From Candidatus Micrarchaeota archaeon (GTDB lineage Archaea; Micrarchaeota; Micrarchaeia; Anstonellales; Bilamarchaeaceae), in NCBI GenBank assembly GCA_040754495.1, contig JBFMCO010000004.1, forward strand, positions 1 through 31,268: a stretch of 31,268 nucleotides of DNA. Direction: 5' to 3'. The position numbers were made by a program, and so were the translations under genes. The notes below the pieces were generated by a model. It was not told the DNA's origin. It was given only the letters and a program-made list of their open reading frames with translations, and searched no databases. Positions 1 to 31,268 of this stretch are shown in pieces (positions within the stretch are counted from its first letter, which is position 1; every line of letters begins with the position of its first letter).

Positions 1-964
1 GGCATGTGGGCGGAGGGGGCGGGAGGCGCTCGCATCCGCACGAAGCGGTGCACCTGTGCCCGGCATCGCAGCCTCCGCGCGGAGACCTGCTCCGCGTGTC
101 GCACTGCTCGCCCAGGTTGCGCTCTACCCTGCCGTTGCCGCAGTGCGGCGGCGGGGCCTGGACCACAGGCTGCGCGGGCGCGCAGGATGAATGGTTGGGG
201 CACTGGCACGAAACCGGCGCTTCGGCATCGCAGACCGGCAGGTTCGCGTCGCAGGACTCGCGGTAGCCGTTCGGCTCCACGAGGTAGTTGTTGCCCGGAT
301 TCACGCTCTCCGGGCTTGCGAACATCGCCACGACGCGCCTCTGGGAGCGCTGGACGAGCGGGGTGAGCGGGTCAGGCGTGGTGACCAGAGGCCTGCTTAC
401 CGGGGGAAGCGCGCCCTGGCCCTCGCGCGGGCCGCACATCTGCTGCCTCGCCTGCTCCATCTGGCAGTCGTACGAGTTCGCATCCTCGAGCGGGAGGGGG
501 ATCACCCTTCCGCTGCGGTAGCGCACCTCGCGGGCCGGGTTCCCGTCCGGGCCCCTGAGCGAGACCGCGTTCCCTGCCGGGTCGCGGAGCTGGGCCGGGT
601 CGGTTGCGCTGTCGCACACGTGGTCGCCCCTGAAGCAGTCTTCCTTGGAGTAGTCGGAATTCGGAACGCAGACATTCGCGCCGCCCTGCATGCATTCCTC
701 GGGCGCAGCTGCCCTCGAGCCGTTCCGGGTCCTTATGGTTCCGTCCGCATTGCGCAGATACGGATAGGATTCCGTCTCGACGCAGCAGATGCCGTCGTTG
801 GCTACGGGCTCGCACAGCGGCTCGTACCTTCCGGTCCCGCCGCCCGGGCAGCCCCGCGCGAGAAGCACGAGCGCAGTAGCGGCCGCCACCGTGGTGGCGA
901 ACATCAGCGGCGCTGCGTTGTTCTTTATCTTCTCCTTTGCGTTCTTGTAGAAAACATTCCTCAT
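1..964 (-). CDS. Membrane-anchored Cys-rich surface protein with Myxococcus-type cysteine-rich repeat (partial, runs off the window edge)
   Basis: Not in the ORF track; translated by hand from ATG at 964: MRNVFYKNAKEKIKNNAAPLMFATTVAAATALVLLARGCPGG... It has an N-terminal hydrophobic anchor, many Cys, NDGICC and GDHVCD motifs, and CGNGRVERNLGEQCD near the window edge (TIGR02232/DUF4215-like). No stop before position 1. Starts 2 nt after the stop of the upstream ORF. Confidence 0.8.
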   Translation of the reverse strand, partial: MRNVFYKNAKEKIKNNAAPLMFATTVAAATALVLLARGCPGGGTGRYEPLCEPVANDGICCVETESYPYLRNADGTIRTRNGSRAAAPEECMQGGANVCVPNSDYSKEDCFRGDHVCDSATDPAQLRDPAGNAVSLRGPDGNPAREVRYRSGRVIPLPLEDANSYDCQMEQARQQMCGPREGQGALPPVSRPLVTTPDPLTPLVQRSQRRVVAMFASPESVNPGNNYLVEPNGYRESCDANLPVCDAEAPVSCQCPNHSSCAPAQPVVQAPPPHCGNGRVERNLGEQCDTRSRSPRGGCDAGHRCTASCGCERLPPPPPTC

Positions 965-966
965 CG

Positions 967-3009
967 TCACACCCCCCTCTTCTGCTTTTTGGCCATGTCA
1001 GCCAGGATTATGCCGTAATCCTCCCTCAGCCCCTTGAGGAGCTGCTCGCCCACGTTCTCGTTCTTGTTGTTGACCACGTACGCGAATATGTCCCTCTGCC
1101 TGTCCGGGTGCAGGGGGTCGCCGTTTACGTTCTGCGCGAAGAGCTCGTCGCATATTCTCCTGAAGACGAAGCTGCGAAGCTCGGGCCTGTTGGGGTCTAT
1201 CTCTTCGCCCTCGTTGTAGAGCTTCGTGAACAGGTTGAGCCTGCTGCGCGCGTCATAGACTATTTCGGAAAATTTCGTCAGCTTCCTCTGCATGATTTCG
1301 AGCTCGAGCCCGGGGAGCATTACTGTCCTGATGGTGGCCCTGAGCTTTGGCTGTACGCGGGCCTCGGTGAGCATCTCGTCGAATATGGCATCCCTGCGCA
1401 GCTCGTACATGTACTCGAAGAGCATCTCGTCCGTGCGCATGGCGTGCCTCACCTGCGACGTCTGGTCCTCGAGCTTCGCGTACTTGAGTATTATCTCGGT
1501 GAGCTTGTCCCGGACGTATTTCTCCTTCATCTTGTCCTCTGCAGACCTCTCCGCCCTCTTCTGCTCGCGCGCCGCGGCGCGCTTTGCGCGCACATGCCAT
1601 ATGAGCTCGGTGATGCCGAGCACTGCCACGAGAACCGCACCGAATGCCGCGCCTGCCATCCAGGGGGTTATCTGGGGGGCGGGCCTGCTGCTAAGGTGCT
1701 GCCAGGCGAGCCTCGCACCCTCGGCCATCTCGGAAAACGAGTGCTTGAAGATAAGCGCGCCCGTGAAGAGGCCGAGACCGCCCGCCCAGAGCGTCCTCGG
1801 GTGCGTGATGAACCTGCGGAACGGACCCTGCTTCTTGGAAGGTGGAGGGGGCGGCGGCCTGGACCTGCGGTCCGGCTGCGGCGCGGCTTCCTTCGGGGCA
1901 GCCTGCGGCTGCGCCTGCGAGCCGTTCGACGCGGCCTGCGCCGGGGCAGGGGCCGGGGCCGGAGGCGGGGACGGCTGGCGGTTGTTCTTTATTATCTGGA
2001 ACTCGAGGAGATGTATCTGCTTGCCGAGCGCGCCGAGGAAATCGTTGAGCGCTATCAGGTCCAGCAGCCGCACTTCCACGTCCTCGAACGCAACGTTCTC
2101 GCCGCCCGCCTGGCGGACGAGTTTCTGCTTGGCCTGCGCCTGGCATCTCTGGAGCTCTTCCTTGGTGAATGCGCCCTTGAGCTCGCCCATGCCTTTTTCG
2201 AGGTACGATTTGGCCTCGTCACGTATCCTTTTCGCGCTCTCGAGCCGGTCGCTCTCGGCTATGGCCTGCGGCTCGACCTCGCGCTTGTAAGCATCCTGCA
2301 GCCTCGCAAGGAGCGCTGCGCCTTCGGTTTGCGCCTGGGCTGCGGCCTTCCGCTTCGGCGGCTGTGGGGGCTGGAGCGTGGATTTGTGCGGGGGAGGGGG
2401 CGGCTTTGTGGTGCTTCTGACTGGAGCGGGTGCGGGCGCCGGGGCTGGCGCAGGAGCCGGAGGCTGTGCGGCCTGCTGAAGCACTGGTGTCATGTCGGAG
2501 GCGACCGTCGCCTCGAATGCCGTGCCCGGAGGCCTGGACGCCCTCGGCGGAGGAGGTGGCCTCGTGGCCGGTTTCTGCGCAGGAGGAGCGAACGCCTGGT
2601 TCAGCATGCAGCGTTCGATGACTACCTTGGCAAGAGGGCGAAGCTCCGGCTTGCCGCAGAACGATACAACATCAGCCACGCCATTCCTCACGCATTCGGA
2701 GCGGACCAGGCTGACCAGCGCCTGGGGCGAGAGCTGCATGAGGAGTGTTTCATCGAAGACGGCCTGAATGGGCTGCGATGCGGATTCGGGAGCGGAACGG
2801 GCAACTACGTCAGCCGGGGCCGCAAGCCCTTCGGCCTGGTGCGACGGCGCGTGTCCCTCATGGACAGTAGCCGGGGCTGGTTCTTCGTCTACGCGGGAGA
2901 GCGGGGGGGCATCGTCGGCCTTCGGTTCCTCGAGCGGGGGCCGGCCGGAGGGCGTTTTCCCTTTCGCAGGCTGGCCCCTGTTCCTGTTCATGTCCCTGAG
3001 TTTACCCAT
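967..3009 (-). CDS. Pro/Ala-rich hypothetical membrane protein (two TM helices between helical domains)
   Basis: 684-aa ORF in the track. ATG at 3009 follows a GGGTGTGAGG RBS-like sequence. Polyproline tracts; hydrophobic segments LWAGGLGLFTGALIF and WMAGAAFGAVLVAVLGITELIW. Confidence 0.75.
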   Translation of the reverse strand: MGKLRDMNRNRGQPAKGKTPSGRPPLEEPKADDAPPLSRVDEEPAPATVHEGHAPSHQAEGLAAPADVVARSAPESASQPIQAVFDETLLMQLSPQALVSLVRSECVRNGVADVVSFCGKPELRPLAKVVIERCMLNQAFAPPAQKPATRPPPPPRASRPPGTAFEATVASDMTPVLQQAAQPPAPAPAPAPAPAPVRSTTKPPPPPHKSTLQPPQPPKRKAAAQAQTEGAALLARLQDAYKREVEPQAIAESDRLESAKRIRDEAKSYLEKGMGELKGAFTKEELQRCQAQAKQKLVRQAGGENVAFEDVEVRLLDLIALNDFLGALGKQIHLLEFQIIKNNRQPSPPPAPAPAPAQAASNGSQAQPQAAPKEAAPQPDRRSRPPPPPPSKKQGPFRRFITHPRTLWAGGLGLFTGALIFKHSFSEMAEGARLAWQHLSSRPAPQITPWMAGAAFGAVLVAVLGITELIWHVRAKRAAAREQKRAERSAEDKMKEKYVRDKLTEIILKYAKLEDQTSQVRHAMRTDEMLFEYMYELRRDAIFDEMLTEARVQPKLRATIRTVMLPGLELEIMQRKLTKFSEIVYDARSRLNLFTKLYNEGEEIDPNRPELRSFVFRRICDELFAQNVNGDPLHPDRQRDIFAYVVNNKNENVGEQLLKGLREDYGIILADMAKKQKRGV

Positions 3010-3062
3010 CCTCACACCCACCCGCTATTGTTGTCTTAGTGAGTAAATTATGTAAATACGAG

Positions 3063-3112
3063 TTTTTAAATATGCTGCCCTAGGCGGGCAGGCATTGAAA
3101 AGCCAAAAAAAG
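3063..3112 (-). promoter_or_regulatory. Intergenic terminator (oligo-T plus hairpin) and TATA box for the 967-3009 gene
   Basis: Minus strand reads a T-run after the 3117 stop, hairpin CTGCCC-GCCTA-GGGCAG, then ATTTAAAAA in an AT-rich gap. Confidence 0.55.
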
Positions 3113-3116
3113 AGAA

Positions 3117-4079
3117 TCAGCCGGCAGGTATCTGGGCCGGGACTGAGATGACGCATGCGTTGCCGTCGGGCGGGGCAGTAACTGTCACGCCCTGCAGGCT
3201 GAGGCCGCTCGTGCTCACCACGTTCGCAGACTGCGGGCAGGCTCCGCCGCCGCATCTGGCCGAGGCGCCCTGGACGGACGCCACGCCGCTCTCGCTGATG
3301 CGGACGCTGACGCTCACGTCTATGGCCTGGCCCTGCGCTCCGAGGGCTTCCCTCAGCGAGCCGGCGCTCCTGAAGAGCGGGCCGGTCACGCGGTTGATGA
3401 ACTGCCTGTTGCCGAGGACCTGCGACGCGTATCCGGAGGAGCATGCGCTCACCCGGCCACCGCTTGTCCTCGGCGAGTCGCCGCCTTCCCTCCTGCCGCC
3501 CTCGCGGGGCTCGCGGGGCGTCCTGGAGGCACTACCTACCCCGGTCGGCGCCGGTACGGGCGCGGTCGGGCAGTCCGCCGCGCAGTATATCGCTGCTTCC
3601 TGCTGGTTGCACGACTCGTTCACCGGAACGCTGCCGAATTCGAACGCGCCGTCGCTGCGCTGAACAAGAGCGGAGTAGGCCTGGTTGCGGTCCACCCTGC
3701 CGTTTCCGCAGTGGAAATCAACGTCGCAGACGTACTTCCTCGGGTCGGGCGGCTGGGCCGTCGAAGGCTGCTCCCAGCCCTGGGCAATGCCGTCGCCGCA
3801 GAATCCGCAGCTTGCCGGGTCCCAGTTCGCCGACCTCGGCTCGGCCTCGGCCTTGTCGAGCTCGCAGCGGCCATCGCCGCGTACCGGGGCAGCTTCAGCT
3901 GCGACCGGCTGCTGGGGCGGACACTGTATCGGCTCTGGCGCGGGCTTTCCGCGGCCAAAGAGCAGGAGCGCCGCCACCGCGACGGTTCCGACCGTCACGG
4001 CGGCAGCGTTCTTGTAGCCGAAATATCTTGACTTGAGTTCCTTCTTCTCCCCCGATTTAACGTCCTGTGTCTGTGTCAT
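3117..4079 (-). CDS. Membrane-anchored Cys-rich repeat protein with a possible TonB-C/AgmX-like C-terminal domain
   Basis: TM segment AAAVTVGTVAVAALLLFG; GDGRCE, CGDGIAQGWE and CGNGRVD repeats; C-terminal IDVSVSVRISESGVA...APPDGNACVISVP resembles the TonB-C pattern by eye. ATG at 4079 follows GAGAGGGGTG. Confidence 0.7.
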   Translation of the reverse strand: MTQTQDVKSGEKKELKSRYFGYKNAAAVTVGTVAVAALLLFGRGKPAPEPIQCPPQQPVAAEAAPVRGDGRCELDKAEAEPRSANWDPASCGFCGDGIAQGWEQPSTAQPPDPRKYVCDVDFHCGNGRVDRNQAYSALVQRSDGAFEFGSVPVNESCNQQEAAIYCAADCPTAPVPAPTGVGSASRTPREPREGGRREGGDSPRTSGGRVSACSSGYASQVLGNRQFINRVTGPLFRSAGSLREALGAQGQAIDVSVSVRISESGVASVQGASARCGGGACPQSANVVSTSGLSLQGVTVTAPPDGNACVISVPAQIPAG

Positions 4080-4080
4080 A

Positions 4081-5127
4081 TCAAGCACCCCTCTCCTGAG
4101 CGTTCCGGTGAAGCATCCTCTCGATGCCGGTCCAGACGGCCAGCACGCCGATGACGGCGACTGCAGAGACCACTATTACCGTGTTCAGCGTGCTCGACTT
4201 TATCCAGTCCATGGTCGCGCCGCAGACAGCGAGCGCGGCGCCGAAGGCGCCGACGAACACTTCCGGGAGGTGGTCGATGAACCTTGACAGCTTCGAGCGC
4301 ACGGCCGAGCCGGCCTTCCTGGTCTTCTCCAGGGCCTGCGTGACAGCTGCCACGCCGCCCTCGACCGTGTACTCGACCTCTTTCTTGCCCTGCGCGTTCG
4401 CTCCCTGGTATGTGAGAGTCACGGACATCATGCCGCCGGAAGAATCGACCGTAACGGTCTTCGGGACTCCGAGCTCGAGGCTTACCTCCTTGATGCTCTT
4501 TCCGACCAGCACGAACTTGCACTTGTTCGCCCCTTCCATGCCCTGGAAGTTGAGCTTGTAGCGCGATGGCAGCATCGCATCATCGCCCTCGTCATCGAAA
4601 GCTACGACGCCATGCACCTTCCTCTGCGCCTCCTCCACAACTATGGGCTTCGGGGGCTCCTCTTCCTCGACCGCAAGGCTCCCGAGCGGAGACGGCTCAG
4701 CAACTTGGGGCGGGGGAGGCGGACTCTTTCCCGCAGGAGCCGCAGGCTCCTCCTCTTCTAATATAACAGCGGAGCCGCTGGAAACATCGACCGGAACGCT
4801 AGGCTCCTTTGCGGGCGATTTTTCAGCCAGCGCATCAGCGAGCGCCGGAATGGCCTCGGAGACATCAACGCCTGATTCAGCCGCTACAACAAGGGCTTTT
4901 GCAGCTCTGCCCGCCGCGGATGCCGGTGAGCTGACTGGTGCCGGCTCGGGTTCCGGAACGCTTGCAGGCGCCTCTTCGACAGGAGCGGCCGGCGAAACCG
5001 GCTCCTCCGCTCTCCTTGCCGGGGGCTCCACAAGGCCTGCGCCGAGCTTCGGCGGAGGCTGAGAAGCCGGGCCTTTTACGGCTCCGGCCGCGAGCTTCTT
5101 CTTCCTCTCGTCCCTAAGGCTTCCCAT
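4081..5127 (-). CDS. Pro/Glu-rich hypothetical protein with small beta-rich domain and two C-terminal TM helices
   Basis: 349-aa ORF. ATG at 5127 overlaps the upstream TGA (TGATG). Hydrophobic VFVGAFGAALAVCGA and VIVVSAVAVIGVLAVW. Confidence 0.75.
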   Translation of the reverse strand: MGSLRDERKKKLAAGAVKGPASQPPPKLGAGLVEPPARRAEEPVSPAAPVEEAPASVPEPEPAPVSSPASAAGRAAKALVVAAESGVDVSEAIPALADALAEKSPAKEPSVPVDVSSGSAVILEEEEPAAPAGKSPPPPPQVAEPSPLGSLAVEEEEPPKPIVVEEAQRKVHGVVAFDDEGDDAMLPSRYKLNFQGMEGANKCKFVLVGKSIKEVSLELGVPKTVTVDSSGGMMSVTLTYQGANAQGKKEVEYTVEGGVAAVTQALEKTRKAGSAVRSKLSRFIDHLPEVFVGAFGAALAVCGATMDWIKSSTLNTVIVVSAVAVIGVLAVWTGIERMLHRNAQERGA

Positions 5128-6281
5128 CACTCATCCCCTCCATCAGAAGTTTCCTTGCGGTATTCCTCTGCCTGCGCTTCGACTGCCTGCCAGTCGAGTT
5201 TCTTGAGCAGGTATTCGGAGCGCTTCGCGACATCCTGGACCCTCGCGTCTATTTTCGCCTTCACGGCCGCAAGCTTCTGGTCCTTCTTCACGGCCTCCGC
5301 GTCCTGGAGCTTGGTCACCAGGACCTTCTCGAACCTCGCGAGGATTTCCTCCACGAAGCCCGGGTTCTCCACGAACGTGCCAAGGAGCGCCTTGACCGTC
5401 TGCGGGCCGCGCTCGACCGCCACGCGCACTACATTGTCCACGTTGAGCTTGCCATCAACCATTATCGCGACAAGCAGGTCTGCGGTCACTTTCGCGTTGT
5501 CGCTGACCATCGCAGGTATCCTCTCGCCGTTCTCGCCGCCAAGCGCCTCCAGCTTGTCGCCGACTTCTATCGTCTCGCCATAGAGGAGCGGGACGATGGG
5601 CCTCACGTTGCCATCGCCGTCCACGAACGGGGCGAGCGCCGCTCCCTCGTCATCTCCGAGGAGCTGGCCTTTGAGCGTCTCTATGCCGTCGCCGACTTCC
5701 ATGACTTCTGCGTACATGAGTCCCACGATGGGGCGAACGTTCCCGTCTTCGTCCTTGAAGGGCGCGACCGCCTCTTCCTCATCGTCGCCGTAGAGCTGTT
5801 TCTTGAGCGCTGCAAGGCCTGCCTCGAGCGTCTTCACCCTCTCCTGGAGAGGCTTCACGACCTCGGCCACCGCCGCCTTGACCTGCGCGATTACATCAGC
5901 ATCAGGCTTCTTCGGAGCCGGGGATGCCGCTTCAGGAGCAGGCTTCGGGCCCGCTGGCTCGACGCTCGAGAGCGCGGGCGGCTCCTCGTCCTCCTTGCCG
6001 CCGACCCTCGCGCCTACCGGCGATGCGATGCCAATGCGTGCTACCGGCGCAGCAATTGGCTTTGCGACCGCAGGGCGCCTCGCCCTCATGTCGGTCTCGG
6101 TGGTCGGCTTTTCCTCGTCTGGAAGGTGCGCTTCCGCAGGAACCACAACGGCTACGGGCCTCGTCGCGGTCTCATCCACGAGCGGCTGCGCGGCCGGCCT
6201 CGGCCTCGCCGCAGCCTCTACAACGACAGGCGCGGCGGGCTTCTTCTTTCCCCCACCCAGAAGTCTTCCGATGTTACTCAT
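5127..6281 (-). CDS. Hypothetical protein with Pro-rich N-terminus, internal 44-aa tandem repeat and helical C-terminus
   Basis: 387-aa ORF. ATG at 6281 follows GAGGAGGGTG and overlaps the upstream gene end. Confidence 0.75.
   Translation of the reverse strand: MSNIGRLLGGGKKKPAAPVVVEAAARPRPAAQPLVDETATRPVAVVVPAEAHLPDEEKPTTETDMRARRPAVAKPIAAPVARIGIASPVGARVGGKEDEEPPALSSVEPAGPKPAPEAASPAPKKPDADVIAQVKAAVAEVVKPLQERVKTLEAGLAALKKQLYGDDEEEAVAPFKDEDGNVRPIVGLMYAEVMEVGDGIETLKGQLLGDDEGAALAPFVDGDGNVRPIVPLLYGETIEVGDKLEALGGENGERIPAMVSDNAKVTADLLVAIMVDGKLNVDNVVRVAVERGPQTVKALLGTFVENPGFVEEILARFEKVLVTKLQDAEAVKKDQKLAAVKAKIDARVQDVAKRSEYLLKKLDWQAVEAQAEEYRKETSDGGDE
5544..5807 (-). repeat. Two tandem 132-bp (44-aa) intragenic repeats
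   Basis: LKKQLYGDDEEEAVAPFKDEDGNVRPIVGLMYAEVMEVGDGIET versus LKGQLLGDDEGAALAPFVDGDGNVRPIVPLLYGETIEVGDKLEA. Confidence 0.9.
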
Positions 6282-7227
6282 TATCCACACCCTCCTCAGA
6301 ATCGTGCTCTATCCCAGCTATTTCCTCCTGTGTAAGCTCGGTATTAAGACCGTTCTTGTTGAGGATCGCCATAATCGCGCCGACGGCGACGTCCATCTTC
6401 TTCTGGAACGCCTTGAGCTCGCCGGTCAGCGCATCCACCGCGCCTTCGGCACTCCTGGCCGCGACCTCGGCCTTTGACGCCGCGTCGTTGGCCTCGCCGA
6501 CCATCTTCTGCGTGTCCTCGGCGATTCCCTTCGCGGTATCGATGAGGTCCTTCGCCTCCTCGGCGCTGTTCTCCGCTTTCTCGGCAGCGCGCAGGGCCGC
6601 ACCGGCGCTGCTTTTCGCGACATTGACCTCGGCCACGACGTGGGATATGATGTCGCTGCCGGTCAGCGTCTTCTGCTCCTTGCTGCCGTCTTCCCCGACT
6701 ACTTCAACCGTCTGCTTGAGCATGACTTCCACGACCGCCCTCACGGTGTTCGGTATCGCGGACACGCGCTCGCCGAGCTTCTGGAGCGCCTCGACGCCGA
6801 CGTATTCGACGCTCTTGCCCCCTTCCTTGAAGCTGAGCTTGAGACCATCGAGCATTCCTTTAATCTCAGTCAATGCTGTTGACGCTGCACCCGCTTCCCG
6901 CGTGGCCAGAGCGGCCTGCGAATCGAGGTGAGTGGCCTTGGCGGCGAGCTCACCGTTGGATTTCTCCACCTTCTCTGCATTCGCCGCTATTTCCCTGGCC
7001 TTTATGTCGACGGAAGCGGCAGCCTCCCTCGCGCCCCTGGCGTCCGCCCTGATGCTGTTGAGGCCGCCCTCGATGTCCTCCCTAGTGCCGTTCACGAGGT
7101 CAAGTATGGCCTCGGCCATGGGCGATTCGCCCAGCACCGTTTTCAGCTTCGCGGCGCCTGCCTCGGAGCGCTTCCTCCCCTGTTCGTGGTTCTTCTTAAC
7201 GACGTCTGCCTGTGGTCCTCCCGCCAA
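6274..7227 (-). CDS. Ala-rich coiled-coil hypothetical protein
   Basis: 320-aa ORF with long Ala/Glu/Lys heptad stretches. GAGGTGA RBS lies 5 nt before a TTG at 7227, the likely start. Confidence 0.75.
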   Translation of the reverse strand: MAGGPQADVVKKNHEQGRKRSEAGAAKLKTVLGESPMAEAILDLVNGTREDIEGGLNSIRADARGAREAAASVDIKAREIAANAEKVEKSNGELAAKATHLDSQAALATREAGAASTALTEIKGMLDGLKLSFKEGGKSVEYVGVEALQKLGERVSAIPNTVRAVVEVMLKQTVEVVGEDGSKEQKTLTGSDIISHVVAEVNVAKSSAGAALRAAEKAENSAEEAKDLIDTAKGIAEDTQKMVGEANDAASKAEVAARSAEGAVDALTGELKAFQKKMDVAVGAIMAILNKNGLNTELTQEEIAGIEHDSEEGVDNE

Positions 7228-7259
7228 ATGAATCACCTCAATGATTATGTCTAGTGTGT

Positions 7260-7313
7260 GTTTGTGTATACTTTAGTGGGAAATGTATTTAAATGTTTGC
7301 CTAAGTAAAAAAA
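7260..7313 (-). promoter_or_regulatory. Oligo-T terminator of the giant gene and TATA box of the 7227 operon
   Basis: Minus strand: T7 run just after the 7323 stop, then CAAACATTTAAATAC (BRE/TATA-like), then TACACAAA. Confidence 0.6.
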
Positions 7314-7322
7314 CGTGGAATG

Positions 7323-10300
7323 TCATTCCGTCCCTGCGATTTTCTTCGGCGGCGGGCCGAGCAGGTATGCCTTGTTGTGGAACGGAAGCGCATAGGGCGC
7401 GAGCTGGTCCATGCCACGGACCACCTTCCAGAGCGCATCGCGCATGCCCGCGGCCTCTTCCGGCTTGGGCTCCCCCTCGCGCAGCGCGTATATGAGGAAA
7501 GACGCCTTCAGGATGCGCTCGGCGTCCCCGGTGAGAAGGTGCATCGACACGCCGGGTATCAGCTCCTGCCCCTCGACGCTCATGTGCGGGTCGACCGCCA
7601 TCTGGGGATTGAAGTCCGAATATGCGTAGAAGACCATGATTTCCAAATCGCGCGGCAGGATTCCCAGCTTCGCCGCGACATCCTGCACGATTGCCGAATC
7701 GCCAACGTCCAGGACGATGCCATCAAGGTATCTCGTGGCGTGCATGTCGAGCCCGTTGCCTGCGACGTCCGTCTGCGAGTTGAATATCGAATGCCGGGCC
7801 TCCTGGCCGGGCTCGGATTCGGGCTCCGGCCAGCTCATGCCCATGGCTTCTTTGGCCCACCGCGCGACCTCCGGATTGCGCGCCCGGGCGAGCGGAGCGA
7901 GCTCTTCGGCCGGCACCACGCCTGCGACGAAGTCGAACATCGCCCGCCTCCTTTGCGACGAGTCCGGGGCGTTCTTCAGCTTCTTCATGATGAGCCCGCT
8001 CCAGCTCCCTATCCGGGGGCGCAGGAGCTCGAGCAGCTTGTCCCTGTCATCCCGCTGGGACACGACAGCGAACACTGTGCATATGGCTATGGTATGGGCA
8101 TCCATCGAGGATTTGGGCGGCGCGCTCTCGGCCGCTTCTATGAATACGTCGAATATCTGCCCGAGTTCCAGATAGCCGGTGGATTTTTCCATTGCCAAAT
8201 CAAGGAGCCCGCGGTATTGGGCGGATACCGCGAAGCCGCGCGGGTCGTCGTGGATGAGTGCGGCCACCCAGGGGTATGATACCGCGCCGGGGCTTGTCGC
8301 CTCTTCCATCTCCACATCCACGCCTTCTTCATCCTCTGCGGCGGCCGTGGCCGCTTCCGGCTCTGCATCAGCCGCTTCCGTTTCGTTCTGCGCTGCGGGC
8401 CCTTGGTCTTGGGAGATTCCCGTTGGTGTTTTAGGCGGCTGGCCAAGAACGTAGCGCATCTTTAGCGTGATGTCGTCCGGCTTCGGCTTTCCAGGCCGGG
8501 TCCTGCAAGTGCAGAGCGTCGGATGCTCCTTCGTGCTCCCGCTGCTCTTTCCGACGCGGCGCGCGGCCTCCGCAATCATCGAGTCCCGCGCGAAAGTCAG
8601 GTCCGAGCCGCTCTGGCTGATGAATATGCCGAATTCGTGGTCGCAGATTGGCACGCCCATCCCGTCCGAGCACAGCGCAAGGATGTCGCCGGGCCTTAGC
8701 GTGAACGCATCATAACCCCCTGCCGAGTTATTGACATGGACATGCGGCATGATGTGCCCGAGGGCCGCGGCGACTCCCCCCTTCACAATCATGTTGCTGT
8801 GCGCTTGGAATATCTCGTCTGTCCTCGCCTCCACCTGCGCGTCGAACTGCTGCAACAGCTGGCCGTCAAGGCGCTCCACGTCATGGCCTGCATCAGCCCA
8901 TGCCTTGCCGACCTCCGCGAGGGCCATGAGGCGCAAATCCTGCCGCGCGCCCCACTCGCTGGAGTGGCCCACGCTAGAGAAGACGGCCTCGCCTTCCCTG
9001 AGTATCTTCCAGTCGCTGTCGCCGCAGTGTATGCCCCAGAAGCGGTCATTGTGCTGCATGGCTATCGTTATCGTGCTGCCCATGTCGTTCTCGCGCGAAT
9101 CGTCGGCGCTTGCCTTCGAGCGTATCTGCTCCATGACCACCGCAAGGTCGGCCAGCAGGATGGTGCGCCGGGCATCCTCGGGCGTGGATATCCAGCCCGC
9201 GACCGCAGCAAGCTCGAACACCTCTTTGGCGACTGCGCTCGCCCTCTGGCCGTTGGTCCGGCCGCTGCCGTCCGTACCGGTGTTGTGCCCGCCCATGCCG
9301 TCTGCGACCATATCAAGGATGACCCGGCTCCCGTCCGGCATCTCGACTTCGGCGCTGGAGCACGAGTCCTCGTTCGGCAGCTCTTTTCCGTTCCCGTCGT
9401 TCTTGGCCAGCGTCCCCCAGCCCGCGCCGCCCACGGAGCCGTATGGCCTCCTTGCATCCGCTCCGAGGAAATCCGCGAGCGTTACGAACTCGGCCTCGCG
9501 CTTGGCCATGCCAATAAGCGAGGCGTGATGCATCGCGGGCCCGAGGGAGGCGAGTTTGAGGACTTCGTCAATATAATGGCTGTTGCTCGTGTGCCGGACA
9601 AACGCCGTCCAGAGCCTTTTGTGGTCGTCCTCCGCAAGGGAAGAGAGGTCGACGCGCTTGCCGAGCATCCTGGAGGCGAGTGCCGTTTCCTCCGGAGTGA
9701 ATGCCGCATCGGGGACGAACCTGAGCTTGTGGGCGAGGGATGATGCCGTGAGCAGGTCGTACATGCCGTGCCTCCACCACTGCAGGCGCTCCTCTTTCGA
9801 AGGCGAGAACCATCGCTCGCACTTGTCGTGCAGGTAATCCGCCATGGCCTTGACCTCGCCGGTCCTCTGGAAATCAGCGGGTATGAGCTGGGGCGGCGTC
9901 TTTCCCAGCACCCAGGCCAGCATGGACGACTCGTGGTCGCTGAACGTCCCGCGGCCTGCGCGCATCTTCTCGAGAAGCGAGTCCACGGCGGCCTGATGGG
10001 AATATTTCGAGTCCCACCATCTGAGCAGCTCGTCTTCATCGCCGCGCAGCCATACGCCGAAGGACTGGATATGCCCCGCGGTGACCGCTTCGGGCTTTAT
10101 GTCGAAAAGGGATGCGACCAGATGCTTCTGCGTCGCCGTAAGCGCCTGGGGGTTGGTGACCGTGAGCAGTTTCTCCTCTGTAGAAGGTTCCGCGAGCCCG
10201 CATTTCTGATAAAGCGAGCCCCTCATCTGGTGGAGCGCAGCTATGCCGGCCTTCCACTCGCTGCCGAGCCACGTGTCTGCAACAAGCTCCCGGATTATGA

Positions 10301-12869
10301 GTTCCCTCCGGCCCGCATCGAGCTTCAGGAATTCAGCCAGCACGAACTCGTCGCATTCTTTCCTTCCCATGACCTCGGCCACGAGGTTCTTCTCGTACAG
10401 CAGCAGCGAGTCGAATATCTCCTTGGCGCCCTTCTTCGCCTTCTCCGCTTCCGCAGCCTCCCGGGCTTTCTGCTGCGGCGCATCTTCCGGGACAGGAAGC
10501 GGCTCCCGGTCCACCAGCGCAGTGGCGAGCCCGAGCGCGAGTCCCGGCGAATAGGACCTGCGCAGAAGCTTCACCGCAGGCAGGCATCTGGCCTCTATGG
10601 TGTCATCATGGAAATCGAAGCGGACATAGCGCACGAGCGCCCTTGCCACCCTGCGGACAAGGACGTTCCTCTCTATGTCCTTGCCGCTCTCATCCTTCCG
10701 CGGGGGTAGGAGCGGCTCCAGCTCCGCATCCAGGACGTCGTTTGTGAAGGGGAAATCGAATTTCGGGAGCCCTGGCATCTGCGGAGCGGCTTCCGGCGCT
10801 TCGGCTCCGGGCTGTGATTCCTCTGGAAGCACCGGCTGGGCCGAAGCCTGCGGCGGCCCGGGAACTTCCGCTTCGTCCTGTGGCTGCGCCTCAGGCTGCA
10901 CCTGGGCCGGCGGGGCCTCAGGCGCGATGGCCGGCGCAGGCGAAGGCTTGCCAAGGAGCTTCTCGGCGGACCTGAGCTGGGCCAGCCCGTACGCATCGAC
11001 CACCACGGCCGCTTCACTGACTATGCCTTCATGAGTCGGCGCCTGCCTGAGCCGCTCGAGGGAGTCCCGGAAGCACGGCGCGGAGTCCGCAGGCGCGACC
11101 CCAAGTTCCAGATACATGCGCAGGTTCCTTGCGGCCTGCCTTATCAGCGCTGCCCTCGCATCGGTCTTGGGCGGAAGGACTGCCTCGAGTGCAGCGTCGG
11201 TGGCCGGATTGCCGTATGGGAATGTAAGCTCTATCGCAGCGACTGAGGCGAGGGCCTCTTCTATGGTGGAGGGGTGTGCAGGAGATTCGACGGGCACTTC
11301 CGCAGCGGCCTGAGGCTGCGGCGCGGGAGGTTCACGCTCTTCCAGGCGGGTGGCAGTCTCTGGGCTGGGAAGGGGCACGACCTCGGGCTCTGCGACGCCC
11401 GATGGCAGCTTCGGTGCCTGGGGCATTGGAGGTTCCTGGGGAGCTATGTCGGGCGGAGGCGGCTGCAGGGTCGTGAAAGATTCCCTCATGCCCCTCCTCT
11501 CGTCTACCACGGCCATGGCTATTTCGTAATCGGGCGCATGCATGAATTCCTGGCTTTTCGAGAGGAGCTGCATCATCCGAACCCCGCGGGGGACCAGGCC
11601 CGGGTCGACGCCCGGGGATTCCTTCAGGGCCCTGTATTCCGCTATCATGTCGCGCGCTATTCGGAGGTCCTCGTGTGCCTGGGTCCGGGCATCTTCCTCC
11701 TGCATTGACGGAGCAAGCACGCGGACGCGCTCCTCCAAAGCGACAGCCTCGAGCGCGATGCGCATCATGGCGCGGAGGTCGGGCGCTTTCGCAGCCTGTA
11801 TGAATTCGGCGTCTCTCCCCAGGGAAACGGCCACGGCGGAAGCCCCTCCACCCCCAGCTTCATCAAGGACGAGCCGCTGCGCTGCAGCCGCATGCAGGGC
11901 GGCCTCATCCGCCTTCTCCGGAGAGAACTCGAACCCGGGCAGGTCGATATGCGAGCGGGCGAGTGGCCTGCCGGAGCGCAGCACGAACTGGAGCTGGGCC
12001 GCAAGGTCCCCTTTCGAGGCCGGCTCCGGCGCCTCTTCCCTGCATAATGGGAAATTGTCGAATGCCGGCATGCCCCAGGCGGCAGCCACGGCCCTCGCTA
12101 TCGACTCGGAATCGAAACCCACGCCGGCCCTGCCCGCTATCGTCGGCTGCAACCAGCGCTTCATAAGGGACGGCCTGAGCCTTAGCATCGAGTGCCGGGG
12201 GGTACCTGAGTCTCTCTCGCCCAATTCAACACCTGTTTCTGTCCATATACTTTTGTGTAAAGACAATTTTAAAAGGTTGATGTTCGTGGCGAGGAGGGAT
12301 GGAAGCGAGCGCTCGACGAGAGACCGTGCAAGGCCCACCACGGCCGCCTCGTAGCCTGGCATTCCATGCATCCCGGAGAGCTCTGAAACCGGCCCGCGGT
12401 AGAACCCGTTCATGTCTTGCATGGGGAATGCGCATTCTACGTAGCGGTCGAGAAGCCTTGCCAGCACCCTGACGTGGTGCGCGTGCTCGTAGCCTGTTGG
12501 AAGGCTGGTGCCCAGCATCGCCTCGAGGCCGGCGTTCGTCCAGGAGCAAGACGGCGAGAATGGCACCAGGGTCTCCGGAAGGCCCCCGAAGGCAAGGCGC
12601 TGGTTCCGTATGTCCTCAGGAAGGAAGTCGCGCTCCACCACCCACAGCTCGCGGCCCGGAATGAGGTCGGCAAGCCTGCGGAGCGCATCGCGATAGCCGC
12701 GCATGGTGCATGAGAGCGATTCGTAGTCGGGGGGCTTGGCCCGTATCGAATCCATGAGAGCGCCGGCGGCTGTGCGGAATGTTTTCGCGCGGGATTCGAT
12801 GGGGCTGGCCATGCCCCTACGCCTCTGCAGGGACCGCTCTGGCCATTGCGGAGTCCGGGGCGTGTACAT
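7323..12869 (-). CDS. Giant (1848 aa) multidomain protein containing a PP2C/PPM-family Ser/Thr phosphatase domain
   Basis: PPM motifs at about aa 1165-1470: PNEDS, VADGMGGH, DMGST, HCGDS, LCSDGMG, KPDDIT. All four metal-binding Asp positions are present. The rest is Pro-rich linkers and unassigned helical domains. A GTGGTG RBS-like sequence precedes the ATG. Confidence 0.85.
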   Translation of the reverse strand: MYTPRTPQWPERSLQRRRGMASPIESRAKTFRTAAGALMDSIRAKPPDYESLSCTMRGYRDALRRLADLIPGRELWVVERDFLPEDIRNQRLAFGGLPETLVPFSPSCSWTNAGLEAMLGTSLPTGYEHAHHVRVLARLLDRYVECAFPMQDMNGFYRGPVSELSGMHGMPGYEAAVVGLARSLVERSLPSLLATNINLLKLSLHKSIWTETGVELGERDSGTPRHSMLRLRPSLMKRWLQPTIAGRAGVGFDSESIARAVAAAWGMPAFDNFPLCREEAPEPASKGDLAAQLQFVLRSGRPLARSHIDLPGFEFSPEKADEAALHAAAAQRLVLDEAGGGGASAVAVSLGRDAEFIQAAKAPDLRAMMRIALEAVALEERVRVLAPSMQEEDARTQAHEDLRIARDMIAEYRALKESPGVDPGLVPRGVRMMQLLSKSQEFMHAPDYEIAMAVVDERRGMRESFTTLQPPPPDIAPQEPPMPQAPKLPSGVAEPEVVPLPSPETATRLEEREPPAPQPQAAAEVPVESPAHPSTIEEALASVAAIELTFPYGNPATDAALEAVLPPKTDARAALIRQAARNLRMYLELGVAPADSAPCFRDSLERLRQAPTHEGIVSEAAVVVDAYGLAQLRSAEKLLGKPSPAPAIAPEAPPAQVQPEAQPQDEAEVPGPPQASAQPVLPEESQPGAEAPEAAPQMPGLPKFDFPFTNDVLDAELEPLLPPRKDESGKDIERNVLVRRVARALVRYVRFDFHDDTIEARCLPAVKLLRRSYSPGLALGLATALVDREPLPVPEDAPQQKAREAAEAEKAKKGAKEIFDSLLLYEKNLVAEVMGRKECDEFVLAEFLKLDAGRRELIIRELVADTWLGSEWKAGIAALHQMRGSLYQKCGLAEPSTEEKLLTVTNPQALTATQKHLVASLFDIKPEAVTAGHIQSFGVWLRGDEDELLRWWDSKYSHQAAVDSLLEKMRAGRGTFSDHESSMLAWVLGKTPPQLIPADFQRTGEVKAMADYLHDKCERWFSPSKEERLQWWRHGMYDLLTASSLAHKLRFVPDAAFTPEETALASRMLGKRVDLSSLAEDDHKRLWTAFVRHTSNSHYIDEVLKLASLGPAMHHASLIGMAKREAEFVTLADFLGADARRPYGSVGGAGWGTLAKNDGNGKELPNEDSCSSAEVEMPDGSRVILDMVADGMGGHNTGTDGSGRTNGQRASAVAKEVFELAAVAGWISTPEDARRTILLADLAVVMEQIRSKASADDSRENDMGSTITIAMQHNDRFWGIHCGDSDWKILREGEAVFSSVGHSSEWGARQDLRLMALAEVGKAWADAGHDVERLDGQLLQQFDAQVEARTDEIFQAHSNMIVKGGVAAALGHIMPHVHVNNSAGGYDAFTLRPGDILALCSDGMGVPICDHEFGIFISQSGSDLTFARDSMIAEAARRVGKSSGSTKEHPTLCTCRTRPGKPKPDDITLKMRYVLGQPPKTPTGISQDQGPAAQNETEAADAEPEAATAAAEDEEGVDVEMEEATSPGAVSYPWVAALIHDDPRGFAVSAQYRGLLDLAMEKSTGYLELGQIFDVFIEAAESAPPKSSMDAHTIAICTVFAVVSQRDDRDKLLELLRPRIGSWSGLIMKKLKNAPDSSQRRRAMFDFVAGVVPAEELAPLARARNPEVARWAKEAMGMSWPEPESEPGQEARHSIFNSQTDVAGNGLDMHATRYLDGIVLDVGDSAIVQDVAAKLGILPRDLEIMVFYAYSDFNPQMAVDPHMSVEGQELIPGVSMHLLTGDAERILKASFLIYALREGEPKPEEAAGMRDALWKVVRGMDQLAPYALPFHNKAYLLGPPPKKIAGTE

Positions 12870-12968
12870 TGCACCACATGTTTATTTCAATATAACTTTG
12901 TGCTTTTGGGAGTGTGAATTAGATGAAACGCAGGGTTTAAATAGTATGTATCAGGGGAGTGCGGGAAA

Positions 12969-13141
12969 CAGTAGTTCCGAACATCTTCTGCCACGTCTGC
13001 ACTACTACGGCGGTTTTCGGTTTCCGGTTTCCTGTTTTGGCTGCGAATATTGTAAACTGCTATTTCGTCCGAAACTGGAAACACGGGACTCAAAACCACC
13101 ACATAATGGCAGTTTGTGTCTGCGAACGTTCGGATGTACTG
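12969..13141. mobile_element. MITE-like element copy A (173 bp)
   Basis: 14-bp imperfect TIRs (CAGTAGTTCCGAAC at left; right end reverse-complements to CAGTACATCCGAAC). Exact 6-bp flanking direct repeat GGGAAA (12963-12968 and 13142-13147). Internal heptad-repeat hairpin; no ORF. Homologous to copy B. Confidence 0.75.
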
Positions 13142-13151
13142 GGGAAAACTG

Positions 13152-13868
13152 TCAGGCCACCGGGACCTGGAACAGGACGCCCACGAGGTATCCTGCGAGC
13201 GCTGCCGTGCCGCCGATTATCATCAGCTCGAGGCCGCCATTGAGCCACTTCCCGGAGGTGAGGCTGCTCTTGTACGCCCCGACGACGAAGAGGATGGCGA
13301 GCGATGAGGCGAGGGAAACCGCGATGGACTCGGCTATCGGCAGGAAGAAGAACGGCGTTATCGGGATGAAAGAGCCGACTATCGCGCTGAAGCCGACAAG
13401 GGCCCCCTGCCAGAATGGGGACATGGCCTCGGCCGGGTCCTCCAGCTTGAGCTCCTCCTTCATCATCGTGCTGAGCCAGACCTTTTTGTCCGAGCAGATT
13501 TTGTCCACGACGTCTTTCAGCAGCTTGCCGCTGAACCCCTTCGCGCGGTATATATCCTCTATTTCCTTGCGCTCCATCTCTGGTATCTCGTCTATCTCGC
13601 GGAGCTCGCGCCTGACTTCGGACTGGTAGTGCTCGGCTTCTGCCCTCGTAGATGTGTAAGCCACGGCCGCCATGCTGATGCTTTCCGCGAATGTCGCGGC
13701 CAGGCCTGCAAGGAGGACGATGGGGTTGGAGTTGGTTGCTGCTGCGACGCCGAGGACAATGCCGAGGACATTCACCACGCCGTCCTGCCCGCCGAGGATT
13801 ATGTTGCGGAAGAGCAGGCCGAGCTGGGTCGTGTGGTTCTCCTGGTGGGGCGGGACGCTTTCTGCCAC
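13152..13868 (-). CDS. VIT1/CCC1 family (Fe2+/Mn2+) transporter
   Basis: IILGGQDGVV...AATFAESISMAAVAYTS signature, EIEDIYRAKGF cytoplasmic domain, and GSFIPITPFF plus further TM helices. The start is uncertain: GTG at 13868 is preferred, and the ORF extends to 13910. Confidence 0.9.
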   Translation of the reverse strand: MAESVPPHQENHTTQLGLLFRNIILGGQDGVVNVLGIVLGVAAATNSNPIVLLAGLAATFAESISMAAVAYTSTRAEAEHYQSEVRRELREIDEIPEMERKEIEDIYRAKGFSGKLLKDVVDKICSDKKVWLSTMMKEELKLEDPAEAMSPFWQGALVGFSAIVGSFIPITPFFFLPIAESIAVSLASSLAILFVVGAYKSSLTSGKWLNGGLELMIIGGTAALAGYLVGVLFQVPVA

Positions 13869-13923
13869 GCAGGAGTAGCGGAAATCAGGTTTATTATAGT
13901 TTGCCAGCATCTATCAAGCAACC

Positions 13924-14257
13924 GGGCTCGTAGCTCAGCAGCAGAGCGCTCCGTTCGCATCAAACTTTTGGGAACGGCAAAGAACGGCGAACCGTTCTTT
14001 GCGCCCATGGAAGCATTGCTTCCATAGGGAAGTTTGATCAAAACTGGCTGTTGAAAAACCCTGTCGGGTTTTTCGGCGAAAGCCATTTTGCCCGCAAGGG
14101 CAAAATTAGCAAGCCGGTTTTGATCGCCCTTTTCCTAAAAGGGCGGAAATCGGAGAGGCCGGGGGTGCGAGATTGTGTTTCCAGTCTCGGGTTCCCAGTT
14201 TCGCAACGGAACTGGAAACGGAAAACCGGAAACCCAACGCATTTCCCCCCGAGTCCA
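13924..14257 (+). tRNA. tRNA-Ala(CGC) with two introns (13960-14149 at 37/38; 14172-14243 at 59/60)
   Basis: Acceptor GGGCTCG/CGAGTCC with G3:U70 and A73 (Ala identity). D arm GCTC/GAGC, anticodon stem CTCCG/CGGAG with loop TT-CGC-A|T, variable loop AGGCC, T stem GGGGG/CCCCC. The second intron has a full hBHBh' motif (TGCG/CGCA helix, 3-nt bulges, TTG/CAA). TATA-like TTTATTATA upstream, oligo-T downstream, no encoded CCA. Confidence 0.9.
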
Positions 14258-14271
14258 TTTTTCTTTTTTTT
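14258..14271 (+). terminator. Oligo-T terminator after tRNA-Ala
   Basis: TTTTTCTTTTTTTT directly after discriminator A73. Confidence 0.7.
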
Positions 14272-14305
14272 ACTGCTTCCAGCCGCAGCCACGACTAGTC
14301 CATTT

Positions 14306-16003
14306 CTATTTCCTGATTAACCTTACGTATAGCGAAATGTCATCGTCCTTTCCGCCGCGGTCCGGGCAGCCGCACGTGGTCTTGTAAGTCTGCCTCGACT
14401 CCCTGCGTGAATCCGCCAGCGATACTATCTTCCGGACCGCCTCCTCCTGCGAAGCCGGGAGCGACATCGCAAGCTCGTGCTCGCACACCGTGTCCCCGAT
14501 GCCGTCAGTGTAGGTGAAGGCCGCGTCGCCAATCTGGAGGATGATTGGCTCGTAAAGGCCCCTTGGCTTGTTGTTTATGTCTATTGCGCGCGGTCCGATG
14601 CCAAGGCCTGCCCAGATGCGGTTTCCGAACCCGTGCGCGTTCGTCGAGAAGAGAGTCTTGCCGGCGCGCACTATCAGCGATTTGCTGTCGCCGCAGTTGA
14701 TCGAGTAGAATCGGTTCCCTTCGAAATACGAGACGGTGGCAGTGGTTCCCATGTCATGAAGGCCGGTGCGCTTTTTCTCCATGTTTATCGCGATGTCCGC
14801 AAGCACCACTGCGCGCCGGACATCCTCCGGGCAGCGAATCCACCCTGCAAGCGCGGAAACCTCGAGGGCCTGCTTCGCAACCGAGCTTGCGACGCTGGCG
14901 CCGTGGTAGCCGCTCACGCCGTCGAAGACTGAATCGAGCGAGATGCGCCGGCCGCCCACGAGGATTTCAAGCGACGACTTCGAATCGCCGTTGGATGGGT
15001 GGTCGCCCTCCAGGTTCATGCTTCCGATGCAGATGCCCCTCGCCCCGTCTATGGACGCAGAATGCGCCTCTCGCGCTATTCCGAGCGAATCGAGCACCGT
15101 CTCGAACTCCATGCTGGCTCGCGCGTCTTCGAGCAGCGGCTCCTTGCCTCCCCATACCAGGTGGGGAAGGGTTGTCAGCGGACCGTGCAGGTAGAAATCG
15201 AAGCCGTTTGCGGCCGAGGAAGCGAGGATATCGTTCATCCCATGGCTGATTTGATTGGACCGGAACGCCCTGCGCAGGAGCATCTCCTCGTCAGCAGTGA
15301 GGAGCGGCTTGTCCGTGAACCTGAGCTTGTGCACCAGAGAGGCCAGCGTGGACGCGCACGGATTCATGCGGCGCCACTCCGTTCCAAGGGATTCCGGCAG
15401 AAGGTGCGACACCCAGCGCCTGAATTCGTCCATCTGGGCATGTGTCAGGCCGCGGCTTGCGACTTCCGGAAAAGCGGAGAAGAAACCGAGCTGCGCCTGC
15501 GAAAGCTCCCCTGGCGCCATGAGGGCGCGCATCCTCTGCTCCGCGGTCGGCCCGGCAAGGGCGAGCTTCCCCTCGAGGGACTCCATAGCGGAGCGCGCCT
15601 CATCCAGTTCGGCCGATACCAGGTCCGCGCAGTAATGGGCAGGCCGCTTGCCGTCCCGCACTTCCTGCTCCCGCCTGGTCGTCCATCTTCCAGAGGTCCA
15701 GATTGCGCTTATGGCATTCTTCATGCGCAGCTCTCTCACGCCCGGGTCCATCGACCGCAGGGCCTCAAGCTCCTCCCCGCCGACACTGGCGCAGCGGAGC
15801 GCCGCCAGAACAAGCGCCTCTTCCGCCACAGCAAGGCCGTGCGCATCGGATGCATGGGCCGGCTCATCTGAGATATGGACGCCCCAGTTTCCTGCTATGC
15901 TCCGGGCGAGTTCCTCGTGGTCAAAGGATATGCCCTTCCTGCCGGCGAGCGTGCTGAGCGTAGCGAATCGCGTCGTTTTCCGTGCGCGCTCCTGATGCGA
16001 CAT
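14306..16003 (-). CDS. PP2C/PPM-family phosphatase with N-terminal helical extension; paralog of the central part of the 1848-aa protein
   Basis: Motifs SNGDS, VFDGVSGYHG, DMGTT, NCGDS, YTDGIGD, KDDDIS. ATG at 16003 follows GAGAGGG; the track ORF starts at 16018. Confidence 0.85.
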   Translation of the reverse strand: MSHQERARKTTRFATLSTLAGRKGISFDHEELARSIAGNWGVHISDEPAHASDAHGLAVAEEALVLAALRCASVGGEELEALRSMDPGVRELRMKNAISAIWTSGRWTTRREQEVRDGKRPAHYCADLVSAELDEARSAMESLEGKLALAGPTAEQRMRALMAPGELSQAQLGFFSAFPEVASRGLTHAQMDEFRRWVSHLLPESLGTEWRRMNPCASTLASLVHKLRFTDKPLLTADEEMLLRRAFRSNQISHGMNDILASSAANGFDFYLHGPLTTLPHLVWGGKEPLLEDARASMEFETVLDSLGIAREAHSASIDGARGICIGSMNLEGDHPSNGDSKSSLEILVGGRRISLDSVFDGVSGYHGASVASSVAKQALEVSALAGWIRCPEDVRRAVVLADIAINMEKKRTGLHDMGTTATVSYFEGNRFYSINCGDSKSLIVRAGKTLFSTNAHGFGNRIWAGLGIGPRAIDINNKPRGLYEPIILQIGDAAFTYTDGIGDTVCEHELAMSLPASQEEAVRKIVSLADSRRESRQTYKTTCGCPDRGGKDDDISLYVRLIRK

Positions 16004-16059
16004 GGCCGGCCCTCTCAATGTTGTGTGAATTAGAAGTTTGTGTAAATCGGTTTAAAACA

Positions 16060-17709
16060 CTACTGTGTCATCAGGACGGTCCCGGAATGCTGGTCTTCCA
16101 CGTCCTGCTGGGCGACCCTCCGGAGCCTCTGCACGAGGAGCTGCATGGCAAAAAGCGGGACCTCTCCGCCCGAATATCCCCTCCATCCGTCGAGGAAGCC
16201 GCGGTATCTCCTGAAGAGCGCGACCTCCCGCGTCCCGATATGGTAATCGAACATGCGCTGCCTTCCCTCGCTGGTCTCCGGATCCGGAATGCTGATGGAG
16301 AGGCCATGGAACGCTTCAAGCAGCTGGTGCAGGCGCTCCTCCACCTCTCCTTCAGGCGCCTCGGGCCGCTCGGGCGGCGTCCTGGATAGCGGGAGCGCCC
16401 CGCCCCGCGCAATGATGCGGGAGAGCTTCTGCTCCACTGCATCGTAGCAATCCTGGCGAAGGAGCCTGCACATCCCGTCCAGGCCGTTTGAGAGCTCATA
16501 GAAGGGGCTGCGACCGCTTGCGTGCGCCCCGATTATCCGCACGCGGTTGCCGCCAAAAACTATCGTGCCATGTATCTCCAGGTCGGACAGCTTCTGCCTT
16601 GCCACCTCGTCCTGCTGTGAGCTGTACTCGACAATCGGGGTGAAGACCCAGGATGAGGATTTCGGGATGGGCACGCCCCTATCCGGCGCCCCCACGGAAT
16701 TCAGCCGGTCGGTTCCTGCATCCTGCACGAATTTCGGGAATATCCCCTCAGCAGTGAGCGCGATGCAATAGAGGTAGGCCGCATCGCGGGAGAGCACCAT
16801 GAGGTTCGCATGCCTGCCGTAGGCATCGTCAGGGTGGCCTGCCCACCAGAAATCAATGAGCGTCGCAGGCGCCTTCATCCGGTCCCTTTCGTCGAAGGGA
16901 GCGGACGAGACCGTCATGCACGACTGCAGTGCGTCCTCTATCTGCGTTATGAAATGCATCGCACCGTCCCAACGGGGGCTGATGAGCGATGAGGAGAGGC
17001 CCAGGTCCGCAAGTGAATGGAGTCCGGAGGCGGCGAGCGCGAGCGGGGTGCGGGTCTCGTATATGCGGTCAAGCTCGCGCTGGAGCCTCCAGTCGAAATT
17101 CTGCATGTGCTCGCTTTTTCCCTTCCAGAATATGTCTCCGACACGGCCGGCGAACCTGCGCCAGCATGCCTGCGAGCGGGAACGGTACGCGAAAGCGAGG
17201 GTCGTCTGGCCGCCCCGGCCCACATAGACGGGGATTGCGTCGTAATCGTCCAGCTTGATGGGAGAGCCGAACCGCACCCTTGCATCATCGGTCGATACTC
17301 CGAACGTGTCGAGCAGCCGGAACGCCCCGGGGGACTGCGCGGCAAGGCGCAGGAGCGTGCGCCTCTGGGCCTCCAGCGCCGAAGCGGCATATCGGGATGC
17401 ATTGCCGACTCCAAGCGCCCGGGCCTCGCTTGGCAGGGTCGTGAAATGCGGGATGAGCGTCTTTCGCATTTCCCGGCCGGCCATCCGCACCCCGCTTGGC
17501 TCGATTGCAGGGGCCGGGGGCTGCGAAGCCGGCACATGCGTTATTGGCGCTGGGGACGCGGCTTCCCTTGATTCGTCCAGCCTGTCGAACGCGGCCAGGT
17601 GCCACGAGGCGGCGATGGCCCTCGCGATGCTCTCGGGCTCGAACGCCATCCCCCTTGACGACAGCATGGTCGGTTGAAGGAACCGCTTCAGGCTCTTCAG
17701 GCAGCACAC
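16060..17709 (-). CDS. Hypothetical protein (549 aa) whose N-terminal ~45 aa match an internal segment of the 1848-aa protein
   Basis: Long ORF with GC-rich codon pattern and an AT-rich promoter region upstream. The GTG start is supported by homology extending upstream of the first ATG. Confidence 0.7.
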   Translation of the reverse strand: MCCLKSLKRFLQPTMLSSRGMAFEPESIARAIAASWHLAAFDRLDESREAASPAPITHVPASQPPAPAIEPSGVRMAGREMRKTLIPHFTTLPSEARALGVGNASRYAASALEAQRRTLLRLAAQSPGAFRLLDTFGVSTDDARVRFGSPIKLDDYDAIPVYVGRGGQTTLAFAYRSRSQACWRRFAGRVGDIFWKGKSEHMQNFDWRLQRELDRIYETRTPLALAASGLHSLADLGLSSSLISPRWDGAMHFITQIEDALQSCMTVSSAPFDERDRMKAPATLIDFWWAGHPDDAYGRHANLMVLSRDAAYLYCIALTAEGIFPKFVQDAGTDRLNSVGAPDRGVPIPKSSSWVFTPIVEYSSQQDEVARQKLSDLEIHGTIVFGGNRVRIIGAHASGRSPFYELSNGLDGMCRLLRQDCYDAVEQKLSRIIARGGALPLSRTPPERPEAPEGEVEERLHQLLEAFHGLSISIPDPETSEGRQRMFDYHIGTREVALFRRYRGFLDGWRGYSGGEVPLFAMQLLVQRLRRVAQQDVEDQHSGTVLMTQ

Positions 17710-17813
17710 CCCGGGTTTCGGTTATTTTGTTATTATTTGTATCTATATATGTATGTATCCGTTTTTAAAACAATAAGCCCGGCATGGGGGTTCCCGCGGG
17801 GGAGAAGCTGCGG

Positions 17814-17958
17814 CGGTAAATCCGCAAATAACCTCCGCCTGTACGCCGGGGTTCCCGGCATCCGGCCTTCAGCATTCACGAAACGTTCAAAACCGGATGC
17901 TGGATGCTGAAAACCACCTGAGAGCAGCTGGTGTTGTAGAAGATGTTCGGACTAACTG
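17814..17958. mobile_element. MITE-like element copy B (145 bp, inverted relative to copy A)
   Basis: Ends CGGTAAATCCGCAA and (reverse complement) CAGTTAGTCCGAAC. Flanked by the 5-bp direct repeat TGCGG (17809-17813 and 17959-17963). Shares TCCGAACATCTTCT-N19-GGYGGTTTTC with copy A at identical spacing. Confidence 0.65.
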
Positions 17959-18017
17959 TGCGGGAGGCTCCGGTAACCCTTTTATGCCTTATCGTGCAAT
18001 TCCATTCCGCGATTCTG

Positions 18018-19196
18018 ATGTTGCCTAATATCTACAAGGGAGACTACAGGAAGCTGGCGGCGGTTCCGCTGCTGCTGCTCCTGGCCTCCATCTACTTCAT
18101 ACCTTCCATAAGGATGGGCGTCGATTTCCAGGGAGGCACCGTCATAGCCCTGTCGCTGAAGGCGCCAGCCGACGCGGAGGGGCTGCAGTCCGCGCTCCGC
18201 GGCGAGGGCCTTGACGCGAGCGTCCGCGTGTTCGAGACCGCAGTGGGATACCGCGCCGAAATCGAGGTCCCGCAGAGCCCGGACCTTGTCAGGGCGGACG
18301 AGCTCAAGTCCGAATTCAACGGCCTGTTCCCGGTCGTGGCGCAGCTCGAGGTCGCATCATTGCAGAACGCAAGCCAGAACCAGGCGTACCTTGAGAAGAA
18401 GGCTGAGCTGGATGCCGTAGCCGACGAGCTGTTCGCGCTCGCCGGCAAAAGCAGGAGCACGCTGAACATAAGCGGCACCAACGAGCTGCAGAAGGAGTTC
18501 TCCTCCGCTTATTCGGAGATCTATTCCTCGTACCAGGATTCCATCTCCGCCCCGATAAACAAGCACATAGATTACGATTCGATATCCGTGCAGACTGTCA
18601 GCCCGGGCCTTTCCACCCACTTCATAGGGGTGGCCATCAACGTGGTAATGCTCGCGATAGTGCTCAGCCTCATCCTCGTTTTCCTTTTCTTCCGCTCGCT
18701 GCCCCCGAGCATCGCGGTGCTGACCGGGGCGGTCTGCGACATTGTGATGGCGCTCGGCGCGATGGGGCTGTTCGGCATACCCCTGACGCTCGCATCTTTC
18801 GCCGCCCTGCTGATGCTCCTCGGATTCTCTCTCGACACTGACATACTGCTCACGACAAGGATGCTCAAGAGGAAGGGCGACGCGAGAGAGAACGCTTATG
18901 ACGCCATGAAGACCGGCCTCACGATGAGCATCATGGCAATTATCGCGTTCGGCGCTCTTTTCATCCTCGCGGTGGTCACGCGCATACCGACCTATTACGA
19001 GATATCGGCCGTGGCCCTTGCCGGCCTTGTCGCAGACATGTTCGCGACATGGGGCATCAACGCTGTCATGATACTGCACTATGTGGAGAGCAGAGGGGGG
19101 GTTTCCGGTTCCGGGTCTCCGGTTCCGTCCGTACGAGCCCCAAAACCGGAAACTGACAACCGGGAACCGGCCCGCGGGCCCGGGAGGGGAGCCTGA
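18018..19196 (+). CDS. secF: Protein translocase subunit SecF (archaeal type)
   Basis: MGVDFQGGT motif, ISVQTVSPGLS, six-TM C-terminal region with GFSLDTDILLT. Likely start is ATG at 18018; the track ORF starts at 17943. Confidence 0.9.
   Translation: MLPNIYKGDYRKLAAVPLLLLLASIYFIPSIRMGVDFQGGTVIALSLKAPADAEGLQSALRGEGLDASVRVFETAVGYRAEIEVPQSPDLVRADELKSEFNGLFPVVAQLEVASLQNASQNQAYLEKKAELDAVADELFALAGKSRSTLNISGTNELQKEFSSAYSEIYSSYQDSISAPINKHIDYDSISVQTVSPGLSTHFIGVAINVVMLAIVLSLILVFLFFRSLPPSIAVLTGAVCDIVMALGAMGLFGIPLTLASFAALLMLLGFSLDTDILLTTRMLKRKGDARENAYDAMKTGLTMSIMAIIAFGALFILAVVTRIPTYYEISAVALAGLVADMFATWGINAVMILHYVESRGGVSGSGSPVPSVRAPKPETDNREPARGPGRGA
19100..19169. repeat. Palindromic 7-bp tandem repeat inside the 3' end of secF
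   Basis: GGTTTCC GGTTCCG GGTCTCC GGTTCCG ... CAAAACC GGAAACT GACAACC GGGAACC; translated as the low-complexity SecF tail. Confidence 0.75.
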
Positions 19197-20899
19197 TGGA
19201 ATTCTACAGGGACGGCCGGTTCATGTTCCTTGCAGCGATGTTCATCATTCTCGCCGCGGGCATAATCGCCTTCGCGGGCTGGCTGCTCATATTGGCGCTC
19301 CTTATATTCGGGTTCGCATCGCTCGCCTGGAAGGAGCCGCACATAAAGCTCTCCGGCATGGGCATGCTTGTCATTCTCGCCGCGCTGAACATACTCGTAA
19401 ACGGCATGAATTTCGGCATCGACTTCGTGGGCGGAACGCGCATACCGGTGCTTCTCGAGCATCCGGTGGACCAGTCCACGATGAACGAGCTCGTCCAGAC
19501 CATAAAGAACCGGGCAAGCACGCTCGGCCTCAAGGAGGTCAAGGCGCGTGCGATAGGCAACAGCGTGGTGAACGTCGAAATCGCCAGCTCGGACGAGGAG
19601 ACGATAGAATTCATCGAGAAGACGCTCTCCCAGCAGGGAGTCTTCCTCGGGGTGGTGGACGGGAATGTGGCCGTGAGCGGGGACCACATCTACAGGACAT
19701 CCATCAGGCCCATAGGGCCGGCCGAGCTGGTCCGGCAGGGGGCCGACTGGGGGGTAGGATTCTCGGTCGACCAGGAAGGGGCCGAGCAGTTCGCCAAGGC
19801 GGCCAAGGACAAGGCTGATTACCCGATATATATGTTCCTGGACAGGCCGGACGATGCGGCCCTGTTCTATGAAAGGGAGACCTTCCGGAACTACATCCCG
19901 GGCGATTCCGGGGAGAAAGAGTCCCTTCGGACGCTGCAGGACATGCTCAGGCTGGAGGGCGGGCGGGACGTGCCGGTCTATATCTTAGAGGACATCCCTG
20001 CCAACCTCACGGCGCCGACGAACAAGACGCGCGCCTTCGTGAGCGAAGGCATGGGGGAGGACGGGGAGGAGCTCCTCCGCGGAAGGGGCTTCACCGTGGT
20101 CGAGCTGAACGAGAGCGTTATGAGGCCCGAGCTCTCGCGCACGCGCAGCGGGGTGCTCACCGTCGGAAAGCTCGAGGCCGCAGGCCTGCTCACAGCGCCG
20201 CTGCTTGGCGGCCAGATAACGAGCGGCAGCCTCAACTACAACTACATAATCAGCGGAAGCGTGAACTCGACGGACCCGCGGCTCAAAAGCCAGGAGGCGG
20301 CCGCGAGGGTGAAGAGCATCGAGTCCATTCTCAAGGGAGGCGCGCTCCCGGTCCAGATATCGCTCGGCTCCCGCACCACGCTGCCGGCATCGCTGGGCGG
20401 GGAGTTCCTGAAGCTCAGCCTGCTCGGCATAGGCGGCTCGCTCGTCCTCATATCCTTCCTCATCGGGGTGAGGTACAGGAACCTGAGGGCGGCCGCTCCA
20501 ATCGTGCTGATAAGCATGGCCGAGCTGCTCATACTGCTTTCCATCCTCGGCTCGTTCACGATTGACCTTGCCGCGATGGCCGGCATCCTGGCCGCGATAG
20601 GCGTGGGCGTCGATGCCCAGATAGTCATAACCGACGAGCTGCTGAAAAGGGACGAGCGGAAGACCTCGGAGAAGGTCGAGTTCGCGTTCGGCATCATAAA
20701 GACCAACGCCATAGTCGCCATATTCTCCATGGTGCCGCTGCTCTTTTCCGGGCTGGTCGAGATAATCGGCTTCGCGATATCCACCATGCTCGGCGCCCTG
20801 CTCGGCTACCTTCTCACAAGGCCGGCCTACGCCGCGATAGTCGAGAAGGTGCTGGAGATAGAGCGCAACGAGCACCACGAGCCCCCTCCGGCCTCCTGA
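19196..20899 (+). CDS. secD: Protein translocase subunit SecD (archaeal type)
   Basis: FGIDFVGGT, LKGGALPV and GVGVDAQIVITDE motifs. TGATG coupling to secF and a GGGAGGGG RBS. Confidence 0.92.
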   Translation: MEFYRDGRFMFLAAMFIILAAGIIAFAGWLLILALLIFGFASLAWKEPHIKLSGMGMLVILAALNILVNGMNFGIDFVGGTRIPVLLEHPVDQSTMNELVQTIKNRASTLGLKEVKARAIGNSVVNVEIASSDEETIEFIEKTLSQQGVFLGVVDGNVAVSGDHIYRTSIRPIGPAELVRQGADWGVGFSVDQEGAEQFAKAAKDKADYPIYMFLDRPDDAALFYERETFRNYIPGDSGEKESLRTLQDMLRLEGGRDVPVYILEDIPANLTAPTNKTRAFVSEGMGEDGEELLRGRGFTVVELNESVMRPELSRTRSGVLTVGKLEAAGLLTAPLLGGQITSGSLNYNYIISGSVNSTDPRLKSQEAAARVKSIESILKGGALPVQISLGSRTTLPASLGGEFLKLSLLGIGGSLVLISFLIGVRYRNLRAAAPIVLISMAELLILLSILGSFTIDLAAMAGILAAIGVGVDAQIVITDELLKRDERKTSEKVEFAFGIIKTNAIVAIFSMVPLLFSGLVEIIGFAISTMLGALLGYLLTRPAYAAIVEKVLEIERNEHHEPPPAS

Positions 20900-20944
20900 G
20901 CGCGGAAACACATATTTTTAATCTTTTTGAAACATATTTGAAAC

Positions 20945-22555
20945 ATGCAGAGGCAGAGAGGCAGCGGCAGGCCTCCGACAGAGGACACCAGGGCGGAGAA
21001 TCTTGCCAGGAAGGCCGCACCGCACAAGACTGACCAGGCTGATTCACTTTCCGGCTCCACCGTGAGCGGGCTGAACGCGAGCTACAGCATTCTCGCGCCG
21101 CTTGATGCCGGCGGAATGGGCCAGGTCTATGAAGCGCTCAACACGGCCACCGGAGAGAAGGTCGCAATCAAGTTCATCCTGGAAAGGCTGACCAAGGACC
21201 TGCCCCCGGACGAGGCCAAGAAGATGGAGGAGAGGTTCTTCAGGGAGGCCAAGGCCGCCGCGTCCGTGGACCACCCGAACGTGGTGAGGACGCTGGATAT
21301 AGGCATGGCCGACGACAACGCTTTCTTCGTGATGGAGTTCCTGCCCGGGAAGGACCTCGACGACGTCCTCAAGAAGGAGCGGCGAATCGGCTGGGAAACG
21401 CTTGCGCCAATCATGATGCAGGTCTGCGAGGGCGTGCATGCGGCGCACCTCAAGGGCCTCATACACAGGGACCTGAAGCCGGCCAACATAAAGCTCGCCG
21501 AAATCAGCGGCCAGCAGGTCGTGAAGGTGCTCGATTTCGGTCTGGCCAAATTCGCCCACGGCACTGAAGAGGACCTGACCAAGACCGGCAACATCATGGG
21601 CACCCCCACGTATGTGGCGCCCGAGCAGGTCGAGGAGGCCATCGGCAAGCGGGAGAGCTACGGCCACGAGGTGGACATATTCGCCCTCGGCGCGATAATG
21701 TACAGGGTGGTCACCGGGTACCCCCCGTTCAAGGGCGAAAACGACCTGAAGACCATGATTATGCGCCTTGAGACGAGGCCGCAGATGCCAAGGGAGCTTG
21801 ACGCGTCATTAACCCCGGAAGCCGAAGCGGTCATCATGAAAGCGATGGCAAGGAATCCGGAGGAAAGGCACCGGACTGCGATGGAGCTCCGCGATGCGAT
21901 TGCATCAACGCTTGGCGCATCGCCCTTCTCAGGAGGGAGGCCGGCGTCCGATGACATGTTCCTGGGCGACATACTGAGCTCCATGGAGAGCGGCCGGAGG
22001 CCCATCCAGCAGGTTTTGCCGCCAGAGGAGACGCCGCCGGTGCAGGCGTCGCTTGCGGCCATACATGCGATGGAGAAGCCCAGGGGCGTTTTCGGGAAGC
22101 TCGTCAAGGCGACGCTGATTCTGGCGGCGCTCAGCGGGGCCGGATACGGAATCTATCATTACAGGGATTTCATCGGGGAAAAGTTCAGGGAGCTCACGGG
22201 CGCGGGCCAGAGCGCCGAGCAGCCAAAGCCCGCCCCCTCCGCGGAGCAGGCGGCCAGCGAATACCTTGTCAGCGTGGAGAGCGTCCCCACCGGAGCGACG
22301 GTATTCCTCGTCAACGGAAGCTCCCGCGATTATCTTGGCAACACGCCGCTCACCAAGAGGCTCGCGGCCGGGGAGCACACGCTTCTTGTCAGGAGAAGCG
22401 GCTATTCGCCGCGGCGCATAACCGTTTCCGAATACAGGGCGTCCCAGAGGGTCGTGCTGAGCAGGCCGGCTGCAAGGCGCGAGGCGCCCGCGCCAGATGA
22501 GGCGGCCGAAGACCTTGCACCCGAAGGCACTGCAGAGCCGGACGAACCGCAGTAA
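20945..22555 (+). CDS. Hanks-type Ser/Thr protein kinase with TM helix and C-terminal PEGA domain
   Basis: AGGMGQVY, VAIK, RFFREA, HRDLKPAN, DFGLAK, GTPTYVAPE, DIFALG, GYPPF. TM segment LILAALSGAGYGIY. PEGA pattern VESVPTGATV...LGNTP...GEHTLLVRRSGY. Confidence 0.95.
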   Translation: MQRQRGSGRPPTEDTRAENLARKAAPHKTDQADSLSGSTVSGLNASYSILAPLDAGGMGQVYEALNTATGEKVAIKFILERLTKDLPPDEAKKMEERFFREAKAAASVDHPNVVRTLDIGMADDNAFFVMEFLPGKDLDDVLKKERRIGWETLAPIMMQVCEGVHAAHLKGLIHRDLKPANIKLAEISGQQVVKVLDFGLAKFAHGTEEDLTKTGNIMGTPTYVAPEQVEEAIGKRESYGHEVDIFALGAIMYRVVTGYPPFKGENDLKTMIMRLETRPQMPRELDASLTPEAEAVIMKAMARNPEERHRTAMELRDAIASTLGASPFSGGRPASDDMFLGDILSSMESGRRPIQQVLPPEETPPVQASLAAIHAMEKPRGVFGKLVKATLILAALSGAGYGIYHYRDFIGEKFRELTGAGQSAEQPKPAPSAEQAASEYLVSVESVPTGATVFLVNGSSRDYLGNTPLTKRLAAGEHTLLVRRSGYSPRRITVSEYRASQRVVLSRPAARREAPAPDEAAEDLAPEGTAEPDEPQ

Positions 22556-22566
22556 CAGGTGTAGGC

Positions 22567-24207
22567 ATGCACGGCTCGAAGAAGAAGGGGCATGGGCCCG
22601 ATGGCGGCGGTCCCACCCTGGGAACCGTTCTTCCTGAGGCCGAAGGCATCCTTAAGGGCTCGATAAACGGGAAATACGACATAATCGGGAAAATAGGGGG
22701 AGGAGGGACCGCGGACATATACCTTGCGGTCTCAAGGGAAAGCGGGGAAAGGGTGGCGGTGAAGGTCCTCAAAAGCGACCCCCATATACGCTCCTCGATG
22801 GACGAACGCATGTTCATAGAGGCCAAGGCCGCGGCGATGATAAACCATCCCAACGTCATAGAGGTCCTGGACGTCGGCACCTTCGGGGACATGATATACT
22901 GCGCCATGGAGTATGTGGAGGGCGAGGACCTCGGGAAGACGATTCTGCGCGAGAGGTGCATCGCGTGGGAGCGCGCGGCGAGAATTATTATGGACGTGTG
23001 CGACGGGGCCGAGGCCGCTCACCGCATGAACATCCTCCACCGGGACCTGAAGCCGGAGAACATCGTCCTTTATCGCAAAGGCGGCGAGGAGCGTGTGAAG
23101 GTGCTGGATTTCGGGCTTGCCAAGATGGTGGGCGGCGACCAGTCCCTCACCAAGGAGGGGATAATCGTGGGCACCCCCACTTACATGGCGCCGGAGCAGG
23201 CGTGGAAAGGCAGCTATGACCACCGCGTGGACATCTATGCCATAGGCGCCATACTGTACGAGATGCTCTGCGGGAGGCCGCCGTTCATAAGCGAAGCCCC
23301 GGACGAGAAGACGCAGATACTCCAGAAGCTCATGGCCCATCTCAAGGAGCAGCCGAAGCGCCCGGGTGAATACGCCTCGGATGCCGGCGCGCCCCGCGCG
23401 CTCGAGGATGTCGTCATGAAGGCGCTTGCGAAGGAGCCGGGGGAGCGTTTCCAGAGCGCGGCGGAGATGAAGAACGCGATAGCCGCGTGCCTGCCCCGGC
23501 CGGTCCGGGAGGAGCCTGACGACGCGCCAGTAGTGGAGATAACCGGCGGCGACGAGGGCGAGGCTCCGGTTGCGCCGCAGCCGAGGCCGTCCGCCGCCCC
23601 GAAGCGCGCCTCGGAAGTGGTGCTCCCGAGGGCGGACAAGGGGCCGGCGAGCAAAGACATCGAGGAGATTCTCGGCGAGCCGCCGGTGGAGGCGGAGCCG
23701 CACGGCTGCGGATGGTGCACCTTCAGGAGGCTGCTCGCGGTCGGACTCGTAGGCGCAGCGGCGTATCTGGCTTACCAGAACTGGGGGCCCATCAGGGACT
23801 TCGCGAAAGATGCGTATCATCGCATCTCCGGCTCCGGGCCTGCGCCAGAGCGGGAGGCGCACGAGGAGATGCAGCACCCGGACCAGACATCGTTCATGGC
23901 CACGATCGAGAGCGACCCGCCGGGAGCTTCGGCGTACGAGCTCGCAGGGGGGACAAGGAGGCACCTCGGATTCACCCCTCTCAGCATACGCTTCCAGAAC
24001 GGGGAGCATGTAATCCTCGTGAGCAAGAGAGGCCACCAGGACAGGAGGGTGACGCTTAGCGAGGCGCACCCTGCCGAGCGGCTCAGCCTCAGGCGCATTC
24101 CGCGCAGGCCGAGGGTGCAGCCGCAGCCCGTCGAAGAACTGGATGAAGAGCCGCCTGCTGACGAGGCGGAGCCGCCATCCGGCGGGCAGGGAGAGGCGCC
24201 GGAGTAG
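22567..24207 (+). CDS. Second Hanks-type Ser/Thr protein kinase with TM helix and PEGA domain (tandem paralog)
   Basis: GGGGTADIY, VAVK, HRDLKPEN, DFGLAK, GTPTYMAPE, DIYAIG, GRPPF. TM segment LLAVGLVGAAAYLAY. PEGA pattern IESDPPGA...LGFTP...GEHVILVSKRGH. AGGTG RBS. Confidence 0.95.
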   Translation: MHGSKKKGHGPDGGGPTLGTVLPEAEGILKGSINGKYDIIGKIGGGGTADIYLAVSRESGERVAVKVLKSDPHIRSSMDERMFIEAKAAAMINHPNVIEVLDVGTFGDMIYCAMEYVEGEDLGKTILRERCIAWERAARIIMDVCDGAEAAHRMNILHRDLKPENIVLYRKGGEERVKVLDFGLAKMVGGDQSLTKEGIIVGTPTYMAPEQAWKGSYDHRVDIYAIGAILYEMLCGRPPFISEAPDEKTQILQKLMAHLKEQPKRPGEYASDAGAPRALEDVVMKALAKEPGERFQSAAEMKNAIAACLPRPVREEPDDAPVVEITGGDEGEAPVAPQPRPSAAPKRASEVVLPRADKGPASKDIEEILGEPPVEAEPHGCGWCTFRRLLAVGLVGAAAYLAYQNWGPIRDFAKDAYHRISGSGPAPEREAHEEMQHPDQTSFMATIESDPPGASAYELAGGTRRHLGFTPLSIRFQNGEHVILVSKRGHQDRRVTLSEAHPAERLSLRRIPRRPRVQPQPVEELDEEPPADEAEPPSGGQGEAPE

Positions 24208-24248
24208 CCCCGACATACGTTTTAAAACTGTGGATTCGCTATCAGGTC

Positions 24249-26765
24249 ATGTGCAACTTATACCTCGAAGGCACGAGGGCCATCGTCGACCTCGCCAAAT
24301 GCCCCTACGAGTTCGCCTCCCCCGAATTCCTGAACCTGCACCTCAAAGACCTCTCGACCACCGAGTCCCCCATCAAGACCATAAGATATGAAGAGGAGAT
24401 AGTGGTTGAGCTGGATGAAGGAAAGACCGCCATCCTCACCCAGTATGCGGCCTTCATCAGGCAGCTCGAGACGATACTTCTGCGCGACGACATATACGGG
24501 CTGAAGCAGGACCCCGCCTACGACAACCGCAGGAAGGTCCTCAAGAGGTTCTATGAGTACGTGTTCCTGAATCCGCTTCTTGCCGCGAACGAGCTCGCCG
24601 GGTACGATGAGCCCGAGCCTGAGAAGAACATATATGTGAAAGGCTACCAGACCTACAAGGCGTGGGTGGCAGGCATCCTCAAGAGATACACGTCCACCAA
24701 GCTGTATGATCTCGTGAAGACGACCGGGGATTTGCGCGCGGCATTCCTGGAGCTCGTCGGCCTCAAGACGCTCTACTTCGTCCCGTCGCTCGTGCTCGGC
24801 ATCCCAAAGGATGCCGTTCCCGTCAAGGGCCCTGACGCGAGCTACTCGCTCCCTTACGGCGTCCAGGTCCAGATATACGAGATACCCGGGGCTGAGGCCT
24901 ACCTGTACGTCCAGGAGAACAGGTCCATAGAGGCCCTCTCGCCGGAGCTGAACAAGCTCCTGAAGTCCACCATAAACGAGCAGTTCAAGGAGCAGTTCAT
25001 GAACGTGGACTGGGACATCCTCATGCAGCTCAAGACGAGGGAGTTCCGCCAGTTTTTCATAGACAGGGCCATGATTGACGGCATAGCGATAACGCCCCAG
25101 CAGGCGATGGCAATGGGCCGCGAGTGCGCGGCGTGGGTCGTCGGCCTCGGAGCGCACATAGAGAACCTCTCGCTCGACAAGGAGAACGTGACGGACATCT
25201 ACATAGACAGCGAGAACTCGCCGATATACATCGAGCACAGGAAGTACGGCCTCTGCCACACGCTATTCAGGTACAACCGGGACCTCCTCGAGCGCTCCTT
25301 CAGGAACATCGTCTACACTCTCAGGGGCACGAGGAAATTCGACGAGAGCAACCCCATCGTGGACGTCGTGCTGAAAAGGCTGACCATGAGGTGCCACCTC
25401 CAGAGGCCCCCGGCGACCTTCGGTGAGCTGCAGTCCGCGCTGAGAATCATGAAGGAGGAGCCGTTCACGTACGCGCAGTACCTCAACTACAACTCCTTCA
25501 CGCCGTTCTTCGCCGGCTACGACGACACGATGGTAACCCTCGGATGCTCGGAAGCCGTGCTCGGCCTGAAAGGCGTCGGAAAGACGTCCTTCACCGCTGC
25601 AAAGATAACCTCGATAGGCACCCGCAGGAGGATAATACCGGTGCAGGACATCGAGGAGATTCCGGTCCGCGCGTTCAGGAAGAGGGGCTTCCACATAGGC
25701 GCCGCGAGGGTGCAGAGCTCGGACGTTGAGGAGGCCACCACCAAGGAGCTCGACCTGGTCACGATGGCGAACGCCCTCCTGCGTATGGGCGATGCCGCGC
25801 TGATAATCAACGAGGTGCGCTCGCGCGTGGCCGTGCAGGGCATAATCAACCTGCTGAACACCCAGCCGGGCGTGTTCCTGCTCTACAACCTGCACGCGGA
25901 GTCGCTCCGCGACATCCAGGACAGGCTGGAGCTGGTTTTCGGCCTGCCGGCCGCGAGCATGTACGCTACAGACCGCTACAGCTTCCTCAAGAAGGTCCGC
26001 TTCGGGCGCAAGGGCCGCATATACCGCGTGCTCGGCTTCGAGTACGAAAGCGACATAGAGGAGAAGAAGTTCGTGGAGATATTCCGCTTCAGGAGGGGCG
26101 ACAGCATAGAAGGCTGCACGTGGGAGGCGAAATTCCTTCGGAACCCCGAGGGCTCCATGTGGGACTTCTCCAAGGTGGACATCAAGAAGCTCCAGAAGGA
26201 GCTGGACATCGCGTTCATACCGCCAGCGCTCGGGAGGAGGGCCGAGGAAACGGGCATATCCCCTGAGCAGTACATACTGCAGGCGTTCTGGAAAGGGAAA
26301 ATGTACTACGACATCTTCAAGCTCAGCCAGCAGATGAACGACAAGCTCATGCTCGAGCTCGATTTCGTCCTCAAGGTGAACACGGCCGCAGGAAGGCTTC
26401 TCGTCTCGATGGAACAGGAGCAGGGGGAGATAGACTTCGGCGAGGCGTGGGAGAAATGGGGGCCGATATTCAAGGAAACCGTCCGCACCGAGCTCGAAAA
26501 AAGAAGGGCTGGCGCTCCTGCCGTCGAAGAGGAGCCGGTCGTCGCCCCGCCTGCCGCGCCGGCAGGCGCAGGAAGGGTCGTGACCGCGGCAGCGCCGCCA
26601 GGAGCCGCTGCGCCTCCGCCTTCATCCCGCGTCGGGGAGGACGTCGAGGAAGAGGAAAAGGGCGGTGAGGACGAAGGCGAAGCGCCGCCCCCGGAGGAGC
26701 CTGAGAGCCTTGCCTCGCTCCGGGAGAAGCTGAGGGCGAAGAAGCTCGGCATCAAGAAGAAATAA
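24249..26765 (+). CDS. Type II/IV secretion-pilus assembly ATPase (VirB11/TadA/ArlI-like), divergent, with long N-terminal region
   Basis: Walker A GLKGVGKT, Asp box QDIEE, Walker B LIINEVR, His box LHAES, and an N2-like region with DIYID and RCHLQRPP. GTTTTAAAAC lies about 25 nt before the ATG, suggesting a leaderless mRNA. Confidence 0.8.
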   Translation: MCNLYLEGTRAIVDLAKCPYEFASPEFLNLHLKDLSTTESPIKTIRYEEEIVVELDEGKTAILTQYAAFIRQLETILLRDDIYGLKQDPAYDNRRKVLKRFYEYVFLNPLLAANELAGYDEPEPEKNIYVKGYQTYKAWVAGILKRYTSTKLYDLVKTTGDLRAAFLELVGLKTLYFVPSLVLGIPKDAVPVKGPDASYSLPYGVQVQIYEIPGAEAYLYVQENRSIEALSPELNKLLKSTINEQFKEQFMNVDWDILMQLKTREFRQFFIDRAMIDGIAITPQQAMAMGRECAAWVVGLGAHIENLSLDKENVTDIYIDSENSPIYIEHRKYGLCHTLFRYNRDLLERSFRNIVYTLRGTRKFDESNPIVDVVLKRLTMRCHLQRPPATFGELQSALRIMKEEPFTYAQYLNYNSFTPFFAGYDDTMVTLGCSEAVLGLKGVGKTSFTAAKITSIGTRRRIIPVQDIEEIPVRAFRKRGFHIGAARVQSSDVEEATTKELDLVTMANALLRMGDAALIINEVRSRVAVQGIINLLNTQPGVFLLYNLHAESLRDIQDRLELVFGLPAASMYATDRYSFLKKVRFGRKGRIYRVLGFEYESDIEEKKFVEIFRFRRGDSIEGCTWEAKFLRNPEGSMWDFSKVDIKKLQKELDIAFIPPALGRRAEETGISPEQYILQAFWKGKMYYDIFKLSQQMNDKLMLELDFVLKVNTAAGRLLVSMEQEQGEIDFGEAWEKWGPIFKETVRTELEKRRAGAPAVEEEPVVAPPAAPAGAGRVVTAAAPPGAAAPPPSSRVGEDVEEEEKGGEDEGEAPPPEEPESLASLREKLRAKKLGIKKK

Positions 26766-26799
26766 GAAGAGCCCGGTCGCATGGCCGGGAACCCGAAAC

Positions 26800-27957
26800 C
26801 TACGGCGCCGCCTTCATGTATTCTTCTATCTTGTCGAACGCCGAATCAAGCTGCTCCGGCTTCGGAAGGAAGACGAGCCTGAATGCCTTGCCTTCCATCC
26901 TCGGCGCGAACCCTGAGCCAGGAACCACGACCACGCCGTGCTTGAGCAGGCCGCGAACGAACTCCACGTCGCTCTTCCACGGCCCCTCGACGTTTATGAA
27001 CGAGTAGAAGGCGCCCTTGGGCGGGGCCATCTTCAGCCCGGGTATTCCCTTCACGCGCTTGACAAGGACGTCCCTGCGCTTCCTGAGCTCGGCGTTGAAG
27101 CTCTTTATGTGCTCATGCGGCCCCTTGATTGCCGCGATGTATGCCCTCTGCATCTCCCAGTTCACGGAAAGGCGCTGGTTGCATAGCCTCTGCACTGCGT
27201 CCTTGACCGGCCCCCATTCCTCCCCGTGGAAAGCGAGGTAGCCGACGCGCGCCCCGGGGTAGATGTAGTTCTTCGAGAGGCTGTTGCCGCACACGACTGG
27301 CACGTCCTTGCACATCTCCCGCATGTGCGGGATTTCGCCGTCAAAAACAAGCTGGTCGTAAACGTCGTCGCTGATAATCGGGAGCTTGCTCTCCCCGGCG
27401 ATGTCTATTATCCCCTGTATGGTTTTGCGGGAATAGACAGCGCCGGTCGGGTTGTTGGGGTTTATCACGAGGATGGCTTTGGTGTACTTGTTGATGTTCT
27501 TCCGCAGGCTGTCCAGGTCGGGCTCGTAGCTCTCGTCGCAGCCGTAGAAGTCCACGGTCCCGTAGCCGATGCGCTCCTTGGTAAGGTAGAGCGGGTAGGT
27601 GGGCGTAGGCAGTATGATGTTCCGGCCCGGGTCCATGAGGGCCTGGAACAGGAAGTCGATGCCCTCGCTGAGGCCTGATGTGACGAACACGTCCTCGGGA
27701 GCGACCTTCTCGTACTCTGCCACTGTCTTTTTCAGCTCCGGGTCGCCATCCGATGGCGCGTAGCCCGAGTAGTCCTGCTTCAGGGCCTCTGCCGCAGCGT
27801 CGAGGATGTGCCGGGGCGGCCGGAACCCGAACGGCGCCGGGTCCCCTATGTTGAGGTAAATCATCTTCGTGCCATTTTTCTCAAGCGCCTTGGCCTCCTG
27901 CACTATGTCCCTGATGGGGTAGGATACGAGTTCGCTTCTCATGGACGGTTCAATCAA
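26800..27957 (-). CDS. PLP-dependent aminotransferase class I/II (alanine/aspartate aminotransferase-like)
   Basis: LNIGDP, INPNNPTGAVY, SDDVY, SLSK (PLP lysine) YPGARVGY, and a terminal FRLVF. AGGTGA RBS before TTG. Confidence 0.93.
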   Translation of the reverse strand: MIEPSMRSELVSYPIRDIVQEAKALEKNGTKMIYLNIGDPAPFGFRPPRHILDAAAEALKQDYSGYAPSDGDPELKKTVAEYEKVAPEDVFVTSGLSEGIDFLFQALMDPGRNIILPTPTYPLYLTKERIGYGTVDFYGCDESYEPDLDSLRKNINKYTKAILVINPNNPTGAVYSRKTIQGIIDIAGESKLPIISDDVYDQLVFDGEIPHMREMCKDVPVVCGNSLSKNYIYPGARVGYLAFHGEEWGPVKDAVQRLCNQRLSVNWEMQRAYIAAIKGPHEHIKSFNAELRKRRDVLVKRVKGIPGLKMAPPKGAFYSFINVEGPWKSDVEFVRGLLKHGVVVVPGSGFAPRMEGKAFRLVFLPKPEQLDSAFDKIEEYMKAAP

Positions 27958-28054
27958 TCAAATCACCTGGAGATGCCTCTCGCTCAATCGTTATTTTTGA
28001 TTCGCCAAGAATGTTTTTATTCGTGTTGATACGTCGTATGACGATATTTTTTGT

Positions 28055-28414
28055 TCATCTCTGCACCGAGAACGTGACTCGCCGCGGGTAGCCGTCATAA
28101 ATCACGGTACGTGCAAGCGCCGCCACCCTCTCGTGGGAAGCCCCGTCCCTGCAGTTCGTGAACTCGATGCCGCTCATGAAAAGGCAAAAGCCGGCCTGTT
28201 CCTGGATGAGTGCCATCTCGGATTCCACATGGGCGCGACGGCTCCCGCCCAGGTCCCGGAGATCCCCCCTGAGATAAAGCACCCGCCAGGCGTCCTCGGC
28301 AAGATGGAGGCGGTAGAGGGAGTCGTCCACCTGGTGGGCTGGGGCGGCAGATAGCGCGAGCGACGCTATGGATGCGAAGAAAAGGAGGGAGAGCATCGCT
28401 TCGATTGTCTGCAT
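28055..28414 (-). CDS. Pilin-like small membrane protein
   Basis: MQTIEAMLSLLFFASIASLAL is a type IV pilin-like N-terminal helix with Glu at +5 counted from Met. Last gene of the cluster. Confidence 0.55.
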   Translation of the reverse strand: MQTIEAMLSLLFFASIASLALSAAPAHQVDDSLYRLHLAEDAWRVLYLRGDLRDLGGSRRAHVESEMALIQEQAGFCLFMSGIEFTNCRDGASHERVAALARTVIYDGYPRRVTFSVQR

Positions 28415-28415
28415 G

Positions 28416-28805
28416 TCAACCGCCGCATACGTAAAGCTTCCGCATCTCCTTTGACGGGCCGGCGACTACCAGGCGATAGATGCACGTCTCATAATCGCCC
28501 TGTGGCTCACCAAGCCCGACATAGAGCTCGCGCAGGCCTTCCTTCTGCCTCAGCGATTCCGCATACCCCTCTCCGAGCACGGACTCGTCAAGCCAGTTCG
28601 GGTAGCGCAGGCCGCCCGCATGGACGGCCGCGCCCTGCTTCACGGTATAATCTGCGGCGGAGACGAGCTTGTCGAACGACTGCTGGCGCTCCAAGGCGTC
28701 CTTCCCATGTTCCGAGAGCGAGGCGGCAGCCTGGGAGAGGATGGAGAGCATGAGAATCATCGGGATTATGCTCAGGAGCGCATCGAGGCTGGCCATTCCC
28801 CGCAT
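28416..28805 (-). CDS. Pilin-like protein with class III signal peptide
   Basis: MRG|MASLDALLSIIPMILML with GGAGG upstream of ATG 28805. The longer track start runs through a heptad repeat. Confidence 0.65.
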   Translation of the reverse strand: MRGMASLDALLSIIPMILMLSILSQAAASLSEHGKDALERQQSFDKLVSAADYTVKQGAAVHAGGLRYPNWLDESVLGEGYAESLRQKEGLRELYVGLGEPQGDYETCIYRLVVAGPSKEMRKLYVCGG

Positions 28806-28825
28806 CCCGCCCGGCCTCCGGCCCC

Positions 28826-28863
28826 CGGTTACGGGTTTCCGGTTTTCGGTTTCGGGTTCTCGG
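28826..28863. repeat. 7-bp tandem repeat between pilin-like genes
   Basis: CCGGTTA CGGGTTT CCGGTTT TCGGTTT CGGGTTC TCGG. Confidence 0.75.
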
Positions 28864-29217
28864 TCATACTGGCTCGGAATCGTCATTTTCGAAAACACCG
28901 CCTATCTCTATGACCTTTCCTTCGTGGGATGAATGGAAGCGGCCCCTTTCCACCGAATAGGAGACGCCCTCTTCCCGAAAATCGAATGTCATCCGCCCGC
29001 CTGCATTATGCATGGCCTCGAGCGCCCGTGCCGCGGCCTCGGCCCTGGATATTTGCTCGAGGTCGTCAGCCTTCCCCCTCAGGCCCTCGTCCATCGAGCG
29101 GAGGGAGGCTGCGATGAGTGAAACGGCCGCCAGGCTCAATGCGAAGACGAGCATGAATTCAATTGTAGCTTGGCCCCTCATGTTTCCGGTTCCCGGTCCC
29201 GCGTTTCCGGTTTTCAT
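28864..29217 (-). CDS. Pilin-like protein with class III signal peptide
   Basis: MRG|QATIEFMLVFALSLAAVSLIAASL is a canonical archaeal class III cleavage motif. ATGA overlap gives a start at 29217; an alternative ATG is at 29181. Confidence 0.8.
   Translation of the reverse strand: MKTGNAGPGTGNMRGQATIEFMLVFALSLAAVSLIAASLRSMDEGLRGKADDLEQISRAEAAARALEAMHNAGGRMTFDFREEGVSYSVERGRFHSSHEGKVIEIGGVFENDDSEPV
29181..29215. repeat. 7-bp tandem repeat at the 5' end of a pilin-like gene
   Basis: TGTTTCC GGTTCCC GGTCCCG CGTTTCC GGTTTTC (encodes KTGNAGPGTGN on the minus strand). Confidence 0.75.
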
Positions 29218-29795
29218 TTGATTACCACCCCTTCCGGAAGCTCAGAGAAGCCGCTAATCCTTAGGCTCTCCGACGAGGCGTCAATCCGCATGGCGCTCCG
29301 CAGGCGCACGGAATCGAGCGCGAAGCCGTTTTTTGCCTCCGGCACCGGCCTTAGCATGGCCTCCGCATCGGCAGGTCCGATTGATATGTCGAAGCCGTCA
29401 CCGAAATCATGGGCGCGAAGAAGGGAGAGGCGCTCCTGCACCCCGGTTTCGGCTGCTGCCCGGGCATCTGACTCCCTGAAGCACATGTCGCATAGGGCCT
29501 TGTCGCAATAGTTCGGCGGGGAGGGGAAAGGGGGCAGGGCGGCCATGCACAAGCCCGGGCAGTGCATGCAGCCGGCGGTGCTGTGCGTTTCGTCGTAATC
29601 CGAAAACCCTTCCTCGGCGCCCTGCCGGATTGCCTCCATCGCGGCCTCTTTGGCATCCATCTGCGCAAGGTACGCCCTTTCGGCAGAGATGGCCTTGGAA
29701 AAGTCGAGCGAAGACGGGGAGCCGGATACCAGCACGGCTGAAAGCAGCGCTGAAGAAGCGAGCAGGACAAGAATAAACGAAAGGTAGCCCCTCAT
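29214..29795 (-). CDS. Pilin-like/secreted protein with class III-like signal and Cys cluster
   Basis: MRG|YLSFILVLLASSALLSAVLV; CMHCPGLC...YCDKALCDMC. Confidence 0.65.
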   Translation of the reverse strand: MRGYLSFILVLLASSALLSAVLVSGSPSSLDFSKAISAERAYLAQMDAKEAAMEAIRQGAEEGFSDYDETHSTAGCMHCPGLCMAALPPFPSPPNYCDKALCDMCFRESDARAAAETGVQERLSLLRAHDFGDGFDISIGPADAEAMLRPVPEAKNGFALDSVRLRSAMRIDASSESLRISGFSELPEGVVIK

Positions 29796-29863
29796 CCATC
29801 CCCCGCGATGACTGGCGCGGGGGCGTTAAAAAAGATTGGCCGGGGCCTTATGTGGAAATCCAC

Positions 29864-30046
29864 TCATTTTACGCGGACCGCGTATGAGCCCACGGCGCTG
29901 ACCGTTATGAGCTTGGCTATCTCGGAGCGCTCGGGGTCGAGTATGACGACCAGGCCAGAGAATTTCTCCGACAGCTCGCCCTGGCATTTCGGGCAGGCCT
30001 TTTCCTTCGTGTGCACGATGTAGCGGCATTCCTTGCATGCGCTCAT
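29864..30046 (-). CDS. spt4: Transcription elongation factor Spt4 (RpoE'')
   Basis: MSACKECRYI...CPKCQG..SEKFSGLVVILDPERSEIAK...GSYAVRVK with a Zn ribbon. ATGA overlap with the rpoE' stop. Confidence 0.95.
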   Translation of the reverse strand: MSACKECRYIVHTKEKACPKCQGELSEKFSGLVVILDPERSEIAKLITVSAVGSYAVRVK

Positions 30047-30612
30047 GACTCTCCCTCCTTCTCCTTCTTTTTCTTGGTCTTCTGCTCCAGCCACTCTGGC
30101 TTGCCGAGGCCGTCAGGCCGCATCGTGAGGCCGATTTTCGTGTCGGCTGAGTTCGACTTCATGCTCACCGTGGAAATCTTCACGATGACCTCGTCTCCTT
30201 TCTTTATGCTGCGCTTCAGGGCCTTCGAGCCGAGCGTCTTGGCCTTCTTGTCGTAATAGAACTTCTCCTTGTCTATCTGGGACACGTGGAGCAGGCCCTG
30301 GAACGGGCCGATTGAGGCGAACGCGCCGAACTCCACGATTTCCTTGATTTCGGCCCGGTAGACCTCGTTCACCATCGGGTAGAACGTCAGGGCCTCGAAC
30401 TGGACCGTGAAATACGCCCCGCTGTCGCCGGGGATTACAAGGCCTTCCGAGAGGACTTTCGCGTTGTCCACGGAAAGCACGATGCCGAGGTCCTTGTAGA
30501 TGCGCCCTTCGTAGCGCTGCCTGAGCAAAGCCTTCACCGCATCCTCGATGTCGCTGCCGAACATCGACGGCGGTACGCGTATCCTGTCCTCAATCGTCTT
30601 GATGAAATACAT
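30043..30612 (-). CDS. rpoE1: DNA-directed RNA polymerase subunit E' (Rpo7)
   Basis: IRVPP, EGRI, IPGDSGAY, and an S1 domain with EIVEFGAFASIGPFQGLLHVSQI and KIGLTMRPDGLGKPEW. GGAGG RBS. Confidence 0.95.
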   Translation of the reverse strand: MYFIKTIEDRIRVPPSMFGSDIEDAVKALLRQRYEGRIYKDLGIVLSVDNAKVLSEGLVIPGDSGAYFTVQFEALTFYPMVNEVYRAEIKEIVEFGAFASIGPFQGLLHVSQIDKEKFYYDKKAKTLGSKALKRSIKKGDEVIVKISTVSMKSNSADTKIGLTMRPDGLGKPEWLEQKTKKKKEKEGES

Positions 30613-30714
30613 AGTCTGCCTCCGTCGTTCGCCCCGGGCATCCTGCCCGGAGAGAGTCTAGCCTGCGGGTTCCGCCGGCGTATATCATTGGCCCGGGGAT
30701 GTTTAAAAGGCTGC

Positions 30715-31268
30715 CTATTTCTTTGCTGCGGGCTTCTCTTTCTTCCGGCTCCTCCAGTAGAGGAAAAGCGCCGCAAGGGCCAGGGCGATGATAAGCAGCC
30801 AGAGGAGCCAGGAATAGTCGCCCTTCGGCGCCTCGGCAGGTTTCTCAGGTTCGGCCGGGGATGATTTTGGCAACGATTTTACTTCTATTACTTTCACGAC
30901 CGTGCCGTTCCTGAGGAGCGCGACGCGGTATGTGCCTTCCTTGTCAAGAGGCAGGACGAAATTTCCCCCGCCATCGGTTTTGCCGGCATATACAGCCCCG
31001 CCCGGTGCGGTAATCTCCACGTCGCACAATGCGCAAGGGCCTTCATCCTCGGTCGCGTTCACGGTCGCGTTGTCGCCCACGAACCCTGTTTCAGGGCCCC
31101 TGAGGTCGCCGCTCACGCAGGCGTTCGCGATGCACAGCTCATCCTGCGGGCAGGACGGGCAGCCGGGCGCATCTCCGCATTCGAAGGGCTCGAGCCCGTG
31201 GTTCCTGATTGTTCCGCAGCCAAGGACAGGCTTGCACTGCCCGCCAGTCTTGCCGCCGGGAATCTGGC
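30715..31268 (-). CDS. Cys-rich surface protein with C-terminal TM anchor (5'-partial)
   Basis: The frame stays open to the window edge (QIPGGKTGGQCKPVLGCG...ECGDAPGCPSCPQDELCIANACVSGD...). It has an Ig/prealbumin-like beta segment, then WLLWLLIIALALAALFLYW and a basic tail. Confidence 0.75.
   Translation of the reverse strand, partial: QIPGGKTGGQCKPVLGCGTIRNHGLEPFECGDAPGCPSCPQDELCIANACVSGDLRGPETGFVGDNATVNATEDEGPCALCDVEITAPGGAVYAGKTDGGGNFVLPLDKEGTYRVALLRNGTVVKVIEVKSLPKSSPAEPEKPAEAPKGDYSWLLWLLIIALALAALFLYWRSRKKEKPAAKK

Follow-up and report, generated by a model that had tools for sequence, protein, structure and literature searches.

Three modules in one genus-conserved neighbourhood is the reading that we favour for this DNA, with a probability of about one half: an old filament module lies beside a lineage-specific envelope phospho-signalling module. 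The latter has two parts, a kinase module and a PP2C/Cys-rich module, which probably work together. The window analysed here, 31,268 nt long, is an entire contig (C4) of a small symbiotic archaeon of the Micrarchaeota, order Anstonellales, from a Bilamarchaeum-like genus; the source genome is 80% complete. The new element is a seven-gene run headed by an 1848-aa PP2C protein, collinear in congeners and with kinases on both flanks.

The first-pass annotation had read the window as a single contact-sensing or host-attachment system. The parts that it listed were all recovered: a kinase-TM-PEGA pair, a pilus-type ATPase directly after it, two intact PP2C paralogues, four pilin-like genes, secDF and the Cys-rich membrane proteins, each at its given coordinates or close to them. 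The claim that they form one system was retained only in part.

The PP2C proteins and the seven-gene run

The run lies on the reverse strand. Its genes are all co-oriented, and starts and stops overlap between several of them. The first, g07 (7323–12869), encodes a cytoplasmic protein in which Pro-rich linkers accompany a PP2C (PPM) domain, located at roughly residues 1160–1480 (PF13672, 32.3 bits; PDB match tPphA). Giant orthologues with open frames of 1144–2191 aa are found in most congeners. Next come g06 (6274–7236), which is Ala-rich and is read as a coiled coil from weak family matches only, and g05 (5127–6290), which is soluble and acidic, contains an internal duplication and belongs to no known family. 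Two Pro-rich membrane proteins have collinear orthologues: g04 (4081–5130; overlapping the 3′ end of g05 at its own 5′ end), which is rich in Pro, Ala and Glu and is anchored by one C-terminal TM segment, and g02 (967–3021; 684 aa), which belongs to no known family and whose long N-terminal portion is Pro/Ala-rich, with a TM region in mid-protein.

The remaining two, g03 (3117–4088; 13 Cys) and g01 (2–970; 22 Cys), are type II membrane proteins with Cys-rich ectodomains. An N-terminal TM segment and the repeat CGNGxxExxxGExCD are present in g01. The g01 gene is cut at its 3′ end by the contig edge (orthologues are 396–491 aa long) and probably resumes at the end of contig C22, which by synteny continues C4. 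g03 is paralogous to the C-terminal portion of g01, and a further copy of it is found on C22. These proteins had been likened to Myxococcus Cys-rich repeat proteins. They are indeed Cys-rich membrane proteins, but neither Pfam nor NCBIfam called the “Myxococcus repeat” on proteins of the window, and a single g01 orthologue (21.1 bits) exceeded the TIGR02232 cut-off of 20.8 bits. The g01 family profile matches large multi-repeat proteins, and three of the six that were scanned carry DUF4215 (95–266 bits). Seven congeners (G022, G021, G011, G002, G014, G020 and partly G004) retain all or some of the g07–g01 order, at a protein identity of 22–46% and in loci of 40–66% GC. The run is a conserved unit, fully or partly collinear.

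Two further paralogues adjoin the run on the same strand. The 570-aa g09 (14306–16018) consists of an all-helical N-domain (60–311) and a PP2C domain (319–567; PF00481, 32.7 bits). In the predicted model (pLDDT 81, pTM 0.84), the PP2C fold is closest to PstP, STP, tPphA and PppA. C512, H514, C549 and C551 are conserved in the g09 family, with which the catalytic motifs of g07 align. The metal-binding Asp motifs of the PP2C proteins are all invariant; by motif and fold, both are predicted to be catalytically competent. The 549-aa g10 (16060–17709) shares with g07 and g09 only the N-terminal motif (E/H)(S/E)(I/L)AR(A/S)(I/V)A..W. It lacks a PP2C domain, belongs to no known family and has an orthologue in genome G023.

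PPM phosphatases had been described as rare in archaea. The present subfamily occurs in 31 of 40 genomes of its own genus and in none of 75 genomes of other genera of the order, with only 15 relatives in a database of 5.8 billion proteins. The same genus is the richest in Hanks kinases within the order.

The receptor kinases

Downstream of SecF (17943–19196) and SecD (19196–20899), which separate the PP2C block from the kinases, lie the tandem paralogues kin1 (20945–22555) and kin2 (22567–24207), all four on the forward strand. Both kinases are of the Hanks Ser/Thr type (Pkinase, 176 and 174 bits) and are 36% identical. kin1 has a TM segment (~381–405), a PEGA ectodomain (~437–505) and an acidic tail. 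Its PEGA match is 32.1 bits against a cut-off of 20.8, and that of kin2 is slightly below the cut-off at 20.7 bits. The TM segment is Ala/Gly-rich and only moderately hydrophobic (KD 1.4–1.45). Across 13 locus orthologues, the VAIK Lys, HRDLKPxN, DFG, APE and an activation-loop Thr are invariant, and all 13 keep the TM-plus-PEGA architecture. Judged by these motifs, both kinases look active. A TATA-like AT-rich box (20913–20921) precedes kin1.

The kinases are bacterial in type, as previously proposed: their nearest named relatives outside Micrarchaeota are from Acidobacteriota, Myxococcota and Planctomycetota, and their best PDB match is PknB. The kinase tree lacks the resolution to demonstrate a Myxococcota donor. 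kin2 corresponds by position and descent to the kinase next to the ATPase in close relatives (SH-aLRT 95), and positional orthology holds for the kinases on both flanks (SH-aLRT 95 and 99). The kinases diverge far faster than their neighbours, sharing ~39% identity over the kinase domain and ~27% over PEGA, compared with 58–76% for SecD (and SecF) and 77–90% for the ATPase.

The ATPase and the pilin-like genes

The gene that follows, g15 (24249–26765, forward strand), encodes an 838-aa protein that superfamily and fold matches identify as a diverged FlaI/GspE/CpaF-type secretion ATPase. There is no Pfam match even at E≤10. By sequence, the matches are to CpaF (4e-8) and archaeal GspE (1e-7); the match to TIGR03819 (2e-16) is far below the cut-off of that model. 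The best folds are 2oap (GspE), 4ii7 (FlaI) and CpaF. The Walker A residues G439-x4-G444-K445-T446, E522 and H549 are invariant. The N-terminal ~300 aa are family-specific and the tail is of low complexity. No platform gene is present beside g15. Three canonical T2SSE ATPases are encoded on other contigs, each adjoining T2SSF platform genes.

The g15 family is present in 41 of 41 genomes of the order, mostly in single copy and 50–90% identical. Its specific N-domain was found in 50 of 50 genomes of the order and in all six genomes from three further families. Since the ATPase occurs in every genome of the order that was searched and the kinases and PP2Cs occur in one genus, the ATPase predates them. 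A TATA-like box (24220–24227) lies ~25 nt before the ATG, so that g15 seems to have a promoter element of its own.

On the reverse strand, a class I/II aminotransferase (26800–27957; 66–82% identical in congeners) lies between the ATPase and the pilin genes in this genus. The four pilin-like genes (28055–28414, 28416–28898, 28864–29217 and 29214–29795) each encode a short leader, an acidic residue about five residues in and then a hydrophobic helix. The acidic residue is Glu, except for Asp in the second; the Glu of the third is invariant across seven orthologues. The quartet also accompanies the ATPase in several other families: it immediately precedes the ATPase gene in G026 and G036 and is nearby in G029 and G063, and pilin-like genes are upstream in G093. 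An A24 prepilin peptidase is encoded on contig C53. The probable role of this order-wide module of a stand-alone, strongly conserved ATPase and four minor-pilin-like proteins is to build or power a short surface structure resembling a type IV filament, whose platform would be encoded elsewhere or be of no usual kind.

Weighing the readings

The PP2C genes to RNA polymerase subunit E/Rpb7 (30043–30612, reverse strand), an archaeal marker at the conserved end of the syntenic block, are collinear in the genus. This synteny is largely inherited, and the genomes are therefore not independent observations, which weakens the three-module reading. Housekeeping genes are also interleaved: a VIT1-family iron/manganese transporter (13152–13910, reverse strand; PF01988, 204 bits; 63–78% identical in congeners) that lies outside the module, SecDF, HAD, DUF5885 and the aminotransferase. 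This is therefore a neighbourhood, not one operon. Further points against three modules are the nine of 40 congeners without this PP2C type that still have kinases (e.g. G018, G008, G005 and G200), the congener G023, in which the PP2C is present but the only kinase is on another contig, the two additional PP2C_2 genes (C51 and C72) and seven additional kinases elsewhere in the genome, and the failure to find an FHA reader domain in this 80% complete genome. The fast evolution of the kinases would also fit relaxed constraint or other roles.

The strongest competitor, perhaps half as probable as our preferred reading, is a neighbourhood without shared function. Here the kinases and PP2Cs would have unrelated targets in the cytoplasm, and they would lie where they do because gene order was inherited and because variable slots tolerated insertions. 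The SecD–ATPase slot does vary, holding zero to three kinases within the genus and a 927-aa ankyrin-repeat gene in a sister genus (g35). The interleaved housekeeping genes and the loose coupling of kinase and PP2C presence across congeners fit as well. Against it, the four kinases of this genome that carry an ectodomain are all located in the region formed by the end of C22 and C4, and the other seven (~300–430 aa, without ectodomain) lie elsewhere. Both of the two Hanks kinases of G002 are in this region; in G014, which also has two, one is beside the ATPase and one, of the far-side type, is at a contig start. In at least ten genomes (G010, G011, G021, G022, G099, G208, G212, G213, G214 and G216), a single contig carries kinases to either side of the PP2C genes. 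That the PP2C subfamily was found, within the order, only in the genus richest in Hanks kinases also counts against this reading.

Rather improbable is the single machine of the first-pass annotation, with phosphorylation switching an ATPase-driven filament. It resembles the Arn network of Sulfolobus, a documented precedent for phosphorylation control of a filament (PMC5007285), and the PpkA/PppA control of T6SS. Gene order speaks for it: in at least 24 of the 25 congeners that could be assessed, the gene immediately before the ATPase encodes a kinase, little space separates the same-strand genes between SecD and the ATPase (gaps of 46, 12 and 42 bp), and the block from the PP2C genes to Rpb7 is collinear in the genus. 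However, most genomes of the order have the ATPase without Hanks kinases, and nine genomes of other families have no kinase, SecDF or PP2C within 9 kb of it. In G023 the ATPase directly follows SecD, and G018 keeps the kinase beside the ATPase and lacks this PP2C type. Together with the ankyrin-repeat gene of the sister genus, the apparent TATA-like box of g15 and the missing FHA reader, these cases argue against counting the ATPase and pilins as part of the kinase–PP2C system. The points of the first-pass annotation that stand are the inherited co-location, the bacterial type of the kinases, the confinement of this PP2C subfamily, within the order, to the genus richest in Hanks kinases, and the giant PP2C run with its Cys-rich proteins, flanked by receptor kinases.

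Quite unlikely is a role of the kinases in antiviral defence, as PD-T4-6 or Stk2-like abortive-infection kinases that occupy a variable hot spot. Both kinases match the PADLOC PD-T4-6 and mad6 models (1e-60 to 1e-83), and their tandem arrangement, variable copy number and fast divergence beside slowly evolving neighbours would suit such a role; but these matches span only the generic kinase domain, which matches PknB equally well, the TM-plus-PEGA architecture points to envelope sensing, no other defence gene was found in the window, and there is no phage-like content. A fusion of Myxococcota-like bacterial DNA to an archaeal contig, suggested by the bacterial character of the kinase, PEGA, PP2C and DUF4215-like parts, is already rejected because of synteny, and the contig is non-chimeric: the gene order, Rpb7 included, recurs in 11 independently assembled congeners. 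In tetranucleotide distance, the 5-kb windows reach at most the 93rd percentile within the genome, and GC is 0.62 against ~0.60 genome-wide.

In the three-module reading, the genus-specific run encodes the giant cytoplasmic PP2C, a coiled-coil and an acidic protein, a pair of membrane proteins whose long cytoplasmic regions are Pro-rich, and two or three type II membrane proteins with DUF4215-like Cys-rich ectodomains. On both its flanks are Hanks kinases, found mainly in this genus, each with a single TM segment and a small ectodomain resembling PEGA. Gene content, synteny, taxonomic distribution and, by motif and fold, catalytic competence are what the data show; we infer the coupling of the two modules, their substrates and a role at the cell surface. 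The PEGA kinases would detect a signal from the envelope or from a partner cell and then phosphorylate Ser/Thr residues, either in the Pro-rich cytoplasmic portions of the envelope complex or in its scaffolds. The PP2C proteins, tethered to the complex through their large non-catalytic regions, would undo this phosphorylation. From their adjacency, it is possible that the kinases also control the filament module.

Contig integrity and gene order

The window is the complete contig C4 of a bin of 1.63 Mb (72 contigs, 80% complete, 1.5% contaminated), with a GC content of 0.62 versus about 0.60 for the bin. Its placement in the Micrarchaeota is supported by RpoE/Rpb7 and SecDF, and by the names carried by near-identical proteins ('Candidatus Micrarchaeota archaeon', 'Candidatus Bilamarchaeum dharawalense', 'Candidatus Bilamarchaeum sp.'). 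The order is 'Ca. Anstonellales' in the scheme of PMC8561730, where kinases and phosphatases are unmentioned.

The first-pass annotation had joined the receptor kinases, PP2C phosphatases, pilus-type ATPase, pilins, and Cys-rich proteins into a single system, a proposal that depended on the contig being sound and on linkage of the genes in related genomes. A chimeric contig is ruled out by synteny and the tetranucleotide profile: every 5-kb window of C4 lies at or below the 93rd percentile of its own genome's distances. The order PP2C genes, (VIT1), SecF, SecD, kinase(s), ATPase, aminotransferase, pilins, RpoE was found in 11 of the 11 congeners examined (members of the Bilamarchaeum-like genus), some with gaps, and co-location is conserved in the genus. 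The order from g07 to g01 is retained, whole or in part, in seven congeners, at a locus GC of 40% to 66%. The genomes are non-independent observations, because synteny within a genus is mostly inherited. The listed parts are real (kinases, ATPase, PP2C, pilin-like, SecDF, and Cys-rich genes are all present), with qualifiers on the PEGA, ATPase, pilin, and repeat calls. Separately, the loci L041-L049, which belong to one GTDB genus, range from 40-66% GC yet keep their gene order; this is an unusually wide range for a genus.

Housekeeping genes are interspersed across the whole region. VIT1 lies at 13152-13910 (minus strand), SecF and SecD at 17943-20899 (plus strand; SecD_SecF_C and Sec_GG profiles matched), the aminotransferase at 26800-27957 (minus), and RpoE at 30043-30612 (minus). 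At the right end, the gene at 30715-31266 (minus) is multi-copy, with at least 10 paralogues in the genome (on C62, C46, C7, and C69, two each on C56 and C51, and others). Its product has a Cys-rich N-terminal part, a weak CarboxypepD_reg-like match, a C-terminal transmembrane (TM) anchor, and a basic tail; the family probably comprises surface proteins.

Receptor kinases and PP2C proteins

The tandem genes kin1 (20945-22555, plus) and kin2 (22567-24207, plus) match the Pkinase profile at 176.4 and 174.4 bits (cut-off 31.7). Both contain the complete set of Hanks catalytic residues, and K76, E101, H174-R175-D176, K178, N181, D197-F198-G199, and P226-E227 are invariant among 13 same-locus congener orthologues. 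The PADLOC kinase models match both proteins through the generic kinase domain alone. A variable linker joins the kinase domain to a TM segment of moderate hydrophobicity, beyond which lies a PEGA-like domain (PF08308). This domain scores 32.1 bits in kin1 and 20.7 bits in kin2, 0.1 below the cut-off of 20.8, and only a hydropathy scan places it past the TM segment.

The first-pass annotation had linked this architecture to the Myxococcota. The closest named relatives of kin1 outside the Micrarchaeota do come from bacteria (Vicinamibacterales, Polyangiaceae, Myxococcota, and Planctomycetota), and at 30-42% they are about as identical to kin1 as its congeneric paralogues are. A Myxococcota origin, however, is unsupported by the kinase-domain tree, which singles out no donor. 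In this tree of 46 sequences (11 from the genome itself, 16 from relatives, 10 named bacterial, and 9 unnamed), 26 of 43 inner branches are open and the bacterial rows are mixed in with no separation. The tree does recover the two flanking kinases of close relatives as positional orthologues (SH-aLRT 95 and 99).

The kinases between SecD and the ATPase evolve much faster than the neighboring genes. Identity at this slot is approximately 39% for the kinase domain and 27% for PEGA, compared with 58-76% for SecD and 77-90% for the ATPase. Their number within the genus varies from 0 (G023) to 3 (G021). True Hanks kinases are concentrated in this one genus, with 1-15 per genome and a few scattered cases elsewhere. 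In the sister genus g35, the slot holds no kinases and is occupied by a gene for a 927-aa ankyrin-repeat protein (L059, G192:C5, 10527-13310, minus). With kinases in one genus and an ankyrin-repeat gene in its sister, the slot acts like a hot spot where lineage-specific genes are placed.

Two window proteins carry a PP2C domain: g09 (14306-16018, minus; PF00481, 32.7 bits, cut-off 20.3) and the 1848-aa g07 (7323-12869, minus; PF13672, 32.3 bits, cut-off 24). Assignment to the PPM family was based on the metal-binding acidic motifs (xxD, DGxxG, GDS, DG, DD/DN) together with, for g09, a modelled PP2C fold. Every one of these motifs is retained in both proteins; the invariant residues are N343, D345, D366-G367, D444, D505-G506, and D559-D560. 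The model of g09 (pLDDT 81, pTM 0.84) shows the PP2C fold with an all-helical domain ahead of it, and the fold is nearest to PstP (1txo, E 6e-10, TM by target 0.67), STP, tPphA, and PppA. An N-terminal motif is common to g07, g09, and g10 (16060-17709, minus), a paralogue without PP2C; g07 and g09 also have the helical region and the PP2C domain in common. Outside the classical PPM motifs, C512, H514, C549, and C551 (g09 numbering) are invariant across the Micrarchaeota PP2C subfamily and could possibly form an extra metal (Zn) site.

This type of PP2C is present in 31 of 40 genomes of the genus and in 0 of 75 elsewhere in the order. Nine congeners lack it and retain the kinases, and no PP2C_2 match was found in the other kinase-bearing genera of the order. 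The genome has two further PP2C_2-type genes (C51:54116-54610 and C72:4790-5302), both on contigs with no kinase match.

The kinases and phosphatases resemble the bacterial receptor kinase/PP2C pairs PknB/PstP of Mycobacterium, PrkC/PrpC, StkP/PhpP, and PpkA/PppA of the Pseudomonas T6SS. The kinases combine a kinase domain, whose best solved relatives are PknB, PknA, StkP, and PknE, with one TM segment and a predicted extracellular sensor domain; the PP2C fold is near that of the bacterial enzymes; and the writer and eraser genes lie near genes for membrane or envelope proteins. In contrast to the bacterial pairs, the host is a DPANN archaeon and the ectodomain is a single PEGA-like domain rather than PASTA. 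The phosphatases are soluble multi-domain proteins of 570 and 1848 aa, not small membrane-anchored enzymes, and belong to a subfamily found in the Bilamarchaeum-like genus only. The kinase and PP2C genes are kilobases apart and have no common operon.

The PP2C operon and its flanking kinases

What is new here is the PP2C operon and its flanking kinases. Downstream of g07, on the minus strand, lie g06 (coiled coil, 6274-7236), g05 (acidic with an internal repeat, 5127-6290), g04 (Pro-rich and tail-anchored, 4081-5130), g03 (a Cys-rich membrane protein, 3117-4088), g02 (a Pro-rich membrane protein, 967-3021), and g01 (a Cys-rich membrane protein truncated by the contig end, 2-970). From g07 to g03, neighboring genes overlap or leave short gaps, and the order g07-g06-g05-g04-g03-g02-g01 is retained in congeners despite protein identities of 22-46%. 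Besides g07, the run is predicted to encode two soluble proteins of coiled-coil or acidic character, two membrane proteins in which long stretches are Pro-rich, and type II membrane proteins rich in Cys. There was no usable match for g01-g06 and g10 in Pfam, NCBIfam, PADLOC, or PHROGs, nor for g10 in an ESM Atlas look-up.

The first-pass annotation had noted membrane proteins with Cys-rich repeats and called Myxococcus Cys-rich repeats typical of the Myxococcota. The g01 family does resemble the DUF4215/TIGR02232 'Myxococcus cysteine-rich repeat' proteins in its CGNGxxExxxGExCD repeats, with one to four per g01 orthologue, and one orthologue exceeds the TIGR02232 cut-off (21.1 bits, cut-off 20.8; others 12.8, 11.6, and 7.7). 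The window's own Cys-rich proteins, by contrast, have no TIGR02232 or DUF4215 match above threshold. A g01-family profile retrieves large multi-repeat proteins, and three of the six scanned match DUF4215 at 95-266 bits. The g01 family differs from these in having few, diverged repeats inside a type II membrane protein of 400-490 aa, and in adding family-specific N- and C-terminal domains.

Contig C4 begins within g01. The end of contig C22 (L050, G000:C22:69000-88907, at 18580-19906) holds the missing C-terminal region of g01, and beyond it come another g03-like gene, HAD, DUF5885, and a second pair of kinases, both TM/PEGA-like (L050 12508-14703 and 14705-16516). This is exactly the gene order found beyond g01 in G022, G021, and G011. 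There is no overlap between the two contigs, and the g01 Cys-rich repeat is the site of the assembly break; very probably, the end of C22 adjoins the start of C4. The C22-C4 region contains all four of the genome's kinases that have both a TM segment and an ectodomain; its seven remaining kinases are proteins of about 300-430 aa that lack an ectodomain.

Kinases on both sides of the PP2C genes were observed on a single contig in at least 10 congeners. G002 has two Hanks kinases only, one beside the ATPase and the other approximately 13 kb beyond the Cys-rich genes, where its partner is a conserved protein of 497 aa. Of the two in G014, one likewise neighbors the ATPase; the second is of the far-side type, has the same partner, and is at the start of another contig. 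In G023, PP2C is present and the sole kinase is on a different contig. The partner is a Cys-free protein of 497-523 aa of no known family; in every case, it forms a divergent pair with the receptor kinase of the far side (G000, G002, G014, G021, and G022; L050 10983-12476, minus; L071 5917-7461; L072 2425-3993). It is a candidate partner or substrate of that kinase.

The ATPase, the pilins, and their relation to the kinases

The ATPase g15 (24249-26765, plus) has no T2SSE match in Pfam, even at E<=10. Its best sequence matches are CpaF and archaeal GspE; by fold they are GspE (2oap, from A. fulgidus), FlaI (4ii7), and CpaF. The residues of the Walker A, Asp box, catalytic Glu, and His box are invariant. 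The AlphaFold model was built on a 19-sequence alignment and its ATPase core (residues 434-565) is below pLDDT 50, so the fold matches rest partly on the flanking domains. Taken together, PDB sequence and fold matches (with this low-confidence core) and the conserved motifs point to membership of the secretion-ATPase superfamily. Like FlaI/ArlI, GspE, PilB, and bacterial TadA/CpaF, g15 keeps the catalytic boxes and has pilin-like genes nearby. It differs from them in its length of 838 aa, in an N-terminal domain of approximately 300 aa that is particular to the family, and in a C-terminal extension. The N-terminus (24249-24350) contains Cys2, Cys18, and a nearly invariant His31, and in other families it contains three to four Cys; this may be a small element that binds metal and is peculiar to this family of ATPases.

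A further difference is that a profile search of the genome found no T2SSF platform gene on C4; all six T2SSF matches are beside three canonical T2SSE ATPases on C51, C53, and C23. Type IV filament machinery comprises an ATPase, a platform, and pilin, together with a class III signal peptidase (PMC13705601). An A24 prepilin peptidase match is on C53 (27.6 bits). The four pilin-like genes (28055-29795, minus) had no match in a pilin HMM search. Each encodes a short leader, an acidic residue approximately five residues in, and then a hydrophobic helix, and in the gene at 28864-29217 the Glu is the sole invariant column across families. On this N-terminal motif we describe them as pilin-like, with predicted leader cleavage.

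The ATPase was present in 41 of 41 sampled genomes of the order, mostly in one copy and at 50-90% identity. Its N-terminal 300 residues were found in 50 of 50 genomes of the order and in six of six genomes of three further families, and not in 94 genomes of the class's other families. Within 9 kb of it, nine genomes of other families have no other window gene. In G026 and G036, four small pilin-like genes directly precede the ATPase on its upstream side, and in G029 and G063 they are 2.5-4 kb off; in G093, four lie within approximately 4 kb upstream, three of them immediately before it. This recurrence lends moderate support to a link between ATPase and pilin genes. Further neighbors of the ATPase in other families (L031-L039) are a Drg/Obg-like GTPase and a small secreted protein family (~110-136 aa), each in five of nine loci.

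An AT-rich TTTTAAAA box lies 22-29 nt ahead of the ATPase ATG, and a similar box precedes kin1. Both were found by eye in the intergenic sequences, as a sigma-70 promoter scan is unsuited to an archaeon. The boxes suggest that kin1 and the ATPase are separate, leaderless transcription units.

Only part of the proposed single system is retained. The kinases, PP2C genes, and Cys-rich run are neighbors in the genus, with kinases on both flanks. The ATPase and the pilin-like genes form a module of greater age that is separate and independently conserved, the ATPase being order-wide. The best-supported reading has two components: a genus-specific envelope phospho-signaling module, adjoined by the older ATPase/pilin module. 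The former would consist of the PEGA-type receptor kinases, the giant PP2C proteins, and a complex in which membrane proteins rich in Cys are joined by others rich in Pro. From adjacency alone, kinase control of the ATPase is possible.

Experiments on archaeal Ser/Thr phospho-signaling come mainly from Sulfolobus. The Arn network of its archaellum (ArnA/B/C/D/S and Saci-PP2A; PMC5007285) likewise combines archaeal Hanks kinases with a Ser/Thr phosphatase. There, the phosphatase belongs to the PPP family, and FHA/vWA repressors of transcription serve as readers (PMC5007285). The window phosphatases, in contrast, belong to the PPM family, and a search of the 80% complete genome found no FHA domain (PF00498, as in an ArnA-like reader). 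An analogous logic would need the phosphatases and kinases to act on the type-IV-filament machine; here, the kinases are linked to the ATPase by adjacency.

A more ambitious reading, which we consider improbable, is a genus-specific, envelope-spanning phospho-switch that governs host attachment. PEGA-ectodomain receptor kinases acquired from bacteria, with the giant scaffold-type PP2Cs, would control a complex in which DUF4215-like adhesins, rich in Cys, accompany Pro-rich membrane proteins. The adjacent kinases would also govern the order-wide orphan ATPase/pilin filament, and host-cell attachment would come under reversible Ser/Thr phosphorylation.

Archaeal PPM phosphatases are barely studied; a single enzyme, that of Thermoplasma volcanium, is cited in a review from 2016 (PMC5007285). 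The Micrarchaeota and DPANN papers that we found do not mention receptor-type kinases or PP2C. The order-wide, stand-alone ATPase with four pilin-like genes and no adjoining platform gene is a separate question for work on type IV filaments. This Micrarchaeota genus has bacterial-type Hanks kinases, and it has very large PP2C proteins of a subfamily all its own, embedded in a run of surface-protein genes that is conserved. Should the coupling be real, this would be a compact, testable case of a host-dependent archaeon sensing and remodeling its contact surface with bacterial-type parts.

Follow-up and report, generated by a model that had tools for sequence, protein, structure and literature searches.

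The window analysed here is the whole 31,268-nucleotide stretch from a Micrarchaeota (DPANN) assembly of ~1.63 Mb (59.5% G+C, 80% complete), which we label G000. It carries an intergenic spacer (13911-14305) between a minus-strand gene of the VIT1 family (13152-13910) and a minus-strand gene encoding a PP2C-domain protein (14306-16018), and on the plus strand of this spacer lie three separated pieces of one tRNA. Exon 1 (13924-13959, 36 nt; tRNA positions 1-37) holds the 5′ strand of the acceptor stem, a D arm with the GG-less loop AGCAGCA, the 5′ strand of the anticodon stem and the anticodon loop through CGC-A37, as placed by ARAGORN on the joined sequence. Exon 2 (14150-14171, 22 nt; positions 38-59) contributes the 3′ strand of the anticodon stem, the variable loop, the 5′ strand of the T stem and the T loop UGCGAG, while exon 3 (14244-14257, 14 nt; positions 60-73) supplies U60, the 3′ strand of the T stem, the 3′ strand of the acceptor stem with U70 and the discriminator A73; both were delimited by ARAGORN on the joined sequence together with the orthologues. 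CCA is not encoded after A73. Intron 1, at 37/38 (plus strand, 13960-14149, 190 nt), is made of three abutting domains and bears a relaxed BHB motif, its borders being set by intronless orthologues and by the register of the motif, and intron 2, at 59/60 (plus strand, 14172-14243, 72 nt), bears a strict hBHBh' motif around an interior formed by a GGAAAC-rich hairpin. A TATA-like A/T-rich box, TTTATTATA (13890-13898, plus strand), can be read 26-34 nt upstream of the tRNA 5′ end and a T-rich tract (14258-14271, plus strand) immediately after A73. Comparable A/T boxes stand upstream of the Ala(CGC) orthologues at variable distance, and T runs follow most of them. We regard the box as a candidate archaeal promoter element and the tract as a likely transcription stop. 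A scan for bacterial promoters and terminators, whose coverage does not extend to archaeal promoters, returned no matches. Coding in the spacer was considered and rejected, as the five longest (70-132 aa) of the six overlapping ORFs of 50-132 aa had no Pfam match. An Rfam search at relaxed threshold gave only chance-level miRNA, CRISPR-repeat and pseudoknot models, all with E >1, and these were likewise rejected.

When the three exons were joined, ARAGORN called the resulting 72 nt as tRNA-Ala(cgc), with an acceptor stem of 7 bp, a D stem of 4 bp, anticodon and T stems of 5 bp each and an anticodon loop of 7 nt. The alanine identity set, G3:U70 and A73, accompanies the anticodon CGC. The introns add up to 262 nt (190 + 72) and the precursor to ~334 nt. 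A first-pass annotation made from the letters alone had proposed that the three exons rebuild a complete cloverleaf with G3:U70/A73 and that the introns total 262 nt; its coordinates proved exact and the measured lengths agree. It had also warned that a standard scan could overlook the gene, and this is what happened with the tools that were tried, ARAGORN (also with introns allowed) and Infernal/Rfam. ARAGORN missed the genomic gene in default mode on the window and, with long introns allowed, reported nothing on contig 4 when run on the whole 1.63-Mb assembly, and Rfam model RF00005 gave it no score at gathering or relaxed thresholds. Once intron 2 was deleted by hand ARAGORN detected the gene but misplaced the 190-nt intron, while deletion of intron 1 alone left it undetected; an intronless orthologue (L019), sharing 70 of 72 bases with the joined exons, scored 61.7 bits on RF00005, whose cut-off is 29. 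Most tRNA genes of this genome, Ala(CGC) among them, are missed by standard scanners. ARAGORN found only about six intron-free tRNA genes in the whole genome. Many of its intron-bearing calls carried a wrong anticodon; Ile(GAU), for example, was called as Ser(gga) and Ala(UGC) as Val(aac). The tRNA set of G000 needs manual reconstruction. GCG makes up 35% of the alanine codons in long open frames, and without the Ala(CGC) gene the genome would appear short of a dedicated decoder for about one third of its alanine codons.

The exon borders could be fixed by comparison with related genes. A DNA search of 60 related genomes gave matches in 42, and two genomes of the same genus, G005 and G031, possess intronless Ala(CGC) genes of 72 nt. 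These differ from the predicted product only by a compensating acceptor-stem pair (C6:G67 to U6:A67), with G59 replaced by U in addition in G031. Both were found by ARAGORN and reached ~62 bits on RF00005 (cut-off 29), and exon 1 is identical, save C6 to U, in the intronless orthologues L019 and L020. Since the intronless gene of G005 and six intron-bearing orthologues adjoin the same VIT1 gene, these loci are orthologous. Two paralogues within G000 tell the same story for the second junction. An Ala(GGC) gene on the minus strand of contig 56 (21446-21303) has positions 1-59 unbroken and an identical exon 3, its sole intron being a 72-nt one at 59/60 which is 94% identical to intron 2 of Ala(CGC) by BLAST; an Ala(UGC) gene on contig 22 (56229-56397) has introns in the D loop and at 37/38, and its unbroken T arm is exactly the predicted exon 2-exon 3 junction. 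The closest copy, the orthologue in G011, is identical over 72/72 exon bases, whereas its intron 1 is ~82% identical (0.82^72 = ~6e-7 by our own arithmetic), and intron 2 is ~81% identical to the 59/60 intron of the G010 orthologue. Invariant exons beside a diverged intron 1 form the pattern that would be expected from selection on a working tRNA. We searched for a second Ala(CGC) gene by BLAST of the pieces against the 80%-complete assembly and found none, so that the intact copy elsewhere, which the first-pass annotation had coupled with a decayed gene at this locus, did not turn up in this assembly.

The joined tRNA departs from the usual elbow. Its D loop is AGCAGCA (13937-13943) and its T loop UGCGAGU (14166-14171 plus 14244), and in place of the conserved G18, G19, U55 and C56 it has A18, G19, G55 and C56, so that the near-universal G18 and U55 are lacking. 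A18 and G55 are common to all Ala genes of the genus, with a D loop AGYAGCA, and this includes the intronless ones (also L019, L020, L034, L050 and L051). Of 176 genomes of the order, 57 have a GG-less D arm, and most of these belong to one family. The other tRNAs of G000 that were compared (Ile, Thr, Pro, Leu and Val) have normal GG and UUC, and the tRNA-Ala(CGC) of another genus (G044) has a canonical elbow. Judged by this distribution, the A18/G55 elbow is a trait of the lineage and not a mark of decay. We found no report of it in the literature.

The two introns differ in their splice motifs, which were judged by the strict BHB rule: a 4-bp helix with a 3-nt bulge on either side, flanking helices, and a cut behind the second nucleotide of each bulge. 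Intron 2 satisfies this as hBHBh', with the 5-bp T stem, the bulge AG^A, the 4-bp helix UGCG/CGCA, the bulge UU^U and an outer helix of 3+6 bp; when the precursor is folded without constraints, its minimum-energy structure contains the motif. It is kept in the contig-56 and G010 copies, and in G032 an unrelated intron at 59/60 has a strict motif of its own. Intron 1 has the 5-bp anticodon stem, the bulge AA^U and the helix UUCG/CGGA, with 4/4 pairs including one G-U, and just one contiguous outer base pair, so that it falls short of the strict motif and qualifies as relaxed (hBH/BHL-like). Its outer helix is formed by 13961-13967 with 14030-14036 and is parted from the core by an insert of ~107 nt, comprising domain 2 and hairpin 3. 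Because the outer helix is separated from the core by these two extra hairpin domains, the 5′ site (CA^U) sits in a multi-helix junction. The first-pass annotation had described intron 2 as lying at the non-canonical 59/60 site with a strict BHB, and the exact motif and its presence in the minimum-energy fold bear this out; it had given intron 1 a relaxed motif at 37/38 with a minimal outer helix, of which the position and the relaxed class stand, while the outer helix does exist, displaced by ~107 nt. The registers -1, +1 and +2 of intron 1 would leave the mature sequence as it is at the cost of the H and A helices, and only 37/38 fits.

Among orthologues the intron strand of this helix, H3, occurs as CGGA, CGAG, CGGG or CGAA, all of which pair 4/4 with UUCG, and as CUGA, AGAG or CGAC, which pair at 3/4. 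The short orthologous introns (40-57 nt; G004, G007, G010, G017 and G032) have a contiguous outer helix of 9-12 bp, AAACUUUU/AAAAGUUU, and this helix is still present in G000, G011 and G033, where it forms the stem of domain 1. Folded without constraints, the precursor has at its energy minimum neither the anticodon stem nor the H1 helix, whose formation requires the opening of the two basal pairs of hairpin 3. A fold forced to hold the cloverleaf and both H helices lies 2.6 kcal/mol above the minimum.

Intron 1 as a whole is strongly structured (-99.5 kcal/mol, z = -10.6), and in the alignment of orthologues it belongs to a nested size series running from 40 to 190 nt. Domain 1 (13961-14036, plus strand) is the outer ('B') helix CAAACUU/AAGUUUG with a two-hairpin insertion in its loop, ~55-60 nt long at roughly 13970-14029, where the orthologous short forms have a plain hairpin. 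The inserted element consists of an AAGAACG...CGTTCTT hairpin and a CCATGGAA...TTCCATAGG hairpin, and it was seen in the window (~13970-14029), on contig 28 (~24650-24710), on contig 59 (~11950-11990) and on contigs 23 and 45. It sits in the loops of different intron hairpins, inside hairpin 3 in Thr(CGU) and with the hairpin order inverted in Leu(CAG). The inverted order points to rearrangement or insertion at the DNA level, and the element as such suggests a miniature mobile element acting at that level. Domain 2 (14037-14124, plus strand) is a three-way-junction module common, by BLAST, to introns of several other tRNAs. Identities of 78-90% link it to the introns of Thr(CGU), Ile(GAU) and Val(GAC) and to a further unassigned tRNA gene of G000, and partial matches to the Pro(UGG) and Leu(CAG) introns of the same genome. 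Its copies in G000 lie in 37/38 introns of at least six tRNA genes, always in the orientation of the tRNA, and copies are present in many relatives as well; a shared structure is kept in an alignment of 13 copies, and 6 of its 25 pairs show compensating changes. Hairpin 3, CGCCCUUUU/AAAAGGGCG (14125-14147, plus strand), was delimited by motif search and folding, and its base overlaps H3 (CGGA, 14144-14147, plus strand), which pairs with U32-G35 of the anticodon loop and is followed by the bulge AA^U. The junction-type architecture recurs in the Thr(CGU), Ile(GAU), Val(GAC), Pro(UGG) and Leu(CAG) genes of G000, and ARAGORN gave no other copy of Ile(GAU); the cell therefore very likely splices it. 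Reading by eye revealed no RUGAUGA or CUGA boxes of a C/D box guide in intron 1. In intron 2 Tandem Repeats Finder reported nothing at a score of 30 or above, the GGAAAC heptads being too degenerate for an array.

Decomposition of 18 Ala(CGC) genes of the genus into exons and introns gave three intron sites, namely the D loop, 37/38 and 59/60. Two genes have no intron (G005 and G031). Nine have one, which lies at 37/38 and measures 40-147 nt in G004, G007, G017, G028, G021, G029 and G033, at 59/60 only in G013 and in the D loop only in G024. Two introns are found in six genes (the host genome G000, G010, G012, G032, G036 and G011) and three in one (G022). In silico splicing of all 18 yields a near-identical tRNA, and in G012 and G013 the anticodon stem has undergone compensating changes from CUCCG/CGGAG to CUCGC/GCGAG. 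One orthologous gene with zero to three introns and fixed exons offers a clean natural series for the gain, loss and growth of protein-spliced introns, and the genus series, whose members range from strict to junction-type, provides natural substrates for mapping the limits of the epsilon2 endonuclease. In G036 (contig 30, L025) a stray copy of the first 15 tRNA nucleotides, GGGCTCGTAGCTCAG, lies 56 nt upstream of Ala(CGC) and may be the remnant of a duplication or of an integration event. Sequence akin to intron 2 is placed at 59/60 in the Ala(CGC) and Ala(GGC) genes of G000. In G034 it occupies 37/38 of Ala(UGC) (contig 1, ~235400-235560, L031), and the intron there is ~80% identical to intron 2.

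Tentatively, and with less than even confidence, we propose that intron 1 is a layered composite, in which an ancestral 37/38 BHB intron of ~40 nt grew to 190 nt by insertion of palindromic hairpin modules at the DNA level. Such modules would circulate among the tRNA introns of the lineage, and tRNA introns would serve as safe landing sites for miniature mobile elements. If this is true, the epsilon2 endonuclease tolerates a 5′ splice site in a four-way junction, a tolerance wider than that seen with any substrate tested.

The enzymes needed for processing are encoded in the genome. A 391-aa protein on contig 14 aligns end to end (E 1.2e-132) with PDB 4fz2, the ARMAN-2 epsilon2 EndA, and a by-eye comparison with the published residues indicates that it keeps the catalytic triad Y236, H251 and K282 and the specificity-loop Lys (GTYK). 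Its match agrees with the link that the first-pass annotation had drawn to the broad-specificity endonuclease of Micrarchaeota (ARMAN), and, judged by the enzyme, the genome is of ARMAN-2 type. An RtcB ligase is present as well (551 bits). A second, small ORF of 168 aa that matches the tRNA intron endonuclease catalytic domain was noticed on contig 31 (L022:1276-1779, plus strand; 33.5 bits). From the gene anatomy, the exon borders, the motif geometry, the conservation and the enzymes present we infer that the precursor is transcribed, cleaved and ligated. The ~334-nt precursor would probably be transcribed from the A/T-rich box ~30 nt upstream, with its 3′ end at the T tract that follows A73. 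The cut at intron 2 would be made by the homodimeric epsilon2-type endonuclease at the textbook hBHBh' built on the T stem, and the same enzyme would cut intron 1 at its relaxed motif. There the 3′ site would lie in an ordinary 3-nt bulge, flanked by the anticodon stem and the 4-bp UUCG/CGGA helix, and the 5′ site CA^U at the multi-helix junction. Ligation of the three exons by RtcB would follow, and after that the addition of CCA. We hold it very probable that 13924-13959, 14150-14171 and 14244-14257 together form one functional tRNA-Ala(CGC) gene with two protein-spliced introns. The gene need not be essential, as tRNA-Ala(UGC) could read GCG by wobble.

One may argue that the locus is instead a decayed copy, in which intron 1, by expanding to 190 nt, disrupted the contiguous BHB, the 37/38 intron is retained and GCG is left to tRNA-Ala(UGC). 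The one contiguous outer base pair of intron 1, against 9-12 in the short orthologous introns, would agree with this, as would the absence of the anticodon stem from the minimum-energy fold and the unusual D and T loops. The odd loops, however, are common to all Ala genes, the intronless ones included, and the exons have not changed at a single position relative to G011 while intron 1 has diverged by ~18%. Moreover, G011, G033 and G021 retain the long form, and H3 co-varies there in such a way that its pairing to the anticodon loop is preserved; the same architecture is shared by the genes for Ile(GAU), Thr(CGU), Pro(UGG) and Leu(CAG). The codon GCG is in heavy use, and the search of the 80%-complete assembly yielded no further Ala(CGC) gene. 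Taken together, these observations render decay improbable. That tRNA-like fragments of a hairpin-rich spacer came together here by chance has practically no probability and is already refuted by the comparative data: 70 of 72 bases equal those of intronless orthologues, one of them syntenic, the two differences form a compensating pair and a strict BHB falls exactly at an independently set border. Nothing speaks for it except that tRNA scanners do not report the gene.

A functional, spliced gene could also be processed by another route, in which the two-hairpin element of domain 1 (~13976-14025) is itself a BHB intron that is removed first and thereby simplifies the precursor before the cut at 37/38. 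A strict BHB does bracket the element: its helices are GGGA/UUCC and, on the inner side, GCAA/UUGC, and its bulges AC^G and AU^A. At the homologous place in the G011 orthologue there is likewise a strict BHB, with an outer helix of 9 bp. Yet about three strict-BHB matches are obtained per 391 nt of shuffled sequence, which puts this one within chance expectation, and the Ala(CGC) and G011 copies are orthologous and therefore not independent. The inner helix would have to compete with much stronger local hairpins, no bracketing motif accompanies the copies of the element in the Thr(CGU) or Leu(CAG) introns, and removal of the element would not bring the outer helix beside the core. We thus consider nested splicing very unlikely, even more so than decay, and retain direct cleavage of intron 1 at its relaxed 37/38 motif as the preferred reading.

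The canonical archaeal tRNA intron lies at 37/38 and has a strict hBHBh' motif, as in the tRNA-Trp of Haloferax volcanii. Intron 1 resembles it in the 3-nt bulge at the 3′ site and in the 4-bp helix formed by anticodon-loop bases and the 3′ end of the intron, and differs in that its outer helix is not contiguous with the core, as it is in the short orthologues. The nearest known system is ARMAN-2, whose disrupted tRNA genes and three-unit epsilon2 EndA have been described (Fujishima et al. 2011, PMC3239211; Hirata et al. 2012, PMC3488258; Miyata et al. 2025, PMC12397907). In ARMAN-2, 56% of the tRNA genes are disrupted, and in vitro its EndA acts on one strict motif at 37/38 and one relaxed motif at 59/60 (PMC3239211). 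G000 shares with ARMAN-2 the phylum-level lineage, as judged from the endonuclease, and the introns at 37/38 and at the non-canonical 59/60, several per gene and with a mixture of strict and relaxed BHB motifs, as well as tRNA genes that standard scanners miss and BLAST with exons recovers. On the other hand, it belongs to a different genus and has a genome of ~1.6 Mb with 59.5% G+C, and Ala(CGC) is not among the ARMAN-2 examples in the available part of PMC3239211. The Ala(CGC) gene combines a relaxed 37/38 with a strict 59/60 motif, the reverse of the two ARMAN-2 test substrates; the relaxed substrate cut by ARMAN-2 EndA in vitro is a simple hBH motif at 59/60, with no junction carrying a 107-nt insert. 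Intron 1, by contrast, is a long one of 190 nt, with an insert of several domains between its outer helix and its core.

Multi-intron tRNA genes and transposed introns are also known from Thermoproteales (Sugahara 2007, 2008; Fujishima 2010; summarised in PMC4033280). These resemble the present lineage in having up to three introns per tRNA and related intron sequences in non-synonymous tRNA genes and at different positions, for which domain 2 and the intron-2-like sequence are the counterparts here. Unlike Thermoproteales, the host is a member of DPANN and not of Crenarchaeota, and its endonuclease is of the epsilon2 and not of the (alpha-beta)2 type. In contrast to the whole short introns shared in Thermoproteales, the shared units here are hairpin modules nested within introns, one of them occurring in both orientations. 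The two-intron layout is thus already known for Micrarchaeota, and the Ala(CGC) gene extends the known picture but does not change it; what goes somewhat beyond the literature, as far as the available parts of these sources show, is the junction-type relaxed motif, the modular growth of an intron and a series from zero to three introns at one orthologous gene.

Follow-up and report, generated by a model that had tools for sequence, protein, structure and literature searches.

Transposed tRNA introns of the Thermoproteales were reportedly described in 2010 by Fujishima et al. (Mol Biol Evol 27:2233). The Thermoproteales carry near-identical BHB introns in non-orthologous tRNA genes and positions, their endonuclease accepts relaxed motifs, and the mechanism of the transposition has been called unknown (PMC4090602). 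The same paper cites the tRNA-Trp intron of Haloferax and other Euryarchaeota, which holds a box C/D guide RNA. The other described system that is close to the present one is that of ARMAN-2 (Ca. Micrarchaeum acidiphilum), which has disrupted tRNA genes and an epsilon2 EndA (PMC3239211, PMC3488258). This enzyme cuts both strict and relaxed (hBH/BHL) BHB substrates in vitro; the ARMAN-2 substrate introns were 13 and 25 nt in length, and a long structured or repeated intron family was not described (PMC3239211). A 2026 preprint on the tRNA introns of Asgard archaea leaves their route of arrival open (10.64898/2026.10.13.758758). A search of the literature returned the intron transposition of the Thermoproteales and the short introns of ARMAN-2, and nothing on long, structured, hairpin-ended introns in the Micrarchaeota. 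Here, such introns are described, starting from one that interrupts a tRNA-Ala gene.

The window, which is the whole stretch of DNA analysed (31,268 nt of contig JBFMCO010000004.1 of a Candidatus Micrarchaeota archaeon, GenBank assembly GCA_040754495.1), carries on its plus strand a tRNA-Ala(CGC) gene (13924-14257), 262 of whose 334 nt (78% of the length) are intronic. The gene is flanked by two minus-strand ORFs (13152-13910 and 14306-16018). Its tRNA-like start at 13924 consists of an acceptor stem GGGCUCG, a D arm, and an anticodon stem CUCCG with the loop UUCGCA; at the other end, the 3' acceptor strand reads CGAGUCC, which gives the G3:U70 pair expected of a tRNA-Ala. When 13960-14149 and 14172-14243 are excised in silico, ARAGORN calls a 72-nt tRNA-Ala(CGC) composed of exon 1 (13924-13959, positions 1-37, with the anticodon CGC at 13956-13958), exon 2 (14150-14171, positions 38-59, a limit in agreement with the orthologues) and exon 3 (14244-14257, positions 60-73, with the discriminator A at 14257). 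Exon 1 is 95-100% identical to the 5' part of a paralogue on contig C56. A TATA-like A/T-rich box around 25-30 nt upstream of the tRNA 5' end (13891-13899) would be the archaeal promoter, and a T-rich run abutting the 3' end (14258-14271) the putative terminator, both as read from the sequence; a bacterial-type promoter scan, which is not applicable to this archaeon, had no match.

The standard tools do not see this gene. ARAGORN with default settings misses it in the window, as does ARAGORN -i, which also gets several anticodons wrong (the tRNA-Ile(GAU), for example, is called Ser(GGA)), and for this reason the host tRNAs discussed below were rebuilt by explicit splicing. Rfam 15 at gathering thresholds gives zero matches in the whole window, tRNA included; in E-value mode, its best matches in 13900-14290 are short hairpins with E values of around 1. 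For the larger intron, none of its models, which include the group I and II introns and the small ribozymes, reaches the gathering threshold.

The limits of the two introns can be set by natural controls. The paralogue, a tRNA-Ala(GGC) gene at C56:21298-21446, has an uninterrupted anticodon loop, and hence lacks an intron at 37/38, and it carries in its T-loop a copy of intron 2 with 96% identity. The tRNA-Ala(CGC) orthologues of three related genomes (G011, G051 and G050) have the opposite arrangement: the 37/38 intron is present, the T-loop intron is absent, and the T-loop reads UGCGAGU. Intron 1 (13960-14149, 190 nt, at the canonical position 37/38) is thus delimited by the intron-less paralogue and by the orthologues, while intron 2 (14172-14243, 72 nt, at 59/60) is delimited by its fold, by the ARAGORN call on the spliced form and by the orthologues. 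Intron 2 folds into a strict hBHBh' motif, with the T-stem GGGGG/CCCCC, a central helix UGCG/CGCA, and the bulges AG-A and UU-U (hyphens mark the junctions), from which the boundaries 14172-14243 and a mature T-loop UGCGAGU are predicted. In this comparison of sequences, the paralogue and the orthologues confirm both predicted junctions. Intron 2 belongs to a repeat type that is different from that of intron 1 and that is rich in GGAAAC.

A sequence-only reading of the window had presented intron 1 as a tRNA intron in which three highly paired domains abut, and this description holds, with the spliced ARAGORN call, the paralogue, the orthologues and the predicted fold all in its favour. RNAfold gives 13960-14149 a minimum free energy of -99.5 kcal/mol, compared with -56.0 +/- 4.1 kcal/mol for 200 dinucleotide shuffles (z = -10.6; none of the 200 folds as well), and divides it into the domains A, B and C; all of the hairpins listed in that reading are present. 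Domain A is closed by a stem (13960-13967 with 14030-14037) and holds an 11-bp hairpin (13977-14002) and a second hairpin (14003-14029). Domain B, termed module B below (14038-14123), is a four-way junction with a long closing stem and three hairpins, P2 (14054-14073), P3 (14075-14084) and P4 (14085-14106). The closing stem had been read as a single helix of 12 bp; the comparative data favour instead an 11-bp P1 (14038-14048 with 14113-14123), a bulged A (14112) and a 5-bp P1b, UGUUG/UAGCA (14049-14053 with 14107-14111). Domain C is a terminal hairpin, H3 (14124-14146), which is followed by the 3' tail AAA (14147-14149).

Several other identities for intron 1 were considered. Neither a C box (RUGAUGA) nor a D box (CUGA) occurs in 13960-14149, as the sequence-only reading had already noted, and a K-turn or C/D box RNA was rejected on the absence of the motifs. 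One stop-free frame of 63 codons spans the intron; however, the copies of module B described below differ in length by non-multiples of three, so a coding gene was rejected, and the earlier remark that there is no ORF can be kept with the lone frame discounted. A hammerhead-like reading of CUGUUGA...GAAA in module B does not fit either, the junction being four-way rather than three-way and the core being devoid of CUGANGA. Finally, module B is not a nested BHB intron, since the helix of its closing stem is continuous and lacks 3-nt bulges.

When the gene was compared by BLAST with the genome that carries it, domain B was met again at 78-90% identity on other contigs, and further copies of the inner part of domain A were found too. 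These recurrences are long introns, again at position 37/38, in the tRNA-Thr(CGU), Ile(GAU), Val(GAC), Leu(CAG) and Pro(UGG) genes and in one further tRNA gene at C56:56440-56660. They share a layout: a hairpin H1 (X-CUUUU-NGG-AAAAG-X'), module B, a hairpin H3 (Y-CUUUU-CCU-AAAAG-Y'), a few purines and then the splice site. The core of H3 is the reverse complement of that of H1, and hairpins of the H1/H3 type number around 45 in the genome, as against 2 in a shuffled genome. The domains of intron 1 are therefore those of a canonical H1-B-H3 layout in a family of dozens of copies within one genus, rather than those of a one-off functional RNA. 

The distribution of the family was studied with a covariance model, R1, built from an alignment (A1) of 25 copies of module B from this genome and its relatives. 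In the genome itself, R1 finds five full and two partial copies, and 7/7 are in tRNA introns; the copy in the window scores 92.1 bits in the sense orientation and 25 bits in the antisense one. Within the genus (the Ca. Bilamarchaeum group), 15 of the 40 genomes carry module B, at 1 to 22 copies each, the 22 copies being in the genome G045. It was found in none of the 31 sampled genomes from other genera of the family and in none of the 77 sampled from other families of the order. A wider search for the exact module B pattern in 185,579 species, each represented by one genome, gave 17 matches, 15 of them in MAGs labelled Micrarchaeota, Micrarchaeia or Ca. Bilamarchaeum, and LFW-283_2, the type of Ca. 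Bilamarchaeum dharawalense, whose description does not mention introns (PMC8561730), is among the matches. The other two were in bacterial MAGs, score only 20-23 bits with R1 and look like chance matches. A collection of viral contigs contained no exact match to the pattern.

The hosts of module B are tRNAs for Ala, Thr, Ile, Val, Leu, Pro, Glu, Gly, Ser and Arg, and its sites include 37/38, D-loop and T-loop positions and 23S rRNA. In G045, the family occupies the D-loop, the T-loop and 37/38, sometimes with two introns per gene; one copy (L050) lies within the 23S rRNA gene, and one H1-B-H3 copy (L052) lies outside any RNA gene, between a tRNA gene and an rpS2-like gene. All 29 copies with a rebuilt host tRNA are in the sense orientation, as are 11 further G045 copies that were read by eye, and, among the copies examined, no antisense module B was found within any host RNA gene. 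The introns of the 29 rebuilt copies measure 123-241 nt, and 22 of them have the H1 motif. The Pro and Leu introns of this genome, the Thr intron of G010 and copies in G045 either lack P3 and P4 or have them expanded; the constant core of the module is therefore P1-P1b-P2.

Is the fold of module B maintained by selection on pairing? Covariation was judged by pair counts with shuffled and slid-partner controls. With 25 copies aligned by MAFFT without regard to structure, 88.9% of the cells are paired, with a score of 0.235 compared with 0.101 for shuffled alignments and at most 0.074 for slid partners, and RNAalifold independently predicts P1b, P2 and P4, with compensatory changes in 9/21 pairs. 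In 70 model-aligned copies, 89.2% of the cells are paired, double changes occur in 27 of the 34 pairs and the score is 0.311 (0.132 when shuffled); P2 and P4 are 98-99% paired. G.U combinations outnumber A.C ones by 189 to 40, in an alignment that was fitted by a model rewarding G.U, and this excess points to RNA-level pairing on the sense strand. P1b (UGUUG/UAGCA) is near-invariant and has two conserved G.U pairs. Such near-invariance, together with the strict sense orientation, exceeds the needs of a neutral passenger and hints at a specific role at the RNA level. The sequence-only reading had staked its proposal on the structure being conserved in orthologous introns, and it is: both the orthologues and the paralogous copies keep the structure, with compensatory changes. 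The same conservation would, however, also be expected of a proliferating intron that must remain spliceable.

The orthologues reveal how intron 1 was put together. The H1-B-H3 layout is kept in the Ala(CGC) introns of G011, G051 and G050, and, since the intron is common to four species, it is inherited. In G051 and G050, the intron starts with a plain H1 hairpin of 23 nt, whereas in the present genome and in G011 a two-hairpin module of around 58 nt, termed module N, sits in the H1 loop. Because two of the orthologues have the plain hairpin, domain A is best read as H1 plus a nested two-hairpin repeat: the 5' half of H1 (X-CUUUU-GG, 13960-13971), whose counterpart is an uninterrupted hairpin in G051; module N (13972-14029, with edges good to within about 3 nt); and the 3' half of the H1 stem (14030-14037). 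The suggestion made earlier of a stepwise accretion of hairpin modules is thereby directly supported, the inserted piece being a dispersed repeat that is also present in other introns and in intergenic DNA. Indeed, module N occurs in the sense orientation in the H3 loop of the Thr intron, as its reverse complement in the H1 of the Leu intron and in that of the intron at C56:56440-56660, and in four more copies outside recognised tRNA genes, at sites that include the spacer between rpS12-like and rpS7-like genes (C25) and the 3' flank of an rpoK-like gene (C61). With its two orientations and its intergenic copies, module N therefore has the behaviour of a DNA repeat that is scattered over the genome and inserts into hairpin loops. 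No target duplication is clearly readable at its junctions, and no pair of empty and filled sites with a clear target duplication was found.

Within this genome, the module B of the Ala intron and that of the Thr intron are 92% identical, as compared with 76-82% between the Ala orthologues, which points to a recent copying or gene conversion that would have occurred within the genome. In general, the mean identity between copies is 0.72-0.75 and is alike for copies that share a genome and for those that share a host tRNA; clustering by host tRNA or by genome gives no clear signal beyond a few close pairs. Signs of gain and loss are the presence of module B in only part of the genus, the absence of intron 1 from the Ala(GGC) paralogue and the absence of intron 2 from the orthologues.

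The 3' end of intron 1 is fitted to its host. The four bases CGGA at 14144-14147 (H') are the predicted partner, in a 4-bp BHB central helix, of nt 32-35 of the anticodon loop (UUCG, 13954-13957), and this pairing is kept in the orthologues: in the four Ala(CGC) genes, the partner of UUCG is CGGA, CGAG, CGAA or CGGG. Across the family, 20 of the 29 introns show a full 4/4 match between nt 32-35 and the intron positions -6 to -3, as against 11% for non-cognate pairs. In intron 1, the anticodon stem, the bulge AA-U (14148-14150) and the 4-bp helix would form the h-B-H part of the BHB motif. The inner helix h' has only one of four pairs, which places the 5' site in a relaxed loop rather than in a canonical 3-nt bulge, and the motif would be of the hBH/BHL type. 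Since the cores of H1 and H3 are reverse complementary, the intron ends can pair with one another (the mean duplex energy is -15.1 kcal/mol, compared with -6.9 kcal/mol for shuffled ends), and the result of this end pairing in some members, the Glu introns among them, is a canonical hBHBh'.

The machinery that would act on such motifs is encoded in the genome. An EndA of 391 aa (L105:889-2061) aligns with 4fz2, the structure of the ARMAN-2 epsilon2 enzyme, from one end to the other (E = 1e-132) and has matches to Pfam tRNA_int_endo and to its N-terminal domain; an RtcB is also encoded (551 bits). No enzyme that would mobilise the family emerged from this genome, which is 80% complete: neither a reverse transcriptase nor a Y1 transposase (PF01797) was matched, and only four TnpB-like genes were found.

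An explanation that brings these results together, and to which we give a probability of roughly 0.7, is that intron 1 is a protein-spliced BHB intron in a genus-specific, non-coding and proliferating family and that it has grown by accretion. The epsilon2-type EndA would cut the h-B-H motif, with the 5' cut falling within the relaxed loop, after which the exons would be ligated by RtcB, probably along with a circularisation of the intron; the bases just ahead of the 3' splice site are matched to nt 32-35 of the host tRNA. The copy is old, being common to this and at least three other species; a dispersed two-hairpin repeat has landed in its H1 loop, giving rise to what is read as domain A, and its module B would recently have been homogenised with that of the tRNA-Thr(CGU) intron. 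The membership of the family, the conserved structure, the accretion, the tailored splicing helix and the presence of the enzymes are seen directly; that intron 1 is actually spliced and circularised, and that the family spreads selfishly, by whatever route, is what we infer from the sequences.

Another possibility, which we regard as unlikely, is that module B, and with it the excised, probably circular intron, has an RNA function of its own, perhaps as a protein-binding platform or as the cis core for movement at the RNA level. The strong covariation of P2 and P4, the near-invariance of P1b with its two conserved G.U pairs, the level of G.U far above that of A.C, the exceptionally stable fold and the insertion in the sense orientation alone, despite hairpin ends that are symmetric under inversion, would all be accounted for. 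However, the spliceability of the intron by itself selects compact folding and sense orientation, and one would have to explain why such an RNA is confined to one genus, is patchy within it (15/40 genomes), varies in number from 1 to 22 copies per genome, matches no Rfam family, and dispenses with P3 and P4 or expands them in several copies. That intron 1 in particular gives a stable functional circle may be conjectured.

The role of domain C raises a related question. In an unconstrained fold of the anticodon arm with intron 1, the BHB helix is absent: the bases 14144-14146 have two alternative partners, namely 14124-14126 at the base of domain C and the anticodon loop. The competition between domain C and the BHB helix that had been pointed out from the sequence alone is therefore real in the predicted folds and is seen again elsewhere in the family, and forcing the BHB helix costs, in model values for 37 C, +4.7 kcal/mol here and +7.7, +0.5 and +3.8 kcal/mol in the three orthologues. 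Domain C might act as a switch between conformations and so gate splicing, with the closed H3 sequestering H' (14144-14146) and blocking the BHB helix until the base of the hairpin opens; we consider this quite improbable. The two pairings are mutually exclusive, and, in the four Ala orthologues, the 5' strand of H3 is a mimic of the anticodon loop (UCG or UCUCG, compared with UUCG), as it is in the Thr introns (CCCG, compared with CUCG). However, this overlap is automatic if a palindromic terminal hairpin must end in complementarity to nt 32-35, it is reduced to two bases in some members (the Ile(GAU) intron of this genome, for example), the binding of the enzyme can pay for a few kcal/mol, and no regulator or condition is known. 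Since the competition follows from a palindromic end that matches the host loop, gating is possible but not needed. About as doubtful is the idea that all of the modules are palindromic repeats at the DNA level, of the REP or MITE type, that are tolerated in introns, are free of constraint on the RNA and whose compensatory changes result from the upkeep of DNA palindromes. H1 and H3 do form an inverted terminal repeat, the insertions are nested in hairpin loops, module N is found in both orientations and in intergenic DNA, and the L052 copy of H1-B-H3 lies outside RNA genes; but a DNA palindrome would hardly favour G.U over A.C to the extent seen in module B, score 25 bits in antisense as against 92 bits in sense, never appear in antisense in a host RNA gene, or carry a 3' tail tailored to each host anticodon loop, and a Y1/RAYT transposase was not found in the 80%-complete genome. 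As for a chance structure or an assembly artefact, the z-score of the fold and the homologous copies in around 15 independent assemblies make it next to inconceivable. The proliferating, protein-spliced family thus remains the reading that we prefer.

How archaea come by their tRNA introns is an open question, for which this family offers a sequence-defined and recently active case. It combines a conserved core, inverted-repeat ends and a 3' tail that tracks the anticodon loop of the host with sites that are filled in some close relatives or paralogues and empty in others, several tRNA positions plus rRNA, and a host enzyme of a type for which the ARMAN-2 homologue has a crystal structure and in vitro assays. 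The present analysis contributes a model of module B, with a record of how it covaries and where it occurs, the fit of the splicing helix to the host, a series of orthologues and the derivation of domain A from a nested repeat, and it bears more on the multiplication of introns than on a new RNA function. It also has a practical side, in that intron-heavy genes escape standard tools (default ARAGORN, Rfam), which affects tRNA counts in DPANN genome bins. More speculatively, and against the odds as we see them, H1-B-H3 could be a mobile, non-coding RNA element of a new kind, in which the conserved four-way-junction core, module B with its invariant, G.U-containing P1b, would act in cis and let the excised circle re-enter other structured RNAs or the genes for them, for example by a reversal of the EndA and RtcB reactions, with the inverted-repeat hairpin ends and a retargetable 3' tail building a splice motif at each new site.

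In comparison with known systems, intron 1 is, like the C/D box intron of tRNA-Trp, both a long tRNA intron and a structured RNA, but it is without C or D boxes and without a K-turn motif. With REP/REPIN and MITE elements, the family shares multi-copy, short, non-coding hairpins, inverted terminal repeats, nested insertions and, for module N, intergenic copies; it differs from them in that module B is confined to RNA genes (L052 aside) and always in the sense orientation there, in its RNA-type G.U pairing and in that no RAYT/Y1 transposase was found. ARMAN-2 belongs to the same phylum, has the same type of enzyme and has introns at 37/38 and 59/60, with strict and relaxed (hBH/BHL) motifs and several introns per gene, as is the case here, where the relaxed motif of intron 1 is a predicted one. 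Finally, as in the transposed introns of the Thermoproteales, homologous intron sequences are found in non-orthologous tRNA genes and positions. Unlike the latter, however, the present family resides in the phylum Micrarchaeota (DPANN); judging by the review of those introns, it also stands apart in its length of 123-241 nt, its covarying four-way-junction core and its palindromic, inverted terminal hairpins; and it accumulates nested repeats and has placed one copy in a 23S rRNA gene (L050).

The second intron of the tRNA-Ala(CGC) gene (14172-14243), which is inserted at position 59/60, has a strict hBHBh' motif and is made up of GGAAAC/GUUUCC-type repeats. A 96% identical copy occurs in the tRNA-Ala(GGC) paralogue of the source genome, G000; tRNA-Ala(UGC) lacks this intron, as do the tRNA-Ala(CGC) orthologues of three other species. 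In one relative from the same genus, G045, the 59/60 site of tRNA-Ala is occupied instead by an intron of the H1-B-H3 family (locus L059), in which a four-way-junction core, module B, lies between a 5' and a 3' hairpin. Since a GGAAAC-type intron is found at this site in G000 and an H1-B-H3 intron in G045, the site has been colonised twice.

The tRNA-Ala(UGC) gene (G000 C22:56229-56399) has an intron in the D-loop, with an H3-type hairpin at its end, and a second intron, of around 40 nt and of the GGAAAC-repeat type, at 37/38; the three Ala genes of G000 therefore have three different intron configurations. The tRNA-Ala(CGC) orthologue of another relative, G011 (L029, contig C24), has an extra D-loop insert of around 40 nt upstream of module B, which G000 lacks.

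G045 contains 22 copies of module B, with at most two per tRNA gene. A full H1-B-H3 element interrupts a 23S rRNA gene of this genome near the 3' end (L050, C81:1450-2075). A further one (L052, C80:30468-31049) is not at an intron position but in the interval that separates the 3' end of a tRNA from an rpS2-like gene. Module N, the two-hairpin repeat nested in the H1 loop of the first intron, behaves as a dispersed REP-like repeat: copies occur outside recognised tRNA genes at G000 C25:170-230, C61:3424-3452, C16:12043-12071 and C50:30594-30622, and their sites include an rpS12-like/rpS7-like spacer and the stretch directly 3' of an rpoK-like gene.

Alongside the 391-aa epsilon2-type EndA (C14), G000 has a second candidate with a tRNA_int_endo domain, a 168-aa ORF with a weak catalytic-domain match of 33.5 bits (C31:19181-19684; L106:1276-1779). 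An 1848-aa ORF lies on the reverse strand (7323-12869), around 1 kb upstream of the tRNA-Ala(CGC) gene.

All three tRNA-Ala isoacceptors of G000 (the other two at C56:21298-21446 and C22:56229-56399), together with the orthologues of G011, G051, G050 and G045, share the T-loop UGCGAGU (in tRNA-Ala(CGC), 14166-14171 plus 14244) and a 7-nt D-loop, AGCAGCA (13937-13943). Normal tRNAs have U55 where this T-loop has G, and their D-loop usually contains GG, which is missing here; these two departures suggest that the D-loop/T-loop contact is rewired in these tRNA-Ala.
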